IMG/VR virus record: IMGVR_UViG_3300045988_063800
Span: 1 to 64,000 of that record
Direction: 5' to 3' (one strand)
Length of the DNA: 64,000 nucleotides
Source: a virus
Below the pieces are notes generated by a model. The model saw nothing but the letters and a program-made list of their open reading frames with translations. It was not told the DNA's origin and did not search any database. This document shows positions 1 to 64,000 of the stretch, in pieces (within the stretch, counting starts at the first letter, position 1; every line of letters starts with the position of its first letter). The position numbers and the translations under genes were made by a program.

Positions 1-260
1 TCCTCGTTGCAGAGTTTGAGCATTGAGGGTTGGGATGTGAGCAAGGTTACAAGCATGAACCAAATATTCTACGGATGCTCCTCGTTGCAGAGTTTGAGCA
101 TTGAGGGTTGGGATGTGAGCAAGGTTACAAGCATGGAACAAATGTTTTGTGCTTGTTCCTCGTTGCAGAGTTTGAGCATTGAGGGTTGGGATGTGAGCAA
201 GGTTACAAGCATGAACCAAATATTCTACGGATGCTCCTCGTTGCAGAGTTTGGATTTAAG
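1..260. repeat. 78-bp tandem repeat (LRR-coding), copies starting at 1, 79, 157 and 235 (the last partial)
   Basis: tcctcgttgcagagtttgagcattgagggttgggatgtgagcaaggttacaagcatg... recurs with period 78 bp. Copies 1 and 3 are identical by eye; copy 2 differs only in its last ~20 nt. Confidence 0.9.
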
Positions 261-552
261 CGGCTGGAATCTTGAGAGTTGCAAAAACATTGACTATCTC
301 GGTCAATACAACTTTATCCCAAAAACGTTGAAATTAGGTACTGGATTCTTTAAATGCCCAGCGACTAAAGCAAGTTTACACTTTACTACTTGGACGGATG
401 CTTCTGTCAAGGAAAGCCTCGTTGTAAATTCTTACGACCGCAAGGCAAATGGCTTGCCGGACTTTACGTTAACACTTAGTAAACAAACAAAGGCAGTGCT
501 TTCGGAGGATGACATCGCAGCAATGACGGCAAAGGGATATATAATAGCATAA
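1..552 (+). CDS. BspA-type leucine-rich-repeat protein, C-terminal part (5' end outside window); probable tail fibre / receptor-binding protein
   Basis: Frame is open from base 1. It has 26-aa repeats SLQSLSIEGWDVSKVTSMNQIFYGCS (3.3 copies) of BspA-like LRR type, then a non-repeat C-terminal domain. It lies just upstream of lysis-type genes. Confidence 0.6.
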   Translation, partial: SSLQSLSIEGWDVSKVTSMNQIFYGCSSLQSLSIEGWDVSKVTSMEQMFCACSSLQSLSIEGWDVSKVTSMNQIFYGCSSLQSLDLSGWNLESCKNIDYLGQYNFIPKTLKLGTGFFKCPATKASLHFTTWTDASVKESLVVNSYDRKANGLPDFTLTLSKQTKAVLSEDDIAAMTAKGYIIA

Positions 553-556
553 GGAT

Positions 557-1174
557 ATGAAGATAGAAGAATTAAAAAAGATTGGCAATGTGACCGTTAC
601 GGAGGTGAAAAACGGCTGCGTGAAGGTGTCGGCAGATAAGGTTTTTATACTTAAAGGCGGTGACACTTATACGAGTGAGATATACTGCGCCAAAGACGCG
701 GAGTTGCAGGATTATGAGGTGGTTGCATACAGCGACTACCTCAGAGCCGAGAACAAAAAGAAGTATGAGGGCAAGACGATCGAAGAAGCGAAAGAGATAC
801 TGCTGGCAGAGATTGACGCTTACGACAAATCTTCTGCTGTCAACGGCTTTTACCTGAACGGCATGCTTATTCCGTGGAGTAAAGACGACTCATCATCTCC
901 GAATGTCGATAAGCGCATGGGTTTGCGACAAAATATCGCCGACAAGGTAGCGTTGGGCGAGGAAAACATCTCAATATGGATGAAAGGTATGTCTTTCACG
1001 ATGCCGTGCGCACAAGCTGAAATGCTCATGCGTAGCATCGAGAACTACGCATACGAGTGTTTCAACGTGACGGCGGCACACAAGAAGGCTGTGAGCGAGT
1101 TGACGAGCATCGAGGAGGTGGAGAAGTACGACATCACGGCAGGCTATCCTGCGCAATTAAAGATGGAGGTGTAA
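557..1174 (+). CDS. DUF4376-like phage protein (tail-fibre-associated family)
   Basis: 205-aa track ORF. The C-terminal half (AEMLMRSIENYAYECFNVTAAHKKAVSELTSIEEVEKYDITAGYP) matches my memory of the DUF4376 pattern. Family name is unverified. Confidence 0.5.
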   Translation: MKIEELKKIGNVTVTEVKNGCVKVSADKVFILKGGDTYTSEIYCAKDAELQDYEVVAYSDYLRAENKKKYEGKTIEEAKEILLAEIDAYDKSSAVNGFYLNGMLIPWSKDDSSSPNVDKRMGLRQNIADKVALGEENISIWMKGMSFTMPCAQAEMLMRSIENYAYECFNVTAAHKKAVSELTSIEEVEKYDITAGYPAQLKMEV

Positions 1175-1178
1175 TATT

Positions 1179-1631
1179 ATGACATTAGCTATCATTATAC
1201 TCATCGCTCTTGCGCTGTACGTTTTCAGCTGCTGCGTGGTAAGACGAGTGCCGACCATGCTATCGGAGGTGTACTACCTCGCAGATAAGGACTGGCTCTT
1301 TCCTGCGCTCATGGCGGCACTCGGAGCATCGTTCTTGCCGCTCATGCTTTCAAAAGGCGGCTTGGAGTGCATGGCTTTTCTTACCTGCGCGGGCATCATT
1401 TTTGTGGGCGCAGCTCCTGCGTACCTCGACGAGAGTCAGCGCACAATACACAAGTGCGGAGCTATCACTTCGGCAATATCAAGCGTGGCATGGGCGTGCA
1501 GCATCGACGCTCTGCCTACCGTGCTGTTTGCCGTGCTCGCTGCTGTGCTCTGCATCTGGAAGCGCCGCTATTGGCTGTTCATCGTCGAGTGCTGCGCGAT
1601 ACTCAACATCGTATTAACATTATTCATTTAA
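1179..1631 (+). CDS. multi-pass membrane protein
   Basis: 150-aa track ORF with 4-5 hydrophobic segments, 4 nt after the previous stop. Confidence 0.6.
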   Translation: MTLAIIILIALALYVFSCCVVRRVPTMLSEVYYLADKDWLFPALMAALGASFLPLMLSKGGLECMAFLTCAGIIFVGAAPAYLDESQRTIHKCGAITSAISSVAWACSIDALPTVLFAVLAAVLCIWKRRYWLFIVECCAILNIVLTLFI

Positions 1632-1643
1632 ATCTAAAATAAC

Positions 1644-2105
1644 ATGGAAATCAAGGTAAAACGAATAGCAAAGAAGGAGACGTACACTATAGGCAAGATG
1701 TACGTTGACGGCGCATACGTCTGCGACACGCTCGAAGACAAGGACAGAGGACTGACATCTAATATGTCGATTGCGCAGATATGCGGAGTGAAGGTGCACG
1801 GCGAAACCGCCATACCTACTGGCAAATACCTCGTCGATATGAAGACGGTATCGCCACGCTTCGGAGGTAGACCGCAGTACCAGTTCTGCAAAGGTAGACT
1901 GCCGCGACTGTGCAATACACCTGGCTACCAAGGCGTGCTTATTCACTGTGGCAACACCGCGAAGGACACAGAGGGCTGCATCCTTGTCGGAGAAAACAAG
2001 GCGGTCGGACAGGTACTGAACTCAACGGCAACGTTCCGCAAGGTGTACCCTATCCTGAAGGCTGCGGATGAGAGAGGCGAACAGATATACATAACCATTG
2101 AGTAA
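1644..2105 (+). CDS. DUF5675-like protein, putative cell-wall hydrolase/endolysin
   Basis: 153 aa. TIGKMYVDG...CDTLED...TAIPTGKY...PGYQGVLIHCGNTAKDTEGCILVG resembles the Bacteroidota DUF5675 family, and the gene sits directly before a holin-like gene. The enzymatic role is inferred. Confidence 0.55.
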   Translation: MEIKVKRIAKKETYTIGKMYVDGAYVCDTLEDKDRGLTSNMSIAQICGVKVHGETAIPTGKYLVDMKTVSPRFGGRPQYQFCKGRLPRLCNTPGYQGVLIHCGNTAKDTEGCILVGENKAVGQVLNSTATFRKVYPILKAADERGEQIYITIE

Positions 2106-2117
2106 GGAGGCGGAGAA

Positions 2118-2600
2118 ATGGCAGGAAATATCACTACAAGTACAGGAAAGGCTTTCGTGGTCGGCACTATGAGCACAGAAGCGCTCACCGCTCTGTTTGA
2201 TCTACGGTGGATGCTCGTACTTATCGTCGTACTTATCGTCGCCGATTTTTGGTTCGGCGTTTCGGAGAGTCTAAAAAAGCATGAGCACTTCCGCTTTTCG
2301 CGAGCAGGCAGAAGAACGTGCAACAAGGCGGTGGACTACGTTACGTATCTCATACTCGGCTCGGTACTCGGCTTGGCTATCTTCGAACCGCTGGGCTGGG
2401 CAAACCACGTAACAACAGCGGCTATCGGCTTGGGCTTCGGCTGCATCTGGGAGATTGACAGCATCGTAGGACACGTATGTGCACTGCACGGAATTAAAAA
2501 CACGTTCTCTATAAAACGTCTTATTATCGCTCTCATCAAGAGGAAGAACGAAAACATCGGCGAGGCGGTAGAGGAAGCAATGGATAACAATAAAAATTAA
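2118..2600 (+). CDS. phage holin family membrane protein
   Basis: 160 aa with 3 TM segments. The LIVADFWFGV...SRAGRRTCNKAVDYVTYLILG pattern resembles the holin_4-type family, and the gene is adjacent to the putative hydrolase. Confidence 0.55.
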   Translation: MAGNITTSTGKAFVVGTMSTEALTALFDLRWMLVLIVVLIVADFWFGVSESLKKHEHFRFSRAGRRTCNKAVDYVTYLILGSVLGLAIFEPLGWANHVTTAAIGLGFGCIWEIDSIVGHVCALHGIKNTFSIKRLIIALIKRKNENIGEAVEEAMDNNKN

Positions 2601-2605
2601 CGGAT

Positions 2606-3289
2606 ATGGATATAAGAGAAATACTGATGTTACTGAACTGCATCGTCTTAGGAGCGACAACGCTCTTTATTTTCTACAAGGCTGACAAGCTCGATATGGT
2701 AGATGAAGGCTACGACGAGAACAAGCGAAACCGACAAGGCACTATCGGATGGTTTATCACATCTATATTCGTAGGCGTTCTTGCGCTGCCAGTAATGGTG
2801 CTGCGTGAGGTGTATCAATGGAAGCGTTACAAGCTACCGAGTATTGAGTGGGATGACATTTGCCGCTACGGCTTTACTATCATCGTTGGCTCGATGCTGC
2901 ACTTGCTCCTGCTTGTTATGACGAGCTGCACAACTCCAAAACCTGTTGTGTTGGAGCGAGTGATTAACAAGACGGACACGCTATACAAGACCAACTACAA
3001 AGCAGATACGTTCCGCGTACATGACTCTATCTATGTCGAGAGCTACATGATAGGAGATACGATATATAAGACAAAGAACGTGTACAAATGGCGTGATAGA
3101 GTGAGCGTGAAGACGGACACGATATACAAGTCTATCCTGCGAGCGGACTCAATTCCAGTGCCGGTGCCAGTTGAGCACAAGGCTACATGGTGGGAGCGGA
3201 CGCAGATGTTCGCAGGGAAGATAGTGGTCGTAGCGGTGGTGTTATTCGCTATATCACTGCTGCTTTGGCTGATACACAGAAGAAGGTAA
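2606..3289 (+). CDS. membrane protein (N-terminal TMs plus C-terminal TM anchor); possible lysis accessory protein
   Basis: 227-aa track ORF with internal KTDT(L/I)YK repeats and a C-terminal hydrophobic helix followed by HRRR. Confidence 0.55.
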   Translation: MDIREILMLLNCIVLGATTLFIFYKADKLDMVDEGYDENKRNRQGTIGWFITSIFVGVLALPVMVLREVYQWKRYKLPSIEWDDICRYGFTIIVGSMLHLLLLVMTSCTTPKPVVLERVINKTDTLYKTNYKADTFRVHDSIYVESYMIGDTIYKTKNVYKWRDRVSVKTDTIYKSILRADSIPVPVPVEHKATWWERTQMFAGKIVVVAVVLFAISLLLWLIHRRR

Positions 3290-3466
3290 GTTAGTTGTTA
3301 GTTTTTTAAAGGTAATTTGTTTTCAGGAACCTTGCCCGTCTGTGAAGATAGGCAAGGAGTTTAAATTAATATAAATAAAGATAACAAAGCGTACAACTTT
3401 GAAAATAAATGACTAACTTGCATTGCAAGAACTAATAAACGTTACGTTAAACCAAAAATATTTACT

Positions 3467-3973
3467 ATGAACGAGGATGATAAAAGGATGTTTCTTGCTC
3501 TTGTGAAGGGCAAGGACATATCGGAGATTATGTCTTTGCTGGCAGAGTCCGGCAATCAATATTCACGCAGAATACTGCGGTTCTTCCGTTGGTTCTGCAA
3601 GTGGGTTCCGTTTTTCATAATGCTGACACACATGTACGGCATGTTCGACTTTAGCCGCAATCCGAAAGAGATGTTCGTGGTGCATGAGGCGAACTGGGCG
3701 TGCTATGCGTTCATTTATATCATGGTCTATGTGCTGCCAATGGTTATAATTCTCGCGTCACGCTTCTTTTGGCTGTGTTGGAGATACCGCATACCGTTCT
3801 TCTACTTCTTCGCCGTCAACTCCATACACATCGTCTACTGGAGTTGGTACACAACCAACGAGATGATAATGGCACACTTCGCAATCATGGCGTTCACGTT
3901 GTTGCTGTATGTCTACGGAGCTGTCGAATGGTTTTGCAGCAAATCAAAGCTTGGCAAAAGAATGTTCAGCTAA
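3467..3973 (+). CDS. multi-pass membrane protein (paralog of 6340-6747)
   Basis: 168-aa ORF. The shared motif FWLCWRYRIPFFYF corresponds to FSWVWRIPFLYL in 6340-6747. Confidence 0.6.
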   Translation: MNEDDKRMFLALVKGKDISEIMSLLAESGNQYSRRILRFFRWFCKWVPFFIMLTHMYGMFDFSRNPKEMFVVHEANWACYAFIYIMVYVLPMVIILASRFFWLCWRYRIPFFYFFAVNSIHIVYWSWYTTNEMIMAHFAIMAFTLLLYVYGAVEWFCSKSKLGKRMFS

Positions 3974-3984
3974 AAAGAAATGCT

Positions 3985-4329
3985 ATGAGAAAGATTTTCG
4001 GCTACAAGATGCTTGGTACAATGTTGCAATCACTCGCAAATTCGTGCTTTAAGGCAGACGAGCAGCAGCGCAACGGCGAGAAGGTGACAGCCTGCGGTAT
4101 GAGCGACGACGATATAGAAACGCTCTGCCAGGACATTCTTCCGAATATGCTTAACCCGATGATGAGCGCAGAGGAGGTAAAGGACAGGCTCAGCGTAAGC
4201 GATGCGACACTCAATAGAATGGTTAAGCGAGGAGAAATACCGAACGGCGAGTGCAAGAAGCGCGGACACACACGATACTGGAAGAAGTGGGACATTCTTC
4301 ACTTCTTAAAACACAAGAGAGGCAAGTAA
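3985..4329 (+). CDS. excisionase-type (HTH_17-like) DNA-binding protein
   Basis: Internal ATG at 3985 of track ORF 3700-4329; the upstream part overlaps the 3467-3973 gene. LSVSDATLNRMVKRGEIP...RYWKKWDILHFL is typical of Xis/MerR-like wHTH proteins. Confidence 0.6.
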   Translation: MRKIFGYKMLGTMLQSLANSCFKADEQQRNGEKVTACGMSDDDIETLCQDILPNMLNPMMSAEEVKDRLSVSDATLNRMVKRGEIPNGECKKRGHTRYWKKWDILHFLKHKRGK

Positions 4330-4552
4330 CGAGGCTTCTCTTTTTTTGTTTCCATTTCTTTCCAATTCTTCAAACACTGGAAAGAATGTTTTGCAATGTG
4401 ATAGTACCGACTATCACCTTATATATCTGATTATCAGCGTAATACAAAATCTTTGAGCGTGTTATGGCATTATCCGTCACAACTCGCTAACTTTGCGGTG
4501 TAACGTTACGAAATAGTGTTAGTTAATATTGAGGATTTCAAAAGATTGTATT

Positions 4553-5281
4553 ATGGAAATGACAGATGCAAAAGTAGTAGAGAAGAAAATCTACGAAGAG
4601 GGGAAGAAGCACGATGAGTATGCTTCTAAGGCAACTGGTAATGCCGGTCTTACCCTTGGTATCATCGGCACAGCACTCGGTGCTGGTGCTTGGTTGCTTG
4701 GCGGTAACAACCGCAGCGTGTTTGGTTCTCTCGGTGGCAGCAATATGCCTGAGAATGTAAACATCAACACTTACGGAGCTAACTCAAGCTCAAATCAGCC
4801 AACCGCCTTGCAGGTAATGGAGAAGGAATGTGCTGATGAGGTGAAGCTGCTTACCGACATGTTCGGTTTGAAGCTCGACACAGCTAACAAGTTCTATGCT
4901 ATGCGTGAAACTGACATCGCAGAGAAGTTCTCTATGTACAAGGGTGCTAACGATGCTATCAACGCTGAGAACCGCCGTGCTATGCAGGCTGAGTTCGGTC
5001 TTTACAAGTCTCAGATTGATGCGGACTTCGGTCTGTACAAGAATCAGAGAGACCAGTACGATGCGTTGCAAGCAAAGTATAGCGACCTCGACAAGAAGGT
5101 AGCCGTTATGGAAGCCCTCACTCCTTACAAGGAGAAGCTGATGATGGCTTACGTAAACGAGAAGTGCTGCCGCAAGATTGATGGTGTCCTCGGACTCCAG
5201 AGCACTCCTACTGTTACGGTTCTTCCATCCGCGAACTTTTGCGGATGTGCTGCTACATCCACTCCCACTACAGGAGCGTAA
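4553..5281 (+). CDS. hypothetical protein with Gly-zipper TM segment and coiled-coil region
   Basis: Track ORF 4529-5281, with the first ATG at 4553 (MEMTDAK). It contains GNAGLTLGIIGTALGAGAWLLGG. Confidence 0.55.
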   Translation: MEMTDAKVVEKKIYEEGKKHDEYASKATGNAGLTLGIIGTALGAGAWLLGGNNRSVFGSLGGSNMPENVNINTYGANSSSNQPTALQVMEKECADEVKLLTDMFGLKLDTANKFYAMRETDIAEKFSMYKGANDAINAENRRAMQAEFGLYKSQIDADFGLYKNQRDQYDALQAKYSDLDKKVAVMEALTPYKEKLMMAYVNEKCCRKIDGVLGLQSTPTVTVLPSANFCGCAATSTPTTGA

Positions 5282-5404
5282 CAGAGCTGTAAGGAAGTCG
5301 GTTAGACAGACTAAGAAAAAATGAGTTGGTGAGGGGCGTTTACCCTCGTTGGTGGATGCCCTCTCACCTCTCTATAACATATCACCAACTTAAAGATATT
5401 GATT

Positions 5405-5896
5405 ATGATGAATTTTGGAAACAGCCCATTATTGGATATGGGTACAGGTCAACAGCAGCCGCAGATGATGGATACCGAGCTACAGAAGATGTATGAGGCA
5501 ATACAGCAGAAGCGAGCATCTATCAATATGCAAGCGCAGCAGTCTTCCACCCCTTTATGGGATGAGATTGACAAGATTGAAGACAATCTTACGGGCGCAC
5601 AACGTCAGTATTTGATGCAGAATCAGGAGTACGTTGACAGCTTGCAATATGTATCGAAACTCGTGCAAGACGAGGAATTGCGCATCATACGTCCTCGTAT
5701 TGAAAGCACTCAGCAAGGACAAGACGCATTGAAGAAACATCTATCTTTGATGCAACGACTGAGAAAAGAAGTAGCGCAAGCAGAGGAACAAAAGTCCGCT
5801 ATGCTTAACGATTATATGACAAACCATAGTGATAAGACTTGGCAGGAATATCTTGCTATGGTTCAAGAAGCAAAGAAGGGAGGCTATAAGAAATGA
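5405..5896 (+). CDS. hypothetical coiled-coil protein
   Basis: Track ORF 5399-5896, with the first ATG at 5405. The sequence is Q/E/K-rich. Confidence 0.55.
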   Translation: MMNFGNSPLLDMGTGQQQPQMMDTELQKMYEAIQQKRASINMQAQQSSTPLWDEIDKIEDNLTGAQRQYLMQNQEYVDSLQYVSKLVQDEELRIIRPRIESTQQGQDALKKHLSLMQRLRKEVAQAEEQKSAMLNDYMTNHSDKTWQEYLAMVQEAKKGGYKK

Positions 5897-6324
5897 ACTT
5901 ACAAAAACTGAAAGAACGTCTTGCTCCGTCAATAGAAACATGGATATACGCAAGAATTGACGACATGATAAAAGGCAATCCGTCGCTTGCTATACCTTCT
6001 GTGTATATGAAGCGAGCTGCGCACAATATCGTTTGTCGGAACAAGGAAAAATGGGAAGAGAAAATTGACAATCTATCCCTGTTTGTCGCTGATGAAAATG
6101 GAGTTGTTGATACGGAATCTGTTTTCGATGACGCGATGCAAATACTGAAAGCGATGGAGAAAAAGCCTTTTGATATTGGGGTTCTTCATGGCACAATAGG
6201 CGATGGATGTATCTCTATTGATATGCCTGACGGTATTATCTCTGCCTTGTTGTTTGGCAGCAACAAGAGTATAGCCATTACCACAGATGATATTGCCGAA
6301 TTAAAGAATATATTAATCACGTAA
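5893..6324 (+). CDS. hypothetical protein
   Basis: 143-aa ORF with an ATGA overlap onto the previous stop. Confidence 0.55.
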   Translation: MNLQKLKERLAPSIETWIYARIDDMIKGNPSLAIPSVYMKRAAHNIVCRNKEKWEEKIDNLSLFVADENGVVDTESVFDDAMQILKAMEKKPFDIGVLHGTIGDGCISIDMPDGIISALLFGSNKSIAITTDDIAELKNILIT

Positions 6325-6339
6325 GATAAATTTAGCGGT

Positions 6340-6747
6340 ATGAAAACAATACAGACAAATACGCTTGCCGAAAAGCTGTTTTGGTTTTACAGAATCGGCA
6401 TAAGAGCGATACCTATACTCCTTATGGTTTTACACTGGTCCGGCGTGTATTGGTTTCACCATAACGCAGCGTCAATGGGTTTGGATCTGAACGAGAACGC
6501 CGTTTTGGTTGTGTCATTATATATACTGGCGTATATCGTGCTGCCCTCCGTTTTACTGCCGGCAAGCTTTCTTTTTAAATTCAGCTGGGTGTGGCGAATA
6601 CCGTTCCTGTATCTTGCAGGAGTTATTCTGATAAGGCTTGGGCACGGCACGCTGTGCATTTCAGAAACGACACGGATTGCGGACTACACGCTGATTATTC
6701 TTACGATGCTGCTGTACGGTCGGGCATTTACGTTGCAAGACAAATAA
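6340..6747 (+). CDS. multi-pass membrane protein (paralog of 3467-3973)
   Basis: 135-aa ORF with 4 hydrophobic segments and the shared WRIPFLY motif. Confidence 0.6.
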   Translation: MKTIQTNTLAEKLFWFYRIGIRAIPILLMVLHWSGVYWFHHNAASMGLDLNENAVLVVSLYILAYIVLPSVLLPASFLFKFSWVWRIPFLYLAGVILIRLGHGTLCISETTRIADYTLIILTMLLYGRAFTLQDK

Positions 6748-6797
6748 CAAAACCGCGCACGGACAACAAGATTCCACTCCTGCTGCCCGTGCGCGGT

Positions 6798-7544
6798 TTA
6801 TTCTCCGTAATCCTCTGGTTTATATTCGGGGTTCACCTGTAACGCATACTCTCCTGCGCGGTCGTAGATGCCCTCGTTCGAGATTTTCGTTACGATATTC
6901 TTCGCCGCCTGAACACTGTCCGCATCATCGTTGATGTCAATGTCGGGCATTCCAGGTATCGAGTTTATGACTGACTGCATGGCGTTGTTCCAGTTGCGTT
7001 GCAGTTCCAGTGCGTTGCCTTCATTGAACGCCTGGCGCAAGTCCATTCCTATCTTCTTCTGGATATTGTCAAACAGGTTTCTGAACAGGTTTACAGCAAT
7101 ATCTATCAGCACCATTGCCGTCTCCATACGGGCGATTATCTTACTTTTCGGCACCTTGTTCTTCAAGAAGTAGTTGTCGATACAGTAATAGAGCGTTGTG
7201 ACGAGCGGTTTCAGTTCCGCTTCCGACGCATCGGATAGGTCAAGCCAAAGCTGATAGCGGTCGGCGAGGACAAAGCGCATCTTCGCATCCCATGTGTTGT
7301 ATGCAACAAGAGCCTTGTTGATGCTTTGCTTTGTCTGCTGACGATATAGTTTTTTGTCCTCTTTAATCGCGTTGTAAGCGTCTATCATCGCTGTTTGGGC
7401 AATGTTGTATGCAGAACCCATTGTGATGTAATACAGCGAACAATAGCGGTCAATGCTCTTTAGTATTTCCTCTTTCTGCTTTACACTTGGCGCGATAATA
7501 TACGTCCTTCTCGGAGTGCGGCTTATTAACTGACTTGTGCTCAT
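6798..7544 (-). CDS. hypothetical protein
   Basis: 248-aa track ORF. It is the last gene of the long minus-strand block. No motif recognised. Confidence 0.6.
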   Translation of the reverse strand: MSTSQLISRTPRRTYIIAPSVKQKEEILKSIDRYCSLYYITMGSAYNIAQTAMIDAYNAIKEDKKLYRQQTKQSINKALVAYNTWDAKMRFVLADRYQLWLDLSDASEAELKPLVTTLYYCIDNYFLKNKVPKSKIIARMETAMVLIDIAVNLFRNLFDNIQKKIGMDLRQAFNEGNALELQRNWNNAMQSVINSIPGMPDIDINDDADSVQAAKNIVTKISNEGIYDRAGEYALQVNPEYKPEDYGE

Positions 7545-7546
7545 GC

Positions 7547-7882
7547 TTATATTGCGTTTAAAATTTGCAAATCGTGCGCTTCACCTATCACGCCTACGAC
7601 GGGTATTCCGCAAGCGTCCGCCACACGACGTTCCGTTTCACAGCCTTTTGAGCAACGGCATCGGTTCGGAACAACGATGCCGTCGCAGCCGAGGAGCAGG
7701 CGTAAGTCCTCTTTCATGTGCTCCGTGTACGGCGCAGAATCGGATAAAGGTTTGCCCATAGGATTGACTGCCTTGTAGCCGAGAATTGTCAGTTCCTTCT
7801 CGATCCGTGCGAAGAACTTGTGTCGCTCGTTGAGATTGTAGCCGGTAATCGGTGATGATATGTATATTTTCTTTTTGCTCAT
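7547..7882 (-). CDS. DUF4406 / nucleoside 2-deoxyribosyltransferase-like protein
   Basis: Internal ATG at 7882 (MSKKKIYISSPITGY...) of track ORF 7547-7951. An N-terminal KIYISSPITG glycine-loop type start is typical of the family. Confidence 0.55.
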   Translation of the reverse strand: MSKKKIYISSPITGYNLNERHKFFARIEKELTILGYKAVNPMGKPLSDSAPYTEHMKEDLRLLLGCDGIVVPNRCRCSKGCETERRVADACGIPVVGVIGEAHDLQILNAI

Positions 7883-7895
7883 TTTGTTTATCAGA

Positions 7896-8906
7896 TTAAA
7901 ATACCACTTCTTTGTAGCTTGATGTCGGCTTCTTGCCGGACAGGATTGCATTGCCGCAAGTAATCAGTCCGTTGTCCTCGTCATACGAAGGAACGAATAC
8001 GATTACATCAAATCCGTTTGCCTTCAAATCCTCTTCCACTTTCTTGTACGGCACAAACGAGTCGTAACCTCCACTTGTCTGAATATGGTTGGCTTCGCAG
8101 CTGTTTGTTCTGTGAAGCGGTGTAATCTTACACATGAACTTGCTTGGGTCGAACATGGATGCAAGCACCTTGCCGTCAATGATAGAGTCGTCAGCAAGTG
8201 CGAAGTTAAGAGTGTACTTGCGACCGCGCGGAGTTTCGAGTGTGTCAGCAAGCTCTGCAATATCTTTCAATGGTAGAGCATTGCCAGAGAACAGATATTC
8301 TCGCTGCGCGTCGTCGGTAGAGTTTATAGAGAACTGCAAGCCTGCGTTTCCGCTGTAGTCGAGGTTCTTTACCCTAACCCATTCACGAATAAAGTCGTTT
8401 AAGCCTCGATTACGCTTCGGAAGCATCGTGCTTACTACAGGATGCACAAGCGAATTTCCGATGTAAGGAATAATATCCTCACGCAAGAAGAAACGTGCGT
8501 GCTCGATTACAGCCTCGTTCCATGTCGGCTCGCCCATGCGTGCATAGTGTACATTAAGACGTTTGGTGTGATTAACCTCCAGGTGCATACCTAATGCCGT
8601 TGTTATCTCGTGGCGCAGGTCGTTCAGTGTTACGTTGCGTCCCGGTCCGACTTTCGGCACGTCGCAGAACTTGCAGTTCATCGAGCAGCCGTACTGGGTA
8701 GAGATTGTTACTACCCATTTTTCGGTTAGCGGCATCGACGTTCCGTTCGGCACACCATTCAGCTCTCTTGTTATGCCGAGGAAGTCGGCTTTGATGTTTG
8801 CGTCTTTTCCGTAGTCGGCTACTGTCAGAAACTCCAACACGCCTTTGTCTCCTTTTGCGGTGTAGATTTCACCTGTAGGAACTTTGATTTCTTTGAGTAT
8901 TTGCAT
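7896..8906 (-). CDS. radical SAM enzyme, RlmN/Cfr-like
   Basis: 336 aa. ISTQYGCSMNCKFCDV is a CxxxCxxC cluster in RlmN-like context. ARMGEPTWN corresponds to MGMGEP, KITPLH to INLIPWN, and the C-terminal ITCGNA to the AACGQL cysteine. Confidence 0.8.
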   Translation of the reverse strand: MQILKEIKVPTGEIYTAKGDKGVLEFLTVADYGKDANIKADFLGITRELNGVPNGTSMPLTEKWVVTISTQYGCSMNCKFCDVPKVGPGRNVTLNDLRHEITTALGMHLEVNHTKRLNVHYARMGEPTWNEAVIEHARFFLREDIIPYIGNSLVHPVVSTMLPKRNRGLNDFIREWVRVKNLDYSGNAGLQFSINSTDDAQREYLFSGNALPLKDIAELADTLETPRGRKYTLNFALADDSIIDGKVLASMFDPSKFMCKITPLHRTNSCEANHIQTSGGYDSFVPYKKVEEDLKANGFDVIVFVPSYDEDNGLITCGNAILSGKKPTSSYKEVVF

Positions 8907-8923
8907 TGTTCTTTGATTTTTAC

Positions 8924-9175
8924 TTAATGTTTCTGGTTAAAAAGTGGCGAATTGGTCGAAAAATACGCCTTGTGTAGCTTTTTGCCAATCCTTATTGTTA
9001 ACATCAAGGGCAGGAAAGCTTTTCCCTGCCAAATATCTTGCGAGTAGCTAATCGTATCAGAAAAAGGACCGATACCCCATAGTTTGCGCAGGCTTTTCGC
9101 CACCTTGTAGCTCCTGTTTTTCCGTATCGAACGGAGTGGCATTTTAAACTCCTTCTTTATTTTTCTAATCTTCAT
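8924..9175 (-). CDS. hypothetical basic protein
   Basis: 83-aa track ORF, K/R-rich. Supported only by tight packing. Confidence 0.35.
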   Translation of the reverse strand: MKIRKIKKEFKMPLRSIRKNRSYKVAKSLRKLWGIGPFSDTISYSQDIWQGKAFLPLMLTIRIGKKLHKAYFSTNSPLFNQKH

Positions 9176-9305
9176 CCGTCACCTCCTTTTTAATTGCTTC
9201 GAACTGTTGTATGATGTTGTCTATCGTCTTGCCGCTGTAATCAACGGCAATTTCTTTCAGCACGGCAATCTGTGCCGTAAGTCTGATATAATCTGCCTGT
9301 TTCAT
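9165..9305 (-). CDS. small hypothetical protein (46 aa)
   Basis: Hand-translated as MKQADYIRLTAQIAVLKEIAVDYSGKTIDNIIQQFEAIKKEVTDED. It fills a gap in the operon. Confidence 0.35.
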   Translation of the reverse strand: MKQADYIRLTAQIAVLKEIAVDYSGKTIDNIIQQFEAIKKEVTDED

Positions 9306-9323
9306 TATTGTCGCTTGTTTTTA

Positions 9324-9455
9324 TTAAATTTTCCGTGTTTCTCCTTTTGAGAGTTTCAAGAGCTGTATAGTTTCGAGCATTGACCTGCTGCTACCGCAGT
9401 CAAACCCTGCGTCTTCCAGCTTCTTTATGTGCCGATTCTCCTCTTCTTGTGTCAT
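9324..9455 (-). CDS. small hypothetical protein (43 aa)
   Basis: Hand-translated as MTQEEENRHIKKLEDAGFDCGSSRSMLETIQLLKLSKGETRKI. Its start overlaps the upstream gene's stop. Confidence 0.35.
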   Translation of the reverse strand: MTQEEENRHIKKLEDAGFDCGSSRSMLETIQLLKLSKGETRKI

Positions 9456-9634
9456 TGTTCTCTGCTTTCGGGTTTGTGTTCTTCGTTCCATTCTTCCTGA
9501 AAGTCCGCAAGTTTTCTGATGATACCCATGAAAACGCTAAAACTTATAGGTTCCGTGACTGCCGGCTCTGTAATTATAACGCGGCTTCCATCGTCAAACA
9601 CTCGAACTCTAAATGTTATCTTTACATCCTGCAT
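9452..9634 (-). CDS. small hypothetical protein (60 aa)
   Basis: Internal ATG (MQDVKITFRV...) of track ORF 9452-9733. It starts 2 nt after the YopX stop. Confidence 0.45.
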   Translation of the reverse strand: MQDVKITFRVRVFDDGSRVIITEPAVTEPISFSVFMGIIRKLADFQEEWNEEHKPESREQ

Positions 9635-9635
9635 A

Positions 9636-9998
9636 TTAGCCTCCTTTCTGCTTATCGTGAATATTGCCCTTAACAACAGCATACCAGCATAAATCTGCCC
9701 CAAGAGAGTAAGTTGTACCGCCCTTTGGGTCATCTTCTCTCAATCTAAAAGCACCGTATGTTTCGGACCACGCTATCTTATATAAAAATAAAGCAACTTC
9801 TACAACATCGCCCTCATATACCTCTTTACCGCTCTTGTCTTTCAGTCCTGTGTACTGCCCGACCGTATCGGGGTCTACCTGCGCCATGTTATTTCCGTTA
9901 TCGTTGCTTATGTACACTCCGTCTACGAGATGGAGTAAGTCGCCATACACCCATTCGCCGTTATCGAGACGCTTGCCTTTGAATTTGATTGTTCTCAT
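9636..9998 (-). CDS. YopX family protein
   Basis: MRTIKFKGKRLDNGEWVYGDL...TVGQYTGLKDKSGKEVYEGDVV is the classic YopX signature. Confidence 0.8.
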   Translation of the reverse strand: MRTIKFKGKRLDNGEWVYGDLLHLVDGVYISNDNGNNMAQVDPDTVGQYTGLKDKSGKEVYEGDVVEVALFLYKIAWSETYGAFRLREDDPKGGTTYSLGADLCWYAVVKGNIHDKQKGG

Positions 9999-10001
9999 AA
10001 C

Positions 10002-10583
10002 TTATTCCTCCTTCAATTTATTAAATGTCCATATATAACCTCCTGCATGTTTATAAAAACCTCTTCTACACTTTCTGATTAACTCGGAACATATTCCTGT
10101 ATCTCTGGCTGCACTCGCAGCAGAAGGGTATGCTTTTACGAATTTCATATTTAAAGTGTATTGAAAAGCTGGCACAGAACATCTTTTCCCAATTTTTCGT
10201 TTTGTTTCCTCGCTTCTCGGATGTCTTATTTGATTCTTTACGTGAACTGCTGTCAATGGGTTGTGCTGATTTTCTATTCTTGTAACCCATTTTAAATTAT
10301 CTACGTTATTATTTGTTTTATCTGTGTCAATATGGTCAACCTCTGGCTTATGCTCAGCATTCTCTATAAAAGCAGACGCAACGAGTCTATGTACGGAAAA
10401 TCTTTTAACTTTATTCTCCTTCCATAACATAATATACTCATATCCGTCTCTTCCAATAGATGGTTTCTTTAAACGTTCTTTACCTACCTTGTATCTTTTT
10501 AGGGATTTTATCCGACCAATAGAACTAATCTGATATAAACCTTCGTAACCAACAATATCTTTCCAATTTTCTTCTTCTGTCAT
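10002..10583 (-). mobile_element. free-standing HNH homing endonuclease (NUMOD4 + HNH_3 + C-terminal HTH)
   Basis: WKDIVGYEGLYQISSIGRIKS is the NUMOD4 motif. HRLVASAF...EVDHIDTDKTNNNVDNLKWVTRIENQHN is the HNH motif. Confidence 0.85.
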
Positions 10584-10598
10584 ATTAATTCTCCAGTT

Positions 10599-10736
10599 CT
10601 ATATTATGTTCATCTGCGAAACTATCTTCTGCATCCTCGCAATAACGACCTTCACAAAGCGTCTCGGGTATACCCAATTTGTAGGGATGGTGCCCTTTCC
10701 TGTGGCTTTGCTACGAACTCTAATTGTCCTTTGCAT
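10599..10736 (-). CDS. small hypothetical protein (45 aa)
   Basis: Hand-translated as MQRTIRVRSKATGKGTIPTNWVYPRRF... Supported only by gap filling. Confidence 0.25.
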   Translation of the reverse strand: MQRTIRVRSKATGKGTIPTNWVYPRRFVKVVIARMQKIVSQMNII

Positions 10737-10740
10737 AGTT

Positions 10741-11193
10741 CTAACCTTTCAATCTGTTTAAGAATGATACATAATACTTATGGTTGATGTATTCGTACTT
10801 AAATTCAAGCATATCATCGTCTGAAATATCGCCCATGTCATTTATAATAAGCGTTGGGGAATCGTATGATTCACAAAAGCCGTGGTCGGACAAATGACCG
10901 TCAAGCTCCATTTGGTCTTTCGTGGGCGCATCACAGAAAAAGTAATCAAGGCTTGCTCTGATATGGTCGTTGAGCCATTCTTGGCTTGTCTGTGGGTCTA
11001 TGTTCACAAGCTCATAAGAGAGTCTTGCCTTTGCAGCCATTATCGCCTTGGCTCGCTTTATTTCTTCGTCAATCTGCCGTTCCAACAACTTGCTTGAGGC
11101 GAGTGCTGCACTACTCCGTGTCTTGAAGTATTCACGCTGTGCGGCTCGCATTTGACTTACCTTGTGAAAGAATGTCTTTTTATCCATTATCAT
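10741..11193 (-). CDS. hypothetical protein
   Basis: 150-aa track ORF. No motif recognised. Confidence 0.6.
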   Translation of the reverse strand: MIMDKKTFFHKVSQMRAAQREYFKTRSSAALASSKLLERQIDEEIKRAKAIMAAKARLSYELVNIDPQTSQEWLNDHIRASLDYFFCDAPTKDQMELDGHLSDHGFCESYDSPTLIINDMGDISDDDMLEFKYEYINHKYYVSFLNRLKG

Positions 11194-11473
11194 TCTTTTT
11201 TAGTTCTTCGATTATGTTGTTAAGCCTACCGCACTCATCTATGTAGTAGTCTCTCTGACGCTTCAACTCTTCGTAATGATTCTTTCTTTTCTCATACTGA
11301 ACAATCGGATAGTGCAGAAAGTCTGAAATTCTACGCCATACGTCGAAGTAGTCATCAAGGATGCCGCGGTCAAAAAAAGCTTTAAAAATAGCATACGGAA
11401 TGTAGCAAACAATTATTACAAGAGCCAGTAAAACATACATAGCTCCGTCATAGATTTTATAAATTGTCTTCAT
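11180..11473 (-). CDS. hypothetical membrane-anchored coiled-coil protein
   Basis: 97-aa ORF with an N-terminal TM (AMYVLLALVIIVCYIPYAIF). Confidence 0.55.
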   Translation of the reverse strand: MKTIYKIYDGAMYVLLALVIIVCYIPYAIFKAFFDRGILDDYFDVWRRISDFLHYPIVQYEKRKNHYEELKRQRDYYIDECGRLNNIIEELKKNDNG

Positions 11474-11583
11474 TCATTAATCCTCCAGTTCTTTAAGAGC
11501 TTGCGCTCGTAGGCTTCACCCATTGTCATAGGCATAGCCTTCACTGTCTTTGTACCAGTGTACTGTTTCATTTCTTTGTTCAT
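11470..11583 (-). CDS. small hypothetical protein (37 aa)
   Basis: Hand-translated as MNKEMKQYTGTKTVKAMPMTMGEAYERKLLKNWRINE, with an ATGA overlap onto the next gene. Confidence 0.35.
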   Translation of the reverse strand: MNKEMKQYTGTKTVKAMPMTMGEAYERKLLKNWRINE

Positions 11584-11591
11584 AGTTATGT

Positions 11592-11837
11592 TTATTTTGT
11601 TGGTTTTAGCGGATACTTCTCACTCCCGACAATGCGATACGAAACGACCTCTGGTCGGCTTTCCAAATCCTTTATCGCATCTTTAATCGTATCAAAACGG
11701 CATGAGCAAACGTGCTTTGAGTTTGTATTGACAAAGCAAAACTTGTCGGTCGCCTTGTCCTTGCAGAAAAGGACGGTGCAATCACGTTTAGGTGGACGGC
11801 GTTTGCAGTCTATTATCATGTACTTTGTTCTATCCAT
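11592..11837 (-). CDS. hypothetical protein
   Basis: 81-aa track ORF, Cys-containing. Confidence 0.5.
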   Translation of the reverse strand: MDRTKYMIIDCKRRPPKRDCTVLFCKDKATDKFCFVNTNSKHVCSCRFDTIKDAIKDLESRPEVVSYRIVGSEKYPLKPTK

Positions 11838-11843
11838 ATTGCT

Positions 11844-12434
11844 CTATTTTACAAGTTCAAAATCGTATACGAATACCCAAGGATTGCTCTCCCATGTGCC
11901 CTTGCCGCTGATTTTGTCTATCAGGGCAGCGTAGGCTTCTTTCGCTGTTCTGAACGAAGAGTTGACAAGACCGTGATACCAATACGTCGTACCTTCAAGC
12001 CCTACGTTGTTGTCACGCCAAACGCCTTCCGCTATGCAATCTTCCTCGCTGATGTCTTGCAGACGCTCGACACGAATGTTAGTAATGCGGATGCGGTGCG
12101 GCATAAAGTCTGCCTTCACAAACATCTTGTTGTGGCATCCTTTCTCGAATATGACCTTCCCTAAAAGACGGAAAAATTCACCGTCATACGCCAGATCTGC
12201 GTACTTCTGCGCAATGGCTACCTCCTCGCCAATTTTATAGCGGGCGGTTTCAAAACTATTGTTGCAGAGCGTAAGCAGAGCCTGTCCGTTGTCGAGCTTT
12301 TTGAGTTGAAAATCTTCATCATCAAACGTAATAAACCCATTTGGCATATAGGCTATTCGTCTTGTCTGCGTCTTTCTGCCTTCGAGTACAGCTTGTGTTA
12401 AGCCGTACCTGTCGTTGAACATAATATTTTTCAT
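11844..12434 (-). CDS. ASCH-like (PUA-fold) domain protein
   Basis: The N-terminus LTQAVLEGRKTQTRRI resembles the ASCH signature (GxKTxExR). The gene lies immediately downstream of RtcB. Confidence 0.45.
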   Translation of the reverse strand: MKNIMFNDRYGLTQAVLEGRKTQTRRIAYMPNGFITFDDEDFQLKKLDNGQALLTLCNNSFETARYKIGEEVAIAQKYADLAYDGEFFRLLGKVIFEKGCHNKMFVKADFMPHRIRITNIRVERLQDISEEDCIAEGVWRDNNVGLEGTTYWYHGLVNSSFRTAKEAYAALIDKISGKGTWESNPWVFVYDFELVK

Positions 12435-12450
12435 ACTCTACGCTTTTATG

Positions 12451-13626
12451 TTATTTTGCCTTGAAGTTATATGTCGGCTTAATTCTCTTCACTATCTCTA
12501 CCGTGTCGCCTATAAGCGATTCTATCTCTTCGGCAGACTTGTACGCCATTGGCGACTCGTCGATTGTAGACTCACAGACGGATGTAGAGTATATGCCCTG
12601 CATCTCCTTGCTGTATTCGTCCATACTGAGCGTTTCCTTTGCCTTGACTCTTGACATAAGGCGACCAGCCCCATGTGGGGCAGAGTAAAGCCAATCCCCG
12701 TTGCCCTTACCTCGACATATCAACGAGCCGTCACGCATATTGAGGGGGATGATTAGCTGCTGGTCTTTTTCGGCACAAACAGCTCCCTTACGGATGATAC
12801 CTGTATCAACGTCAAGATAGTTGTGCGTCGTTGTAAAGGAATCCAGGAACCACACTTGAAGCTCACGGAGGATTGTGGCGGCAATCTCCCATCTATTTGC
12901 ACAAGCAAACTCTTGACAGCCTTGCATGGCGAAGAGATAGCTGTAAAGACTCTCGCCTTCGAGGTAAGCAAGGTCGGGAGATATGGTATCCAGGCGATGC
13001 AGCGCGTTGTTTATCTCGCTCTCTATGCCCAACTTCTTATATTCCTCTATAATGCGTTTGCGCTCGCCACTTCGATTCACATTCTTCTGTGCCAACTCCT
13101 GAAAATAATTGCATACCTTCACGCCAAGATTGCGACTGCCCGAATGCACTACCAGATATTTGTAGCCTTCATCGTCCTCGTCGAGTTCGATGAAGTGATT
13201 GCCGCCACCTAATGTGCCAAGCGAGCGTTCCATATAGCTACGGTCGAAACAGCCCCCTGTTATCCAATCCAAGTCACGCAAAATGCGATGTATTTTTCTA
13301 CCTGCGGCTTCGGGTATGGGATTGTCGTGAACACTGAACCCGCTCGGAATGTTGTCATTGATGATGCGGTCAAGAAGCGATAGGTTTATATCCTTCTTAT
13401 TGAGTTTGAACACCAACATTCCGCAACCTATATCCACACCTACGGTATTGGGTACAACCCTGCCAGCAGTCTGTATTACCGTGCCTATGGTGCAACCCTT
13501 GCCTGCATGACAGTCGGGCATGATGCGAATTTGGCAGTCACGATACGCCTCGCTCGCTGCCATCTTTTCAATTTGTTTCTTTGCCTCTGCTTCAATGGTT
13601 TGGGCAAAAATCTTTACGTTCTTCAT
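12451..13626 (-). CDS. rtcB: RtcB family RNA 3'-phosphate ligase
   Basis: 391 aa with MPDCHAGKGCTIGTV, GGGNHFIELD and PHGAGR, all diagnostic RtcB motifs. Confidence 0.92.
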   Translation of the reverse strand: MKNVKIFAQTIEAEAKKQIEKMAASEAYRDCQIRIMPDCHAGKGCTIGTVIQTAGRVVPNTVGVDIGCGMLVFKLNKKDINLSLLDRIINDNIPSGFSVHDNPIPEAAGRKIHRILRDLDWITGGCFDRSYMERSLGTLGGGNHFIELDEDDEGYKYLVVHSGSRNLGVKVCNYFQELAQKNVNRSGERKRIIEEYKKLGIESEINNALHRLDTISPDLAYLEGESLYSYLFAMQGCQEFACANRWEIAATILRELQVWFLDSFTTTHNYLDVDTGIIRKGAVCAEKDQQLIIPLNMRDGSLICRGKGNGDWLYSAPHGAGRLMSRVKAKETLSMDEYSKEMQGIYSTSVCESTIDESPMAYKSAEEIESLIGDTVEIVKRIKPTYNFKAK

Positions 13627-13651
13627 GCTCTATATTTTCGTTAAGACATTA

Positions 13652-13930
13652 TTACTTATTCTTCTGCTTCATAAGATTCTCCCTTTCCTGCTGCATCTTT
13701 TTCAAGCGAATAGCCAACTTATTGTCGGTGCCATACTGCTTGAAGAGTAGATGCGACTTATACTTCTCTGCACAAACGAAAAGAAAGAGTACGAGAGCGT
13801 TTAGCACTACAATCAAGAGAATGGGTAGCATTACTAACCACCACGACCAACTGATTGCTCCGCAGAGTTTCATTACGATGAAGGCTACCTGAAGTGATGC
13901 CATCATAAAATCAATAATACCAAATTTCAT
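13652..13930 (-). CDS. small membrane protein
   Basis: 92-aa ORF with 2-3 TM segments. Confidence 0.55.
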   Translation of the reverse strand: MKFGIIDFMMASLQVAFIVMKLCGAISWSWWLVMLPILLIVVLNALVLFLFVCAEKYKSHLLFKQYGTDNKLAIRLKKMQQERENLMKQKNK

Positions 13931-13937
13931 ATCTCTT

Positions 13938-14381
13938 TTATACTTTTAGTTCTGCGTTCAAGCCCAGTGCCCAAAGGATATGTTGGAGTTCGTGAGCGTA
14001 TTGTATTTCTCGTAACTTTTTGCCGTCGAGGTAGGCGGCAAACTTGTTTTCCTCGACCTCGTACACGATATTGATGCCGAGGTCGTAATGATAGTAGTCA
14101 TACCATTCCGAGGTGCCATCCTTTTGATGCTGCTCCTCCTTAAAACCGTTCTTTTTAAGTATTTCGGACGTGATGAGAATACCTTCGACATTACAGCACC
14201 AAGCTCCCCAAGGCCCGTCATCGTCATCGTTGATAGCACTTAGACTGACAACTCCTTTTTTATCATTAAAAACTTTTAGGGGATTTATATCAGAAACAAC
14301 GCACATTGTGCCTTTCGGAAACATGCAATCTTGGCTTACCCTTACAAAGTCGCCTATTCTTAGGTCTTCTGGTTTAATCAT
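13938..14381 (-). CDS. hypothetical protein
   Basis: 147-aa track ORF. Confidence 0.6.
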   Translation of the reverse strand: MIKPEDLRIGDFVRVSQDCMFPKGTMCVVSDINPLKVFNDKKGVVSLSAINDDDDGPWGAWCCNVEGILITSEILKKNGFKEEQHQKDGTSEWYDYYHYDLGINIVYEVEENKFAAYLDGKKLREIQYAHELQHILWALGLNAELKV

Positions 14382-14476
14382 TTTCCTGTGTGTTCTTTTG
14401 TAATTACTACTCTTCCATCTTTTTTGTCATAAGGGCAATTAAACATTTGAGGACAAAGACCGCAGCTTATAATGTG

Positions 14477-14818
14477 TTATCTATATTTGTTGATAATGTT
14501 GTAAATCGCTTGCACGTCTTCGTCGGTAACTTTATGACTAAAACTACCCATACCCAAAAGTACGCTTGCCTCCGTTAGCATTTTTCCTCGGAGTTTACAT
14601 CTGTTGAACTCGGCAATTTCTTCTTCTGTCACAATTGAACATTTAACGCAACTGCCATTAATGCACCGACCATCAGATTTGCGGAATTTGACGTTCCTGC
14701 TATCTTTGAATTGTCTTGGCGTTACTTCTGTAACTGTTGCGAAATGCGGAGCGTTACCCCACCAACGTGAGTAATACTTAATTTTATCGCCTACTTTAAC
14801 ATTTGAAAAATCAGCCAT
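14477..14818 (-). CDS. hypothetical protein
   Basis: 113-aa track ORF. Confidence 0.55.
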   Translation of the reverse strand: MADFSNVKVGDKIKYYSRWWGNAPHFATVTEVTPRQFKDSRNVKFRKSDGRCINGSCVKCSIVTEEEIAEFNRCKLRGKMLTEASVLLGMGSFSHKVTDEDVQAIYNIINKYR

Positions 14819-15365
14819 TGTAAGTCGTTTTAAAATTATCGTAAATTTCCAAGTCGTTCCACCATTCTTCTCTGCCGAGTTCTACGTGTTTGTTTTCGGG
14901 TGTCTTGTGCTTTGCAACTGCCTTTATCCACTCATTCGGAACAAACGCATTGAACGATTGCAAACCGCTGTTTTTCTTCGTCTTGCCGACTACCTTGCCC
15001 CCGATGTAAAGATAAAGCGGATGATATTCACCTTCAAAGCGGTAGCAGAGAGCTTGGAGCTGCTTGTGCTCTATCTCGCTGTAAAATGTTACCTTATAGC
15101 GGTTTCCTCTGTGCAAAGCAGCGAGTGCGTGCATGAAGTCCTCGTAACCAAAGTGCGTGTTCTTCTTGCCGTTCAGCTCGTAGAAGTATCTCTCGAAGAT
15201 GTCGCGTCGCATATAGAACCAAAGAAAATCCATGTCGTCGTCTGACATTTGCGGAATTGACTTATATACAATCTCCTGCCAAACGTGCTGTCGGAGGTGC
15301 GAACCTCTTGCGAAGCCCTCAACCGCATGGAGGAAGTCGTGGCGGTCGAGTTCAAGTTTAATCAT
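14811..15365 (-). CDS. hypothetical protein
   Basis: 184-aa track ORF overlapping its neighbours by a few nt. Confidence 0.6.
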   Translation of the reverse strand: MIKLELDRHDFLHAVEGFARGSHLRQHVWQEIVYKSIPQMSDDDMDFLWFYMRRDIFERYFYELNGKKNTHFGYEDFMHALAALHRGNRYKVTFYSEIEHKQLQALCYRFEGEYHPLYLYIGGKVVGKTKKNSGLQSFNAFVPNEWIKAVAKHKTPENKHVELGREEWWNDLEIYDNFKTTYNG

Positions 15366-15645
15366 CTTTTCTCTCCTTTTGTTGGTTTTTCATTCTATAA
15401 TACATCCTTATCATTGCGAGCATAAGCGCCCGACGTTTGGCGTATTTACGAAACTTTGCCAATTTACGATAGCTCATGTGCGAGAGCGTTGTCTCTTTAT
15501 AGCGCACTTCAATATCAATCTCGATGCCGTAGTCGTGATAAAAGGCTCTTGTCATTTGACGGTACACATTGTGCATATCGTGAGTAACTCTAAAGTTTTT
15601 CATTTTCCACCTCCTTCCGGCAGCAAATCGTCGATATAGCACCAC
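15358..15645 (-). CDS. hypothetical basic protein
   Basis: 95-aa track ORF. Confidence 0.5.
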   Translation of the reverse strand: MVLYRRFAAGRRWKMKNFRVTHDMHNVYRQMTRAFYHDYGIEIDIEVRYKETTLSHMSYRKLAKFRKYAKRRALMLAMIRMYYRMKNQQKERKDD

Positions 15646-15917
15646 TTGGTGATACCATAATTACTTACAACTTTATCCCACGGCGTGAAGTCATATAAGG
15701 CGGTAATAGTTGTTTTTACATCCACTATTTCATTGCCATATTGTACTATATACAGGATTCGTTTGCCCTCATTTGGCATTTTGCTTGCATCATGCCAAAT
15801 AGAATCTATAAAACTCTTTGCACCAGCCCTGAAGGCTTTGTCTATACAGCTTCTCAGCATATCAGCAGTTGGTTTTGTGGTAGCAGATTCTGCTGTCGCT
15901 TTCTCTTGGTTAGTCAT
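15600..15917 (-). CDS. hypothetical protein
   Basis: 105-aa track ORF. Confidence 0.5.
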   Translation of the reverse strand: MTNQEKATAESATTKPTADMLRSCIDKAFRAGAKSFIDSIWHDASKMPNEGKRILYIVQYGNEIVDVKTTITALYDFTPWDKVVSNYGITKWCYIDDLLPEGGGK

Positions 15918-15923
15918 AATTAT

Positions 15924-16640
15924 TTATTCGGGATTATTGTTTGTACCAAGCAGACGTTCATTGCCTTCGTAGGCGACGCAATAACGATAGGCGGTGTCTA
16001 TACAAGCATAATGGTATTCATTATTATTCAGGTAATGTGAGAAATAGTTAGCGCACCATGTATTCTCGCAATCATTCCTCACCAACACCTTTTGAAATGG
16101 TTCAAACGAACACTTAGGCTTGAAAGTCTTCTTAACAGGTTTGATTCGCAGTGTTTTTGGGTCGTACTTACCGACGTAATGCCTTTCTGCTGCTGCGATA
16201 AACCCCGCTCGCTCCTCGTCGGTGGCTTTGCGAAAAAGCCATGTGAAACAAATATTTCCTTTACCCCATTTGTCGCACATCTTGCAGTAGTCAATAGTTG
16301 TGTTAAACTTTGTATAATCGTCATTTGCCCAACCGTCAAAGACTACCGCTGTTTCTAAATCACTATCGACCAGTACGTCGCCACGCTTGAAGAACTTGCT
16401 CCAGCAACGCATTTTGTCAGATGGGAAGAGTACACAGTCCGCATCCTCTACCTCATAAAGATAGTGACCGTATTTTGTAAAAGATACAGGTGAGGTTTTA
16501 ATTTCGGGATAAACAACGACTGGAAATTCGTTGTTGTTAGAAATTTTCTCAAACTCACATTTACCATATAAAAGCGAATACAGCTTTGTGCCTTTCGGGC
16601 AGTCGCGGAGTATTTCCGCAATGTTAATTTTGTTCTCCAT
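15924..16640 (-). CDS. hypothetical protein
   Basis: Track ORF 15924-16688. The likely start is the ATG at 16640 (MENKINIAEIL). Confidence 0.6.
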   Translation of the reverse strand: MENKINIAEILRDCPKGTKLYSLLYGKCEFEKISNNNEFPVVVYPEIKTSPVSFTKYGHYLYEVEDADCVLFPSDKMRCWSKFFKRGDVLVDSDLETAVVFDGWANDDYTKFNTTIDYCKMCDKWGKGNICFTWLFRKATDEERAGFIAAAERHYVGKYDPKTLRIKPVKKTFKPKCSFEPFQKVLVRNDCENTWCANYFSHYLNNNEYHYACIDTAYRYCVAYEGNERLLGTNNNPE

Positions 16641-16827
16641 CTTCTTTCTCCGTTTCTTTTGATTCGTATTTAAGTTTGTAGGCTTCAATTATTGCCTGCT
16701 GTAAGCCTATAAGTTTCAGCGCCTCTCGGTAGTCCGCCTTCAACTTGTTGTATATCGAATTTCTACCAGTGAAGTACCACATACCACAAATGCAGGCAAA
16801 ACAAAGGGTAAATAATGCTATTCCCAT
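16624..16827 (-). CDS. small membrane protein
   Basis: 67-aa ORF with an N-terminal TM. Confidence 0.5.
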   Translation of the reverse strand: MGIALFTLCFACICGMWYFTGRNSIYNKLKADYREALKLIGLQQAIIEAYKLKYESKETEKEDGEQN

Positions 16828-16828
16828 G

Positions 16829-17168
16829 TTATTCGGTTTTAAAATTGTTGATGTTGTAAATAGTTGTTACTATCGGATGAAGACTCATACTACCAAGGCT
16901 TGCGTCACTGTTAGTGTCATCCTTGAAGCTGTATGTGATTGTGCCACCGAAGCGCATCATCGTGACCTCAATATCCTTACCTCTGTAACTATAGTTGAGT
17001 CTCGTAACGTCTCTTTTAAGACGATCGAGTAACTTTTCTGGAGTAAAATCCTCTCCAAAAACAAACTCAGCGTTTTTTGAAGAACTTCAAGCTGTTTGCA
17101 AGAGCCTTCGTCTTCTTGTTGTGAACGCTACATTTTGGACGTTCGCAGTAAAATCTTTCTTCTGTCAT
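16829..17168 (-). pseudogene. gene split by a frameshift at a homopolymer (33-aa N-part plus an 85-codon open C-part with no start)
   Basis: The ATG at 17168 gives MTEERFYCERPKCSVHNKKTKALANSLKFFKKR*, with the stop at 17067-17069. The +1 frame stays open from 17086 to 16832 without an upstream ATG. The junction is the T6/A6 run at 17073-17078. Confidence 0.4.
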
Positions 17169-17181
17169 ATTTGCTGTATTA

Positions 17182-17379
17182 TTAGTGTCTTAATATGTGC
17201 GCCTTCACCACCTTATGAATCAGGTGTGGCTGCGCCTTGTTAAACTCCTCTACAAACCAACGTTCGTATTCGTCTTGAAAACGTGGGCTGCGGAGTTTTC
17301 CAATCGGGGGCAAAATGTCTGCGGCAATCTTTCTCTCATTGTCTAATGTCAGTTTGTCTAATGTCAGTACGGCTTTCAT
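17182..17379 (-). CDS. hypothetical protein
   Basis: 65-aa track ORF. Confidence 0.5.
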   Translation of the reverse strand: MKAVLTLDKLTLDNERKIAADILPPIGKLRSPRFQDEYERWFVEEFNKAQPHLIHKVVKAHILRH

Positions 17380-17540
17380 AGCTTCCCAGTTTTAAATCCT
17401 AACTCCTTTGCTATTGCAAGGAAGTCGGAGAGCTTGTCGGGTGAGACGCTGGTCTGCTTGCCTTGCGAACAGACAATACCATCTTCAACCTTGAAGTAGA
17501 TATTGCCATCCATGTTGATGTAGTAAATCTCACTCTCCAT
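17376..17540 (-). CDS. small hypothetical protein (54 aa)
   Basis: Hand-translated as MESEIYYINMDGNIYFKVEDGIVCSQGKQ..., with an ATGA overlap onto the next gene. Confidence 0.4.
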   Translation of the reverse strand: MESEIYYINMDGNIYFKVEDGIVCSQGKQTSVSPDKLSDFLAIAKELGFKTGKL

Positions 17541-17541
17541 A

Positions 17542-17868
17542 TTACTTCACCTCCATATTGATTAAATCGTCAAAATCTTCTTCCGTCTTGCAGTCGTAGC
17601 AGTAAGTCAGCGTGCCGTCAGCATCCTTTGTGAGTATCATAATGCTGTTCGTATCGTTCAGCAAGTCAAGCAGCATATCTGCTCGAGAGAAATAATTTAC
17701 GTTGTCGTTGATTCTAAGCCAATGTGCGCCAAGAATAAAACTTGTTGTGCGGGAACCCTCTTGTTCGCTTGTGTTCTCGTCGTGGCGGATAAGAACATAA
17801 TTGCGTTCTCGTATGATAGCCCACACATCGCGCAGCCTGTTAATAAATTCTTTGATTGTTTTCTTCAT
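17542..17868 (-). CDS. hypothetical protein
   Basis: 108-aa track ORF. Confidence 0.55.
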   Translation of the reverse strand: MKKTIKEFINRLRDVWAIIRERNYVLIRHDENTSEQEGSRTTSFILGAHWLRINDNVNYFSRADMLLDLLNDTNSIMILTKDADGTLTYCYDCKTEEDFDDLINMEVK

Positions 17869-17879
17869 ATCTGTTGTTG

Positions 17880-18086
17880 TTACATGTTAAAGTTAATTTC
17901 CTCGGCAGAAACTATTTTGAAGTTTGCCACGTTTTTAAAACAAATACAGCCGCTGTCCTTCCTGATTATAATCAGTTTTTGATACTTTTTGTTTGGGTAC
18001 ATCGCGGAGATTGTATCAGCCGAAATGATTGTCGGCATACTATCTCCGTGCTCAAAAATCAAAAGGAAGTATTGTTTGTTTACCAT
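17880..18086 (-). CDS. hypothetical protein
   Basis: 68-aa track ORF. Confidence 0.45.
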   Translation of the reverse strand: MVNKQYFLLIFEHGDSMPTIISADTISAMYPNKKYQKLIIIRKDSGCICFKNVANFKIVSAEEINFNM

Positions 18087-18088
18087 GT

Positions 18089-19375
18089 TTATTCAACCTC
18101 CTCAAATTTGCCGTCTATCAATTTGTAATAGGTGTCTGCCTTAATGCGCTTCCCATCTACCTGTTCTGTTTTTACGCAAATCAGTTTCCATACATCTCTT
18201 ATCCTTTTCCATTCGGCAAGAGTTATCCAACTTCCAATAGCAGCCTTTGCTTTAGAGTTGTATCCTGCGCACATTATGACAGAATCTTTACCGCTACTGC
18301 CAATCTTAGCGTAGTTGCCAGATGAGCCAATCTTAGCGTAGTTGCCAGATGAACCAATCTTAGCGGAGTCGCCCGATGAACCAATCTTAGCGTAGTCGCC
18401 AGATGAACCAATCTGAGCGGAGTCGCCCGATGAACCAATCTTAGCGGAGTCGCCCGATGAACCAATCTTAGCGGAGTCGCCCGATGAACCAATCTGAGCG
18501 TAGTCGCCAGATGAACCAATCTGAGCGTAGTCGCCCGATGAACCAATCTTAGCGGAGTCGCCAGATGAACCAATCTGAGCGTAGTCGCCCGATGAACCAA
18601 TCTTAGCGGAGTCGCCCGATGAACCAATCTTAGCGTAGTCGCCCGATGAACCAATCTTAGCGTAGTTGCCCGATGAACCAATCTGAGCGGAGTCGCCCGA
18701 TGAACCAATCTTAGCGTAGTTGCCAGATGAACCAATCTTAGCGGAGTCGCCCGATGAACCAATCTTAGCGTAGTCGCCAGATGAACCAATCTGAGCGGAG
18801 TCGCCCGATGAACCAATCTTAGCGGAGTCGCCCGATGAGCCAATCTTAGCGGAGTCGCCCGATGAGCCAATCTGAGCATAGTCGCCCGATGAGCCAATCT
18901 GAGCGGAGTCGCCCGATGAGCCAATCTGAGCATAGTCGCCTGACGAGCCAATCTGAGCGGAGTTTCTTTTATTGTCACCGTCAGTTTTAATCTTGGATGG
19001 CGCAGTGATTTCCTTTAGCCATTCGATACCTAAATTGATAATGTCAGCAAGTTTTAGCTCTGCCTTAATCTTGATGCGTGACGAACACACTTTTGTCGAA
19101 TTGTTTTCTCTGTCAATTTCATCGGACTGTTCCACTTCGGCAAAACGAGAGGCGAACATATCGTAATGGTCGAACACCTCCATTGGCGACTCGCAAGCGT
19201 GAAAGCCACGCTCACAACACTTAATGTCGCCATTCATTTCATATGTTTTGCCGACTTCGTACTGAAATCCTCGACACTTAAAATCTTTGTCAAAGCCTTT
19301 GTAGGCGATAATTTTGTTTTCGTTTGCCATAATGTTTGCGTTTTCGTTTGCCACTTCAATTATTGCTTTTATCAT
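18089..19375 (-). CDS. tandem-nonapeptide-repeat protein (Cys/His-containing N-domain, ~25 x IGSSGD[SY]A[QK], C-domain)
   Basis: 428-aa track ORF. N-domain: KGFDKDFKCRGFQYEVGKTYEMNGDIKCCERGFHACESP. The central part is perfectly periodic 9-aa repeats. Confidence 0.7.
   Translation of the reverse strand: MIKAIIEVANENANIMANENKIIAYKGFDKDFKCRGFQYEVGKTYEMNGDIKCCERGFHACESPMEVFDHYDMFASRFAEVEQSDEIDRENNSTKVCSSRIKIKAELKLADIINLGIEWLKEITAPSKIKTDGDNKRNSAQIGSSGDYAQIGSSGDSAQIGSSGDYAQIGSSGDSAKIGSSGDSAKIGSSGDSAQIGSSGDYAKIGSSGDSAKIGSSGNYAKIGSSGDSAQIGSSGNYAKIGSSGDYAKIGSSGDSAKIGSSGDYAQIGSSGDSAKIGSSGDYAQIGSSGDYAQIGSSGDSAKIGSSGDSAKIGSSGDSAQIGSSGDYAKIGSSGDSAKIGSSGNYAKIGSSGNYAKIGSSGKDSVIMCAGYNSKAKAAIGSWITLAEWKRIRDVWKLICVKTEQVDGKRIKADTYYKLIDGKFEEVE
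18288..18960. repeat. 27-bp tandem repeat array, ~25 copies
   Basis: ccaatct[tg]agcg[gt]ag[tc][ct]gcc[ac]gatga[ag] is repeated head-to-tail. The variants encode DS/DY/NY and Q/K. Confidence 0.95.
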
Positions 19376-19466
19376 ACTTCTTCAAAGCTCTTTGGTATGC
19401 CCTACGTTCTGCTCGCGTCATGCCGTCCTTTTTGATTTCGTAGGCTTCTTTATCCATTATTTCCAT
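19356..19466 (-). CDS. small hypothetical protein (36 aa)
   Basis: Hand-translated as MEIMDKEAYEIKKDGMTRAERRAYQRALKKYDKSNN. It overlaps the start of 18089-19375. Confidence 0.3.
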   Translation of the reverse strand: MEIMDKEAYEIKKDGMTRAERRAYQRALKKYDKSNN

Positions 19467-19469
19467 AGG

Positions 19470-19598
19470 TTAAAGCTTATTGTGTTCGTTGTATTTCGCA
19501 GAGTTTCCGTGAAGAAACCCTATTGTGTAGCCCAACGAACCCACCACAAAGGCGACGTAGGCTACGAGTAATATCGTTCCTGTTGTTGTCATTGTCAT
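19470..19598 (-). CDS. small single-TM protein (42 aa)
   Basis: Hand-translated as MTMTTTGTILLVAYVAFVVGSLGYTIGFLHGNSAKYNEHNKL. It is preferred over the overlapping track ORF 19477-19659. Confidence 0.35.
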   Translation of the reverse strand: MTMTTTGTILLVAYVAFVVGSLGYTIGFLHGNSAKYNEHNKL

Positions 19599-19667
19599 TT
19601 TGTTTTATTGCACCATAAGTCGATTTCGATGTATGCTCCTGCCCATATCGCTTCCTCAACTGTTGCG

Positions 19668-20564
19668 TCAGGATGCTCGCTTAGCCATTTCTGTATTTCG
19701 TCTTTCAGTGCCATTTGTTGATGTTTTAGGAGTCCATTCTATACCGAGCCTTGCAAGTGTGCCGTCCTCGTAGGCGCGGTATGCCATCCTTGCCTGGATG
19801 CAGTTCGGGTTTCTGTCCGCAGCCTTGGTAGCCGCAAGGAGGTTGTTACGTTGCTGTTCAGCGCGTGTGTACTCTATTTCCTCTCTGTGTCGTTCTGCTT
19901 CCAGACGTTCGCTTGTCAAATCGGGTTCAGTAATCGTAACCGTCACAGCTTGCGGTTTCGGCTCATTTGAAGTAGCAGCACCACTCTCTACGAGCCGTGA
20001 GAAGTTCTCGGGTTTCAGCAGCCAGTTGAAATCAGCAACCCATTTTGACGGGTTTTTGCCATTGAGGTAAGGGTCTGCGAGAGCCTTGTCAAGTACCTTC
20101 TGTAATGCCTTGTTGTCATTGTTATATTCCGCAAGTCGTTCCTCGATCAACTTCTTGCGGTAAGGTGTAATGTTGAGCACCTTTGCCATTGAGGACTTCG
20201 TTTCATCCACACGGCGGTTCCAGTAGGCGACGAGCTTTTCGTAGTCTACCGTTGCGGTCTTTTCCTGCGATACAGGACTTGCCACACCTTTGGGCGTGCT
20301 TTTGCTTTTATTACGCTTCGCCCAACGCTTGCGTGCATTCTCCTTGTTGCGCTCGCAGCGTCTTTTGTATGAGTCGCGTTCCGCGTCCACGTCCGCCTTC
20401 AGAAAGGCGAACGCAACGCGAACGGCTTGGTCGGCATCCTCGGACAACATTGTGCCGTCGGAAGCGTAAGCGAATACGGCCCTCATAAGCTCGCCGAGTT
20501 GCATATCGGTCAGCTCCTTAAAGGCTTCCATATTTGACAAATCGAGGGAAATTCTGTTTTTCAT
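19668..20564 (-). CDS. putative replication-initiation / replisome-organizer-like protein (DUF6291-like N-domain)
   Basis: Start at ATG 20564 (MKNRISLDL...). ELTDMQLGELMRAVFAYASDG...YKRRCERNKENARKRW resembles phage replisome-organizer N-domains. It lies upstream of the SSB/RecT module. Confidence 0.45.
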   Translation of the reverse strand: MKNRISLDLSNMEAFKELTDMQLGELMRAVFAYASDGTMLSEDADQAVRVAFAFLKADVDAERDSYKRRCERNKENARKRWAKRNKSKSTPKGVASPVSQEKTATVDYEKLVAYWNRRVDETKSSMAKVLNITPYRKKLIEERLAEYNNDNKALQKVLDKALADPYLNGKNPSKWVADFNWLLKPENFSRLVESGAATSNEPKPQAVTVTITEPDLTSERLEAERHREEIEYTRAEQQRNNLLAATKAADRNPNCIQARMAYRAYEDGTLARLGIEWTPKTSTNGTERRNTEMAKRAS

Positions 20565-20708
20565 AACAATGACTTTTATAAAATGTACCGTAAAGCCCAC
20601 AAGTCTTTAGCTTGTGGGTAGTTCACTTGGTTTGTAGGGCAGGAGGTGCCCTACCCTACTATGATAGCATTTAGGTTGGCTTGCGCCCACAGAACGTATT
20701 TGCGAACG

Positions 20709-21110
20709 TTAAAAGGGCAGTTGGTCAGTTCCTGCTGACGGTGCGGGCTGTGCTCCTGATGCAGGCTGCTGCGGAAACAGGGCACCAGGCTGCGGTGTCG
20801 GAGGTGGTGCCTGGTGTGCGGTCGGCTGCTGTGCCGAAGCATGGTTAACGACGTTCCATGCTCTGATTTGGTTGTACCAACGTCTGTTGTATTCGTGAGC
20901 GTCGATGTCGATTGACACCGTAACCATATCTCCCACTTTGAGATTGTACTGTTCGACACGATCTGCGCCGAACACATCAAAGGCGATATTCTTCGGTGTC
21001 TGCTCGTTGGTCTGCAACACATAGGTGTTGACCTGCCACGGCTTGCCGGTTGACTGCGACGTGCCGCTCTTGGGAGGCAGGGCCGCTATGATTTTTCCTA
21101 CTACGTCCAT
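20709..21110 (-). CDS. DUF3127 OB-fold protein, SSB-like
   Basis: MDVVGKIIAALPPKSGTS..GKPWQVNTYVLQT...IAFDVFG...GDMVTVSIDIDAHEYNRRWYNQIRAWNV matches the DUF3127 pattern. A Gln/Pro-rich linker ends in the SSB-like tip DQLPF. Confidence 0.75.
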   Translation of the reverse strand: MDVVGKIIAALPPKSGTSQSTGKPWQVNTYVLQTNEQTPKNIAFDVFGADRVEQYNLKVGDMVTVSIDIDAHEYNRRWYNQIRAWNVVNHASAQQPTAHQAPPPTPQPGALFPQQPASGAQPAPSAGTDQLPF

Positions 21111-21118
21111 GATAATTT

Positions 21119-21808
21119 TTAGGATTTAGACTTGTTAATGATTTCTTCCACGAAAGCGTTTGCGAGCTTCACGCGCTCTTCAAGTAGCGCGATGTCCTCG
21201 TCGTTGCGTGTAATATTTACGATGTGCATAGGGTTCAGGAGCCACGGCGAATAGGAAACAAAGTCCGTTTCCGTCGCACCGGTGCAAGCCATCTCCGCCA
21301 TTGTCTGCCAATAGTATTCGGGCTTGACTTCTTTCAGTGATGCGCCGTCGTGTATCTTATCCACATACATCATGTGTGTTGCGATGTTCGGGCACTTGAT
21401 TTCCAGGCACTTCAAGTCTGCGCCTCTTACGATGCCGTCGGGCGAGGCTGCGAAGTGCGGTATGGTATCGTGCTTGCAGGATGCAACCTCGAACACCTCG
21501 ACATCGTTGTTGAGCTTGATGTAGGTCTCCCGAGCGTACTGTTCCTGCTCAATACCGAACTGCATAGCCTTGGAGGTGAAGTTCGTCTGATGGAGATAAT
21601 CATCAAACACATCGTCGTCGTTGAGGAAGTCGGGGTTGAACATGCGCTCGGCAGCTATACGATACATATAGCTCTTTGCCGTTTCGGACCACACCTCGTC
21701 TTTCCTGCGACCCGACTTCATAAGATTGTGAACTTCGGAACCTGTGAAATTGGAGAAGCGACTGCGGTACCAGGCGATACTTCTTTGTTCTACATTATCG
21801 GTAATCAT
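21119..21808 (-). CDS. YqaJ-type (lambda-Exo-like) recombination exonuclease
   Basis: RSIAWYRSRFSNFTGSEVHNLM, ASPDGIV and CLEIKCP are PD-(D/E)xK YqaJ motifs. The gene overlaps the recT stop. Confidence 0.85.
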   Translation of the reverse strand: MITDNVEQRSIAWYRSRFSNFTGSEVHNLMKSGRRKDEVWSETAKSYMYRIAAERMFNPDFLNDDDVFDDYLHQTNFTSKAMQFGIEQEQYARETYIKLNNDVEVFEVASCKHDTIPHFAASPDGIVRGADLKCLEIKCPNIATHMMYVDKIHDGASLKEVKPEYYWQTMAEMACTGATETDFVSYSPWLLNPMHIVNITRNDEDIALLEERVKLANAFVEEIINKSKS

Positions 21809-22638
21809 GCCTTAGCCTCCTTCTTTGCAGCGTTGGCCACTGCGGTTTCGGCTGCTTTGGCTGCGATGTTTTCCTTCTTCTCGCTTTCGAGGTTGTCAAT
21901 GTACTCGGGCGCAAATGCGTCGATGTCGAGGTCTTGGATGTCTGACGAGTTTACGTTTACCACGGCTTGATCGAAAGTGACAGCGTTCTGCATCTCGATT
22001 GACTTCGGAGCGTACTTCAAGATAGACTTGAGAACAGTCTTTTGCGCCATAGCATCGAAGTCGGACTTCCACGGAGATGTATATCCCGAGCGATATGCCT
22101 GCGAGAACTTGGTGGCGTGTGCCTTTACTCTATCCACGTCCCAGTACGCAACCTTTGTAAATCCGTTCAGAAGCTCGAACTTTGCCATGTAGCCGACGAT
22201 TTTGTCAGACTTTCGTTGATTCTTGTCGAACACATAATCCTCGTCAAACTCGTCGCCCGAAATATATTCACCTTCGTGTACCGGCGCAGCAAGGATTTTC
22301 TTAAATTGTCCGCTACGCTGACAGAGCTGAAGTAAGCCGAGGTAGCCAACCTGAAACTGCGCCTTACTGCCGTAAGGAATGATATAACACTGACCCAATG
22401 TAGGGATAACCTGGAGCTGCATGGTTGCAGCCACCATTGCTGCGCCTATAATACTCATTGGTTCTGCCTTGCGAAGCTGAGGGTTTCCGTTAGCTACGCT
22501 GATAACCGAACTCATAAAGCTGTTTGCCATCTGCGGACTGCTCCAAACCTCATTCAGCTTGCCCACGACCGCAGGAGAGTGCATCAATTCACCGAGGGTG
22601 GCGTTTTTCTGTTGTACCGTTACTTGTGTATTATCCAT
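21805..22638 (-). CDS. recT: RecT single-strand annealing protein
   Basis: SIIGAAMVAATMQLQVIPTLGQCYIIPYGSKAQFQVGYLGLLQLCQRSGQF is typical of RecT. Confidence 0.9.
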   Translation of the reverse strand: MDNTQVTVQQKNATLGELMHSPAVVGKLNEVWSSPQMANSFMSSVISVANGNPQLRKAEPMSIIGAAMVAATMQLQVIPTLGQCYIIPYGSKAQFQVGYLGLLQLCQRSGQFKKILAAPVHEGEYISGDEFDEDYVFDKNQRKSDKIVGYMAKFELLNGFTKVAYWDVDRVKAHATKFSQAYRSGYTSPWKSDFDAMAQKTVLKSILKYAPKSIEMQNAVTFDQAVVNVNSSDIQDLDIDAFAPEYIDNLESEKKENIAAKAAETAVANAAKKEAKA

Positions 22639-22660
22639 TTTTATGCCTTTTTAGTTGTTA

Positions 22661-23101
22661 CTACTTCTCGAACACATCGAGTATCTTTGTTTCTACGAGG
22701 CGCTTGATTTCGTAGTCAATCTGCGTATTGAGAAACGCATCTACGACATATCTGCGTGCCGTTTCGATGTTTTCCGCCTGAACAAGGTAGTTGACGTTGT
22801 TCTTCTTTTCCTTGCCGGTGCGCTCGTCAAGCGTAATCAGAGCGACGGTTGCACGGAAGAACTTGTCATCGTCTTCATCTTCAGAGAAGAACACCTCGGT
22901 GTACGGAGCGATTGCGATTTTCTTCACGTCGAACTCGCCCGAGCAATACGGTTCCATCTCCTCTGTAATTCTCTGCTCCGCTTCCGCAAAGCTCAAAGCA
23001 TCTACTACATACACTTCGCTTACCTTCTTCTGTCCACCATCTTCTGCCTGACGGCCGTAGCGCACTGTGGTTTCAAACCAATTTGCTGTTCTTGTTCTCA
23101 T
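22661..23101 (-). CDS. DUF4494 domain protein
   Basis: NWFETTVRYGRQAEDGGQKKVSEVYVVDALSFAEAEQRITEEM matches the Bacteroidota DUF4494 pattern (from memory). Confidence 0.6.
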   Translation of the reverse strand: MRTRTANWFETTVRYGRQAEDGGQKKVSEVYVVDALSFAEAEQRITEEMEPYCSGEFDVKKIAIAPYTEVFFSEDEDDDKFFRATVALITLDERTGKEKKNNVNYLVQAENIETARRYVVDAFLNTQIDYEIKRLVETKILDVFEK

Positions 23102-23125
23102 TGCCTTATGTTTTTAGAAAATTAG

Positions 23126-23374
23126 TTACTGATACTTGAAGAAGATAAACCCGAACGCATTTTCATGTATTCGGTTGATACCGAGGTTTCTGTCGATGGC
23201 AAGGCAGTATTTCACCAGGTCACACGCTTTCGTGTGCGGCATCTTGATAAACGTCTTGTGTTTCTCTCGGAGTTCCTTAATCTTCTGTATGTGCAGCTCT
23301 GCTCGTGTACGAGACTCTGCACTTGCGCCCGACTCTCGTTCTCGGATGCGCTCATATACCTCGCTTATGTTCAT
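23126..23374 (-). CDS. hypothetical protein
   Basis: 82-aa track ORF. Confidence 0.5.
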   Translation of the reverse strand: MNISEVYERIRERESGASAESRTRAELHIQKIKELREKHKTFIKMPHTKACDLVKYCLAIDRNLGINRIHENAFGFIFFKYQ

Positions 23375-23862
23375 TCCTTATGTTTTTATTCATGCTGCCA
23401 TTCCCACTGACCGCAGCAATAGTTTGACTTCGGGTCTCGCTTCGGGTCTTTGCACATCTCGGGTCAGTTGCCCCAGATGCAATCATGGCATCCCTTTGGT
23501 TTTCCCATGAGTTGCACCTCCTTGCTTTTCGTTGTTGTCGTCACAGTCAACGAGGTACTCGACCGCAGCCTGGGTGACTGCTGCGAATACGACGAGCAAA
23601 AGAACTATGATGACCGATGAAAATATAATTCCCATAATATTCAGTCGTTTTTAAAAATAGAGGGATTGCAGGGATTTCAACCCTGCTCGGTGTGTTTTGC
23701 TCCCAGAGGCTCGGTACATGACAGGCTTGAATTGTTACAAACATAGATGAAAAGAACCCGTCACTCCTTGCTTGCAGCGTTCATGGCTTACAGGTGCCCA
23801 TGACACAATCCCGACTTGTTATAGAACAAGTTTAATCAAAAATCAAAAAAGTTTTCAAAACG

Positions 23863-23899
23863 GCAGGATTCGCACCTGCAAGCCGTCCTTGTCGGCTTG
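23863..23899 (-). terminator. tandem-hairpin rho-independent terminator after 23925-24431
   Basis: On the minus strand: CAAGCCG-ACAAGGA-CGGCTTG, then GCAGG-TGCGAAT-CCTGC, then CCGTTTTGAAAACTTTTTTGATTTTTG. Confidence 0.5.
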
Positions 23900-23924
23900 G
23901 TTTTAATGGTTAATATACGAAGAA

Positions 23925-24431
23925 CTAATTTTGCACTTGCTCAAACGTCAGTCCGCAGGATTTTGTGTAGTAGTCTTCCTTGCCGGAACGTTTCGTCTGT
24001 TCGTCGTAATAGAGCGTGAACCTACCTCCTACCTCAATGTCGCGGAAGTAGTTGCGCATATTCACCAGGTACCATATCGCCTTGTACGCCTTGGTGGGTC
24101 GCGTCGCAATGCGCAATTTTGTCTTCTGAGGCATCCCCGACATTACACGGAACCGCTCCATCATCCATGTGCGCTTTTTCGTTTCCATGCTCTTTCGTTT
24201 GGCCTCGGGATTTGTCTTGATTGTGTTTGCAATACAACCCCGTGCCTTTTTGAGTATTCGGGCTTTCGTCTCGTCCGTCTGCTGTAGGTTCAGTTTTTTA
24301 ACCCAATACCAGACGCTGCCGCTGCAAACGCCGTGTCTTGCGGCTATCTCCCCGGCAGAAGAATACGGGTATTCCCGAATTGTTATTTCTTTTAGCCTTC
24401 CTTTTTGGCTGTAGATGTTCGTTTGCTTCAC
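23925..24431 (-). CDS. HTH DNA-binding protein (first gene of the leftward block)
   Basis: 168 aa. YSSAGEIAARHGVCSGSVWYWVKKLNL is a clear HTH. The gene has its own terminator. Confidence 0.55.
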   Translation of the reverse strand: MKQTNIYSQKGRLKEITIREYPYSSAGEIAARHGVCSGSVWYWVKKLNLQQTDETKARILKKARGCIANTIKTNPEAKRKSMETKKRTWMMERFRVMSGMPQKTKLRIATRPTKAYKAIWYLVNMRNYFRDIEVGGRFTLYYDEQTKRSGKEDYYTKSCGLTFEQVQN

Positions 24432-24560
24432 GTTAGTTTCTTTTTAGTTAAAAAATAATGTGTGCTATCCTCACGAACGGCACACACAACTACTCTTTGA
24501 ATGATTGAAATTATCAGTTACATATTCACTAACCAATATTAAAAAAGAATTAGAAAGCAG

Positions 24561-24618
24561 GAGGAGGGGCTGGACTCGAACCAGCAAGTAAATGCAATAC
24601 CATTCTGCACACCCTCCT
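24561..24618 (-). other. 58-nt tRNA-like element lacking the anticodon arm
   Basis: On the minus strand: AGGAGGG-TG-TGCA-GAATGGTAT-TGCA-TTTACTT-GCTGG-TTCGAGT-CCAGC-CCCTCCT-C. The acceptor stem, D-arm and canonical T-arm are present. Only 7 nt stand where the anticodon arm and variable loop should be. Confidence 0.4.
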
Positions 24619-25529
24619 CTTTTATATAATATGACAAACACTAAATAAAGTCTCTGTCTATTGTTTTCCGCACCTTTATAGACTTTTTGCGGTGCGTCGT
24701 CTTGTGCAATTCGATTGCGCAGCCTACTGCGTTCCTTTTCGCTTTGCCTGTGCCGGCAATTCAGAGTCCGGCATGGTTCATTCTATCCGCTTTCACGGCT
24801 TTCGCTACGTCGGGAGACGTTTTAGCAGGTCTTTCGTTACTCAGCATCCTCGGGCGGCGGTCTTGGATTGTCAGTCTCGCGCCGTCCTATATGCCTTTCT
24901 TCTGTGTGTCAACAAATCAAAGAACGTCTTTACTTTGTGGTCGGAAGCGGAGCGACCCGCAAGAACTTTCCGAGGCTCGGGCATTAGAAACTTATTCAGC
25001 AAATGGCATCATCCAGAATATTTAAAGCTTAAAAACAGACAACTGCGCCCTATCCATAGTTCTCAGCACTTCCTATCGTGCGTTCCGACCTTGTTAAACC
25101 CGCTTGTCTTCGCAGATTTGCGGGGGAATTTCATCAAATAATAACTTAAATCAACTACAAACTGTTTTCCACCAAAAACAATAACAACAAATACAAGTCG
25201 CGGAGGCGGTTACGACACCTGCATCTTGTGGGGCTAACTGCTTATTTAACTTATGACTGACTAATTATGAGCGATTCTATCTATTAACCCTATGAAAAAA
25301 TTTGACCCACACGTGCGACACTTGCACCACTCCGCGTTTTTAAAACCCTGCGACTACCTCGCGACAACCGCAGGTTTCGTTTCACGCTTGAAACATGTTT
25401 GTCTAACAATTTAAATTATAACCTTATGAGTAAAAAAACTTCTAAGTGTAGAAAACCGTCTCGCGACGAAGCGATTAAAATATCGCCGAAACAAAAGTTT
25501 TTAAAACCATTATGAATGTACTATTAACT

Positions 25530-25727
25530 CTAACATACTCTATTGTTCTCGATGAGCTTATCAATGTCGCGCTTGCGGTAGAACACCGTTGTGCCGACCT
25601 TGAAGAACGAGATACGTCCGCTTGAACGGAGGTTCTTGAAGAAGTCCATGCCCACGCCGAGGTACGCTTGCGCCTCCTTGTTCGAGAGCCATATTTTCTC
25701 AATCTGTGTTACTGTCGCCTGTTTCAT
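25530..25727 (-). CDS. excisionase-type HTH_17-like DNA-binding protein
   Basis: WLSNKEAQAYLGVGMDFFKNLRSSGRISFFKVGTTVFYRKRDIDKLI. Confidence 0.65.
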   Translation of the reverse strand: MKQATVTQIEKIWLSNKEAQAYLGVGMDFFKNLRSSGRISFFKVGTTVFYRKRDIDKLIENNRVC

Positions 25728-25777
25728 AATCTTTCTTGCTTTAAGTTTGGTTTATGTTGTGACGGCAGTACCGTCCG

Positions 25778-25951
25778 TTACCAGCGTTTCACGTATCCGA
25801 GTTCGTGTGCTCGTTTGCGAATAAGGTTCTGAACGTCAGAATCAAGTTCCCACTGAAGGGCACGTCTAACGGTTGCTACCCCTACTCCGCAGTCTTCCGC
25901 CAACTTAATTTGACATCCGTAGCGAAGTTTTATATTCTTTCTCTTTGCCAT
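25778..25951 (-). CDS. small HTH regulator (Cro-like position, 57 aa)
   Basis: Hand-translated as MAKRKNIKLRYGCQIKLAEDCGVGVATVRRALQWELDSDVQNLIRKRAHELGYVKRW. It is divergent from the repressor. Confidence 0.5.
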   Translation of the reverse strand: MAKRKNIKLRYGCQIKLAEDCGVGVATVRRALQWELDSDVQNLIRKRAHELGYVKRW

Positions 25952-26171
25952 TTCGACTATAATTGCTATATTTGCATATTAAACATCATTTGAGCGTTTT
26001 GCGAGCTGATTGGGTTTGTTTCGCTTGCGCTCTGTCAACGATTGCAAAGGTAGTAAATAATTATCAAATGATATAGTTTTGATAAATAAAAGTTTCCATA
26101 TTTAAACTTCTTTTACACTTTCCATTTGTTGATTAACAAAAGAACATTAGTTTTTAACACTTGATATAATT
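25952..26171. promoter_or_regulatory. divergent promoter/operator region of the lysogeny switch
   Basis: 220-bp AT-rich gap between divergent HTH genes. TAGTTTTG at 26074-26081 fits the Bacteroides -7 box TAnnTTTG for the + strand. Confidence 0.45.
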
Positions 26172-26687
26172 ATGGAAACAAAATCAACAACAAGAGTATT
26201 GACGCTCATGGATAGCGTTGGTCTCTCGCAGGTGAAGTTTGCCGAGAGATGCGGAATACGTCCGTCAAACTTTAATCGAGCGTTAAAAAGCGAGAAAGGC
26301 ATATCGTCGCAGTATCTATTGCGTATTGCCCACGCCTTCAACGTAAACTTCGAGTGGCTGCGCAACGGCATCGGCGAGATGTTTGCCGAAGAAAAAGCAA
26401 TCGGCAAGGCGCAGTTCGCCGCCTTCAACCAGATGATTGACACAAATTCAAGCCCTGTGTCGCAAAATGTCATCAGCGGCGATAACTATCAAGGCACGCA
26501 GACGATAAACGCAACAGAGGGCAAAATAACGGCATTAGAGCAAAAGATTGACGCACAGGCGCAACTGCTATCGGAAAAAGACCGACTGATTGCAAGTCAG
26601 CAGGCGTGGCTTGCCGATAAGGACAAGCTAATAACCAGGCAGGAGGCGGAAATAGCCGAACTTCGGGAACGTCTCAAGAAGAACTGA
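26172..26687 (+). CDS. XRE/cI-like repressor with C-terminal coiled coil
   Basis: LMDSVGLSQVKFAERCGIRPSNFNRALKSEKGISSQYLLRIAHAFNVNFEWL is an HTH_XRE motif. Confidence 0.8.
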   Translation: METKSTTRVLTLMDSVGLSQVKFAERCGIRPSNFNRALKSEKGISSQYLLRIAHAFNVNFEWLRNGIGEMFAEEKAIGKAQFAAFNQMIDTNSSPVSQNVISGDNYQGTQTINATEGKITALEQKIDAQAQLLSEKDRLIASQQAWLADKDKLITRQEAEIAELRERLKKN

Positions 26688-26848
26688 CTTGTGGGACTCG
26701 CCCCACAAAGAGTCCCACACACCGCCCCACACGACACTTAAAAACACCCCAAACCACCACTTTGGGGTTTGGGGCAACAAAAAAGGAGGCTCAAAAAGAA
26801 CCTCCTTACTATACTAAAACCACTGATTTTCAGCACTTTATAATCAAG

Positions 26849-26890
26849 AGCGGCAAGCGGGGTTCGAACCCGTGACCTCTGGCTTGGGAA
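26849..26890 (-). other. attP-like core: 3' portion of a tRNA-Gly(CCC)-like gene (anticodon loop to discriminator), no 5' half
   Basis: On the minus strand: TTCCCAA-GCCAG-AGGTC-ACGGG-TTCGAAC-CCCGC-TTGCCGC-T. The sequence upstream is not complementary to the acceptor or anticodon strands. The element lies 160 bp from the integrase start. Confidence 0.55.
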
Positions 26891-27048
26891 ACTTTCTTGC
26901 AGCACCGCAAGTTGTTGAAGATTAGCATTTTACAGACTTGGGAATTATAGAGTCCCACAAACATGCCCATTTCGACCGAAAATATTGTTGCTTTTGTCGG
27001 GTTTTATGGGTAAATTTGCAAAACCGAAACAAAAAAAATACCAAAACT

Positions 27049-28242
27049 ATGAAGTATTATATCGCAGCTAAAGAGAGCAAGAGGGGTAAGGACGGACGAA
27101 TAGCGGTGAAGATTTTGTTCCGCAGCGACGGTAAGGAGTTCGTTGTGTCAACAGGTATCTACGTGTTGACTGCGTTCTCGGGTCTTTCGATGTCGCCTAA
27201 AGAAACGAACTACAGGGCGAAGCTCAGAAGATTGACAAGCATCATTGACGATGTGGAGGCATATCTGCTGAACAATGCCGGCGCCGACACCGCAAAGATG
27301 AAGAGAGAGCTGACAACCCTGGTATCGGGCGAGGCGCATGAGGAGAAAGCGACGTGTCTTGCGGACTACATCGAAAGGTTCGCCGACACAAAGAGCCGCA
27401 AAGGCACGGCAGACCTCTACCGAATGTCGGCACGGAAGGTGCGCGAGTATGACGGCAGAGCTGTGTTCGGCAGCGTAGACAAAGCATGGCTTGACGGCTT
27501 CGAGCGATACATGGGCGAAGCGAGCGTGAACTACAAGGCTATCATGCTGCGCAACATACGCACGGTGTTCAACTGGGCGCTCGACAACGAGCTGACCACA
27601 AACTACCCATTCAGGCGGTACAAGATTAAGCAGGAGAAGGTAGCTATCAACAACATCAGCGTTGAGCAGCTGAGGGAGATACGAGATTGCGAAGTCGAGG
27701 AGTGGCAGCGCATATACCGCGACTTGTTCTTGTTGACGTTCTATCTTTGCGGCATCAACCCAATAGACCTGCTTACGCTCAAGCCGTCCAACGTACACAA
27801 CGGACGTATCAGGTACAAGAGGGCGAAGACTGGGCACTTGTACGACATACCCGTACCTCCCGAGGCGATGGAAATAATCAGACGCTACAAGGGCAAGGGA
27901 TGGCTTCTCTGTCCTCTTGACGTTTATACGAACTACCGCGACTTCTGCCATCACTGGAACGACGCACTCAAGAAAATCGGGCGCAAGGAGATTGTGCCGG
28001 ACAAGGTGGGCAGGCTGCGCAAGGTCGTCTGGCATCCGATAGCGGAAGGCATGACGGTGTACACCGCTCGTTACACATTCGCTTCTATTGGTGCAGAACT
28101 TGAGATACCTCGCGAGACTATTGCCCTTTGCCTCGGGCACTCCTGGGCAGACGTGACGGACCACTACATCGCCTACGGAACGAAACGAATTGACGATGCC
28201 GTGCGCAAGATTATTGATTACGTCAACAGCGACAAGGCGTAG
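27049..28242 (+). CDS. int: tyrosine integrase (Bacteroidota phage-integrase type)
   Basis: Start at ATG 27049 (MKYYIAAKE). It has an N-terminal SAM-like domain. The catalytic region contains ARYTFASIGA and LCLGHS, with HY at the end. Confidence 0.9.
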   Translation: MKYYIAAKESKRGKDGRIAVKILFRSDGKEFVVSTGIYVLTAFSGLSMSPKETNYRAKLRRLTSIIDDVEAYLLNNAGADTAKMKRELTTLVSGEAHEEKATCLADYIERFADTKSRKGTADLYRMSARKVREYDGRAVFGSVDKAWLDGFERYMGEASVNYKAIMLRNIRTVFNWALDNELTTNYPFRRYKIKQEKVAINNISVEQLREIRDCEVEEWQRIYRDLFLLTFYLCGINPIDLLTLKPSNVHNGRIRYKRAKTGHLYDIPVPPEAMEIIRRYKGKGWLLCPLDVYTNYRDFCHHWNDALKKIGRKEIVPDKVGRLRKVVWHPIAEGMTVYTARYTFASIGAELEIPRETIALCLGHSWADVTDHYIAYGTKRIDDAVRKIIDYVNSDKA

Positions 28243-28387
28243 CCTCTCAACGACCATCCGACACCCAATTCCAACACGAAAAATCGCTCTCTCTTTCAAA
28301 GAGAAAAATTATATATTATGTGTATAGGATATATGAATACGTTAGTATGAATATATACTATATATATAATATATAATAGATGCGATT

Positions 28388-28609
28388 GCATGCGGTCGCA
28401 TAAAGTTGGTTAAACACATTGATAATCAAGCGTTTACAACGATAAAAATTATATGTAAAATGCCATGTTTTATGCGACTTATGCGATCGCATAATTTGGC
28501 ATATTTTCGGTGGTTTTTGGAGCATAAAAATCCCGCCTGCACATCGCTGTACAAACGGGATTTCATGCTTATTCAGGCAATATAAAATGCGTGTTATGCG
28601 ACCGCATAA
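28388..28609. promoter_or_regulatory. three copies of a 16-bp palindrome TTATGCG-NN-CGCATAA (plus one extra half-site)
   Basis: gcATGCGgtCGCATAA at 28388-28403, TTATGCGatCGCATAA at 28479-28494 (with TTATGCGA directly upstream at 28470-28477), and TTATGCGacCGCATAA at 28594-28609. Confidence 0.5.
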
Positions 28610-28810
28610 ACTACCCATGAGCTAAAGACTCATGAGCTTCGGACTTCGCAGAGGAAAGACACGAAAAATATTCCTATCTGCGTGCTTAAGAAGTAACCTT
28701 TAACCAAACTTTAACATTTGGCAGTTATTAATTATCCGATTAATTTGTTTTTGGATATAATAAATCCCCACCTGTACTTGATAGATGGGGAGAAAGAATT
28801 TATCTATTAA

Positions 28811-29278
28811 TTAAAAAACGCCAGCATCTGCATTTGTCTTTTCCATATCAAGGAAAAAGACACATCTATCTTCATCTGTTACAAGAATAACCTTTGGCAC
28901 ATTTCTAAAAGATGTACTAACTACAATGGTTTGTGCTTTATTACAGAATGATATTTCTCCATATATATCCGTAGATTTATATGGAAGATAAAATCTTTTC
29001 CATAAGCTGCCGTCATTTCTAACAAAATCAATATAGTGATTTTCTCGCAAAAGTATGCGGCTAATAGGACTTGCCTCTCTTCTTGCGTTTTCAACACCAC
29101 GAATAACGTTTTCCCAAGTGTCGCAGTACAAAGTAAGTTCAATTTTGCCAGCAGAAGGTTTTGTTACCTTCTTTTTGTACGTTCTATGCAATGATTTACT
29201 CTTTGTCTGTGATGATACATTAATAGGAATCGTCACCACGGCAATCATAATTGCCAAAATAGATAAAATCTTCTTCAT
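28811..29278 (-). CDS. secreted/lipoprotein-like protein (moron)
   Basis: 155 aa with signal peptide MKKILSILAIMIAVVTIPINVSSQ. A hairpin plus T-run follows it at ~28771-28797. Confidence 0.6.
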   Translation of the reverse strand: MKKILSILAIMIAVVTIPINVSSQTKSKSLHRTYKKKVTKPSAGKIELTLYCDTWENVIRGVENARREASPISRILLRENHYIDFVRNDGSLWKRFYLPYKSTDIYGEISFCNKAQTIVVSTSFRNVPKVILVTDEDRCVFFLDMEKTNADAGVF

Positions 29279-29298
29279 ATCTTTCTTTGTTCATTGTG

Positions 29299-29610
29299 TT
29301 ATAACAACCTAACCTTTAAAACGTAAACGAACTTGAATAAACCGTGTGTGTTGAGCTGTATGAGCCTCACATTAACGGCGGTTTCGTCAGAGAGGAAGGC
29401 CATCGCCTCGCCTGCGACGCTCTTTTGTATTTCAAGTGTGCCGTCCGGGGTCAAAATCTCCTTTGCTTTCTTTTCAGTGCCGGCGACTATCAAGCCAGTT
29501 TCGCCGAGGATAGACTTCTCGACCACTGTTTTCAGTTCTTCCATGTCGGAGAACTTAAAGTTGTTCTTTGCTACAACTCGATTAAACTTTATGTTTGCTG
29601 TGTCCATCAT
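29299..29610 (-). CDS. hypothetical protein
   Basis: Track ORF 29299-29670. The likely start is the ATG at 29610 (MMDTANIKF). Confidence 0.5.
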   Translation of the reverse strand: MMDTANIKFNRVVAKNNFKFSDMEELKTVVEKSILGETGLIVAGTEKKAKEILTPDGTLEIQKSVAGEAMAFLSDETAVNVRLIQLNTHGLFKFVYVLKVRLL

Positions 29611-29641
29611 ATTGATTGTTTTAAATTTGTGACTAATAATT

Positions 29642-29845
29642 TTATTTTTCAGAGTCTGCCCAACCGCCATGTTTGGGCAGGGCGTCTATAACAAGACCTT
29701 TCAAATCCTTCACGCCGTACTCCTCGCACAGCCAGTCTTCGAGGTCGTCCCAGTGCTGCCAATCTCTTGTCGCGCCCGTCCGCACATTGCGCAGACGGAG
29801 CGTAACAAACAGATAGTCGTGTATTACATCTATTATTTCGTACAT
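29642..29845 (-). CDS. hypothetical protein
   Basis: Track ORF 29642-29902. The likely start is the ATG at 29845 (MYEIIDVIHD). Confidence 0.45.
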   Translation of the reverse strand: MYEIIDVIHDYLFVTLRLRNVRTGATRDWQHWDDLEDWLCEEYGVKDLKGLVIDALPKHGGWADSEK

Positions 29846-29870
29846 GATTGATATCCTTCCGAATGATTGT

Positions 29871-30191
29871 TTATAAATCGAATAAGACTCTGGGGAAACC
29901 ATTGAAAATAACGGGTGACTCCTTCCGGTCTATTGTTACCCAATTATTGTAGTCTGCAATTTCTTCTTCGTTGGTTGGGTAGCTGCCCTGCCAATCATCG
30001 AGAAAATAAGCCGTTCCATCTTCTTCGTAACAGACAAAAGATGTCTTGCAGAATTCGGATGATGCAAAGACGAGATAAACACCGTCCTTACTAAGTGCTT
30101 GTATGTCGTCTATATTGTACTCTACTTTTTCTCCAGAGCAATTATATTCTGCTTGCTCTATAAGCTGTTTTGCCAATTCTTTAGTAATCAT
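29871..30191 (-). CDS. hypothetical protein
   Basis: 106-aa track ORF. Confidence 0.55.
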   Translation of the reverse strand: MITKELAKQLIEQAEYNCSGEKVEYNIDDIQALSKDGVYLVFASSEFCKTSFVCYEEDGTAYFLDDWQGSYPTNEEEIADYNNWVTIDRKESPVIFNGFPRVLFDL

Positions 30192-30203
30192 ATTGTTTTT
30201 TTG

Positions 30204-30746
30204 TTATATTCTACGATAGTGTCGGAGGTGTCCGCTTGGTGCTCCGTGCTGGAACTGCGATACCTGCTCGCCACGATATTCTATAGGAGTGTCGAGCGTG
30301 ATGGTCGTTGCGGTCTTGCCGTCGCAGTCGTACTGATTACAAGTGTAGCCGATAGTCATCGACGGAAGCTGCCATACTCCCCAGTTGATGTCGTTGAGGT
30401 AGCATAGAAGTATGCGTATATTCTCCGCTGTTGTCTCAACTGTGCTGTCGTTGAATACAGCCTTGTAGTCCTCTTCGTGACGCTTGCGGTTGGCAAGGGC
30501 GAGTTCCTGGGAGCGCAGTTTTGCCTGTTCGTTGCGCATAAGGAGCTGCTTGCGGTCTTCAAGAAACTCCTCGTCGGTGACTTCCTTGCACTTCGAGAGG
30601 ATGGTTTCGATGCCTCCTTGCGAGACGATGAACGAGCCTGCGTTTTCCAAAGGCTTCATTGTTGAGGTCTTGGTAATGAGCAACGTTCCGTCAGGGTTCT
30701 GTTCAACAAGAAAACTCTTCTTGCTCGTAAAATACATTTTTTTCAT
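30204..30746 (-). CDS. hypothetical protein
   Basis: Track ORF 30204-30806. The ATG at 30746 lies in a CATAAT context (MKKMYFTSKK). Confidence 0.55.
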   Translation of the reverse strand: MKKMYFTSKKSFLVEQNPDGTLLITKTSTMKPLENAGSFIVSQGGIETILSKCKEVTDEEFLEDRKQLLMRNEQAKLRSQELALANRKRHEEDYKAVFNDSTVETTAENIRILLCYLNDINWGVWQLPSMTIGYTCNQYDCDGKTATTITLDTPIEYRGEQVSQFQHGAPSGHLRHYRRI

Positions 30747-30860
30747 AATCATTCCGCTTGTCCGTGTTGCGGTAGGGCTGAGGTTGGTTTTGTTGGGACC
30801 TTGCAAGGTATGTCAGTTAATCCTCGCAGTGTCTACCAGAGTCTTTTAGATGATGCGAGA

Positions 30861-31451
30861 TTAAGGCTCGCGATTAAAGAGATGAGAGAAACCATATTTC
30901 TTGACAATACTGTCTTGTATGGTTATATACAGCTGAATGTCGTATGCACTCGCCGACAACCCCATTTCTTTTTTGTTTAGGAAAAGAGAGATTTTTTTTG
31001 TTGGAGACTCCCATTCGTATTCGTGAACATAAGCATCAAGCATACTACCACTTACCATGTAAGTAGTATCTTTTGTCTGCTTGTTGTATGTCTTACCAAT
31101 ATTTTCGAACAAGGTTTTCAGTTCGTTTTGATATTTAGATTCGTCATTATAATTGTCGCTGAAATAAAACAGCCCATTTACAATACCGTTCCTTGTGGCA
31201 ACGATATTTTGACGAAAGTTTACACCTGCGAAAGAATTGCTTGTAAGGTGAAACAGGTTTGAAGATTCAATGTCAGGTGTTAAAACGCCCGACTTGACAA
31301 GGTTTACCGCGGTATCGCCTAATTTTACTTGGTCGTTAAAATAAAGGCTGCTGTCGGCGTGGCTTTTGGAAGGCCCTATAGAGCACACGGAGCATGATAG
31401 CGGCAATGTAAGCCCCAATGTAATAAGGCTGCCATGTAATAGCTTTTTCAT
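30861..31451 (-). CDS. lipoprotein (moron)
   Basis: Start at ATG 31451. MKKLLHGSLITLGLTLPLSC has a lipobox-like LSC. A junction cassette precedes it. Confidence 0.6.
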   Translation of the reverse strand: MKKLLHGSLITLGLTLPLSCSVCSIGPSKSHADSSLYFNDQVKLGDTAVNLVKSGVLTPDIESSNLFHLTSNSFAGVNFRQNIVATRNGIVNGLFYFSDNYNDESKYQNELKTLFENIGKTYNKQTKDTTYMVSGSMLDAYVHEYEWESPTKKISLFLNKKEMGLSASAYDIQLYITIQDSIVKKYGFSHLFNREP

Positions 31452-31549
31452 AATTAGTGAACTTTTATGAATGTTAATAATGTTAGTAAAATCGGTTGGT
31501 GGGAAAAGCAAATCCCCACCATGTTTAGGCGTTGTGGTGCGTCATGTGT

Positions 31550-32653
31550 TTACGAAGCTTCGGTCTGCGGTCTCTCGGGGATAACGAGCTGTTCGTCCTC
31601 GGGAATATCGAAGTCGTCGAAGTCATCGAAGTTGTTTGTCGGGTTGTTGTAAGCCTCGTTCTCTGCCGCCGCTCTTTCGGCACCAGGAATCATAAACGCT
31701 TGGAACGCTGCGGGCGACAGCTGGAGTCGCGTCACGATGTATCGCTGCGTCATGGAAACATCCGGGGCGTTGCCCGTGAAGTGACCCATCATCAACGCTA
31801 TCTGCTCCAACGGCACGTTCTTCAACGACAGGTTGGTTGCGAACGAGCGTCTACCCGTATGTGTTGATACAAACTTCCACTTCGGGCCTGTCTGCTCGCG
31901 ACCTGCCTGGTACACCTTAACCTGCTGGTCGATACCGCATGATTGGCAGAAGAAACGTATCGCGTCGTTGTAGGAAGGAACTGCAAGTGACTGCGGTTCG
32001 ATAGGTGAAGACGGAACGAGATACTCTCTTAGCCACGGGTGCACGGGAACCGTCACCTCATGGTTGGTCTTCTTTGATACATAAGTCAGGGTACGACCAT
32101 CAGAAGAGAGGTTTACGGGCGAGAGGCGCAGGCAGTCGGAGAAACGTGCTCCGCAAAGGCATTCAAGCATGAAGATGCGCTTTGCATGCCGTCTGCGTAC
32201 TGTCTTAGGGCGATACTCGTGTATCTTGCGTATCTCCTCGTCGGTGAGAAACACGGACTGTACCACCACCTTCTTTGCACGCAGCACGCGCGCGTAGGAC
32301 ATGGAAGGAATGTCTTTCGACTCTGCGTTCTCACGGATGATTGCGTTAATCTCTGCGCATATTGTGCGCACGGAGTTCGGCGCATAGGAAGCGTCCAGCT
32401 CTTCCTTCACGTCTCGCAGATTGTCGTCCGTGATGTCCTCCCACAATGGTGCGCGACCGATAACCTGCTTGAATTTATCAATGATCTTCACGCGTCCAGG
32501 GTGTTTCCAGATGAAAGCACCATAGAACTCGTGACGCCAACGATAGCCGTCATAAGTCGCAAAGTAACCTTTTCGGATTGCGCTGGAGTAGGTTTTCTGC
32601 TGCTCGGGAGTGAGCAGGTCCATCCAGCGTCTTGTGCTAAGTAGCTGTGTCAT
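31550..32653 (-). CDS. second tyrosine recombinase/integrase
   Basis: 367 aa. It carries CGARFSD (Arg), STHTGRRSFAT (HxxR), MMGH and QRY (Tyr), plus an acidic C-tail DDFDDFDIPEDE. Its start lies in a junction cassette. Confidence 0.88.
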   Translation of the reverse strand: MTQLLSTRRWMDLLTPEQQKTYSSAIRKGYFATYDGYRWRHEFYGAFIWKHPGRVKIIDKFKQVIGRAPLWEDITDDNLRDVKEELDASYAPNSVRTICAEINAIIRENAESKDIPSMSYARVLRAKKVVVQSVFLTDEEIRKIHEYRPKTVRRRHAKRIFMLECLCGARFSDCLRLSPVNLSSDGRTLTYVSKKTNHEVTVPVHPWLREYLVPSSPIEPQSLAVPSYNDAIRFFCQSCGIDQQVKVYQAGREQTGPKWKFVSTHTGRRSFATNLSLKNVPLEQIALMMGHFTGNAPDVSMTQRYIVTRLQLSPAAFQAFMIPGAERAAAENEAYNNPTNNFDDFDDFDIPEDEQLVIPERPQTEAS

Positions 32654-32785
32654 AATTCTTGAAATTTAGTGCGCCTGCAACGCAAAGTTAATGTTATTTA
32701 TAATATTACTTCGGTATGGGCGCAGTGGTTTTACAATAATTAATGAATTAAATGGTTAAATTGCGACCCTCGGCGAGGGTCTGTT

Positions 32786-33142
32786 TTAGGCGTTGTCACT
32801 TGGCTGATTATCGGATACGGGAGGTATGAGCGAACTTGTATCCACTTTGGCGAACTCAATGATATTGTATATGTTCAACCATTGATAGGCGAAGTCCTTG
32901 AGGGGTGTGCCCTCCTCTATCGCCATCTTCACCAAATCGAAGTCGTCAGGACACAGGTCTTCGTATATTCCGTATGGGGACAATGCGTCGGAGTAGTCTA
33001 TTTCAAGCCACTCCAAACGAGTCAGAAACTTGTCGTAGGTATCAATCTTTCCGTTGGCGGCATTGATATATAGGTCGTAGACCCGCTTTGCAAAGTCCTT
33101 GCGGATGCCGTCTATCTGCTCTTGTTCCTTGTTGTTGGGCAT
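32786..33142 (-). CDS. hypothetical protein
   Basis: 118-aa track ORF. The stop lies in a GCC TAA box. Confidence 0.55.
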   Translation of the reverse strand: MPNNKEQEQIDGIRKDFAKRVYDLYINAANGKIDTYDKFLTRLEWLEIDYSDALSPYGIYEDLCPDDFDLVKMAIEEGTPLKDFAYQWLNIYNIIEFAKVDTSSLIPPVSDNQPSDNA

Positions 33143-33183
33143 TTTGTATCGCTTGACCGTGTTGCGTAGGGCTTGGTTAATGT

Positions 33184-33621
33184 TTAGACGAGGGTGATGT
33201 CGTAAGTTGGCACTCCTAAAACTCTGCGTTTTCTTCCAGCAATGAACCCTGCCATTTTAAGAAGTGCTACGGCATTGGTCAGATACGGCTCGTCCACGAT
33301 AAAAAACGGGGAGCTGAAGCCTATAGCGGTACTATAACCAAAGCGACAATCCAAATAGTCAGGAAGGTCGTAATAGAAGGTTTTCCTTCCGTCGCTCCAT
33401 GTCTCGCTGGAGCTGTATTGCGTACAATCTGAAAAACCACATTTGGGCGTGCCTTCATAATCCACGAAACGAACTCCGAATATGACTAATTTCGCAGACA
33501 CATCGTTCTTCCGAAAGAACTCCACGACTGCGTTCTGAAATCCCGCCGTATCGAACGGTGGCGCTTTGAACCCTTTCTCCTTGAGAATGTCCTGCGCTCT
33601 TACAAATTTTGTTACTGCCAT
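33184..33621 (-). CDS. hypothetical protein
   Basis: 145-aa track ORF. A junction cassette lies upstream (33610-33675). Confidence 0.55.
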   Translation of the reverse strand: MAVTKFVRAQDILKEKGFKAPPFDTAGFQNAVVEFFRKNDVSAKLVIFGVRFVDYEGTPKCGFSDCTQYSSSETWSDGRKTFYYDLPDYLDCRFGYSTAIGFSSPFFIVDEPYLTNAVALLKMAGFIAGRKRRVLGVPTYDITLV

Positions 33622-33671
33622 AATTTAATCTATTTTATTGGTTAATAGCGACCTCTACAATACGAGGTCGT

Positions 33672-34645
33672 TAAGGCAAACATTGCTGATTGGTTCGTGA
33701 TTGGTTTGCGATTGGTTTATAATGCAAAGGTAGTGATTTTATCGCTATTTCACGAATAAATGCAGCACTTTTTAAAGTAATGACGTGCCTGTAGCCGTGT
33801 TGCGTGACTGTAAGGATTTGATATGTACCGGCTGAGAAATCGGCAGGGAGCCAGGTGTCAACCTGGTGGACGGCGGATGATACGAAGCCGGTATCATTAA
33901 AGTCGGCTGCACGGCACGTCATAAGGAACCGCAAAATTCCGTTGGTTGTATTGGGGGCACGATTGGAGACGGGTGCATTGCTGTAGGTGTTTGATTTAGC
34001 CCAGTAGTGGGGCTGGGTGCGCCGGTTGTTGCAACCGGCACCAACCCAGCCCTTATATACTGGGATATAAACGTTGTCTCCCCATCGCGCCCGATTTAGG
34101 CTTGCAATGGCTTGTCTTCCACAAGGAGTGTGGCGCATGGCTGTAAGGGATTGGTCTAAACACAAGCCGGGACGCGGCGGGCGGGATGAGAATCCAAGTT
34201 CCGCCGCGTGTGAGGCTTGGTGCAGCAAATGTACTCCTCCGGGGAAGACGAACGTCTGCGCTGACGTGAGTGGGCTTGAACGATGGCTGTGGCACATGGA
34301 TATAAACGAGCGATGTAGGTCAGGTTTCTCGATGACGACGTCGATAGGTTCGTATCGACGTCGTCATCGTTAGCAACCTGAGCGCTAAACGGATGCCATT
34401 CTTCAAGCCGAGGGCGGTGTGCGCCGCCTTGCACAGGCATTACGCCGTGGAACATTTCTGTAAGGTTTTGATTGTACCAGCCTTAGGATACGGGATACAC
34501 TCTGGATTGTCCAGAGGAAATCCCGTATCTTTGAGGCGGGTATATAAATGTGGCGTCCTGCTCTGCGCAGTTCCGTGTTCTCGGAAATTCATATAGGTTT
34601 GGTTGTGGATGCAGCGTTTGGACTGCATCCGTTTTTAGGCGTTTG
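33672..34645 (-). ncRNA. candidate large structured non-coding RNA immediately 3' of the reverse transcriptase
   Basis: 974 nt, visibly GC-richer than its flanks, with only mutually overlapping junk ORFs in 3 frames. Perfect hairpins lie at 34331-34368 (16 bp), 34487-34529 (10+7 bp), 34010-34052 (nested 8+8 bp) and 33851-33866. Confidence 0.35.
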
Positions 34646-35914
34646 TCAGAGATTGGCTACAAGTGTGTCGTATGCAGCTCGCGAGGTCAGCAATGCGTTG
34701 CGCATGAGACCGAGTGACATAAAGCCGTCAATACGCCCGGGTGTCTTCGCTCTGTTCGTTGTGACATTCTTTCCTCGTCCTCGTGAGATACATCCCACCT
34801 TCTGCTCCCTGGCAAAGCCAAGACCTCCGATGCGTCGCTTGCCGGTTGCGGTAGCACGCAGAGCGTCAAGAATGAACGTAGACAGCGTGTCGATGTCCTC
34901 CTTTACGTTGATTATCGGGAGAACCTGCGTTGCCCATGAGTGACCGTCATAACCCTTGTAGAGGTATCGGTTAATCATGTTTACCGATGTCGTGAGCGTT
35001 GCACCCCGTCTACAGCACGAACGCGACTCTATCTCCTTCTGAAACGTCTTGATGCGTGTAGAGGAAAGCGATATGCTGCTGCCCTTGATTGAATAGCCGA
35101 GGAACTTGAACCAATGGTTTGCGTCAAGATACTCCACCTTCTTCGGGTTGAGCTTCATCTGCATATTGCCAAGCTCCTCCGTAAGAATGTGCATCGCCTT
35201 AACGTAGTCACTACCGACATAAAGCATATCGTCGGAGTAGCGGGCGTAATAGCCTTCGAGCTGCGATAGTTTCTCGTCGATATGATACAGGATTACGTCT
35301 GCGAGCCACGAGGCTACGGAGCAACCCTGCTTTAACGACTGATACTTCTCGTGCAGCTCACCTTCGGGAGTGAAGTACAGGTCGGAATGATAGTAGTCGC
35401 GAAGGACATCTATCAGAGCCGAGTGTCCGTACTTTTCCTCCACCTTGTTGAAGGCTGCGTCAACGAACCCCAACGGAACACTGTCAAAATACTTCGACAG
35501 ATCGGACTTGAAGCCGAGCACATCGGAAGTCTGCAACGCACACATACGGCGTGACACCTCCTGCACAACCCTACCGCAGCCAATTCCCTTCTGATACGAG
35601 CGACAGCTCGGATGAACCATCTCGGGCATAAGCTCGAAGAGAAGGTCGTTGGCTATGGAAAGCAGCACTCGGTCGGCAGGCTCGTTCACATACACGGTAC
35701 GGAACTCGCCGTTGTCCTTCGGTATCTGCGCTGTATGTGGCGGCATTATCTTGTACTTGCCGTCACGGATACGCTGATACATGAGTGCGCGCGCCTCGGG
35801 TTTGGTGAGCTTGTAGAGCACGCCTTTGGATATGTCCTTGACAACACCTTTGGCGATTGCGTACTGCCAGCGTTCGGGGGCGAAAAACATCTCTAAAATC
35901 TTATCTTCTTTCAT
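34646..35914 (-). CDS. reverse transcriptase, class unassigned
   Basis: 422 aa with IPKDNGEFRTVYV, ADRVLLSIANDLL, FKSDLSKYFDSVP, LKQGCSVASWLADVIL, YARYSDDMLYV and FKFLGYSI, which correspond to RT motifs 1-7. Confidence 0.9.
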   Translation of the reverse strand: MKEDKILEMFFAPERWQYAIAKGVVKDISKGVLYKLTKPEARALMYQRIRDGKYKIMPPHTAQIPKDNGEFRTVYVNEPADRVLLSIANDLLFELMPEMVHPSCRSYQKGIGCGRVVQEVSRRMCALQTSDVLGFKSDLSKYFDSVPLGFVDAAFNKVEEKYGHSALIDVLRDYYHSDLYFTPEGELHEKYQSLKQGCSVASWLADVILYHIDEKLSQLEGYYARYSDDMLYVGSDYVKAMHILTEELGNMQMKLNPKKVEYLDANHWFKFLGYSIKGSSISLSSTRIKTFQKEIESRSCCRRGATLTTSVNMINRYLYKGYDGHSWATQVLPIINVKEDIDTLSTFILDALRATATGKRRIGGLGFAREQKVGCISRGRGKNVTTNRAKTPGRIDGFMSLGLMRNALLTSRAAYDTLVANL

Positions 35915-35979
35915 AATTCTGTTGTTATTTAATGGTTTGTAAATAAGTCAAGCGGTTACGATGTGTAACCACTTGTGGT

Positions 35980-36177
35980 TTAGGCTGCGGAACGTGTCTT
36001 GTACTCCACGATGGCGGCGAACGAACCGAAGCCGTTGCGCCATCTTGATTTCTCGTACTTCCATCCGTTTTCGCGAAGATACTTACGGCAGGCATAGCGT
36101 GACATAGGCATTGATTTGTCCAACGCTGCGTTCACACCCTCGTACTCGAAGGTGTAGAAAACAATTCTGTACTTCAT
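35980..36177 (-). CDS. small hypothetical protein (65 aa) between the structured element and the RT
   Basis: Track ORF 35980-36186. The ATG at 36177 lies in a cassette context (MKYRIVFYTFEYEG...). The stop lies in a GCC TAA box. Confidence 0.45.
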   Translation of the reverse strand: MKYRIVFYTFEYEGVNAALDKSMPMSRYACRKYLRENGWKYEKSRWRNGFGSFAAIVEYKTRSAA

Positions 36178-36237
36178 AATAAACAAATTTTGGTTTGATA
36201 GACTATCCGCTGCCGAACAACGGATAGGTTTAGGCTT

Positions 36238-36376
36238 GTCTGCGGCTCACGGACGGGTGCCTGTCTGTAAGCGTGTGATTTCAAAGCTTGCAAGGAAGGT
36301 CCCTTGCCTGACCGATAGGCGGGTAAGGGACCTTCTTCTGCGAAGCTTTCATAAATGATGCCGAGCCACCGCAGAC
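36238..36376 (-). ncRNA. candidate rod-like structured RNA element upstream of the RT unit
   Basis: The outer helix pairs 36238-36248 with 36363-36376. Inside it are an AAAGCTT/AAGCTTT helix and an 11-bp hairpin (36295-36305 with 36325-36335). The only ORF here is an implausible 70-aa one. Confidence 0.35.
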
Positions 36377-36404
36377 GGAACGGCAATTCCTTCTTGGCTG
36401 CGTA

Positions 36405-37397
36405 CTACTTCTTAGATGCAGGCTGTTTCTTCCACTCGGCAATCTTCTTTTCGACAGAGATGCCAGAGTCCTTGATAAGCTGCTTCATGGCACCGAGGAG
36501 TTCCCAACCTTCGAGGTTCGAGGCGAGATTCTCCATGCGTGCGAGCGACTGCTTTTCCGTGGTGCAGCCATTGAAGCGTGCGCCGTGGAACAGGATGAGG
36601 TTCTTCATCGTGAAGTACGCACCAGAACCCTTGTAGGCATCGGTGAACGCCTTTGACTGCTTGGTCTGCCAACGGAGATTGTGACGGTCACGGTTGAACG
36701 CTGCGACAGCCTTGTAGAGCTGATATGCGGACTTGGAATCGCCGATTGCTCTGATAGTCCATGCAATCGGAGCGAACACAACGTTCTCAATCTCGTCAGA
36801 GAACACGTTCTTGCCGAAGATGCGCTTGTAGAGGCGACCGCGGCATTTACGCTCCTTGATTTCCCCAACAACCTTGCGGAGGTGGTCGAGGTAGTCCTCT
36901 GCCATTTCAGTCACAACGTCCTTGTCGAACCAGCGGTTGCGCTCGCCAAACGACTCTGTGTCGCCGTGCTTGAGCATCTTATACTGCGCAAGCAACTCCT
37001 GCTCCACCATCTTCCACGAATACTCGTATCCGCGGTTCTGCAAGACCTCCGTGAAGTTGGGAGAATCCCACTTGCCCTCGTTCATCTCTCGGAGCATGTG
37101 GAACATCTGCGCCATAACCCAACGGCGATAGAGCTTGCCGTGTGCGATGTAGCGTCCTTCCATGATGCGAGAGAAAACAGGGTCGTCGTCAAGTACCTGT
37201 GTCGGAACGCCGTCCTTGACACGGACAATCATCTCTTCGCCCATAGGGAAGTAGTTGGAAACATCCACGCCCGCAGCCTTGAGTGCTTCGATACGTGCCT
37301 GTGCCGACTTCTTGCTGGGTTTCTGCTGACCTGCGCCGTTTGCGTTTGCTACCTCGTTGATAGTGAACTCACCTGAAATCATTACATTTCTTTTCAT
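36405..37397 (-). CDS. hypothetical protein (330 aa)
   Basis: Track ORF with the start in a junction cassette. No motif recognised. Confidence 0.65.
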   Translation of the reverse strand: MKRNVMISGEFTINEVANANGAGQQKPSKKSAQARIEALKAAGVDVSNYFPMGEEMIVRVKDGVPTQVLDDDPVFSRIMEGRYIAHGKLYRRWVMAQMFHMLREMNEGKWDSPNFTEVLQNRGYEYSWKMVEQELLAQYKMLKHGDTESFGERNRWFDKDVVTEMAEDYLDHLRKVVGEIKERKCRGRLYKRIFGKNVFSDEIENVVFAPIAWTIRAIGDSKSAYQLYKAVAAFNRDRHNLRWQTKQSKAFTDAYKGSGAYFTMKNLILFHGARFNGCTTEKQSLARMENLASNLEGWELLGAMKQLIKDSGISVEKKIAEWKKQPASKK

Positions 37398-37507
37398 AAT
37401 TCTTTTGTTTTTAAATTGTTAATAAAATGGTTAAAAATGTGAGTGAGATTTGCATCCCACTCTGATTTAGGCGGTTTATAGCAAATGCTACCATCTGCTA
37501 CCAAATG

Positions 37508-37963
37508 CTACGATTTGCTTGGTTCAACCCATGAGCGCAGGATAATCAAGTCCTTGTCGTTGGGAGATTGGTAGAACCAGCTGCCCCATTCCTTCTGCCA
37601 AGTAATGTAGCCTTGGATGATGTATGTAAGCAATCTGAGTTCTAACTTGCATCTCGCCACCTCACGTTGCTCACCATACATCATATCTTCGTCTGAGAGT
37701 TCTTTCTCAGACAAAGCCTTAAAGTAGCAACGTCTGTGTGACTCGGAACGCTCAGTAGGAACGGAGTGCTTATAATTCCTGTATGCCTTTTCTATTCCGT
37801 TCAACGCAACAGACAAAGGCAAACTACCATGTTGTTTCCAGTCTCTTGCTGTGATTTCCTCGCTAACAACAACCTCTCCGTTCACTCTACATGTTCTGTT
37901 TTGGAAGTTGATAGTGAACTTCGCACCATTCTCAACTTCATTGATAATCTCGTTGCATGTCAT
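37508..37963 (-). CDS. hypothetical protein
   Basis: 151-aa track ORF. Confidence 0.6.
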   Translation of the reverse strand: MTCNEIINEVENGAKFTINFQNRTCRVNGEVVVSEEITARDWKQHGSLPLSVALNGIEKAYRNYKHSVPTERSESHRRCYFKALSEKELSDEDMMYGEQREVARCKLELRLLTYIIQGYITWQKEWGSWFYQSPNDKDLIILRSWVEPSKS

Positions 37964-37991
37964 ACTCTTAATGATTTTGGTTAATAAATGT

Positions 37992-38128
37992 GGCGTGCCG
38001 AAGACCTCGGCGCATATCTGTACGATGCTGATTTGAAACAGTATGTGATGATCACGAGTCCACTCGCGTCAGTGGGAGACTCGTGATCAGTCACTACTGT
38101 TGAAATAAATATGGTCTTCCGGCACGCC
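37992..38128 (-). ncRNA. expanded 137-nt structured element occupying the hairpin slot of a junction cassette
   Basis: The outer ~15-bp stem pairs 37992-38006 with 38113-38128. The inner perfect 12-bp stem pairs 38049-38060 with 38078-38089 and encloses CACT/AGTG. Confidence 0.35.
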
Positions 38129-38151
38129 TTTTTAGGCTGCGCTGCCGTAGG

Positions 38152-38343
38152 TTAGCTCATGGAGCAAAAGAAGTCGTCGGGCGTGAAACACACGCCTCCG
38201 TACTCCTCTTCCACCTGCTCGTCAGACACAAGCTCGTCCGCAATGGCAAGCTCTCCGTATGACGGCTCGTAACCGAGGATGGCTTCGAGCATGGTGGATT
38301 TTAACTCTACAAGTTGTTCTCTCGATAGTTCTGATACATACAT
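38152..38343 (-). CDS. small acidic hypothetical protein
   Basis: 63-aa track ORF with a cassette start. Confidence 0.5.
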   Translation of the reverse strand: MYVSELSREQLVELKSTMLEAILGYEPSYGELAIADELVSDEQVEEEYGGVCFTPDDFFCSMS

Positions 38344-38386
38344 AATTCTAAAAGTTTTGGTTTATAGTGCCGTCTTTCGACGGCTT

Positions 38387-38671
38387 TTAGACTGTCAACC
38401 CGAGGTATTCTGATAGGGTATCTATCATAAGCTTGGTTACGCAGTCGTCATCTATGTCACTGACGTATTTGTTTACGTCACATCCATAGAGTTCTTCTCC
38501 TTCTTCGACTGCTTGCAATGCCTGTCTTGGAATGTCTCCTATAACGAAATCCAAATCAGCCTTCGTCTCGCAATCGTCAATGATACCATCTGGGATGTTG
38601 AGAAGCACGTTGTCTTTCTCATCAACGAGATGCCATTCATATTGTCCTGGAATAAATCTTACGTTGTTCAT
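38387..38671 (-). CDS. small acidic hypothetical protein
   Basis: 94-aa track ORF with a cassette start. The stop lies in GTC TAA AAG. Confidence 0.55.
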   Translation of the reverse strand: MNNVRFIPGQYEWHLVDEKDNVLLNIPDGIIDDCETKADLDFVIGDIPRQALQAVEEGEELYGCDVNKYVSDIDDDCVTKLMIDTLSEYLGLTV

Positions 38672-38721
38672 AATTCTTATGTTTTGGTTAATGTGCGCAG
38701 TTCTTAGCTGCGCTTTTTAGG

Positions 38722-38880
38722 CTAAACAAACTCGTAATCGTCATACATGCCATTGTAGCATTTTATAGCCGAGTGATTACGCTTGCATGTAATGGTGTCG
38801 TACTCTTGGCTAATTGAGCTTATTTTGTAAACACCATACTTGCATTTGCAGCAAACTTTTTCCTGAATGTCTGTAATCAT
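38722..38880 (-). CDS. small Cys-rich protein (52 aa)
   Basis: Hand-translated as MITDIQEKVCCKCKYGVYKISSISQEYDTITCKRNHSAIKCYNGMYDDYEFV. The stop TAG lies in a TAGCCTAAA box. Confidence 0.45.
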   Translation of the reverse strand: MITDIQEKVCCKCKYGVYKISSISQEYDTITCKRNHSAIKCYNGMYDDYEFV

Positions 38881-38928
38881 ATCTATAATGTTTTGGTTAT
38901 TGGTAGGGAGATTGCTCTCCCCGTTTGG

Positions 38929-39156
38929 CTATTCGATGTGTTGATAAGTCTCGCCGTTCTCTTTCTCGTAATCGGCATAGAATTCCTGATTATCTTCTGC
39001 CTCTACTATTTCTCCGCAGAAATTGTCGCTATCGAGAATGATTTCACTATTATTATAGGCGTCCTGCACCTTCTGTACAGCCTCTTCCTCACTCTCAGCA
39101 TCAACACTCACTACCTTGTTTAAAATCTCTGTGACTGATACATAATATCTCTTCAT
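38929..39156 (-). CDS. small acidic hypothetical protein
   Basis: 75-aa track ORF with a cassette start. Confidence 0.5.
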   Translation of the reverse strand: MKRYYVSVTEILNKVVSVDAESEEEAVQKVQDAYNNSEIILDSDNFCGEIVEAEDNQEFYADYEKENGETYQHIE

Positions 39157-39210
39157 AATTCTTGAAATTTGGTTAATAATGTCAGAGGGATTGCTCCCTC
39201 CGTTTTTAGG

Positions 39211-39471
39211 CTACCATTCTCTGCTATAGGCGAGCTTGCCATCGCCGGCTCTACGCATAGCGTCTGCAAAACTCTTAAAATTGACTGTTGATGCACTGCG
39301 TCCGTAACTACAGTAGCAGATATAATCCTTGCCGTATGAAGGACTGCCCCATCTCTCGCAAGTGTATATCCACATCTTTAGCTCGCCAACAATGATTGTG
39401 TATCCATCTTTCAAGTCGCTGTAAGCTGCACGCAAATTAGCTGTGCGTGTTCCTAAATCTATTTTCTTCAT
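39211..39471 (-). CDS. hypothetical protein
   Basis: Track ORF 39211-39504. The cassette ATG is at 39471 (MKKIDLGTRT). The stop is TAG in a TAGCCTAAA box. Confidence 0.5.
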   Translation of the reverse strand: MKKIDLGTRTANLRAAYSDLKDGYTIIVGELKMWIYTCERWGSPSYGKDYICYCSYGRSASTVNFKSFADAMRRAGDGKLAYSREW

Positions 39472-39520
39472 AATTGTTTGTATTTTGGTTTGTAGAGCCT
39501 GCATAACGCAGGCGTTTAGG

Positions 39521-39703
39521 CTAATCCCGAAGATGATGTTTCCATCTCAACGCTTTCGTGAGGGAGTTCACAACCTTAAAGGGAAGTTTGTAAAACCACC
39601 GACCCATATTGTTCAGCTGGATTGCATACTCCTTGTCAATTCTCTGAAAGCCACGCTCACCGCTATTGTCGATGGTGTAGCAGAAATACTTGTTGTCCTT
39701 CAT
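39521..39703 (-). CDS. small hypothetical protein
   Basis: Track ORF 39521-39709. The cassette ATG is at 39703. Confidence 0.45.
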   Translation of the reverse strand: MKDNKYFCYTIDNSGERGFQRIDKEYAIQLNNMGRWFYKLPFKVVNSLTKALRWKHHLRD

Positions 39704-39750
39704 AATCACAATAATTTGGTTTTTGTGAGGGAGATATGCCTCCCTCGATT

Positions 39751-40590
39751 TTAGGCTGCAACGCTCGGCTGTAATTGGTGTTCTTCGATTACCTCCTTTA
39801 TCAGCTCGTCCTCGTCACAATAATATCCCCAGCAGGAGTCAACCTCCTCCCAGTCGTAATCGTCCTCGTCCGCTCTCTCGCTGTCCTCGTAGACCTTCGT
39901 GTAACGCACCTTCTTCTCAAGAACAAAGCCTATCACGTCGCCCCACATCCATTTGCCGATACACTCTACTTCGCTTTCCATAGCGGAAACCGCACGTTTC
40001 TGCCAGTCCTTCGTTGTGCCGCCGTAACGTTTAATGAAACGCTCCTTTGTGCAATAGGAGAAGCCTTCAACGTAATCGCCCTGGCAGTAGCCGCGTGACG
40101 ACCATTCGTGTACCGCAATCTCTGTCTGACAATTTGAGAGAAGATAGATAAAATCCTTCTCGTCAAGAGCTTCGGAGAGCCAGCTACGGATGCCGTCCTG
40201 CACCTCGTCGGGTGTAAAGCTCTGCATCTCATGCCATTGTCTTTCCTCGTTTCCGTATCCGAAATAATGCTCAAGATACCACATGTGGCCCGAACGGTCG
40301 TAACGAAAGCGTAGAGAGTCGCTAAGGTACTCGTTGATGTACTTGATGAATTTCTTCTGCGGTACATACTTGCAAGCAAGCTCGCATACTGCGTCGGCAA
40401 GCGAATAGTCGTTTGAGTAGAACAGCTCCTCGTAGTTTGAGGCTTCCGACAATCTATTCCTGTCGCTGTAATCGAAAAGATGTACGCCTAACATATCCCA
40501 GTCCTTGCACGGACACGGAGGATATTTGTCGCGACGAATCTTGATTCTGTAATCACCAATTTCTTCTGTTTTGATAATGTCTTCACTCAT
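39751..40590 (-). CDS. hypothetical protein (279 aa), acidic
   Basis: Track ORF 39751-40596, whose first codon is TTG. The ATG is at 40590. It contains SRGYCQGDY...WGDVIGF...DSCWGYY, but I cannot name the family. Confidence 0.65.
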   Translation of the reverse strand: MSEDIIKTEEIGDYRIKIRRDKYPPCPCKDWDMLGVHLFDYSDRNRLSEASNYEELFYSNDYSLADAVCELACKYVPQKKFIKYINEYLSDSLRFRYDRSGHMWYLEHYFGYGNEERQWHEMQSFTPDEVQDGIRSWLSEALDEKDFIYLLSNCQTEIAVHEWSSRGYCQGDYVEGFSYCTKERFIKRYGGTTKDWQKRAVSAMESEVECIGKWMWGDVIGFVLEKKVRYTKVYEDSERADEDDYDWEEVDSCWGYYCDEDELIKEVIEEHQLQPSVAA

Positions 40591-40672
40591 ATTCAATTCT
40601 TTTTAGGGTTAATATTGTTCCGTTGCCGGTGTCGCTCCGATTGTGGTTTCTTTCCCCAACGGATAAGCCATG

Positions 40673-40990
40673 TTACTCTGACTCCTTGTAGTAGCAGCGC
40701 ACTTCGCCCGCCTCCTTTGCGAGGAGAGGGAGTATCTTCAGCGCGTTCTTGTTGCATACGTTCAGCTCGATGCTCACCACCTCGTCGTAGAACATCTTGA
40801 ACTCGTTCTCTTTAATGATGCCGAGGTGTCTTTCGTCCGTAATGAAATTGTAGAGCTGGTATGAGTCTTTGTCCTCACTGATGAATATCGCAAGAGCGTT
40901 GCCGCCGTAGATGCCAATCTCGTACTTTCTCTCGTTCTGACGGATGATTGCCTTGCCCATCTTGTCAGTCCATTTCCATTGTAATGCCAT
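40673..40990 (-). CDS. hypothetical protein
   Basis: 105-aa track ORF with a cassette start. Confidence 0.55.
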   Translation of the reverse strand: MALQWKWTDKMGKAIIRQNERKYEIGIYGGNALAIFISEDKDSYQLYNFITDERHLGIIKENEFKMFYDEVVSIELNVCNKNALKILPLLAKEAGEVRCYYKESE

Positions 40991-41037
40991 AATTCTTCTG
41001 TTTGTTGGTTAATTGCATCCGCATTTCTGCGGACTTT

Positions 41038-41193
41038 TTAGACAGGAGACGTTCTGAAACCGAAAATATAGCCGTTGTCACGCATTTCACGTGCGTACTG
41101 CAACGCCTCGCTTCTCGAACTGAATATCTGCGGAGTCATACAATAACCCCATGAAGTCCACATCTCCAATTTTGTTCTGATTGACTTTTCCAT
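41038..41193 (-). CDS. small hypothetical protein (51 aa)
   Basis: Hand-translated as MEKSIRTKLEMWTSWGYCMTPQIFSSRSEALQYAREMRDNGYIFGFRTSPV. It has a cassette start, and its stop lies in a GTCTAAAAAG box. Confidence 0.45.
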   Translation of the reverse strand: MEKSIRTKLEMWTSWGYCMTPQIFSSRSEALQYAREMRDNGYIFGFRTSPV

Positions 41194-41240
41194 AATTCTG
41201 TAATCTGTTAGTTAGTTGCACCTCCCCAAAGGGAGGCGGT

Positions 41241-41780
41241 TTAGGCGGTAACACACTGCTGTTCGAGCACGCAGGCAATCTCCGAAAGCGTGTCTTGAAA
41301 ATTGTACTTGATGCCGAACGTTCCAAAGGCTTTAAAATACCAATCCATAAGATACGCCCTGTCCTCGTCAGCCTGTTTGCTGTCTTCCGCTGCATCCAAA
41401 CGTGCAACCATTTGGGGAAACAGACGGAAGTAGTCGTCGCCGGCATACTCCGAACTCCAATATGTGCCCGTGATGTGAGCGAGATAGTCTTCCTCGATGT
41501 TGGCGAAATTGCCGTCCATGCGATGATTTTGCATGTGGAGATATTCCTTCATCTCTCTGTTCGCTTTCATAGTAAAATCCCAAGCGAGAGATTGAATATT
41601 GAAACCCTCGAAATCGACAAGGTATTCCTCTATGTCCTCAGAGTTCTCGTAGTCTTCCAAACACTCACGATAAAGAGCCTCTATCGCTTTGGCAAAATTC
41701 TCGACACCGATGTAGTCGGCTACCTTCTCGACAACCTCGCCTTTGTTGTTCATAACAACTTCTACAATATTCTTTTCCAT
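41241..41780 (-). CDS. hypothetical acidic protein
   Basis: 179-aa track ORF with a cassette start. Confidence 0.6.
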   Translation of the reverse strand: MEKNIVEVVMNNKGEVVEKVADYIGVENFAKAIEALYRECLEDYENSEDIEEYLVDFEGFNIQSLAWDFTMKANREMKEYLHMQNHRMDGNFANIEEDYLAHITGTYWSSEYAGDDYFRLFPQMVARLDAAEDSKQADEDRAYLMDWYFKAFGTFGIKYNFQDTLSEIACVLEQQCVTA

Positions 41781-41837
41781 AATTCGTTGTTTTTAGGTTA
41801 TACTTGCACTCTCCACAGGGGAGAGTCTTTAGGCTAA

Positions 41838-42113
41838 TCAGAACCACCAAGGAATAAAACATGCTATGTTTTTAGCCTCCTTGTGGGCTATTCTTCTCGT
41901 CTTCTTGTCAACAGAGCCATCAAGACATTGCGACATAGCACGTTTGAATAATGCGCCCATCACCCAATAAATAGGAATGTAATTATTAGGGCATTTTTCA
42001 ACGTCAATACAGCCTGAATGTAAAATCTCGCAAATACACTTGTCAAAAGTATCTTTGTCTTCAAATTTACGAAGAACTTCATGGCACTTGTCTAAAAAAT
42101 CTTTTTCTGTCAT
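41838..42113 (-). CDS. hypothetical protein
   Basis: 91-aa track ORF with a cassette start. Confidence 0.55.
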   Translation of the reverse strand: MTEKDFLDKCHEVLRKFEDKDTFDKCICEILHSGCIDVEKCPNNYIPIYWVMGALFKRAMSQCLDGSVDKKTRRIAHKEAKNIACFIPWWF

Positions 42114-42170
42114 AATTCTAAATGTTGGTTAATAGAAATCCCCACCCGTGATAGTGAGGATTGATTTAGG

Positions 42171-42422
42171 CTAACCGAACATGAGCGAGTCAATCATTTT
42201 GTAGAATGTGCCCTCGTCGGTGCTGTTGTAGAGATAGTGTACAAACTTGCGTCTGTCCTCCATTCTCAAGACTCTGTAATAATGCTTGAAGTCGGAGAAA
42301 TTGCCGTTTATCCACGACTCGTGCATTATCTGCATCATTTCGTACTCGCCTGCCACCTCGTAGGACTTAGCCTGCTGCGCAAGCGTTCTGCTTCTCCTTT
42401 CGGATGCTCTTTTTGTTGCCAT
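42171..42422 (-). CDS. hypothetical protein
   Basis: 83-aa track ORF with a cassette start. Confidence 0.5.
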   Translation of the reverse strand: MATKRASERRSRTLAQQAKSYEVAGEYEMMQIMHESWINGNFSDFKHYYRVLRMEDRRKFVHYLYNSTDEGTFYKMIDSLMFG

Positions 42423-42486
42423 AATTCAGAAATTAATTTGGTTAAACGTTGTTCTGTGCAGATAGGCTGCACAGATTTGTTGAGGC

Positions 42487-42855
42487 TCAATAGCCACGAT
42501 ACAGGATTCTCTTGACAAGCGCATACTCGTAACCTCCGTCCTGCCCTACGCAGTAGGTAAAGCTCGGCTTGTTATTACGCAGCTCAACCCACAGACGGGA
42601 AAGTATGCCACAGCTCTCGATTTTGCCGTACTTCATGTTGTGGAATACCTCGTCGTACTTTCTTTTCTGACAGCCAAGTGCTTGACAGAAGCCGTCAGAC
42701 AGCTCACGCAGAGCGCTGTCGGTAAGCTCGAACGGACACCTCTTATAATGCTTGTTGTTGTAGATTTGTCCGCTCAAAAAATCGTTCATCGTGAATTGTC
42801 CTGCATCGGCAGCTCTAAGCAAGCCGACGAGTGTTTTGTAAGTTCTTTTCTTCAT
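42487..42855 (-). CDS. hypothetical protein
   Basis: 122-aa track ORF with a cassette start. Confidence 0.55.
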   Translation of the reverse strand: MKKRTYKTLVGLLRAADAGQFTMNDFLSGQIYNNKHYKRCPFELTDSALRELSDGFCQALGCQKRKYDEVFHNMKYGKIESCGILSRLWVELRNNKPSFTYCVGQDGGYEYALVKRILYRGY

Positions 42856-42908
42856 AATCTTATTTTTGTTGGTTGGTAATGTAGGCGCACGGAATTTGTG
42901 CGCCCCGT

Positions 42909-43076
42909 TTAGGACTCTTCCACAGATAAAGGCTCACAATCTACACTTCCGACCATGTTGGCGTTGCCGTCAAGCCATGCTTTGTAAGCTATTTCTTTCG
43001 CTTCTTCCTCGTTGTCGGCTTGCACTTCCACAAAACCATAAGAGGTTTCTTTCAGGTTTACACAATATGTTTTCAT
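42909..43076 (-). CDS. small acidic protein (55 aa)
   Basis: Track ORF 42909-43112. The cassette ATG is at 43076 (MKTYCVNLKE). Confidence 0.45.
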   Translation of the reverse strand: MKTYCVNLKETSYGFVEVQADNEEEAKEIAYKAWLDGNANMVGSVDCEPLSVEES

Positions 43077-43135
43077 AATTTTCAATTTGTTGGTTGTAGT
43101 TCCTGCGTGCAATCGTCACGCAGGATTTTAAGGCG

Positions 43136-43528
43136 TTAGCGACGGAAACGGCTCATATCCACGCCGTAAATCTTCGCAAGGCGCAGAATACCATTGGCGA
43201 TGCGCTCAAACCATGTACGTACAAACTGCGAGGTTCTTGCGTCTGTTCTGCAATAACCCCACTCCGTGCCAACCTTGGCAATGTCATAGTTGGTAAAGGC
43301 TACGTTCACGGTAGAGCAAAGACCGGCAATCCATTCAGTCAGCAAATCAAGAGCGGACATTCTGCGTCTGTCATCTTTAAATTTCTCTACATAGAACGTG
43401 TCAAGCGCAAACTCAATGCGTTCCTTGTCAGACATAGACTCTACATCTACATCATCGGAAGATATGGAGTCAAGGATGTAAGCATACATTTTGCCGTTCA
43501 CTTTGTAATCTCGTGGGTGCTTTTTCAT
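43136..43528 (-). CDS. hypothetical protein
   Basis: 130-aa track ORF with a cassette start. Confidence 0.6.
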   Translation of the reverse strand: MKKHPRDYKVNGKMYAYILDSISSDDVDVESMSDKERIEFALDTFYVEKFKDDRRRMSALDLLTEWIAGLCSTVNVAFTNYDIAKVGTEWGYCRTDARTSQFVRTWFERIANGILRLAKIYGVDMSRFRR

Positions 43529-43592
43529 AATCCTAAAATTTTAAATGGTTGATAAAATGAACCCGTGACAAAACGTAACGGGTTGTTCAAAC

Positions 43593-43775
43593 TCAATCGT
43601 GATAAGCAATGGCTACAATCTCAACCATAGCGTCGTGAAAATCATTCTCAGATTTCGGATCATTGTAGTCGGTCATACGTGCGTTGTGCATCTTGCGAGC
43701 TGCAATCTTTGCCTTGTTTATCTGATACATCAACGAACGTTCAAAATTCTTGTCGCAATTTCTGTCTCTTAGCAT
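43593..43775 (-). CDS. small hypothetical protein
   Basis: 60-aa track ORF with a cassette start. Confidence 0.45.
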   Translation of the reverse strand: MLRDRNCDKNFERSLMYQINKAKIAARKMHNARMTDYNDPKSENDFHDAMVEIVAIAYHD

Positions 43776-43829
43776 AATTCAATGATTTATTTGGTTAATA
43801 GTAGCGGAGTTGTATCTCCGCTGTTTAGG

Positions 43830-43994
43830 CTATCTGCCGAAGTATTTGCGCTCGAAATCTTCGTAACTCTCGCAGTTGAAGACAACCGCAACGCATTTCA
43901 AACCACGGGCAATTAAACTCTGTTTGACTTCTTTTGTAAGTTGTTCGCCTGTGTACACCTCGAAAGGAGGGAACACGAAATAATTCTGTGTCAT
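43830..43994 (-). CDS. small hypothetical protein (54 aa)
   Basis: Hand-translated as MTQNYFVFPPFEVYTGEQLTKEVKQSLIARGLKCVAVVFNCESYEDFERKYFGR, with a TAG stop in a TAGCCTAAA box. Confidence 0.45.
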   Translation of the reverse strand: MTQNYFVFPPFEVYTGEQLTKEVKQSLIARGLKCVAVVFNCESYEDFERKYFGR

Positions 43995-44054
43995 AATAAT
44001 TCTGTTTGGTTAATGGCAGACGGCACGAATTATCGTACCGCCCGATTTTAGGCT

Positions 44055-44222
44055 CTACGGCTCGATGCGTGAAAATACGGCGTAGGTATGTCTGCCTGTC
44101 TCGCTCTTCTTCATAAGCTCCGCAAACTTCACTGCGTCCTCAAGGGTTGCAAACTCGCGCACGACTTTCGGTGTAAAACTCGGGTAAAACTCAAGCACTA
44201 CAAAATTTTTCTCTGTGTTCAT
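44055..44222 (-). CDS. small hypothetical protein (55 aa)
   Basis: Track ORF 44055-44255. The cassette ATG is at 44222 (MNTEKNFVVLEF). Confidence 0.45.
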   Translation of the reverse strand: MNTEKNFVVLEFYPSFTPKVVREFATLEDAVKFAELMKKSETGRHTYAVFSRIEP

Positions 44223-44269
44223 AATTCTTTGATTTGGTTGGTTAATAGACCCCACAATCGTGGGGATTT

Positions 44270-44560
44270 TTAGGCTGCGGACTTATCTTTTACGTACTTC
44301 GCAAGGCTCTCGAACGTTTCGTCGTTCTCCTCTGCATCGAAAAAATCGTAAAATCTGAAAGTCACGACGCGGCAATCCCTGCTCTCGCCCTTCTTGTCGC
44401 TCGTGCTGCAAACATCTACATAAAAGCTGTAGCCGGAGGAGTAAAACTCAATGCACATGCCTACATGATTGTTAAAATACATATCACGCTGCATCTTCTG
44501 AACCTTAGGGAGAATTTCCTTTGCGAGTCTTCTCGCCTCTGTGAGTCTTTTTTCTGTCAT
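44270..44560 (-). CDS. hypothetical protein
   Basis: 96-aa track ORF with a cassette start. The stop is GCC TAA. Confidence 0.55.
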   Translation of the reverse strand: MTEKRLTEARRLAKEILPKVQKMQRDMYFNNHVGMCIEFYSSGYSFYVDVCSTSDKKGESRDCRVVTFRFYDFFDAEENDETFESLAKYVKDKSAA

Positions 44561-44611
44561 AATTCTGTGATTTAATTGGTTAATACTGCGGGAGGCTCAG
44601 AACCTCCCTTT

Positions 44612-44929
44612 TTAGACCAGTAGCTCAAACCCTAAAATGCTATTGACAAACTTTGCGTCGCCTGTACAAAAGCGTCCTGGGCGTGTAAAATTACCGCCTT
44701 TCTTGTAGTAGATGCGTGTGGCGTAAAATCCAGCGTTCACGCTGTATCTCACATCGTACACCGACGTTCTCGTCAAGATGTAATGCTTGTGTTCGTACAG
44801 CCATTGCGCCTCTGCTTTGTGTACGGATATTCTCCCGAGCCTTACCTGTAGCTCAGGATTCAACCGAGCTTCGTTGAGAGCGCAACAATCGCACACGTCA
44901 TCGAATCGTTTTGCGTTCAAATTAATCAT
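44612..44929 (-). CDS. hypothetical protein
   Basis: 105-aa track ORF. Confidence 0.55.
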   Translation of the reverse strand: MINLNAKRFDDVCDCCALNEARLNPELQVRLGRISVHKAEAQWLYEHKHYILTRTSVYDVRYSVNAGFYATRIYYKKGGNFTRPGRFCTGDAKFVNSILGFELLV

Positions 44930-44982
44930 ATCATTATAAATTTATTGGTTAATAGTCCGTGCGCATGATTGCGCACAGGGTT

Positions 44983-45117
44983 TTAGACAATGTAAGCCAC
45001 GGTAAGAAATTTGCCGTCGTAACCAAGGAACTCAACGTGTGTGTAGATTTCCTGCATCTTCGCGAATACGCTCTCCATGAACAGAGAACCCTCGCACTTA
45101 ATTCTTCGTGTTGCCAT
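44983..45117 (-). CDS. small hypothetical protein (44 aa)
   Basis: Hand-translated as MATRRIKCEGSLFMESVFAKMQEIYTHVEFLGYDGKFLTVAYIV, with a cassette start. Confidence 0.4.
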   Translation of the reverse strand: MATRRIKCEGSLFMESVFAKMQEIYTHVEFLGYDGKFLTVAYIV

Positions 45118-45186
45118 AATTCATTTGTTTTTATTAGTTATTTATCGTACTGCCTAATTTGCAGGCAGTTTTTTAGGCTGAATTTT

Positions 45187-45381
45187 TCAGAACACAAAAT
45201 CCACGTAAACAAGGCGTGAACCTTTGAACTCGCTCCAATAATTCACATTGTCGTACTTGTACGCCTCGAATTTTTGGGAACTTCTGTTGTACTCGTCACG
45301 CACCCAAACGGGAGCGGACTCCGAATTTGCCAAGCGGAAAAACTCGCCACGCTTGACTCTGCGCATTTCTATCTGTCTCAT
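45187..45381 (-). CDS. small hypothetical protein (64 aa)
   Basis: The cassette ATG at 45381 (MRQIEMRRVKRGEFF...) lies inside track ORF 45187-45612. Confidence 0.45.
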   Translation of the reverse strand: MRQIEMRRVKRGEFFRLANSESAPVWVRDEYNRSSQKFEAYKYDNVNYWSEFKGSRLVYVDFVF

Positions 45382-45463
45382 AATTCTGTAAGGTTGATTT
45401 ATCGTACTGCCCCATATAGCAGGGCAGCATTTAGGCTGAAAGTTTCCAAGCACAATTTTCGTA

Positions 45464-45712
45464 CTAATCACTCTCCACGTTGCAGCCGAGCAGGAATTTT
45501 TCCAAGCGCAGCGTACTGCGATACAGCTCAACGCTGAACCAACGACCGTTTTTCGTACTCGTCCAAAGATACCACACAAACAGAGCGTAGAAAATTCCAA
45601 GCACATTTCCAATTATCGTACCGCTTACAAGCAACACGCACGGGAGCAGCTGAATAATTCCAAGCACAATTATCGTACTTGAATAGATAATCTGTCTTTT
45701 CTTCATAATCAT
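45464..45712 (-). CDS. small membrane protein with internally repeated TM modules
   Basis: 82-aa track ORF. STIIVLGII and GTIIGNVLGIF are encoded by the repeated DNA motif TTCCAAGCACA..TCGTAC. Confidence 0.5.
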   Translation of the reverse strand: MIMKKRQIIYSSTIIVLGIIQLLPCVLLVSGTIIGNVLGIFYALFVWYLWTSTKNGRWFSVELYRSTLRLEKFLLGCNVESD

Positions 45713-45760
45713 AGAATTTTATTGGTTAATAGTTGGTAGCCTGTCGGCTACCATTTTAGG

Positions 45761-46027
45761 CTAATCGCTCACGTTGAAGAACAACAGCTCCGTGTCCTCG
45801 AATATATCAAGGCACAAATCAGGCTTGAGCCAACGGAAATAATAGAGCGTATCGCCACGCTTCTTGTACACGGCTATCCAAACGCCTGCGGGCAGCGTGC
45901 GGTTTTCGTTCGTTCCGTAAAACTCTCCTGTATTCACAGGTTCGAGGTGCATGTAGATATTCCACTGAGTGTTATCCAATCCCTCACGATTGATTGCGTC
46001 GAGCACTTTGAATGTCTTTAATGTCAT
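45761..46027 (-). CDS. hypothetical protein
   Basis: 88-aa track ORF with a cassette start. Confidence 0.55.
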   Translation of the reverse strand: MTLKTFKVLDAINREGLDNTQWNIYMHLEPVNTGEFYGTNENRTLPAGVWIAVYKKRGDTLYYFRWLKPDLCLDIFEDTELLFFNVSD

Positions 46028-46085
46028 AATCCTAAATTTATTGGTTATTGTTCCCTACAATCGTAGGGAGATTTTAAGGCGTTAG

Positions 46086-46229
46086 TCACTCTATCCACGT
46101 GCCGCCGTGAAACGTCAGGTTGTGTCCGTTCCACGTTCCGCGCCAGCGTCCGTCTTTCAATTCTGTTACGTCTACTTCTGCGTACCGCGTTGAGCCGTCG
46201 CAAAGAATAATCATTTCTTTCTCGTTCAT
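46086..46229 (-). CDS. small hypothetical protein (47 aa); first ORF of the cassette array
   Basis: Track ORF 46086-46268. The cassette ATG is at 46229 (MNEKEMIILCDG). Confidence 0.4.
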   Translation of the reverse strand: MNEKEMIILCDGSTRYAEVDVTELKDGRWRGTWNGHNLTFHGGTWIE

Positions 46230-46605
46230 AATTCTAAAATTTGTTGGTTTGTAGTAGAGCAGCCACAAGGACTGCCCTATTTGCCTGAGACGTGCATCTT
46301 GGCACCGTGTTTGTCTTTATCGTCCTTACTCACGGCTCACATCTCACGGATTTCACGCATCCGTTACGCCCTGTTTCTTTGCAGCTGACAGGTAACTGCA
46401 TTTCCTTTTGGTATGCCCTTTTGCGTATAGCTCACTGCAACCACCACGTTGCAGACGATTTAGCGAGTAACCAGCTCGCACGCTCGTGACACGTTAGAAT
46501 ATGAATTATGAATAACTCCCAAAGTTTCAAATTTTGCAGTTCGAGAAATTCCCGCCTATTTCCTTACAGGAAAAATCTCGCTTGCAAAATCCCATAACAA
46601 AGGGC

Positions 46606-46628
46606 GTGACACGTCCGACACGTGTCAC
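46606..46628. promoter_or_regulatory. operator-like perfect inverted repeat GTGACACGT-N5-ACGTGTCAC
   Basis: It lies in the 600-bp non-coding gap upstream of the cassette array. A further GTGACACGT half-site is at 46486-46494. Confidence 0.4.
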
Positions 46629-46826
46629 CATTTATTAAAATAAATCTGTAGATCGATTGCTTTTAGATTTTAGCACGTTGCACAGAAAAAGCACAACGAG
46701 GAACACCCACACACCACGATGAGGTATCTAAAAACGTGTGGGAAAATAAGAAAACAGAGAAAAACGGTGGGGAAAAATAAGGACACAAAAAACCGCTTGC
46801 AACTCAAAATGAATTGCAAGAAAAAT

Positions 46827-46859
46827 CCAGGTGGAGCGGCTGTTTGCCGCTCCACTTGG
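46827..46859 (-). terminator. rho-independent terminator after 46878-47477
   Basis: On the minus strand: CCAAGTGGAGCGGC-AAACA-GCCGCTCCACCTGG, followed by ATTTTTCTT. Confidence 0.6.
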
Positions 46860-46877
46860 ATCACGTCCGGCGCCGGC

Positions 46878-47477
46878 TTATAGCTTAAGCATTCCGGCGA
46901 GGTACATTTGTTCGGCTTGCTCCTTTGTTATACCGAACTTTGCCACGGCTGCGTTTAGTGCACGTTCTTTGCGTGCCAACTCATTAGAGCGTTTCGCATA
47001 CTGCTGCATGAATGTGAACGCCTTGACAACAAAAGAGTTAACCCTGTTAGCGGTGTTCACCATGTTCGGCAACTTGTCAACAAGCCCTAGACCATACAGG
47101 CGGCGATAGTTGAACCATGTTGCCGTGTTGGTTCGTTGTGCGACTTCTGCAACCGCAACCGCAACCGCTTTTTTAAACGCCTTGAGCGTTAGTTTGTTGG
47201 CGTTGGCTGTTTTCAGCTGGTACGCCTCGAAACGTTCTTTAGCTTTCTCGTGTTCGGTTCTGAGTTGCTTGTAGCGGTCGTCGCTTTCGTTTGCGTCGTC
47301 TAAAACTTCTTTTAGACAGGTTGCGAGTTCTTTCGTCTCGTCTTCTGCAACCGCTTCCACCCACGGCAAAAACATCTTAGTGTAACTTGGATTTTCCTCC
47401 TCCTTTGCCAACTTCTGGGCGTTCTCAACTGTGTTGATTAATTCAGAGTTTCTGTTTTCTACTTTAGTTGCTTTCAT
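46878..47477 (-). CDS. hypothetical coiled-coil protein
   Basis: 199-aa track ORF with a cassette-type start (CATAATTCT) and its own terminator. Confidence 0.6.
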   Translation of the reverse strand: MKATKVENRNSELINTVENAQKLAKEEENPSYTKMFLPWVEAVAEDETKELATCLKEVLDDANESDDRYKQLRTEHEKAKERFEAYQLKTANANKLTLKAFKKAVAVAVAEVAQRTNTATWFNYRRLYGLGLVDKLPNMVNTANRVNSFVVKAFTFMQQYAKRSNELARKERALNAAVAKFGITKEQAEQMYLAGMLKL

Positions 47478-48558
47478 AATTCTATATATTTAAATTGGTG
47501 AATAAATTCTAATTACTTCTAAAGTCTTTGCAGCAACCAAAGGAAACGACTAATTTTGCAGTGGTGAATAAATTAGAGCGTTCCACGCTTTAGTTGCTGG
47601 CGGCGTGGTCTACGTTGGTAGGCTGCGCCGCTTTAGTGTATCACTATTTTAAAGACCGCCACGCCACAGGGTTATTACCTTCGCCCTGTGCGTTGTCGTG
47701 GGTGTTTCTCCCTATCGACGCTACAAAGGTACGAAGATTTTCGACCAAAAGCAAATATATTAACACATATAACATTACTATAACTGACTGATTTTCAGCG
47801 TGTTATACATTTTAACAACGGTTAATTCTTATAATATAGCACAATATTTGGTTAATTTACGTTTAACAAATTCAGAAACAAGCCGAATTTAAATGTATTT
47901 AACAAGTCGTGAAACATTATATTTATACACATTAGAAATTAATATAAATGTATAAAGTGCTGATTTTCAAGCGGTTACAACTTTATATAATATTAGGCAA
48001 GCGTGAAACATAAAATGTACGTTTAACACTTATTAACGTTATATTATTGCATATAATATAAAGAAAACAGGGTGCACCCCCCCTGAGAATTGGCTATTTG
48101 CCAAAATAGTCACCTCTTTTAAAAATTTTTTCTTCCGATTTTTGGTTAAGTGTAAACTTATGTTCCTATTTGTTAAAAACTGTAAACTTGTATATTTATG
48201 TATATTCAGTTTTATTAACTTCCTGGCGGTCGAAACCGGGAAGTGGAACGTCTGTCTGTCGCCGAATAGCTATGTATATTTATTATACACTCGATGTAGG
48301 ATAAAAATGCACCAAAAACCTCGTATTTATGGGAGTTTGTGTATGATTGTAGAACTTATTTTGTACCTTCGTTTCAGAGGCATGTGAGGATAGGGGTTGA
48401 GAACCTTATCATACACTACCTACACAAACCCCGTGTTTATCTGGGATTTGGCTGCATTTGGAACCTACATTAATCGTTCATTTTCTGTTAATCGGAATTG
48501 ACCGTCTCTACAGTCTGGTTTTATCAGATGCAAAAGTAGTAAAATTAATTGTAAAAGT

Positions 48559-48792
48559 ATGGAAAACGGAATGGAAAGACTCGGAAAAGAGTTGGAGGAG
48601 GAAAGGATGGCGATGATTAAGCGTCGCAGATGGCGCAGGCGTTTCAAGTTGTTGATGGTATTCGGAGTGATAATGTTTTCTATTTCTGCCGTAACGGCTG
48701 CATTCACCAAGTCATTGGTAGCTGGATTTATGGTACTGGGTATTGTATGTATACTCTCCTATCCGCTTTATCAATTATATAACGAATGTTAA
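48559..48792 (+). CDS. small membrane protein
   Basis: 77-aa ORF with 2 TM segments. It is the first gene of the rightward block. Confidence 0.5.
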   Translation: MENGMERLGKELEEERMAMIKRRRWRRRFKLLMVFGVIMFSISAVTAAFTKSLVAGFMVLGIVCILSYPLYQLYNEC

Positions 48793-49103
48793 TTATGGGA
48801 TTTTTTAAGAAAGAGAAGAAAGAGGTAGTGGACGTGCAGCCATTCAGCACTCCCTATGAGTCTAAGACAAACGAGTCCTGCGACGGTCTGACCCGTGCGA
48901 TGGACAATGCAGCGGATGTGGCTACGATGCGCCATGTACTGTTGCAGTTCTCCAATTGGTTCAAGAGTGACTTCAAGGAGTTGCCGCTTCTGCAAGCAGA
49001 CCCGTTTGTTGACGACTGGTGCAACGGCATGACGAGAATGATATATGACTATATGTCAGACATTACAAAGAAACAAGAAGGTAAAAACAAGAACGAGATA
49101 TGA
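48786..49103 (+). CDS. hypothetical protein
   Basis: 105-aa track ORF. Confidence 0.5.
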   Translation: MLIMGFFKKEKKEVVDVQPFSTPYESKTNESCDGLTRAMDNAADVATMRHVLLQFSNWFKSDFKELPLLQADPFVDDWCNGMTRMIYDYMSDITKKQEGKNKNEI

Positions 49104-49510
49104 AACAGGAGTTATTGGATGATTTGCAGCGTCTGCTGAAATGCCCTATACCAAAGACAGAGTGCGCTGATAGAGCTTTGTTTGATGGCGCGTTGAGCGG
49201 ATGGAAGGATGAGGCGTACGACCTGAAAAGAGAATTGAACAACGGTGATCCGACTGATACTAAATGGCTGAAGCGTCCGATAAAAGTCGAAATGCTGCCT
49301 CGCGGTTTAGGCCGTCTCTGTCTTGACAACTTCGGGCAGTACGCTCAGAAATACTACAATGCGGCCATCACGTTCCGCCGCCTCATGTACACGCTCATTT
49401 ACTATCATGCGCAGTCTAACCCCACAAACAAAGACAGAAACGCCTACGAGCTTGCGCTGCGCGAGATGGAGGAGATATGGGTGCCGTTCAAAGAAAGGAG
49501 TAGCAATTGA
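49100..49510 (+). CDS. hypothetical protein
   Basis: 136-aa track ORF with an ATGA overlap. Confidence 0.55.
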   Translation: MKQELLDDLQRLLKCPIPKTECADRALFDGALSGWKDEAYDLKRELNNGDPTDTKWLKRPIKVEMLPRGLGRLCLDNFGQYAQKYYNAAITFRRLMYTLIYYHAQSNPTNKDRNAYELALREMEEIWVPFKERSSN

Positions 49511-49523
49511 TAGTAATTCGGGG

Positions 49524-49703
49524 ATGATAAAGATAATAAACAGACTTGCCGACAGCGGATTTGCCAAGGTTGGATTTCGTGAGGTTACTCCTTGCGAACT
49601 ATGGAATAAGGTTGTAGATAATCATATCGTTGAAGTTTACGGCTTAGATAATAATTCTGACAACCGCGAAATGTTAATGGATTTTTTACAAAGAAATGAG
49701 TAG
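49524..49703 (+). CDS. small hypothetical protein (59 aa)
   Basis: Internal ATG (MIKIINRLADSG...) of track ORF 49323-49703. The upstream part overlaps 49100-49510. Confidence 0.45.
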   Translation: MIKIINRLADSGFAKVGFREVTPCELWNKVVDNHIVEVYGLDNNSDNREMLMDFLQRNE

Positions 49704-49708
49704 TAACA

Positions 49709-50500
49709 ATGATTAACAGAGAGGACATTAAGAAGGGCTTGAAGTTTAGTCTGCCCAATAACAAAATCAGATACAAGCATCAAGCGGAGGGTTGTTGTGA
49801 CGCCTCCAAAACTTTTGGACCCGTTAGGTATTTCACCACGCTGAAAACTTCGGACGGAAACAAAAACTATGTGACATCCAAAATACCGCTTTTCGAGGTG
49901 TGCGGCGGTCCGAAGCGGATAAGCTTAGCCGACAAGAAAGACCCACATTGCGCACGGGTCGGCGAGTACATCAAGGTTCGCAGCGAGGCACTCGGAAATC
50001 AATCGTTCTACATGCCTATTAACGACGTGATGCAACGCGGAAGACGTGCAATAGACGCTGACCTCCACCCTATTTTGAGTACGGAGTACCCGAAGAACAA
50101 CTGGGCGTACAACTTTATTCGTGGTGGCAGTCGTAGCGGCGGGAAAAAATACCGTATGGAGCATTACGGATGTTCCCTTGATCCGATTGACGTTCTTTCA
50201 AAGCTTTCCGCGTTTACTGAACAGCCAACTGGAGATGCCGATGCGTTCCGCGACATTACCAACGGTATGTACGACACCTTCAAGGCGAAGAACCACGACT
50301 ACGGCAATAGCTTCTCGGAATTGTTTGCGGAGTGCGGTATGACATACGCCTACGGACACCTGTCCGAGAAGCTAAAGCGCGTGAAGTCTCTGATGTCTGA
50401 CGAGGCGAAGGTGAAGGACGAGAGTATGAAAGACTCCCTGCTTGACCTTGCGAACTATGCGATACTTACGATTATGGAACTTAATAAAACAAGGAAGTGA
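49709..50500 (+). CDS. protein with C-terminal DUF1599-like (nucleotide-modification-associated) domain
   Basis: The C-terminal part FKAKNHDYGNSFSELF...GHLSEKLKRVKSLM...DSLLDLANYAILTIMEL resembles DUF1599 (from memory). Confidence 0.5.
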   Translation: MINREDIKKGLKFSLPNNKIRYKHQAEGCCDASKTFGPVRYFTTLKTSDGNKNYVTSKIPLFEVCGGPKRISLADKKDPHCARVGEYIKVRSEALGNQSFYMPINDVMQRGRRAIDADLHPILSTEYPKNNWAYNFIRGGSRSGGKKYRMEHYGCSLDPIDVLSKLSAFTEQPTGDADAFRDITNGMYDTFKAKNHDYGNSFSELFAECGMTYAYGHLSEKLKRVKSLMSDEAKVKDESMKDSLLDLANYAILTIMELNKTRK

Positions 50501-50501
50501 T

Positions 50502-50738
50502 ATGGCGAAGATTGTTTTAGACCCCGAGGAAAGCGCAATAGAAGCATTTGCCAAACTATTCTTTAGTGCTACAAGAAACATGGGGCTTTCGGACAAAGAG
50601 GCGCGTGAAGCACTCAAAAACTCCATTGAGGCAGCAGAAAATGCTCCGGCCGAGGAGAAGTATGATTGGTATGGGTCGCCTGCGAATATCGAACGGATAT
50701 TACAAAGAGAGTTCAACAATGAAATGCAGAAAAAATGA
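50502..50738 (+). CDS. small hypothetical protein
   Basis: ATG at 50502 (MAKIVLDPEE) within track ORF 50442-50738. Confidence 0.5.
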   Translation: MAKIVLDPEESAIEAFAKLFFSATRNMGLSDKEAREALKNSIEAAENAPAEEKYDWYGSPANIERILQREFNNEMQKK

Positions 50739-51340
50739 CTAAGGACTGGAACGGAAACGGCAAGAGCACCTTCATAACAATCGGTGCGAGCAACCACACG
50801 GACAAGGAGCGTGAGGAGCACGACTTCTACAGCACTGACCCTGTGGCGATTGACAGACTTGTCCGCAGCTTCGAGCTTCCGAAGAAGATATGGGAGTGTG
50901 CTTGTGGTACTGGATGCTTGTCAGAGCGTCTTGTTGACTTCGGGCACGATGTCGTGAGTACCGACCTTATAGACCGAGGCTACGGCGGTGTGCAGGACTT
51001 CTTCAAGGCAGACGCGATGCCCGACGGCTGCGAGTGCATACTTACTAACCCACCCTACAAGTACGCATTGGAGTTCGTGCTGCACTCGCTTGACTTGCTT
51101 CCCGAAGGAGGTTTGTGTGTGATGTTTCTCAAGACAACGTTCCTGGAGGGTCAGAAACGCTACGAGAGGCTCTATAAGAACACGCCACCTAAGTACGTAC
51201 TGCAATTCTCAAAGAGAGTGTTGTGCGCAAAGAACGGCAAGTTCGCTGCAATGCGCAATGGGGGGGGTAGTGCAGTCAGCTACGCATGGTTTGTATGGGA
51301 GAAAGGTTACAACGGAGAAACAACCGTAAAATGGATATGA
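50735..51340 (+). CDS. DNA methyltransferase (NPPY type, N6-A or N4-C), orphan
   Basis: WECACGTGCLSERL is a SAM motif I. ILTNPPYKY is catalytic motif IV. No restriction partner is seen nearby. Confidence 0.8.
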   Translation: MTKDWNGNGKSTFITIGASNHTDKEREEHDFYSTDPVAIDRLVRSFELPKKIWECACGTGCLSERLVDFGHDVVSTDLIDRGYGGVQDFFKADAMPDGCECILTNPPYKYALEFVLHSLDLLPEGGLCVMFLKTTFLEGQKRYERLYKNTPPKYVLQFSKRVLCAKNGKFAAMRNGGGSAVSYAWFVWEKGYNGETTVKWI

Positions 51341-51561
51341 GCAAAAACAGATACCGCAACAAAGCGCCCTACTCCACCCTGCATCCCGACGCAAGACATT
51401 GGACTCGCAAGGGCAGTTCGTGGAAGCAGAAGGTTGCCTACGATACCGAGGATGAGGCATGGGAGTTTCTTGAGCAGAACCCGAAGCTGAAAACAATGGG
51501 AGAACGTCCGTATTTCTGCGAACTGTGCTCTAAGTGGCATATCGGAAGGTTGCACAAATAA
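51337..51561 (+). CDS. small hypothetical protein
   Basis: ATG at 51337 overlapping the MTase stop (ATATGA). The C-terminal FCELCSKWH is zinc-knuckle-like. Confidence 0.5.
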   Translation: MSKNRYRNKAPYSTLHPDARHWTRKGSSWKQKVAYDTEDEAWEFLEQNPKLKTMGERPYFCELCSKWHIGRLHK

Positions 51562-51572
51562 ATATTGAGGAT

Positions 51573-51905
51573 ATGAACGTGAAAAGATGGTTGAATGACT
51601 GGAGTGCAGAAATGTGTTTTTTATCACTTTTTGCCTTAGCGGTTTTAATCTTTGGTTTTGTTATTTGGCAAAGTGAAAAATACAAGAACGGCGGATTTGT
51701 TAAAGACGATACGGTATGGTATTCTGCAACCATTGTTATCCATTGCCATGACAAAGCGGATAGCATAAACATCCGTACATGCAGGGTTCCGTATGTTCGT
51801 GTCGGGAGAGGGTGGAATAGCTTGAACTATACAGATTCGTTAGGGTATCATTATATCAAATCTATTGCGCCAATAGAAATAGTTGACATAGTTAAAATAA
51901 AATAG
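51573..51905 (+). CDS. membrane-anchored hypothetical protein
   Basis: ATG at 51573 (MNVKRWLNDW). It has one TM. Confidence 0.5.
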   Translation: MNVKRWLNDWSAEMCFLSLFALAVLIFGFVIWQSEKYKNGGFVKDDTVWYSATIVIHCHDKADSINIRTCRVPYVRVGRGWNSLNYTDSLGYHYIKSIAPIEIVDIVKIK

Positions 51906-51912
51906 TTGAGAT

Positions 51913-52275
51913 ATGAAGAAGTTTTTATTATTTGCATTATTTGCATTAGTTGCGGTGGTGTCGCTATTGGCATCGTTTAGCAGGAGTCAGATATTCCAAG
52001 GAGGCAATCGTAAGTTGTACGACACTATTACGGTTTACTCTGTCGATAAAATCGTAGAAACGTCTGGTAACAAAGAGTCGTTTGGTACAGAGACATATTA
52101 TCTTGTGGCTACAGATAAGGGAGCGTATCGTATAGATTTGTATGGAGTCTGGGGTAATGCCCAACTCGTTGGAGTTATAAAACAAGGTAGGACATATATC
52201 GTTAAAACACAATGGTTTGATGCTCCAATCATTAAGGAATACAAGCGTATAACTAAGCTAATTCGTGAATTATGA
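51913..52275 (+). CDS. secreted hypothetical protein
   Basis: 120 aa with signal-like MKKFLLFALFALVAVVSLLA. Confidence 0.55.
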   Translation: MKKFLLFALFALVAVVSLLASFSRSQIFQGGNRKLYDTITVYSVDKIVETSGNKESFGTETYYLVATDKGAYRIDLYGVWGNAQLVGVIKQGRTYIVKTQWFDAPIIKEYKRITKLIREL

Positions 52276-52703
52276 AGAAGAAAGGATATTACGAATATAC
52301 ACCGCAGATTTACCCAAGGAAACTTTGGGTGATGTACAATACGTCGGAAGAAGAAATAGACAAATGCTTTACCAACATGAAAGGCGAGCCTCTTGTTCAC
52401 AACGGCGAGCCTATGAGTGAAGGAAACTACGGAGGTATGGTTTATGACGAATGTATGAGTAAGGCAGGGAAATACTTCGGCAATCTCGTTGTCTTTCCAA
52501 AGAAGAGCGATATGACTATGAAAAATATCTGTCATGAGGCGTATCATGTTCTATCGTCTATCAACGATGCGTGCGATTTGGAAAGGATGTATAACGGCAG
52601 AAATGAGCACCAGGCATACCTTATGGGTTGGATATGTAATTGCATCAACAATGCTCGTTTGGGAGTCGGTGATTTTATAGAAATCAAAGACAAGGAGGAG
52701 TAG
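52272..52703 (+). CDS. hypothetical protein with HExxH motif
   Basis: 143 aa. ICHEAYHVL could be a minimal zinc-peptidase motif. Confidence 0.5.
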   Translation: MKKKGYYEYTPQIYPRKLWVMYNTSEEEIDKCFTNMKGEPLVHNGEPMSEGNYGGMVYDECMSKAGKYFGNLVVFPKKSDMTMKNICHEAYHVLSSINDACDLERMYNGRNEHQAYLMGWICNCINNARLGVGDFIEIKDKEE

Positions 52704-52706
52704 CTT

Positions 52707-53057
52707 ATGGATAAAAATGAGAAATTAAAACTTGGTGACATTTACCTTGCGCCCATAGAGTTTTTTCTAAATAATTCCGTCGGAAAGCTAAAGCAGCAAA
52801 TAGAAAGTTATGCGGAAGTCAGAGAGGACGGAATGGTTATATGCTCGGTTATTGAGGATATGGATTCTGTTTTTCCACACAAATCGGAATATACAATAGC
52901 AGTTAAGCAAAAAAGGTTTGCACCTCCAATTAGGGCTTATGTAAATAAGGACTGTGACTTAGAGTGTTTTAAGCAACTTTCGGAAGCAGAAATGAAAGTT
53001 TACGGTGTGCTTTTGTATTATTTTGGGGGTTTAATTGCAGAAGGATATAGCTTATGA
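52707..53057 (+). CDS. hypothetical protein
   Basis: 116-aa track ORF. The start lies in a TAGCTTATG junction. Confidence 0.5.
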   Translation: MDKNEKLKLGDIYLAPIEFFLNNSVGKLKQQIESYAEVREDGMVICSVIEDMDSVFPHKSEYTIAVKQKRFAPPIRAYVNKDCDLECFKQLSEAEMKVYGVLLYYFGGLIAEGYSL

Positions 53058-53404
53058 AACCGATTATAGTAATTGTAATTCCTTTGGGAATGTACATTGA
53101 TAGAGAAATCACAGAACCTTATGGTTATGATTTGTTCTATGGAGACAAAAATATCGAAACTCAGTGGAAAAAACTTGAAGAACTTCGAGAAACGGGTGGC
53201 GTTATTATAGTTCAACCAAGCTACAATAGCGCGATTCGCGAATTGTTGGATCCTTGCATTGGTGATGATGGTTTTATTAAGGATTGTGGATTGCATACGG
53301 TTCACACAAAAGAACATGGCAATTTCTATTTTCTCCTTTTTTATAACCCACAAAATAATATTATGGCCGACAGAGCTTTTCGTATGATGAATAACAAAAA
53401 ATAA
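53054..53404 (+). CDS. hypothetical protein
   Basis: 116-aa track ORF. The start lies in a TAGCTTATG junction. Confidence 0.5.
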   Translation: MKPIIVIVIPLGMYIDREITEPYGYDLFYGDKNIETQWKKLEELRETGGVIIVQPSYNSAIRELLDPCIGDDGFIKDCGLHTVHTKEHGNFYFLLFYNPQNNIMADRAFRMMNNKK

Positions 53405-53411
53405 ATAGCTT

Positions 53412-53555
53412 ATGATTACATATATCCCATACATCCCAATAGCACTACCGCAAACTCATTACGGAGGCGGAACAGTTATTCCTCTATATGTGTTGCTTGC
53501 CGTATATATTGCGATTCTTGTGTATACAATAATAGAATTTTACAAAAATAAATAG
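53412..53555 (+). CDS. small membrane protein (47 aa)
   Basis: Hand-translated as MITYIPYIPIALPQTHYGGGTVIPLYVLLAVYIAILVYTIIEFYKNK. The start lies in a TAGCTTATG junction. Confidence 0.35.
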   Translation: MITYIPYIPIALPQTHYGGGTVIPLYVLLAVYIAILVYTIIEFYKNK

Positions 53556-53558
53556 CTT

Positions 53559-53963
53559 ATGATAGAGAAGTCAAGGATAAAAAAGAGGCTGATATTCTGG
53601 AATGACTGCGAGGCCGATGTGCAAATTCCCAATAGTAAAATCCTTCAAAAGATTCCTATGGGTTTGATGCAAATAGAAGAATTTGAGAACAACAATCTTG
53701 TTACATGCTCTTTTTATAGCAAAGAGGTGTTTTGTTCTCAAGCTGTTCTTACTGTTGATTACATTGAGAAACATACAACAGAAATTACGCTTGACGATAC
53801 CGACTGGCAGGAGATGGTAGATTTGCACAACACTATCGCTTTTGAAAGGACTAAGGATCATGATTGGTCTGCAAAAGTTCCTGACAGCCTAAAAGAGCGT
53901 GTAAACAACTTCTTTTGCCGTGATTTCTATCAAAAATACAACATAAAGGAAGATAGCGTATGA
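53559..53963 (+). CDS. hypothetical protein
   Basis: 134-aa track ORF. The start lies in a TAGCTTATG junction. Confidence 0.5.
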   Translation: MIEKSRIKKRLIFWNDCEADVQIPNSKILQKIPMGLMQIEEFENNNLVTCSFYSKEVFCSQAVLTVDYIEKHTTEITLDDTDWQEMVDLHNTIAFERTKDHDWSAKVPDSLKERVNNFFCRDFYQKYNIKEDSV

Positions 53964-54205
53964 TTAAGAAAGGAGATGAAGATATGAGAAATTTTGGAAA
54001 GGAACTTCCCCTGATGCAAGGGATGATTAAGGCGAAAGATGCAATAGACGGTGCAACACCATTGGAAATCATGGAAGCCCTCACCGCTTTCGCATGTGTG
54101 ACCATTGGAGAAGTCGCTGAAAAAGTGGAATGGTCACGCGAAGATGTGCGTGACAAATTGTTCGCTGCTATAAACCATACATTGAACGCCGATATTTTCG
54201 AGTAA
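53960..54205 (+). CDS. hypothetical protein
   Basis: 81-aa track ORF with an ATGA overlap. Confidence 0.45.
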   Translation: MIKKGDEDMRNFGKELPLMQGMIKAKDAIDGATPLEIMEALTAFACVTIGEVAEKVEWSREDVRDKLFAAINHTLNADIFE

Positions 54206-54215
54206 CGTATTGGAT

Positions 54216-54572
54216 ATGGGAAAGACAGTAGAGGAATTAAGCAGCTCGCCCCCACAAACATTGTGGGATGAGGCTGCCGGCAACAGGTACTTATTTGCAC
54301 TCGGGCAAATCAAGAGAGGTGACATCTTCTTTTTGAACGAAGAAATAACCAAAGTCAAGGATGGCTGGTTCTTGCATAAGTGCGGCGAGGATCTTGGCAA
54401 TGCGGAGTGGTTTAGTCGCATTCCCATCCCAACTCCATTTCATCTAAGCGTACAAAGAGAATATACGAGGTTGCGCAGTACCTACGAAATATATGCCGAC
54501 TGCACAGCTTCTGGAGACATCGAGGTTTTTATTAGTACACCTCTTATTTTGAAATATTTGGCTAAACTATAA
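54216..54572 (+). CDS. hypothetical protein
   Basis: Track ORF 54210-54572, with the first ATG at 54216. Confidence 0.5.
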   Translation: MGKTVEELSSSPPQTLWDEAAGNRYLFALGQIKRGDIFFLNEEITKVKDGWFLHKCGEDLGNAEWFSRIPIPTPFHLSVQREYTRLRSTYEIYADCTASGDIEVFISTPLILKYLAKL

Positions 54573-54576
54573 ACAC

Positions 54577-54735
54577 ATGCCAGATAAATGTAAGTACAAG
54601 TGCAAAGACTGCGTGATGTTTGCAGATGAAGATGCAGACAGCGCACCCTATTGCCTCGCCAAAGACCTCTACACGTTCGTTATGGGCGAAGATGAGGCTT
54701 GCGAGGAGCTTGTAAAGTGGAACGGTAAAAAATAA
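54577..54735 (+). CDS. small Cys-rich protein (52 aa)
   Basis: Hand-translated as MPDKCKYKCKDCVMFADEDADSAPYCLAKDLYTFVMGEDEACEELVKWNGKK. Confidence 0.4.
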   Translation: MPDKCKYKCKDCVMFADEDADSAPYCLAKDLYTFVMGEDEACEELVKWNGKK

Positions 54736-54749
54736 TAAACAAAAACAAA

Positions 54750-55271
54750 ATGGAAAGAGAGAAGATAGTAATAGAACTTTGTGGCGGCAGGATGCCCGAA
54801 AAAGCATTTGGTGACGATGCAGCTTATGATGTGTTCACAAAGGAAGACGTGAAGGTGTACGATTGGAACCGATGCGTGATACCTCTCGGCTTCAAGATAC
54901 AGCTCCCGAAACACCTCGCTGCGGTGATACAGCCAAGAAGCGGTATGTCTTCCAAGGGCTTGTACGCCCGAAGAGAGCACTTCAAAGGAGAGTTTGTCGA
55001 TGTCCGCATTGATGCCGACGTGAAAATCGGCTTGATAGACAGCGGTTACACTGGCGAGGTTACGGCAATCGTAAAAACCTTTGGAATAGGCAGCTATCTG
55101 TCAAATAAGATTATTATCCCTGCCGGCACAAAGATAGCACAGATGCGCATTGTGGAGATACCGAATACGGAGCTTGTGAGCGGCGTTATCAAGAAAGAAG
55201 AAAACGACGACAAAGAAAATGGCGACAAGAAGCGTGGCGACAACGGTTTTAATTCAACAGGAGTAAAATAA
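54750..55271 (+). CDS. dut: dUTP diphosphatase (trimeric dUTPase)
   Basis: DAAYDV, IQPRSGMSSKG, GLIDSGYTGEV and the C-terminal RGDNGFNSTG correspond to dUTPase motifs I-V. Confidence 0.9.
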   Translation: MEREKIVIELCGGRMPEKAFGDDAAYDVFTKEDVKVYDWNRCVIPLGFKIQLPKHLAAVIQPRSGMSSKGLYARREHFKGEFVDVRIDADVKIGLIDSGYTGEVTAIVKTFGIGSYLSNKIIIPAGTKIAQMRIVEIPNTELVSGVIKKEENDDKENGDKKRGDNGFNSTGVK

Positions 55272-55272
55272 T

Positions 55273-55782
55273 ATGGCAAACAAGACATACATCGGCATAG
55301 ACCCTGGCTCAAAGGGTTTCATAGCAGTAATGCACCCTGACGGCACGCGTGAGTATTGCTCCTTGCAGGACCGCGATTATCACGATATTGCGCTGTTTCT
55401 GAAAAACATCAAGACGGTGTGTGAGGAAAATTGCGTGTGCTGTATGGAGGAGATACACGCCATCTTCGGTTCGTCGGCAAAGTCCACGTTCTCGTTCGGA
55501 GAAACGTTCGGAGTACTGCAAGGTCTGTTGATTGCGCTTGAGATACCCTATCATCTTGTACCTCCGAAGACTTGGCAGAAGGAGATTTGGATAAACCATG
55601 ATAAGGTTGTCAAGAACAGCGGCGAAAAGAAAAGCACTAACACCAAGGCCACATCCATCAATGCCGCAAGACGATTGTTCCCGACCGAAGATTTTAGGCG
55701 TACGAGCAAGGACAAAAGCGCGGATGATAACAAGTGCGATGCAACGCTGATATGCGAATACGGGCGAAGGAAATGCCTTTAA
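55273..55782 (+). CDS. RuvC-like Holliday-junction resolvase
   Basis: YIGIDPGSKGFIAV (catalytic Asp), MEEIH (Glu) and the C-terminal NKCDATLI are typical of phage RuvC-like nucleases. Confidence 0.75.
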   Translation: MANKTYIGIDPGSKGFIAVMHPDGTREYCSLQDRDYHDIALFLKNIKTVCEENCVCCMEEIHAIFGSSAKSTFSFGETFGVLQGLLIALEIPYHLVPPKTWQKEIWINHDKVVKNSGEKKSTNTKATSINAARRLFPTEDFRRTSKDKSADDNKCDATLICEYGRRKCL

Positions 55783-55819
55783 AGAAGATAAAACATTGTT
55801 TAACTAAATAAGTATAGAT

Positions 55820-56233
55820 ATGGATTTTGGAAAGAAGTTATATTGCGGCAATTTTGTGGTTACAAAGAAGTCGCGCAGTCTAAGTAAGCAGGAGTTGAAG
55901 GAACTCCGCGACAAGGAAGGTATCCGTGAGGATGTCCGCAAGCATCTGACACGAGGCTCGCTTCCGTACATTTGCGTCGAAACGGTCGGCGGCGGATGGA
56001 AGGTGGAGTTTGGCATCGGCACGACGATGTTCGAAGCAATCGACGCGCTCGGCATGGTTCGTGACGAGAAAGGCGATTGGCGCACTCACGGAACGGAAGG
56101 CAAGAACGCAGAGGCTATCTTTACCGGCATGTTCGTTGATACTACCGTTGTCGGTGATGCGGAGTACCAGACAGCAAAGATGAAAGCCATGAGCGAGTAT
56201 ATCGAACGAAACACAAAGCAGGATAAGGAATAA
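55820..56233 (+). CDS. hypothetical protein
   Basis: 137-aa track ORF. Confidence 0.55.
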   Translation: MDFGKKLYCGNFVVTKKSRSLSKQELKELRDKEGIREDVRKHLTRGSLPYICVETVGGGWKVEFGIGTTMFEAIDALGMVRDEKGDWRTHGTEGKNAEAIFTGMFVDTTVVGDAEYQTAKMKAMSEYIERNTKQDKE

Positions 56234-56235
56234 AT

Positions 56236-56757
56236 ATGGCGGACAGAAAGACAGAGAAGCTTTCGGCTAAGATGAAGTCGGAGGCGGTCGGCTTGGGTCT
56301 GTGCCAGCAATGGACTGACGAATGGGCCGACGGCACGTCGAAAGACGAGCTTGTCGAGAAGTTTGTCAGAGGCATTGACTTCTGCATAGAACACAACTTT
56401 CCGTCGTGCGAAGTGATACGGAAGGAGTTCGGAGATGTCATTCACGACCACGGCGTGTACGTGGACGAGAACGTGCTTGCGGACGACAAGCCGACGGTGA
56501 TATTAAACGGAGAGTGCGTCGCAGGACTGACCTACTCCGGCAAGAGCTGCGGCGACATATATGTAAGGCATGACTGCGAGGCGACTGTATTTGTAAACGG
56601 CCTTGCGAGAGCGTTTATCAACATGTACGACAATGCGGAGGTGGAAGTGTATTGCGAAGAGGGTGCAAAGGCTTTCGTCTATCTGCACGGCGGCAGGGTC
56701 AGAAAGACGCGAGGTGATGTCACAATTAGAGAAAAACACAAGGAGAAGGAAGAATGA
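56236..56757 (+). CDS. hypothetical protein
   Basis: 173-aa track ORF. Confidence 0.55.
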   Translation: MADRKTEKLSAKMKSEAVGLGLCQQWTDEWADGTSKDELVEKFVRGIDFCIEHNFPSCEVIRKEFGDVIHDHGVYVDENVLADDKPTVILNGECVAGLTYSGKSCGDIYVRHDCEATVFVNGLARAFINMYDNAEVEVYCEEGAKAFVYLHGGRVRKTRGDVTIREKHKEKEE

Positions 56758-58322
56758 AAAGAAGTAGTGGTGAGGCGATAGATTCGCTGTACGGGCAGTT
56801 GAAGGCGTTGAGTGCAGACGCGAAGTACGGCTTCGGTATGTACAGAACCGACTGGGGCAAGGTAAACAGCGAGAGCTGGAACAGGCTCCTGGTGGGCTTT
56901 TGCAAGAGTATCAGGGAACTTGCCAAGGACTGCCCTGTAAAATATTTTGCAGGAGCGTTCTATACGTTCAACGGAAAGATATACGAGGTGGTTGAGCCGA
57001 TTGTTGTGGAACAGGCTTACCAGTTGCTTATGGAGGACTTGTTCATAGCACCCGTGCTCGGTCGTTCCACAATCAGAAAGGAGTCGTTCATCGACACAAT
57101 CAAGAACTACAACGTGCTTGTTCCGCAGTTCGATGTTGTGGCGTTCGCCAACGGTGTCGTTGACTTCGGTCTTGCGCGTGTGGCTCCTACGGCGATGCCA
57201 TTCTCTCCGCATTATCATGTGACTTACTATCATCCGTACAACTTCGATCCGAAAGCGAAGTGCAAGAAATGGGAGAGATTTCTGCTTGATGTGCTGCCCG
57301 ACAAGGACTCGCGTGACATCTTGCAGATGTTCATGGGACTCGGCTTGGTGCAGCGCGGCGACGCATACAACCCGTATGAGGGAAAGATGTCCGACAAGAT
57401 AGAGCTGTGCCTTATGCTTATCGGTAGCGGAGCAAACGGAAAGAGTGTGATATTCGAGGTTATGTGCGCCCTGTTCGGCAAAGACCGCATATCAAAAATG
57501 GACTATGCGGAGCTTACTGCTGACGGTGACGAGGGCATGAGAGGGCGCTACCCTATCCGTAACGCCATCTTCAACTGGTCTTCCGACTCCGACCCGAAGA
57601 AGTTCGGACGCAAGAATACGGGCATGTTCAAGAGGCTTGTGAGCGGAGAGCCCGTACCGTACAGAAAGCTGGGCGAGAACGTACTGGAGTCAAAGAGCCT
57701 TCCATACCTCATCTTCAATCTCAACGAGCTTCCGTTCCCCGAGGATGTCACGCTCGGCTTTATCCGGCGCTTGCAGTATGTCAGCTTCGACGTTACAATC
57801 CCCAAGGAGAAGCAGAACCCGCGTCTTGCGGCGGAGATTATCAAGGAGGAGCTTTCTGGTGTGTTCAACTGGGTTCTTAAAGGCGAGCGTATGTTGAGAG
57901 AGCGTAAGTTTCAGTTTCCGTCTGCGGAAGGTTCGCGCAAGCAGCTCATTCTTTCATATCTCGGCACACAGCCCGTGCTGGCATGGCTAAAGGCGTATGA
58001 GATACGCTGTGACAAGGGAACGAAGGGCGAGATACCAGTTTGGATAAACGCCAAGACGCTGTATGACAGCTTCAGACAGTTCTGTGAGGATAACAATCTT
58101 GAGGAAAAGGAGATACCATCACAGCAAAAGTTTGGCAGAGTGATGTGGAACTCATGCAAGTTCTACAAGAAGCGCACGCCAAGCGGAGTTATCTACGAGA
58201 CATACGGCATCACGGAAGCAGACCTTGCGGAGCACTTCCTTATATCCAACATGAAGAGCGCGGAAGAGACGCAGGAATACAGCTTTATCAAGGACGACCT
58301 GCCTGCAAAGAAAGAAGAGTAA
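56754..58322 (+). CDS. P4/D5-family DNA primase-helicase (SF3 NTPase)
   Basis: 522 aa with Walker A LIGSGANGKSV. The length and context match the phage/plasmid primase P4-family C-terminal domain. Confidence 0.8.
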   Translation: MKRSSGEAIDSLYGQLKALSADAKYGFGMYRTDWGKVNSESWNRLLVGFCKSIRELAKDCPVKYFAGAFYTFNGKIYEVVEPIVVEQAYQLLMEDLFIAPVLGRSTIRKESFIDTIKNYNVLVPQFDVVAFANGVVDFGLARVAPTAMPFSPHYHVTYYHPYNFDPKAKCKKWERFLLDVLPDKDSRDILQMFMGLGLVQRGDAYNPYEGKMSDKIELCLMLIGSGANGKSVIFEVMCALFGKDRISKMDYAELTADGDEGMRGRYPIRNAIFNWSSDSDPKKFGRKNTGMFKRLVSGEPVPYRKLGENVLESKSLPYLIFNLNELPFPEDVTLGFIRRLQYVSFDVTIPKEKQNPRLAAEIIKEELSGVFNWVLKGERMLRERKFQFPSAEGSRKQLILSYLGTQPVLAWLKAYEIRCDKGTKGEIPVWINAKTLYDSFRQFCEDNNLEEKEIPSQQKFGRVMWNSCKFYKKRTPSGVIYETYGITEADLAEHFLISNMKSAEETQEYSFIKDDLPAKKEE

Positions 58323-58334
58323 ACAGAGATAGTT

Positions 58335-58523
58335 ATGGAAGAGTGTATCATTAAAATCATCGAAGATAAGTATGCTCTCGAAATGGGCCTGCGTATCATC
58401 ATGGAGACGGCAGAAAGAAAGGCACTTCCAGAAGAGGTTTTTCTGCCGACCTTCAATGACAGTTTGATTGAAGAAACGTTCATGGCGACGCTTGAAAAGG
58501 TTGCCGGCAAGAAGTACAAGTAG
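58335..58523 (+). CDS. small hypothetical protein
   Basis: 62-aa track ORF. It is the last gene of the + block. Confidence 0.45.
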   Translation: MEECIIKIIEDKYALEMGLRIIMETAERKALPEEVFLPTFNDSLIEETFMATLEKVAGKKYK

Positions 58524-58574
58524 AAACAGGAATAGCCTTGCAGCAAAGAGATTACTGCAAGGCTATTCCTGTAT

Positions 58575-59084
58575 TTATTTATCTTTCTTGTTTTTATAAA
58601 GAAGGCAATTTTTACACGAAGTGGGATAGTTGATTGGTAAATAGTAGTGACAAGTATTGTTCTCCACATCTATCTCATCCTGCTTGATTTTGTTATAGTC
58701 CGCCTCAAGCGACACAATCTTCAGCCAGTCAGGAGAGCCTTTCTTGGCTTTCTTTTCAGCAGCTACCAGCTTGCGCAGGATGGATTCCTTTGAAGTTTCC
58801 TTTGCAAGTTCCTCCGCGGTTATCTCGTCGTTCTTCGGCGAGTTTGTGCCCTGTACATCCGCAATGCGCGCCTGAACTGAGTCGAGTGCTTCGAGCTTCT
58901 CAATCTCGCGAAGCAGTTCAGCTTTGGCCCAGTTTAGGCCCTGGCCTTGGAAAGCTACATTCCAAGCGTCGCCTTTACCCCAACCTGCCGCACGCAGGTC
59001 GGCATATATAAGATATGAAATATCCGCCATGTTGTACTGCTTTTTCAACTTGTACATATAGGCAGACAATGTGTATTCTGACAT
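58575..59084 (-). CDS. hypothetical protein downstream of the head-morphogenesis gene
   Basis: 169-aa track ORF with C-terminal CHYY...CKNC cysteines. Confidence 0.55.
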   Translation of the reverse strand: MSEYTLSAYMYKLKKQYNMADISYLIYADLRAAGWGKGDAWNVAFQGQGLNWAKAELLREIEKLEALDSVQARIADVQGTNSPKNDEITAEELAKETSKESILRKLVAAEKKAKKGSPDWLKIVSLEADYNKIKQDEIDVENNTCHYYLPINYPTSCKNCLLYKNKKDK

Positions 59085-59086
59085 AA

Positions 59087-59845
59087 TTACTCCTCCTCTT
59101 TTTTGTAAACAAATTTAACATAGCAAACGCACCTGTAGTGCAGTGGTGGGAACGGATCTCCGAAGTGGTGCAGATACGTCGTCTCATCATCGCAGTGCGC
59201 GCACGGATACGAACTTCCTCGAAAGATATAGTAGCCTATCGCCCCATGTTCCTTGCCGTACTGCTGTTCAGCTCTACCCCATGCGACGGCTACCATTTGT
59301 CGCGCGTTGCGGGCGATGTTCTGATACGCCGAATGAAATATGCCCTTGCCGTATGAAGGCGTGGCGATGTTTATATCCTCCTTTCTTGCCTTCGTGATTA
59401 CGGATGTGGTGTACGGGTCCTTATATCCAGTACGTATTGCGGACATGAGCTGCGAGTCGGTGTATTTCATCAATACGCCAGCCTTGCACATACGCACCAT
59501 GTCCTCCGCAAAGTTTTTCAGATAACTGGTGGTTCGCTCCATTGATGTCTTGCCGAACACCTTTGACACAAGAAAGTCTCCCGTGTTCTTCGTGCCGATG
59601 TTCAATACCGAGCACGCGGTCTTAGCACAGACGGCGATGTCGCTTTCTATTCCGTCAGCAACGCCTAACGCAATGCGCTGCGAGGCTGCAATAAACCCGT
59701 TCTCGTTTGTCAGTGTCGCTCCCCTCCTGTATTTGGAAGCGAGCGACACTATCTCACGGGCAACCTTAAACAGTCGCTTCTGTACGCGCGACTCGCAGGC
59801 TATCTGCGCTTTCGTTCTGTTAAGTGCGTATTCTCGTGACTCCAT
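59087..59845 (-). CDS. Mu-F-like / SPP1 gp7-like minor head (morphogenesis) protein
   Basis: The C-terminal YPCAHCDDETTY...PFPPLHYRCVCYV is the Phage_Mu_F signature. The gene follows the portal. Confidence 0.8.
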   Translation of the reverse strand: MESREYALNRTKAQIACESRVQKRLFKVAREIVSLASKYRRGATLTNENGFIAASQRIALGVADGIESDIAVCAKTACSVLNIGTKNTGDFLVSKVFGKTSMERTTSYLKNFAEDMVRMCKAGVLMKYTDSQLMSAIRTGYKDPYTTSVITKARKEDINIATPSYGKGIFHSAYQNIARNARQMVAVAWGRAEQQYGKEHGAIGYYIFRGSSYPCAHCDDETTYLHHFGDPFPPLHYRCVCYVKFVYKKEEE

Positions 59846-59888
59846 AAATTCACATTATCCATTTATTCGTATTTTTATGCAGTATTTT

Positions 59889-61601
59889 TTAATGTTTACT
59901 GTTCCAGTCAGCCCAATTTTGTTCAGAGCCATCTTTTCTGTTACCCCAACGATCCGTATCTACGGTTCTGGGCCTACCTTTTTTGCCACGACCTGTATTA
60001 ACATCGCTTCCCGACTGCTGATTGTTAATTTTTGCAAGCGCTTCCTCCTGCTCGATGTTGTTCTCGACCTGCGCCTCCTGACGTTGGATGTCGATGAGCA
60101 AGTCCTGCTGGTCTTCCTCTTTCTGCTCGCGCATGATACGAGTAAACTCGTCGTTCTTCGAGAACTTGGAATTGCGCTCAGAAGCAGTCTGCTTCGAGAG
60201 GAATTTGTTCTGAACCGCAGTGGCCAGGTTAGTGATAAGCTCAGTGTCGTTCTGATGGATATAGCTCTCAATCCACGCATTAACTGGCAGTGCGACCATT
60301 GAGGCCATGCAGTTGTTCTCCGTTCCGATACCAAACTTAGTTATACGCACCAACTGGTCGAGGAACGGCTGCAATCTCTGCGCGTCGTTCATGGCAGCTT
60401 CGAGGGCTGGAGAATACAGCAGCTTGATTGCAACGCCCGGCAGGTCTCCCGATTTGAGTTCGGGTGGCTTTACGGTAAACGAAAGCTCGTAGATGAGGTC
60501 ATAAGACTTGTTGAGCTGTGTAGCGAAGGCGTTTGACGCGTCCGTGCCGTTGAGGAACTCCGCCCTGCCGTCCGTGTCGGTAATCATGATCGTCTTAGCA
60601 GCGCCGTTGGTATCGCCCTTTATCTCTATCTCATCCCCCTCGCCGGTAAGCGTGAGTATCGGGAAGGCGTACGCCTTGTTGTTCTCGCAGAGATACGAGA
60701 ACGCCTCCTCATAATCCTCGATATTGCGCTGTACGGCAGACCAGCAAGGGCCGTCCTCGTTACGGGCGTATGCTACAGGTATGAACGGGAAGCCGTGTCG
60801 TTTCTCCTCGACGCAGGCATATTCGGACGCGCCGAAGATTGACGCAATCTTTCTGACTACGTTTTTCGCTGTGCCTCCCGACAAATCTTTCTTCAATCGG
60901 TAGAACTTATCCTTATCCCATGCTTCAATCCACTCGATGCGCTCCTCCCCTTCTTCGTCGTAGTCCACATACTTGCGTGCAAACGCAATCAGTTCGCCGG
61001 TAAGTGGGTCGTATCTCGGAAACAGCGTGTCGCCACGGTCGAACGAGAGCGTTCTTGTTCCGAATTTGCCGTCGCCGTCGAAATAGCCTACAATGGCACA
61101 GTCTGCAACCTTCATGTATGCGGATACCGCCTCGAAGAAGCGTATCTCCATATCGTGCATGAGCCAGCCCTTCCTGTATTTCGTGAGCAGCTCTTGTAGT
61201 TTCTCTTCGCCACCTTCTTCGGTTCCCTCCGCAAGCTCGAACTGAATGTCATTACCAGTCACATGAAGAACGTGCTTGGTCCAAATCACCTGCTGGAAGG
61301 CAAACGCGGTGCGCTGAATTTTCTGCACGCACCAACGTCCAGTCTCGGGGTTCTTCTTCCAGATGTCGGAATATTGCTGCGGGTCGCAAATCCTGTGTCC
61401 TGACGGATAGAACTCGCGCAAGAAGTCCTGCTGTGTTTTGATGTTGCGATACAGCACATCCGCAGGCATACAAGGGTCTTCGTTCTCGGAAAACTCACGG
61501 TCGATAATCCCGTGCTTCATATAACCCTTCGGGGTCACTTCGTAAAACGGCTTTCGGACGAGCAGCTCCCGCACGTCCTTTACATTGTTCAAAGCATCCA
61601 T
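59889..61601 (-). CDS. portal protein
   Basis: 570 aa, located between the large terminase and the Mu-F-like gene, with a basic/acidic C-tail. The call rests mainly on synteny and size. Confidence 0.7.
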   Translation of the reverse strand: MDALNNVKDVRELLVRKPFYEVTPKGYMKHGIIDREFSENEDPCMPADVLYRNIKTQQDFLREFYPSGHRICDPQQYSDIWKKNPETGRWCVQKIQRTAFAFQQVIWTKHVLHVTGNDIQFELAEGTEEGGEEKLQELLTKYRKGWLMHDMEIRFFEAVSAYMKVADCAIVGYFDGDGKFGTRTLSFDRGDTLFPRYDPLTGELIAFARKYVDYDEEGEERIEWIEAWDKDKFYRLKKDLSGGTAKNVVRKIASIFGASEYACVEEKRHGFPFIPVAYARNEDGPCWSAVQRNIEDYEEAFSYLCENNKAYAFPILTLTGEGDEIEIKGDTNGAAKTIMITDTDGRAEFLNGTDASNAFATQLNKSYDLIYELSFTVKPPELKSGDLPGVAIKLLYSPALEAAMNDAQRLQPFLDQLVRITKFGIGTENNCMASMVALPVNAWIESYIHQNDTELITNLATAVQNKFLSKQTASERNSKFSKNDEFTRIMREQKEEDQQDLLIDIQRQEAQVENNIEQEEALAKINNQQSGSDVNTGRGKKGRPRTVDTDRWGNRKDGSEQNWADWNSKH

Positions 61602-63877
61602 AGTCCTTTTATCTTTTTGTGTTTCTTTTTAGTTAAGCTGAAAATCATTATGTACAGCCATGACTCGAAGAAGTCGGGCGAGTGTCCTACATAGCGTTTA
61701 GCCATCTTCTTAGGCAGCAGCTTGAAGCCCCTGTCGTCGCTGTTGTCGTCGCGGCGCAGCATCTTTCTCTCCTTCTGTAAAATCTGACGCAGCGGCACCT
61801 TGTCAAATCCGTCTCCCGAATACTTGCGCTCAAGCAGCGAAGACTCTATCGAGATTCGTTTTTCCTTTATCATCTTGTAGAACAGGAAGGCGCATTGTGA
61901 TTTAAGGTCTTTGTACAGGAACTTGATGCCCTTTTCTTCCTGGTGTGTCATAGCGACAGGTGCTGCCTGGTTGTTGAACGGTACGGCATCGGCAAAGAAA
62001 CCTTTGAAATACTGACCGATACCCTGCAAGTCGTAAGTGAAGTTGCACTCCTCCACTCCCCATTCACGCAGCTTCGCCTGCACCGCAGACACGAGCGTTT
62101 GAGAGTCGAGTCGCATTACTACAAGGTCTTTGCAGTGCCATCCCTCCCACAGCCACATCACAAAGTTGTCGCCGCCGGTGAAGGCAATGTCGGCGGATGC
62201 GCGCCGCACCCCATCTCCCACCTGTACGGCATTATCGAATATCTCTTCGAGGTCTGCCATTTTTATCATATCGTCGCCCGCGGACTTCCAGTTCCAGTTA
62301 GCTTCGAGGTCGCGCATACGTTGCTCCTCGTCCTGCTGTGCAAGGTTGGCGAGATATGACGCGTCGGTAGAGATAAGTTTGATGTTTTCCGATACGTCGG
62401 CACGAATGAACGTGGCGGATTTGATGAACATATCGAGCTTGGTATATCCGAGTTCAGCATAGCTTTCTTTCCACAGCTTATCTATGATACCTCCGCATTG
62501 TTCGTAAACCTCCTCTCGCGTATCTCCCCAATAGATTGAGTCGGGAGTATCTCCATCCATGAAGCAGTAGCGTATGACTCCGTCACGCTCGGGGATAATG
62601 TATCCGTCCTCGTCTACCCACCAGTCTATGAATTTGCGCACCCACGACTCAGGATCAGGGTTGCACGTTATCCAGAAGCGGTTGCGGATTTGCGAGGCGT
62701 TACGGTTGTTGGTAAGCAGATACTTGAACTTCTTGTACGGACACTGGGTTCCCTCGTCGATGCACACGTATGCGAACTGACGGCCCTGAAAGCGGGTCTT
62801 GAAGTCCTGGTACGAGCCTGCGTAGTATGAGAATTTTAGCCAGCCTCCGTTGGTGAAGTTCCATGTCATATCATTCTGCGACTTGTTGTATGTGCCGAAC
62901 TGCGAGAAGAGCTTGTACGAGTCCGTTACAAGCGATTGAAGGTCATCCTTCTCGTTACGCAGAATTGTTGCATGGAAGTCAGGGTTCTTGATGTCCTTTA
63001 ACACCTCCATGAGAGAAGAGAAAGATTTGGAGTTATGAGTGACTATGAAGTCTTCGACTACAAACAGTGCATCCGGGTTGTCTACGGCAATGCAACAACA
63101 ATTCCTCTTTCCGATTTTCTTGCAGCTTACGATACGTCTTACAAGTTCCTTTTTCTTGTAATTGAACCTTACCAACCATTTCTTTTTCGCTGTTTTTCGC
63201 ACATAACACACCGAACCTAAACTATCAACCAAATACTTAAAGTCGGTAGCCTGCTTGGAAGTGCGGATTTTTTTGCACCAATACTCGCCGCTCTTTCTTC
63301 CCGTATTACTGATAAGTCTTTCGAGTGTAGACATTCTTTCACTGATAGAAGCGAGTCCGTAGCTTTCATCAAATTCCACTGGCTTGACGCACGGAATGGT
63401 TATGTCGTATCCGTCGGCGATATATTTCTCAATCTCGCAAGCGAGATGAGGCATACACCGTCTGCTTCCGTCAATGTAAACGTTCCAAATATGGTCGTCA
63501 GAGCAAGTTATCTTCGCTCCGTCGGATAGTGTAATCTCGTAACAATCTCTTTTCGGATAAGCGAGGAGTCCCAAAACACGATGTCCTTTCCCGTCCGAAC
63601 CGATTACGGTATCCCCATATTTCAGCTCCTTGATTTTAACGAAACCCCTGGACGTTAAAACCATCGTATTCTCATCGAGCGGGCCTCCTCGCGAGCCTCC
63701 GACTATCTTAATATCAGCATCAATGGCAAGCATACGCTCCTGTCCGCCACGTTGAGCGATAATCTTCAACCTGTCGGGATGCTTCTTGTCTTTATCTCTT
63801 AGTGATTGAATATACTCTTGAGTGTAAACAGGCTCTCCGTTATCCAATTTCAACCCTGAAAAACAACTTTTCTGCAT
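61589..63877 (-). CDS. terL: terminase large subunit, interrupted by an intein
   Basis: 762 aa. The N-extein ends in IVGGSRGG. After the insert come SKSFSSL (deviant Walker A when joined) and the Walker B-like FAYVCIDEGTQ. A nuclease-half-sized C-terminal part follows. Confidence 0.85.
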   Translation of the reverse strand: MQKSCFSGLKLDNGEPVYTQEYIQSLRDKDKKHPDRLKIIAQRGGQERMLAIDADIKIVGGSRGGPLDENTMVLTSRGFVKIKELKYGDTVIGSDGKGHRVLGLLAYPKRDCYEITLSDGAKITCSDDHIWNVYIDGSRRCMPHLACEIEKYIADGYDITIPCVKPVEFDESYGLASISERMSTLERLISNTGRKSGEYWCKKIRTSKQATDFKYLVDSLGSVCYVRKTAKKKWLVRFNYKKKELVRRIVSCKKIGKRNCCCIAVDNPDALFVVEDFIVTHNSKSFSSLMEVLKDIKNPDFHATILRNEKDDLQSLVTDSYKLFSQFGTYNKSQNDMTWNFTNGGWLKFSYYAGSYQDFKTRFQGRQFAYVCIDEGTQCPYKKFKYLLTNNRNASQIRNRFWITCNPDPESWVRKFIDWWVDEDGYIIPERDGVIRYCFMDGDTPDSIYWGDTREEVYEQCGGIIDKLWKESYAELGYTKLDMFIKSATFIRADVSENIKLISTDASYLANLAQQDEEQRMRDLEANWNWKSAGDDMIKMADLEEIFDNAVQVGDGVRRASADIAFTGGDNFVMWLWEGWHCKDLVVMRLDSQTLVSAVQAKLREWGVEECNFTYDLQGIGQYFKGFFADAVPFNNQAAPVAMTHQEEKGIKFLYKDLKSQCAFLFYKMIKEKRISIESSLLERKYSGDGFDKVPLRQILQKERKMLRRDDNSDDRGFKLLPKKMAKRYVGHSPDFFESWLYIMIFSLTKKKHKKIKGLWML
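63032..63682 (-). mobile_element. intein (217 aa, residues 66-282 of TerL), class-3 WCT type
   Basis: Block A is PLDENTMVLT. Block B is ITCSDDHIW, with Trp at B:12. Block F is CCCIAVD, with Cys at F:4. Block G is FIVTHN|S, with Thr at G:5. Residue 1 is Pro (CCG), not Cys/Ser. Confidence 0.7.
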
Positions 63878-64000
63878 ATATATACAAAATATTTATGCAA
63901 ATATATCGAAAATATTTGGTTAATTGTATATTTATTCATATTTTTGCGAAAGAAAAACGTATATTTATACATTAATGGTAGAAGAACTACCGAAAACCAA

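Follow-up and report, generated by a model that had tools for sequence, protein, structure and literature searches.

Layout and occurrence of the junction cassette

The question raised by this locus is what purpose is served by a composite sequence that recurs, gene after gene, on the minus strand of a 64,000-nt stretch of viral DNA (hereafter the window). Of the 33 starts listed in the interval from 31.4 to 47.5 kb, about 30 are preceded by the same four-part layout, which runs in the order (A)GCCTAAA (the stop box), variable hairpin, (T)ATTAACCAA (the box), G-poor spacer, and AGAATT-ATG. All 33 start coordinates proposed by a first-pass annotation of the sequence are indeed ATG codons on the minus strand, and its claim of a strand-specific cassette at gene junctions was borne out by motif counts far above expectation or shuffles. 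The pattern AACCAA-N6-14-ATTATG is matched 19 times in the window (0.13 expected), exclusively on the minus strand from 33.6 to 46.3 kb. Exact matches to the full three-box pattern number 5 (0.00 expected), and GCCTAAA is present in 21 minus-strand copies within the block and in 5 elsewhere on either strand. A weight matrix of the box finds 32 minus-strand matches as compared to 5.65 on shuffles (both strands summed), and 24 of the 32 precede a listed ATG by no more than 40 nt. No cassette was found at genes elsewhere in the window, outside the array. Extra boxes described at 47847-47856, at 63915-63924, and before the plus-strand gene at 3467 are present as well; the former two have no ATG attached and lie in promoter-like surroundings. 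The array and its junctions are composed as follows (minus strand, -):

31449-47477 (-): entire array of small genes linked by cassettes, a hyperplastic accessory region; ATG 47477 (first gene) to ATG 31451
47478-47766 (-): array head preceding the first gene; host-type -7 element TATATTTG (47752-47759) and conserved leader of ~270 nt
ATG 47477 (-): translation initiation region (TIR) of the first gene; box variant TTCACCAAT, without stop box or real hairpin (exception)
46796-46855 (-): two canonical hairpin + T-tract terminator-like sites downstream of the first gene, in contrast to the cassette hairpins
46227-46285 (-): cassette, ATG 46229; hairpin 46255-46279, -13.5 kcal/mol, one G.T; box CTACAAACCAACAA
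46025-46088 (-): cassette, ATG 46027; hairpin 46052-46069, -10.0 kcal/mol
45704-45763 (-): cassette, ATG 45706; hairpin 45734-45753, -13.9 kcal/mol; stop box TAG-CCT-AAA
45379-45466 (-): cassette, ATG 45381; hairpin 45407-45427, -10.6 kcal/mol; variant box with TACGATAAAT
45115-45189 (-): cassette, ATG 45117; hairpin 45149-45169, -10.2 kcal/mol; variant box with TACGATAAAT
44927-44985 (-): cassette, ATG 44929; hairpin 44959-44976, -10.3 kcal/mol
44558-44614 (-): cassette, ATG 44560; hairpin 44590-44608, -11.6 kcal/mol
44220-44272 (-): cassette, ATG 44222; hairpin 44250-44265, -10.1 kcal/mol; full pattern exact
43992-44057 (-): cassette, ATG 43994; hairpin 44021-44040, -11.8 kcal/mol, one T.G
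43773-43832 (-): cassette, ATG 43775; hairpin 43803-43822, -10.9 kcal/mol; full pattern exact
43526-43595 (-): cassette, ATG 43528; hairpin 43560-43584, -9.9 kcal/mol
43074-43138 (-): cassette, ATG 43076; hairpin 43101-43125, -15.0 kcal/mol
42853-42911 (-): cassette, ATG 42855; hairpin 42884-42904, -12.3 kcal/mol
42420-42489 (-): cassette, ATG 42422; hairpin 42453-42475, -12.8 kcal/mol
42111-42173 (-): cassette, ATG 42113; hairpin 42137-42162, -12.4 kcal/mol, one T.G; full pattern exact
41778-41840 (-): cassette, ATG 41780; hairpin 41808-41826, -9.1 kcal/mol
41191-41243 (-): cassette, ATG 41193; hairpin 41221-41236, -10.7 kcal/mol
40988-41040 (-): cassette, ATG 40990; hairpin 41018-41033, -8.7 kcal/mol, GAAA loop
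40588-40675 (-): atypical junction, ATG 40590; box ATATTAACCC; hairpin weak, none convincing
39701-39753 (-): cassette, ATG 39703; hairpin 39727-39746, -11.7 kcal/mol
39469-39523 (-): cassette, ATG 39471; hairpin 39497-39513, -10.1 kcal/mol
39154-39213 (-): cassette, ATG 39156; hairpin 39185-39200, -9.1 kcal/mol, GCAA loop; full pattern exact
38878-38931 (-): cassette, ATG 38880; hairpin 38906-38921, -9.1 kcal/mol
38669-38724 (-): cassette, ATG 38671; hairpin 38695-38713, -8.5 kcal/mol; full pattern exact
38341-38389 (-): cassette, ATG 38343; hairpin 38369-38384, -10.4 kcal/mol, GAAA loop
37961-38154 (-): long junction, ATG 37963; stop box, extra long palindrome, weak 5-bp hairpin 37997-38011 (-6.3 kcal/mol), box
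37395-37510 (-): junction, ATG 37397; hairpin 37441-37462, -11.8 kcal/mol, one G.T; two box-like copies
36175-36407 (-): junction, ATG 36177; hairpin 36203-36227, -14.4 kcal/mol, one T.G
35912-35982 (-): cassette, ATG 35914 (RT gene); hairpin 35949-35975, -14.7 kcal/mol, one T.G
33619-33673 (-): cassette, ATG 33621; hairpin 33649-33670, -12.7 kcal/mol; box score 19.4
32651-32700 (-): recombinase gene start, ATG 32653; own host-type -7 element TAACTTTG (32683-32690); CAAGAATT-ATG context; no box
31449-31552 (-): degenerate junction, ATG 31451; stop box, hairpin 31497-31521 (-13.8 kcal/mol), box variant TTATTAACATT

Some genes within the block, at 33142 and 34297, have no cassette. The proposal that the stop box serves two reading frames holds on the ORF ends: GCC-TAA forms the terminus of ORFs 44270, 39751, 35980, 41241, and 32786, and TAG-CCT-AAA that of ORFs 39211, 45761, 42171, 39521, 38722, and 43830. 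It is the most degenerate of the four cassette parts because just 156 of the 587 unique junctions of relatives have the exact CCTAAA.

Across IMG/VR, 908 cassettes (543 unique) in one orientation throughout were found in 118 loci, so that at least 118 contigs carry such arrays. Assemblies of Segatella, Leyella, and Prevotella contain them as well, with Segatella copri, Leyella stercorea, and Prevotella as hosts, and one relative, L254, is seen integrated as a prophage. Arrays are absent from the Bacteroides LoVEphage as the nearest named relative, and no Bacteroides or Parabacteroides genome among the 185,579 species genomes scanned shows the cassette pattern.

The hairpin is a sense-strand structure

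Selection acts on the hairpin as a sense-strand structure. Stable hairpins, with 6-10 Watson-Crick pairs and energies from -8.5 to -15 kcal/mol, are found at 29 window junctions and all 29 differ in sequence, and perfect stems of at least 6 bp are present at 61.5% of junctions as compared to 6-11% of controls. Internal stem mismatches, read in the sense direction, are G.T or T.G in 126 cases and A.C or C.A in 9, a bias that persists when each independent hairpin family is counted once (30 G.U vs 5 A.C). Among orthologous junctions, 97% of cells are paired (45% in a slid control) and compensatory double changes are seen in 36 pair columns. The cassette hairpin is not a canonical terminator since the sense U-tract is missing, with T-rich tails after only 2 of about 30 hairpins; genuine hairpin + T-tract sites are present elsewhere in the same phage.

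The segment between box and ATG resembles a translation start

Among the 33 window starts, adenine occupies positions -14, -13, and -12 in 24, 28, and 31 cases, position -6 in 24, and position -3 in 31. Adenines at -3, -6, and -12 to -14 have been reported as positive translation determinants for Bacteroidia (PMC6847099), and the G-depleted segment with these adenines resembles a Bacteroidia translation start without Shine-Dalgarno sequence; a similar start context is found at the host relA gene in L254. The box lies 11-17 nt from the ATG (mode 12-13), and TTAACCAA has 656 sense and 3 antisense copies, 531 of the 656 being located no more than 25 nt upstream of a called ATG. At non-conserved positions between hairpin and ATG, G accounts for 4-8% and C for 12-32% on the sense strand only, whereas coding sense has G above C. 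This avoidance of G on one strand with C retained points to an RNA-level constraint on the stretch. The AACC core is almost invariant (~2 bits per position), which exceeds what a generic A-rich ribosome pad needs, and it may have a specific reader in the form of a protein, an RNA, or RNA polymerase.

The cassette does not fit the Bacteroides promoter consensus, as had been noted at first pass: TAHHTTTG, the host-type -7 promoter element, occurs in just 8 of 525 junctions. Some cassette-type starts do have a canonical -7 element nearby, such as those of recombinase family 41 in several lineages and of several genes in L251 and L254; the element then lies 8-13 nt upstream of the AACCAA core, which places the box inside a 5' UTR of ~20-28 nt; Bacteroides 5' UTRs typically measure 23 nt (PMC7366714). 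The recombinase start at ATG 32653 likewise has its promoter upstream and its TIR within the 5' UTR. More distant relatives have a degenerate box, TTAAC(T/C)WA, and retain GAATT-ATG. As judged from these patterns, the cassette itself appears to carry no promoter, and of the two roles initially offered for the box, a translation signal is better supported by the adenine positions while a promoter is disfavored by its location downstream of -7 elements.

Single genes are exchanged at cassettes

Comparison of related genomes revealed 189 gain, loss, or replacement events in which the commonest end points of homology are the ATG, the stop box, and the box, confirming the suspected cassette-bounded turnover of single genes. 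Breakpoint peaks lie at ATG +2/+3, around the stop codon (-7 to +2), and upstream of the following ATG (-34 to -18), with crossovers located only to within each conserved patch because BLAST homology ends extend through shared sequence. Many replacements run precisely from the ATG to the stop box, which fits the suggested "plug-in" design. In indels the hairpin moves together with the upstream ORF, many replacements keep it in place, and the order of gene families is mosaic between relatives. For example, the window gene with ATG 43076 is missing from L039, L074, and L025, the one with ATG 41193 is missing from L039 and replaced in L025, and the one with ATG 38880 is found in the window only (replaced in L074, missing from L039). 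Repeated gene conversion between cassettes, not function, could account for part of the cassette's conservation.

A probable intercistronic linker and its alternatives

We consider it reasonably probable that the cassette is an intercistronic linker doubling as a homology patch for modular shuffling and, jointly with this reading, that the block is the variable accessory-gene array of a temperate gut phage of Prevotellaceae (Segatella, Leyella). The 3' half of the linker would be an idealized Shine-Dalgarno-independent start site for Bacteroidia ribosomes, ordered as yTATTAACCAA, A/T-rich G-free spacer, and AGAATT-AUG, that sets adenines at -12 to -14, -6, and -3 within an unstructured stretch of ~28 nt. 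The short GC-rich hairpin would insulate this landing pad from the preceding coding sequence and probably also act as a stabilizer, pause, or weak attenuator that protects or marks where the upstream cistron ends, while the (T)AGCCTAAA box would close the upstream ORF in two reading frames. Array genes would be fed by read-through from upstream promoters such as TATATTTG at 47759, which assumes polycistronic transcription across ~30 hairpins. The short sequences shared around every ORF would serve as homology patches at which recombination between related phages, presumably homologous rather than site-specific, could cleanly add, delete, or swap single ORFs; each incoming ORF would then be expressed at once. 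Speaking against simple read-through, two canonical terminators lie downstream of the first gene, along with an ORF-poor spacer of ~550 nt in which no host promoter is recognizable; genes 46229 to 33184 would therefore be fed by antitermination or from an unrecognized promoter.

This spacer also bears on the reading initially proposed by analogy to the promoter-early stem-loop modules (PeSLs) of phage T4, which provide a precedent (PMC2839356). Each cassette would then combine a hairpin terminator with a promoter in the ATTAACCAAA box, to be recognized by an RNA polymerase or sigma factor that is specific to the phage or modified by it, and every small gene would be transcribed separately behind a very short leader. 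The near-invariant AACCAA core, the ATG-less boxes in two regulatory regions (47847-47856 and 63915-63924), the terminator-like size and stability of the hairpins, and the lack of a recognizable host promoter from 46.8 to 33.7 kb despite the two terminators all speak for it. Nevertheless, we judge it unlikely: the hairpins have no sense U-tract, the box lies downstream of a canonical -7 element where one exists, outside the conserved positions G is avoided with C retained on either side of the box, the adenines coincide with translation determinants, the box degenerates in distant relatives while GAATT-ATG stays, and no RNA polymerase or sigma factor match was found among ~40 window proteins scanned (of ~130 called ORFs). 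In our reading, the linker is best described as a promoter-less analogue of T4 PeSLs and not as a member of that family. A role in RNA processing or stability is a tentative possibility, whereby a putative host endoribonuclease would cut in the single-stranded A/U-rich box or the A-tract and the hairpin would cap the new 3' (or 5') end and set a monocistronic half-life, with translation signals being secondary. Sense-strand structure with common tetraloops (59 of 163 four-nt loops are GNRA), the unstructured A-rich and A/U-rich segments flanking the hairpin, and its travel with the upstream ORF in indels are in line with this idea, which leaves the fixed box-ATG distance and the A-3/A-6 context unexplained and is compatible with the linker reading rather than exclusive of it.

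Two further explanations appear very improbable. The hairpin and boxes might form an attC-like folded single-strand site at which the tyrosine recombinase at 31550-32653, co-directional with the array, moves ORF cassettes as in integrons or in Bacteroidales rAID-1, a system in which an XerD-like recombinase accompanies as many as 31 co-directional genes with repetitive sequences in between (10.1101/471110). Strand-specific folding and ORF-sized gain and loss would fit, as would the fact that all 14 loci reaching that far have this recombinase (family 41) conserved on the array's 3' side, but the recombinase scores 15 bits on the integron-integrase model (cut-off 265), the flanking boxes are not mutually complementary, the stems are perfect without extrahelical bases, the pattern is missing from the scanned Bacteroides and Parabacteroides genomes, and a single crossover point would not produce three breakpoint zones with the hairpin often left in place. 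We do not regard the linker as an integron. On the opposite strand, a hairpin followed by TTTTTAGGC could act as an intrinsic terminator blocking antisense transcription into the array; around nine cassette hairpins pass a plus-strand hairpin + T-tract scan, and there is a well-conserved A-tract 5' of the stem. Yet the TAA-A stop context also explains this A-run, and the mismatches that are G.U in sense would be A.C in antisense, the reverse of what such terminators predict.

Gene content of the arrays

The array genes scanned, namely those for the ten larger products, are mostly unannotated, with 8 of the ten lacking a PHROG match and the other 2 matching families of unknown function only; calling them "early" or "anti-defense" genes is a guess. 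The arrays of relatives also contain N6_Mtase, DpnD-PcfM, MutS_I, and ANT genes.

A standard linker separates the genes of the array

The window belongs to a phage and encodes a large terminase, a portal, a D5-like primase, RtcB, a radical-SAM protein, two tyrosine recombinases and a reverse transcriptase. In its minus-strand array of small genes (ca. 31.4-47.5 kb; 33 listed ATG starts), successive genes are joined by a repeated cassette, a standard linker that is real and abundant and apparently undescribed; our literature searches found no description of it. We propose that this linker would act as an intercistronic unit in which a stop signal is combined with an RNA hairpin and a translation start without Shine-Dalgarno (SD) sequence, and that it would double as homology for the swapping of single ORFs between phages.

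Listing the 90 nt 5' of each of the 33 starts on the minus strand bore out the four-part layout described in the first-pass annotation: (A/T)AGCCTAAA(A) as stop box, a short GC-rich hairpin, the box (C)TATTAACCAA(A), and a nearly G-free, A/T-rich spacer of 6-12 nt that leads into AGAATT-ATG. The stop box is used in two reading frames, again as that annotation had it. Within the window, AACCAA-N6-14-ATTATG occurs 19 times (0.13 expected), exclusively on the minus strand and between 33.6 and 46.3 kb, while the three-box pattern has 5 exact copies against an expectation of 0.00. GCCTAAA has 21 copies on the minus strand of the block, compared to 5 in the remaining window with both strands counted, and 24 of the 32 minus-strand matches to a weight matrix of the box lie no more than 40 nt upstream of a listed ATG. 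A 27-nt periodic repeat (18374-18806) in a collagen-like tail-fibre gene (18089-19375, minus strand) with Collagen and DUF7666 domains gives spurious plus-strand matches to this matrix.

The cassette was not found at the genes of the window outside the array, i.e., the structural (6.8-25 kb) and replication genes (49-58 kb), the terminase and the portal. A few genes inside the block are wholly without it, and the deviating or accompanying elements are the following:

47759, minus strand: host-type element TATATTTG at the head of the array, followed by a leader of ~270 nt before the first gene
47477, minus strand: first array gene, preceded by a variant of the box alone
46855-46831 and 46820-46796, minus strand: two canonical hairpin and T-tract terminators after the first array gene
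40590 and 37963, minus strand: junctions with weak hairpins
32653, minus strand: recombinase gene with its own promoter

The unusually long gap of 190 nt before the ATG at 37963 contains a near-perfect long palindrome, GTGACTGATCACGAGTC...GACTCGTGATCATCAC (38040-38095, minus strand). A second recurrent sense-strand motif, (G)GCAG-TACGATAAT, is present around 44030, 45160, 45410 and 45230-45620; across the 118 related loci L001-L118 it occurs 344 times in sense and 41 times in antisense orientation and sits in hairpin loops, directly after hairpins or within small ORFs. Searches of the whole window gave no match to Rfam 15 at gathering score and no tRNA.

Relatives and host range

IMG/VR has at least 118 contigs with the exact three-box pattern, which are 42-90 kb long, and 418 that encode a related terminase. 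Every locus that we fetched has its array in a single orientation, with 908 cassettes in total (543 unique). Over ~1 Mb of sequence, TTAACCAA is present in 656 sense and only 3 antisense copies, and 531 of the 656 are located at most 25 nt upstream of a called start. The large terminase of the window shares 58% identity with its counterparts in Bacteroides LoVEphage and related phages; no nucleotide-level relative was found among deposited phages, and LoVEphage and BS-TP1 have proteins in common with the window phage and no cassettes.

A scan of bacterial genomes with one genome per species, in which most matches were single chance ones, revealed real arrays in Segatella copri (including the complete HDD04 chromosome), Leyella stercorea and Prevotella, while the cassette pattern was absent from the Bacteroides and Parabacteroides genomes covered. 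Two bins labelled Acutalibacteraceae and Bacilli also carry arrays and may be mis-binned. Given the arrays in these hosts and one relative (locus L254) that is integrated beside host genes, the element is a group of temperate phages of Prevotellaceae. This group is abundant in human gut viromes and phages of Prevotella and Segatella have been little studied, so that the arrays, with their at least 118 contigs and 418 related terminases, offer a large natural experiment in gene turnover.

The box and spacer fit a predicted SD-less translation start

Among the 33 window starts, A is present at positions -14, -13 and -12 in 24, 28 and 31 cases, respectively, at -6 in 24 and at -3 in 31, and T precedes the start codon at -2 in 29 and at -1 in all 33; G is scarce between -25 and -6, with two at most per position and none at nine of these positions. 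Ribosome profiling of Flavobacterium johnsoniae identified A at -3, -6, -12 and -13 together with low structure as positive determinants of initiation in Bacteroidia, which show adenine enrichment from -14 to -11 and ignore SD sequences (Baez 2019, PMC6847099). As a predicted start, the cassette fits this type of initiation region in its adenines at -3, -6, -12 and -13, its unstructured spacer and the absence of an SD sequence. The likeness has a limit in that host starts are only statistically A-rich, whereas yTATTAACCAA and AGAATT-ATG recur in near-invariant form ~30 times per genome in the cassettes.

Refinement of the box gave yTAtTAACCAAwww with an almost invariant AACCAA, placed 11-17 nt (mode 12-13) before the ATG. 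This motif is more specific than the generic A-richness of the host. Its non-conserved surroundings avoid G as well: from stem to box, G and C make up 8.4% and 32% of non-conserved positions, and from box to -7 they account for 4.1% and 11.5%, compared to 24.6% G and 20.4% C in coding sense DNA. Such strand-asymmetric avoidance of G is expected of an RNA that needs to stay unpaired but not of a duplex promoter. Complementarity of the box to 16S rRNA would be 6 nt at most, which is chance level. The near-invariance of the AACC core may point to a hitherto unknown determinant of SD-less initiation. Judged by its sequence, the linker could serve in Bacteroidota, in which tools built on SD sites fail, as a ready-made translation start that is insulated from its context.

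Separately, GGAGG-like sequences precede several non-array genes between 8900 and 17600 on the minus strand (e.g., at 9175, 9998, 11473, 15365 and 15603); the hosts of the phage supposedly disregard SD sites. We also considered a small RNA complementary to the box and dropped it; the sole minus-strand UUGGUUAA, near 28700, falls into an unremarkable AT-rich spacer.

The hairpin is selected on the sense strand

Hairpins at 29 window junctions have 6-10 Watson-Crick pairs and folding energies of -8.5 to -15 kcal/mol, and all of them differ in sequence. Perfect stems of at least 6 bp are present in 61.5% of the unique junctions, compared to 6% of shuffled sequences and 11% of coding 60-mers, and when one mismatch is allowed, at least 6 pairs form in 457 of 543 (~84%). 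The hairpin ends 5-10 nt before AACCAA, and its loop is mainly of 4 nt, with GNRA sequences in 59 of 163 such loops. At orthologous junctions, 97% of cells are paired versus 45% if the partner is slid by one column, and compensatory double changes are seen in 36 pair columns, while one-sided changes that preserve the pair are seen in 35. Where a mismatch lies inside a stem with pairs on either side, it is G.T or T.G in 126 cases and A.C or C.A in 9, and of 107 independent hairpin families, 30 show G.U and 5 show A.C. Neither a fold of the opposite strand nor a symmetrical cruciform would produce this bias, so the fold is selected on the sense strand, and most simply it acts in the mRNA.

On the sense strand, an A-run lies 5' of the stem and yCyWTTAACC 3' of it, and the consensus has no U-tract directly after the stem; a scan for hairpins with T-tract accepted 2 of about 30 cassette hairpins in sense and ~9 on the opposite strand, the latter because of the A-run. 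Terminators acting in antisense are rejected by the same asymmetry of G.U over A.C. The cassettes are not canonical intrinsic terminators either, i.e., GC-rich hairpins with an immediate U-tract on the transcribed strand, and the missing tail is meaningful because the same phage does have canonical hairpin and T-tract sites (e.g., at 46855-46831, 46820-46796 and 48085-48068).

Promoters and transcription of the array

The first-pass annotation had suggested a phage-specific promoter or translation signal, and of these we disfavour the promoter because host-type -7 elements beside cassette starts always lie upstream of the box and the G avoidance is of the kind expected at RNA level. The Bacteroidia -7 element is absent from the window junctions between 33.7 and 47.4 kb, and TAHHTTTG is found at 8 of 525 short cassette junctions. 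In several lineages of a recombinase gene family (family 41), the order is TATCTTTG-N8-AACCAA, in which the G lies 26-34 nt before the ATG, and the -7 element is likewise upstream of the box at several genes of three further related loci (L251, L252 and L254). Since transcription in Bacteroidia starts ~5 nt after the G of this element (PMC6847099), the box would open a 5' UTR of ~20-28 nt, close to the 23-nt mode of Bacteroides thetaiotaomicron (PMC7366714); a leader of this kind also precedes the host relA gene in L254. Position and UTR length together argue that the box is part of the message and not of a promoter. A copy of the box upstream of the terminase had looked like a conserved promoter element, but relatives read TTATCCAA, TTATACAA or TTTTCCAA at this site, next to a conserved TATATTTTTG, so that it is only loosely conserved and proves nothing.

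Host-type promoters (TAnnTTTG) precede the integrase and the terminase of the window, and the array has a host-type element at its head (47759). The ~270-nt leader downstream of it (47478-47760, minus strand) varies very little among six loci and has a predicted structure; covariation amounts to only 2 compensatory pairs in five very similar sequences, and the leader could be an antitermination or regulatory RNA. Behind the two terminators that follow the first gene, an ORF-poor spacer of ~550 nt (within 46230-46877, minus strand) is conserved in six loci and contains a perfect palindrome, GTGACACGTGTCGGACGTGTCAC, at 46606-46628, but no recognisable promoter was found in it. Terminators and promoterless spacer together imply that the remaining array genes are fed by antitermination read-through or from an unrecognised type of promoter, and the reading of the cassettes as linkers is at its weakest in how the array is transcribed.

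Single genes are gained, lost and replaced at the cassettes

The called ORFs of the window block and of the 118 IMG/VR loci (2,305 ORFs, 119 sources) were clustered into gene families. The order of array genes is conserved and peppered with presence/absence and replacement of single genes, and it is at the cassettes that genes come and go between relatives, just as the first-pass annotation had suspected. The 55-aa gene at 43076, for example, is missing from three related loci (L039, L074 and L025), where its flanks are 90-96% identical and overlap by the ~30 nt of the box-to-ATG segment. In relatives, unrelated ORFs take the place of the genes at 43994, 38880 and 41193, with homology that ends at the ATG and restarts at the stop box.

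Altogether, we counted 189 non-redundant events (70 indels and 119 replacements). Their left breakpoints peak at ATG +2/+3 and their right breakpoints at -7 to +2 of the stop codon and at -34 to -18 of the next ATG, i.e., at the ATG, stop box and box, where true crossovers are resolved only to within each conserved patch. Going by these peaks, the exchanged unit is either a bare ORF or an ORF with its stop box and hairpin. The presence of several joints and no one fixed point fits homologous exchange at short conserved patches, the mechanism that has been proposed for the promoter-early stem-loop (PeSL) cassettes of T4-type phages (PMC2839356).

Comparison with known systems

Among known systems, PeSLs (Arbiol 2010, PMC2839356; Comeau 2014, PMC4122927) are the closest in concept, and the linker works like a promoterless PeSL. 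Both are short composite regulatory modules between small ORFans of a hyperplastic region, both combine a stem-loop with expression signals that end at the ATG, in both the joints of indels and replacements between close relatives fall inside the modules, and targeted homologous exchange that imports genes ready for expression would fit either. The resemblance drawn in the first-pass annotation stands for the joints and for the presence of a hairpin (in ~84% of junctions), but not for the host promoter or the T4-like carrier. PeSLs have strong host sigma-70 promoters with -35 and -10 elements, an SD site and stem-loops shown to terminate, whereas the cassette is without host-type promoter, SD sequence or U-tract; its hairpin is free in sequence where PeSL stems often read GGGG...CCCC, it has an extra stop box, and it is carried by a temperate Prevotellaceae phage with integrase and not by a T4-like myovirus. 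It would be a second independent case of regulatory linkers that drive gene shuffling, in a different phylum and with a different expression logic (no promoter, no SD), and would support the idea that hyperplastic regions of phages evolve standard connectors which make gene exchange safe and immediately productive.

The start-associated sequences (SAS/ESAS) of cluster K mycobacteriophages (Pope 2011, PMC3203893) are also asymmetric conserved motifs that stand in one orientation a fixed few nt before the ATG of many non-structural gene families, often with an inverted repeat upstream; they are specific to a phage group, and a role in translation was proposed. Unlike the SD-less cassette motif at -12 to -22, however, SAS hold an SD core 3-7 bp from the start codon, the ESAS inverted repeats are conserved in sequence and their changes lend no support to RNA pairing while the cassette stems covary freely, and no shuffling bounded by these elements was described. 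Intercistronic hairpins that shape processing and differential stability of long transcripts are known as stabilisers of the REP/BIME type and as RNase III sites of T7. REP elements are conserved in sequence and RNase III sites are long hairpins, whereas cassette stems have 6-10 bp, are all different and are coupled to a fixed start module for translation.

Integrons and the rAID-1 arrays of Bacteroidales (Ross 2019, 10.1101/471110) share with the array its long one-directional layout, small unrelated promoter-less ORFs, repeated hairpin-containing junctions and a nearby tyrosine recombinase; rAID-1 arrays, which belong to the same bacterial order, can be as long as 16 kb and comprise up to 31 genes. 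We reject an integron on tests of integrase, attC and breakpoints. The IntI model TIGR02249 scored 15.3 bits for 31550-32653 against a cut-off of 265 and did not match the other integrase. A search for paired R''/L'' and L'/R' boxes with extrahelical bases revealed no attC architecture, as GCCTAAA and TTAACCAA are non-complementary and the stems are perfect or have one G.U. Instead of a single fixed crossover with a travelling hairpin, the breakpoints form three zones, and in many replacements only the ORF changes and the hairpin stays. The array further differs from rAID-1, which is defined by a 5' XerD-like recombinase with at least 44% identity to BF9343_RS08045 and by immunity genes, in the position of its recombinase on the 3' side, in its G+C content of 0.43-0.52 versus at most 41%, and in its ten larger proteins, none of which matched an immunity family. 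It differs from both systems in being phage-borne, and its cassette pattern had no match in the Bacteroides genomes scanned.

We consider it improbable that the linker goes beyond passive homology in having a dedicated reader of the hairpin or of the almost invariant UAUUAACCAA/AGAAUU motif, one that would capture or co-regulate ORFs in an active way. Candidate readers may be the conserved internal tyrosine recombinase, the UG27 reverse transcriptase of the array together with its partner protein, or an antiterminator or RNA-binding protein that works with the conserved 270-nt leader. If there were such a reader, the array would be a phage-borne gene-capture or regulon system, i.e., an integron-like or retro-capture device or one RNA-motif switch for ~30 genes.

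Array cargo and further features of the phage

The reverse transcriptase gene (34646-35914, minus strand) gives a full-length match to RT_UG27 (E 2.7e-210), and the 330-aa protein encoded upstream of it (36405-37397, minus strand) matches RTas337, the protein associated with RT_UG27 (E 2e-107). This pair inside the array is conserved in ~45 loci and is a candidate defence pair of the DRT class. A diversity-generating retroelement was rejected, with no TR/VR repeat for this enzyme in the window. Just downstream of the reverse transcriptase gene are two long imperfect palindromes (34320-34381, 62 nt; 34475-34542, 68 nt) that may encode a structured RNA linked to it.

Among ten larger array proteins scanned, 8 had no PHROG match and 2 matched only families of unknown function, and none matched an immunity family. 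In L252 and L254, genes with N6_Mtase, DpnD-PcfM, MutS_I, ANT and Rha domains stand in cassette context, a hint that part of the cargo acts early or counters restriction.

Outside the array, an AT-rich non-coding stretch with repeated ATGCGACCGCATAA-like palindromes (28250-28810) lies beside the SAM_5-type integrase gene and may be attP or a regulatory region. The terminase (61589-63877, minus strand) has a 217-aa in-frame insert (residues 66-282) that interrupts its Walker A loop between GGSRGG and SKS, has ...VTHN as its last residues with Ser next, and is missing from the terminases of loci L235-L242 although these are 99% identical elsewhere; it looks like a mini-intein.

Follow-up and report, generated by a model that had tools for sequence, protein, structure and literature searches.

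A complete UG27 reverse transcriptase system with repeated structured RNA modules in a temperate phage of Prevotellaceae

Introduction

Retrons comprise a reverse transcriptase (RT) and an msr-msd non-coding RNA (ncRNA), from which msDNA is produced. DRT2 (UG2), DRT9 (UG28), and DRT10 are Class 2 defense RTs that copy a template within their own cis-encoded ncRNA. Mestre et al. (NAR 2022, PMC9226505) defined UG27 as a Class 2 UG/Abi system of gut phages in which the RT is accompanied by proteins of clusters 337 and 346. In the same study, a 'putative ncRNA with three long stem-loops' was described in one intergenic region, and no enrichment of UG27 in defense islands was found. Cis-encoded ncRNAs are used by all of the related Class 2 RTs (PMC9226505). 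A preprint of September 2026 (10.64898/2026.09.22.753630) appears to cover UG27 'ncRNA arrays', judging from the terms that recur in it (UG27, 74 times; 'ncRNA array', 10 times; cDNA, 24 times; and 'cDNA hairpin', twice).

We analyzed 64,000 nt of viral DNA (IMG/VR record IMGVR_UViG_3300045988_063800, positions 1 to 64,000), referred to as the window, which carries a UG27 locus on its minus strand. As in the 2022 description, the RT and the partner proteins RTas337 and RTas346 match their family profiles over the full length, the RT has no fused domain, the carrier is a gut Bacteroidales phage, and a long stem-loop non-coding region adjoins the RT. One intergenic ncRNA was described in 2022, whereas a repeated module was found here in seven copies at three sites. 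None of the differences disqualifies the locus from membership; it is a typical complete copy of the described system, with three genes and seven RNA modules. The biology is real but already known, and the locus adds little as a discovery. Three observations go beyond the 2022 description: the dispersal of modules over three sites around the RT and both partner genes, a AGCCUAAA leader common to the modules and ordinary gene junctions, and compensatory hairpin turnover between phages with 98% identical RTs.

The RT resembles those of DRT9, DRT10, and DRT2 in being a stand-alone protein of about 400-500 aa adjoined by a structured ncRNA that is encoded in cis and in the same orientation. However, each of those systems has a single ncRNA, which usually lies 5' of the RT; in UG27, the ncRNA is a multi-copy array placed mainly on the 3' side of the RT, and there are two dedicated accessory genes. 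They are found in host defense islands, whereas UG27 is phage-borne and not enriched there (PMC9226505). The modules resemble a retron RNA in that an inverted-repeat basal stem closes a long variable hairpin, possibly copied to hairpin DNA, but they occur as many tandem units, unlike the single unit of a retron.

Identification of the UG27 RT and its partner genes

The 422-aa RT reported by the first-pass annotation was present at 34646-35914 (minus strand), with an ATG start and an intact YSDD catalytic box in its sequence; all six palm motif strings that had been read from it, including YARYSDDMLYV, were in the ORF. That annotation left the RT unclassified and proposed its classification with HMM profiles. 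The PADLOC profile RT_UG27 matched the RT end to end (696.6 bits, E = 2.7e-210), aligning residues 3-422 to profile positions 2-420 of 420. The second-best PADLOC profile was UG26 (105 bits), followed by UG17 and Drt9 (83.6 bits each). Pfam detected RVT_1 only (residues 64-276) and no other known fused domain, which is a Class 2 trait. The label 'unclassified' was replaced by UG27 at 697 bits. On these profile matches, the RT is assigned to UG27 as a full-length member, with RTas337 and RTas346 upstream. The genes of the locus are as follows.

34646..35914 (-), UG27 reverse transcriptase (PADLOC RT_UG27, Pfam RVT_1)
35980..36186 (-), optional small ORF, 68 aa from TTG or 65 aa from ATG, inside an insertion of about 240 nt
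36405..37397 (-), RTas337 accessory gene, 330 aa, Mestre cluster 337 (PADLOC E = 2e-107)
37508..37963 (-), RTas346 accessory gene, 151 aa, Mestre cluster 346 (PADLOC E = 4.7e-53, positions 5-146 of 147)

Proteins of both clusters, 337 and 346, are therefore encoded adjacent to the RT. The first-pass annotation did not recognize the placement of the largest RNA-like segment 3' of the RT; this placement is the UG27 norm, and a stem-loop ncRNA beside the RT had been predicted in 2022. The two accessory genes and a structured module at 37982-38147 were missed in that annotation. RTas337 has 976 homologues, none of which carries a functional name from any source. Pfam and PHROGs returned nothing for RTas337 and RTas346, and NCBIfam returned nothing for RTas337. 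Foldseek searches of the PDB gave no fold match for the AF2 model of either RTas337 (pLDDT 77, best E of 0.34) or RTas346 (pLDDT 83, best E of 2.5).

The ORF upstream of the RT was present and had been given as 65 aa, which is its length from ATG; it is 68 aa from TTG. The insertion that contains it (35987-36226) was missing in loci whose RTs were 98-99% identical to that of the window (L002, L004, L005, L008, L009, L010, L015, and L020). The small ORF does not belong to the core of the UG27 system.

The carrier is a temperate Caudoviricetes phage of Prevotellaceae. Phage genes in the window encode TerL, portal, primase, RecT, and integrases, and the two integrase genes encode tyrosine recombinases. 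The RT was 99% identical to one on a contig of Leyella stercorea (cultured isolate MSK.21.24, NZ_JAHQUY010000014.1), and relatives were found in Segatella, Bacteroides, and Alistipes genomes. The carriage agrees with that of UG27 in gut phages or prophages of Bacteroidetes or Firmicutes. A megablast search of GenBank phages with 33600-38200 gave no match.

Structured RNA modules around the three genes

The non-coding spacers of the locus are paralogous copies of one element of about 140-165 nt, folded on the RT strand. Five copies are 3' of the RT, one is between RTas337 and the RT, and one is upstream of RTas346, so that the order on the minus strand is M1, RTas346, RTas337, M2, the optional small ORF, the RT, and D1-D5. 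In each module, the basal stem has two parts; the further elements are a 5' junction (CAyUUUAU), a long fast-evolving hairpin, and a conserved 3' junction (J3), AUCnnnnnnUACAGnnAUGCnCC, with the consensus AUC-N6-UACAG-N2-AUGCnCC. The modules were searched with R1, a covariance model built only from D4 orthologs.

37982..38147 (-), ncRNA module M1, upstream of RTas346 (R1 37.3 bits, E = 1.3e-8, full length; nhmmer 6e-13)
36229..36389 (-), ncRNA module M2, the 'rod' (R1 35.8 bits, E = 3.4e-8)
34430..34568 (-), ncRNA module D1, the first 3' of the RT (R1 32.6 bits, E = 2.5e-7)
34268..34412 (-), ncRNA module D2, with a divergent J3 (ACAUCGCUCGUUUAUAUCCAUGUGCC) and a 17-bp apical stem
34113..34249 (-), ncRNA module D3 (R1 13.9 bits, E = 0.029)
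33946..34110 (-), ncRNA module D4, the seed of R1 (R1 198 bits)
33772..33937 (-), ncRNA module D5 (R1 40.9 bits, E = 1.5e-9)
33622..33771 (-), 3' tail of the array (TRF and sequence reading: 11-nt repeat, junction hairpin, and leader of the next gene)

R1 had six matches in the window, each of them on the minus strand within the UG27 locus, and six modules were aligned in register among the window copies. D2 was not detected by R1 in this search; it is in register with the other modules, and a weak HMM match was found at the orthologous site in locus L001. M1 folds into a basal stem, a long hairpin, and the J3 motif UCAAAUCAGCAUCGUACAGAUAUGCGCC (z = -6.6). Members of the direct-repeat family D4 are present in M2, at 33968-33997, and at 34128-34157. 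The array ends in 3.2 copies of an 11-nt repeat at 33683-33718 (TRF), after which come a junction hairpin of the ordinary type and the leader of the following gene. Promoter and terminator scans gave counts at chance level.

The downstream segment (33672-34645, minus strand) had a minimum free energy of -370 kcal/mol, compared with -259 +/- 9.6 for dinucleotide shuffles (z = -11.6), which bore out the proposal of an RT with an adjoining structured RNA. The individual folds read by eye held to different degrees. The hairpin at 34487-34529 has the 10-bp stem, 3x3 internal loop, 7-bp stem, and CAA loop described (z = -6.8), and its 10-bp and 7-bp CAA hairpin belongs to D1. The perfect stem at 34331-34368 is in place, with 17 bp instead of 16 (z = -7.5). 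The CAA loop at 34010-34052 is also present, on stems of 9 and 10 bp and not 8 and 8 (z = -5.6), and the hairpin at 33851-33866 exists with 6 bp but is non-significant alone (z = -1.5). The upstream rod given as 36238-36376 was recovered, as 36235-36380 folds in this way (z = -5.3). The two bracketing segments, presented as separate elements, are copies of one repeated module.

Conservation and covariation of the modules

Across 32 sources, R1 gave 98 matches, and two successive sets of 80 loci searched with a sequence HMM of the module gave 362 and 134 matches, respectively. All of these were on the RT strand, and module matches were confined to UG27 loci. About 800 nt of the 3' segment was aligned by nhmmer in nearly all of 80 IMG/VR loci, including those with 70% identical RTs and the other gene order; the two gene orders of UG27 loci, A and B, are circular permutations. 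The related loci examined also had a long, structured non-coding region on the 3' side of the RT, which is the family norm, in agreement with the conserved structured ncRNA with long stem-loops beside the RT of UG27. The J3 motif and the module shape were kept where the RT was only 61-70% identical, in both gene orders, and modules in relatives always adjoined the RT, RTas337, or RTas346. The modules thereby accompany the RT down to an identity of ~63% with that of the window. In a more distant clade, R1 and the HMM miss most modules, and their presence there is drawn from one locus, L112 (RT 64% identical), in which the 887-nt spacer between the RT and RTas346 (z = -7.5) contains five hairpins, each followed by AUCrGnnnnnUAAAGnnAUGUGCC.

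The default combination of MAFFT and RNAalifold gave only six pairs for the paralogous modules and no pairs for diverse D4 orthologs. The latter result was obtained because the variable hairpins misalign, and alignment with a covariance model was therefore needed. For D4, double changes were present in 13 of the 37 pairs in the RNAalifold consensus of 11 close orthologs; ortholog alignments showed compensatory types in 14 of 40 pairs for D2 and 16 of 23 for D3. In alignment A4 (94 distinct sequences), 89.3% of the cells were paired, compared with 49.7% in shuffles and 31-42% when the partners were slid, and in A8, an independent set from bacterial genomes, 88.0% were paired compared with 50.2%, percentages that are inflated by fitting the alignments to the model structure. 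The slid and shuffled controls argue against fitting as the sole cause. The covariation scores were 0.743 versus 0.174 (A4, with double changes in 35 of 35 pairs) and 0.766 versus 0.197 (A8). Covariation, proposed earlier as a check on the hairpins, was strong (88-89% of cells paired versus 50% in shuffles). On the RT-sense strand, G-U pairs outnumbered A-C pairs (106 versus 70), which favors folding of the sense strand.

Alternative explanations

The modules may instead be cis-acting RNA elements of the small-gene operon (terminators, processing sites, or stabilizers), elaborated from junction hairpins and independent of the RT. M1 and M2 are located between genes in the manner of junction cassettes, and the modules share their AGCCUAAA leader with ordinary gene junctions, so that they may have a role in operon expression. 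In the window, 17 copies of the octamer AGCCTAAA were counted where about two would be expected; 16 of these are minus-strand copies at gene junctions, with a short hairpin after each. The octamer also precedes M1 and D4 and follows M2. However, matches to R1 were confined to the UG27 locus, and the other junctions (about 12) had none. J3 and the module shape persist at 61-70% RT identity and in both gene orders, always beside the RT, RTas337, or RTas346, and five tandem copies without intervening genes would make no sense as junction signals. We consider this alternative quite unlikely.

Action of the modules as folded single-stranded DNA, either as attC-like sites for a tyrosine recombinase or as replication signals, was judged very unlikely. 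The module layout is suggestive, in that hairpins conserved in structure and variable in sequence are flanked by conserved boxes, arrayed or intergenic, and strictly strand-specific; two integrase genes are within the window, and gene orders A and B, as circular permutations of each other, are suggestive of recombination among the modules. On the other hand, the modules track the RT and the two partner genes across the loci examined, the excess of G-U over A-C pairs is on the RT-sense strand, and the related Class 2 RTs all have cis-encoded ncRNAs (PMC9226505).

The region 33672-34645 is non-coding, as there was no codon periodicity and frameshifting indels were common in close relatives. Among 17 close relatives, substitutions were even over the three codon positions (8/7/6, 19/16/16, 6/5/7, and 9/11/7 variable sites in successive 100-nt bins), and indels of 1, 2, 11, and 46 nt were observed among phages with 98-99% identical RTs. 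The segment had been called ORF-free; it does contain a 208-aa ORF (33671-34297), which is spurious, and the segment was correctly read as non-coding. The first-pass annotation had named a decayed or frameshifted gene as the finding that would contradict its proposal, and the codon-position and indel results spoke against one. A decayed gene, or one in a recoded genetic code, is extremely unlikely: one sense frame is open for about 230 codons, including the 208-aa ORF, and ORFs occur at similar positions in some relatives, but all three stop codons are present in every frame, so that recoding opens no frame, neither Pfam nor PADLOC matched the 208-aa ORF, and the same bases show strong RNA covariation.

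Known RT classes other than UG27 were also compared. For a group II intron, TIGR04416 scored 87.4 bits against a cut-off of 300, and Rfam gave no intron RNA. For a retron, NF038233 (St85 RT) scored 34.7 bits against a cut-off of 235, Rfam gave no msr or other retron RNA, and NAxxH and VTG had been found lacking in the earlier reading of the sequence. For a DGR, comparison of the modules with the rest of the window gave only chance matches of 11-13 nt and none longer than 13 nt, and no DGR RT profile was among the listed matches. Profiles of DRT9, DRT10, and DRT2 scored about 8-fold below UG27 (Drt9, 83.6 versus 696.6 bits), and NCBIfam Drt2 gave 36 bits against a cut-off of 390. Rfam, which the first-pass annotation had suggested searching, matched no intron, retron, or other RNA family at the gathering threshold (whole window) or at E <= 5 (33500-38300). 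The search of 33500-38300 returned only chance-level miRNA and snoRNA matches.

The view that the RT is not of the retron, DGR, or group II type was upheld, with scores below the curated cut-offs and nothing from Rfam. An RT of one of these classes with an overlooked RNA or repeat partner is almost certainly not present: weak matches were obtained to TIGR04416 (87 bits), the retron St85 RT (35 bits), and solved group II, retron, and Cas1-fused RTs, but the group II and retron scores are far below their cut-offs (300 and 235 bits) and the 697 bits of UG27, Rfam gave neither a group II domain nor a retron msr at gathering or E-value thresholds, and no module copy elsewhere in the window would fit a DGR variable repeat.

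Proposed mechanism and significance

The reading that we consider likely is that of a complete UG27 system in which the module RNAs would be copied by the RT. The UG27 locus would be transcribed as RNA, and the RT would bind each module via its conserved junctions and basal stem. The variable hairpin would then serve the RT as a template for a short cDNA of hairpin shape, in the way that DRT2, DRT9, and DRT10 copy the template in their own ncRNA; the putative template use, priming, and product of the RT on the modules are drawn from this analogy. Support for a hairpin cDNA is indirect and comes from the terms that recur in the 2026 preprint. RTas337 and RTas346 would act as cofactors or effectors. 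We speculate that the product might serve the phage or prophage (e.g., in counter-defense, superinfection exclusion, or addiction) and not a host defense island.

A bolder extension is that the modules form a self-expanding, fast-diversifying array, with a repertoire of hairpin cDNAs acting as sequence- or shape-specific phage effectors, such as decoys for host defenses, and with new modules and permuted gene orders arising by RT- or repeat-mediated duplication; this is conceivable but rather unlikely.

UG27 is among the few prokaryotic RT families that are found mainly in phages and not in host defense islands. The window provides a clean and complete example of UG27, and as a cultured isolate of Leyella stercorea has a contig with a 99% identical RT, the system could be experimentally tractable.

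The RT locus as a UG27 system

The RT gene was recovered with every motif string quoted in the first-pass annotation, an intact YSDD box, and RVT_1 (residues 64–276) as the sole Pfam domain. It had been regarded as unclassified; however, residues 3–422 aligned with positions 2–420 of the 420-position PADLOC profile RT_UG27 (696.6 bits, E = 2.7e-210), identifying a full-length UG27 member, and the runners-up were UG26 (105 bits) and UG17 and Drt9 (84 bits each). As the scores against the NCBIfam group II and retron models were far below their cut-offs, as were those for DRT2/3/4, and Rfam gave no match to the locus at the gathering threshold or a looser E-value, group II and retron readings were rejected; a DGR was contradicted by tests on RT profiles and repeats. 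The nearest solved structures were group II, retron, Cas1-fused, or DRT9 RTs, all at E of at least 1e-9.

UG27, a Class 2 UG/Abi RT without a fused domain, was defined by Mestre et al. 2022 (PMC9226505) as a triad of the RT with RTas337 and RTas346, and both partner genes were found upstream.

Genes of the UG27 locus
34646–35914, minus strand, RT (422-aa ORF, UG27 profile)
35980–36186, minus strand, optional small ORF (65–68 aa) between module M2 and RT, inside insertion 35987–36226
36405–37397, minus strand, RTas337 (330 aa, upstream of RT, PADLOC E = 2e-107)
37508–37963, minus strand, RTas346 (151 aa, upstream of RTas337, PADLOC E = 4.7e-53)

Judged from these profile matches, the locus is a complete UG27 system, an ordinary member of a published family rather than the unfamiliar arrangement first described. 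The family was reported in >1,400 dereplicated gut-phage genomes (hosts Bacteroidetes and Firmicutes) without enrichment in defence islands, together with a putative conserved ncRNA of three long stem-loops, intergenic beside the RT, for which the authors stated that experimental validation was needed (PMC9226505).

A domain search of the accessory proteins, with Pfam among the profiles, gave no match, and confident AF2 models of RTas337 and RTas346 had no fold match in the PDB. Among phages with RTs 98–99% identical to that of the window (loci L001–L016), RTas346 was either ~99% or only ~56–59% identical to the window copy, and the mean pairwise nucleotide difference across this region (37508–38147) was ~0.4, indicating that the end of the locus with RTas346 and M1 has undergone mosaic exchange. 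A 10-nt tandem unit (3.5 copies, 37485–37519) between RTas346 and RTas337 could represent protein-binding sites. The 240-nt insertion holding the small ORF was present in some phages with 98–99% identical RTs and absent from many others; the ORF, which carries the typical junction leader, resembles a mobile cassette within the UG27 locus.

Non-coding and structured segments

The 974-nt segment 3' of RT (33672–34645) had been described as ORF-free, and the check for a decayed gene came out against coding. One frame is open for ~230 codons, giving a 208-aa ORF with no match in Pfam or PADLOC. In an alignment of 17 relatives whose RTs are nearly identical, variable sites were even over the three codon positions and indels of 1, 2, 11, and 46 nt occurred, contradicting a dead protein gene; a recoded genetic code does not open a frame, as all three stop codons are present in every frame. 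Coding was ruled out by these results taken together.

The minimum free energy of the segment was −370 kcal/mol versus −259 ± 9.6 in dinucleotide shuffles (z = −11.6). The hairpins read by eye were reproduced at 34331–34368 (17-bp stem, z = −7.5), 34487–34529 (10 bp, 3x3 loop, and 7 bp with a CAA loop, z = −6.8), and 34010–34052 (9 + 10 bp, CAA loop, z = −5.6), as was the upstream rod (36235–36380, z = −5.3); that at 33851–33866 folded but was weak (z = −1.5). The hairpin-rich segments are real and far beyond chance.

A repeated module

A motif common to 33968–33997, 34128–34157, and 36252–36281 was found, and six stretches of the window aligned in register. From 5' to 3', the module comprises a basal-stem 5' strand, a CAyUUUAU junction, a variable long hairpin, the AAAUCAAAnCCUUACAGnnAUGCnCC 3' junction, and the basal-stem 3' strand. 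The covariance model R1, for which the D4 orthologs of 11 close relatives were the sole source, had six matches in the 64-kb window, all on the minus strand and none outside the UG27 locus.

Modules in the window
37982–38147, minus strand, M1, new site upstream of RTas346 (R1 E = 1.3e-8)
36229–36389, minus strand, M2, the rod (R1 E = 3.4e-8)
34430–34568, minus strand, D1 (R1 E = 2.5e-7)
34268–34412, minus strand, D2, divergent 3' junction (assigned by alignment and ortholog covariation)
34113–34249, minus strand, D3 (R1 E = 0.029)
33946–34110, minus strand, D4 (R1 seed)
33772–33937, minus strand, D5 (R1 E = 1.5e-9)

By alignment, the ORF-free segments are copies of one repeated module. At the 3' end of the array lies an 11-nt tandem unit (sense AACCAATCNCN, 3.2 copies, 33683–33718), which could be protein-binding sites.

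Conservation and covariation

In nearly all of 80 IMG/VR loci, nhmmer aligned ~800 nt of the 3' segment. Across 32 sources, R1 detected 98 modules, every one on the RT strand. In the 98-module alignment, 89.3% of cells were standard pairs versus 49.7% when shuffled and 31–42% with slid partners, and the covariation score was 0.743 versus 0.174 for the control, with double changes in 35 of 35 pairs; an independent bacterial-genome set gave 88.0% versus 50.2% and 0.766 versus 0.197. Fitting these alignments to the model favours pairing, but the margin over the shuffled and slid controls is large, and RNAalifold, run on ortholog alignments made blind to structure, also gave many compensatory pairs. 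Module sequences diverged among close relatives at about double the rate of the RT gene (mean pairwise difference 0.035–0.066 versus 0.027), and apical hairpins were rewritten with pairing kept, as in D4 of the related locus L014 compared with the window.

G-U pairs outnumbered A-C pairs in the modules (106 versus 70), which modestly favours folding on the sense strand. Together with the linkage to the RT, this excess makes it unlikely that the modules act as attC-like single-stranded DNA.

The window has the order M, 346, 337, M, RT, array (order A), and other loci RT, array, 346, 337, M (order B); we infer that the two orders are one cycle, circularly permuted. Order-B loci (L043, L059, and many more) have extra module copies ~1.1–1.3 kb past the RT stop (e.g., L043:6208–6567), seen by nhmmer as a second copy of profile positions ~445–672 with 37-nt motifs recurring every 157–166 nt; array length thus varies among phages, and 3–7 modules were detected per locus. 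In a distant clade (RT 61–65% identical), sequence models mostly fail to find modules. The one locus analysed in detail there, L112, has an 887-nt RT-to-346 spacer (z = −7.5) in which AUCrGnnnnnUAAAGnnAUGUGCC follows each of five long hairpins, and both module and 3' junction are therefore judged to be old features of the family.

Phage and host context

The window carries a tailed-phage genome with TerL, portal, primase, RecT, a replication initiator, and two tyrosine integrases.

Other phage genes
12451–13626, minus strand, RtcB-like RNA ligase (PHROG 1075, E = 6e-127)
26938–28242, plus strand, tyrosine integrase 1 (profile match)
31550–32653, minus strand, tyrosine integrase 2 (profile match)

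RtcB-like ligases can mend tRNAs cut by host anticodon nucleases. The integrase genes are <5 kb apart, and two small genes separate the UG27 locus from the second, which is ~1 kb downstream. A contig of Leyella stercorea MSK.21.24 (51.8 kb) carries a 99% identical RT; RTs 98–99% identical are present on many IMG/VR contigs, and RTs 56–71% identical in genome assemblies that are mainly from Bacteroidales (Segatella copri, Bacteroides, Alistipes, Butyricimonas, and Muribaculaceae). A megablast search with the locus (33600–38200) had no match among GenBank phages.

Proposed mechanism

The small-gene array repeats a junction cassette consisting of (stop)AGCCTAAA, a short variable hairpin, ATTAACCAAA, ~10 nt, and a GAATTATG start, with 16 minus-strand sites at 34095–45762 (e.g., 38716–38723, 39205–39212, and 44269–44276). 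The AGCCTAAA octamer, which occurs 17 times in the window versus ~2 expected and also lies 5' of M1 and D4 and 3' of M2, could serve the phage as a promoter, terminator, or processing signal. The AGCCUAAA leader common to modules and ordinary gene junctions would suit modules that are purely cis-regulatory, but we consider this quite improbable, as the linkage of the modules across clades is exclusively to UG27 genes.

Covarying modules in a strand-specific array are co-inherited with the RT and two dedicated partner genes, and the pairing of an RT with structured RNA had been correctly read in the first-pass annotation. The related Class 2 RTs DRT2, DRT9, and DRT10 use cis-encoded ncRNAs, and by analogy we propose that the modules would be transcribed, that the RT would recognise their conserved junctions and basal stem, and that it would then reverse-transcribe the variable hairpin. 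In term counts for a preprint dated 2026-09-24 (10.64898/2026.09.22.753630), UG27 occurred 74 times, "ncRNA array" 10, cDNA 24, "cDNA hairpin" 2, and cryo-EM 4 times, with zero counts for "protein-primed" and msDNA; this vocabulary is the sole, indirect hint about the RT product. Speculatively, UG27 may serve these phages in counter-defence, exclusion, or addiction.
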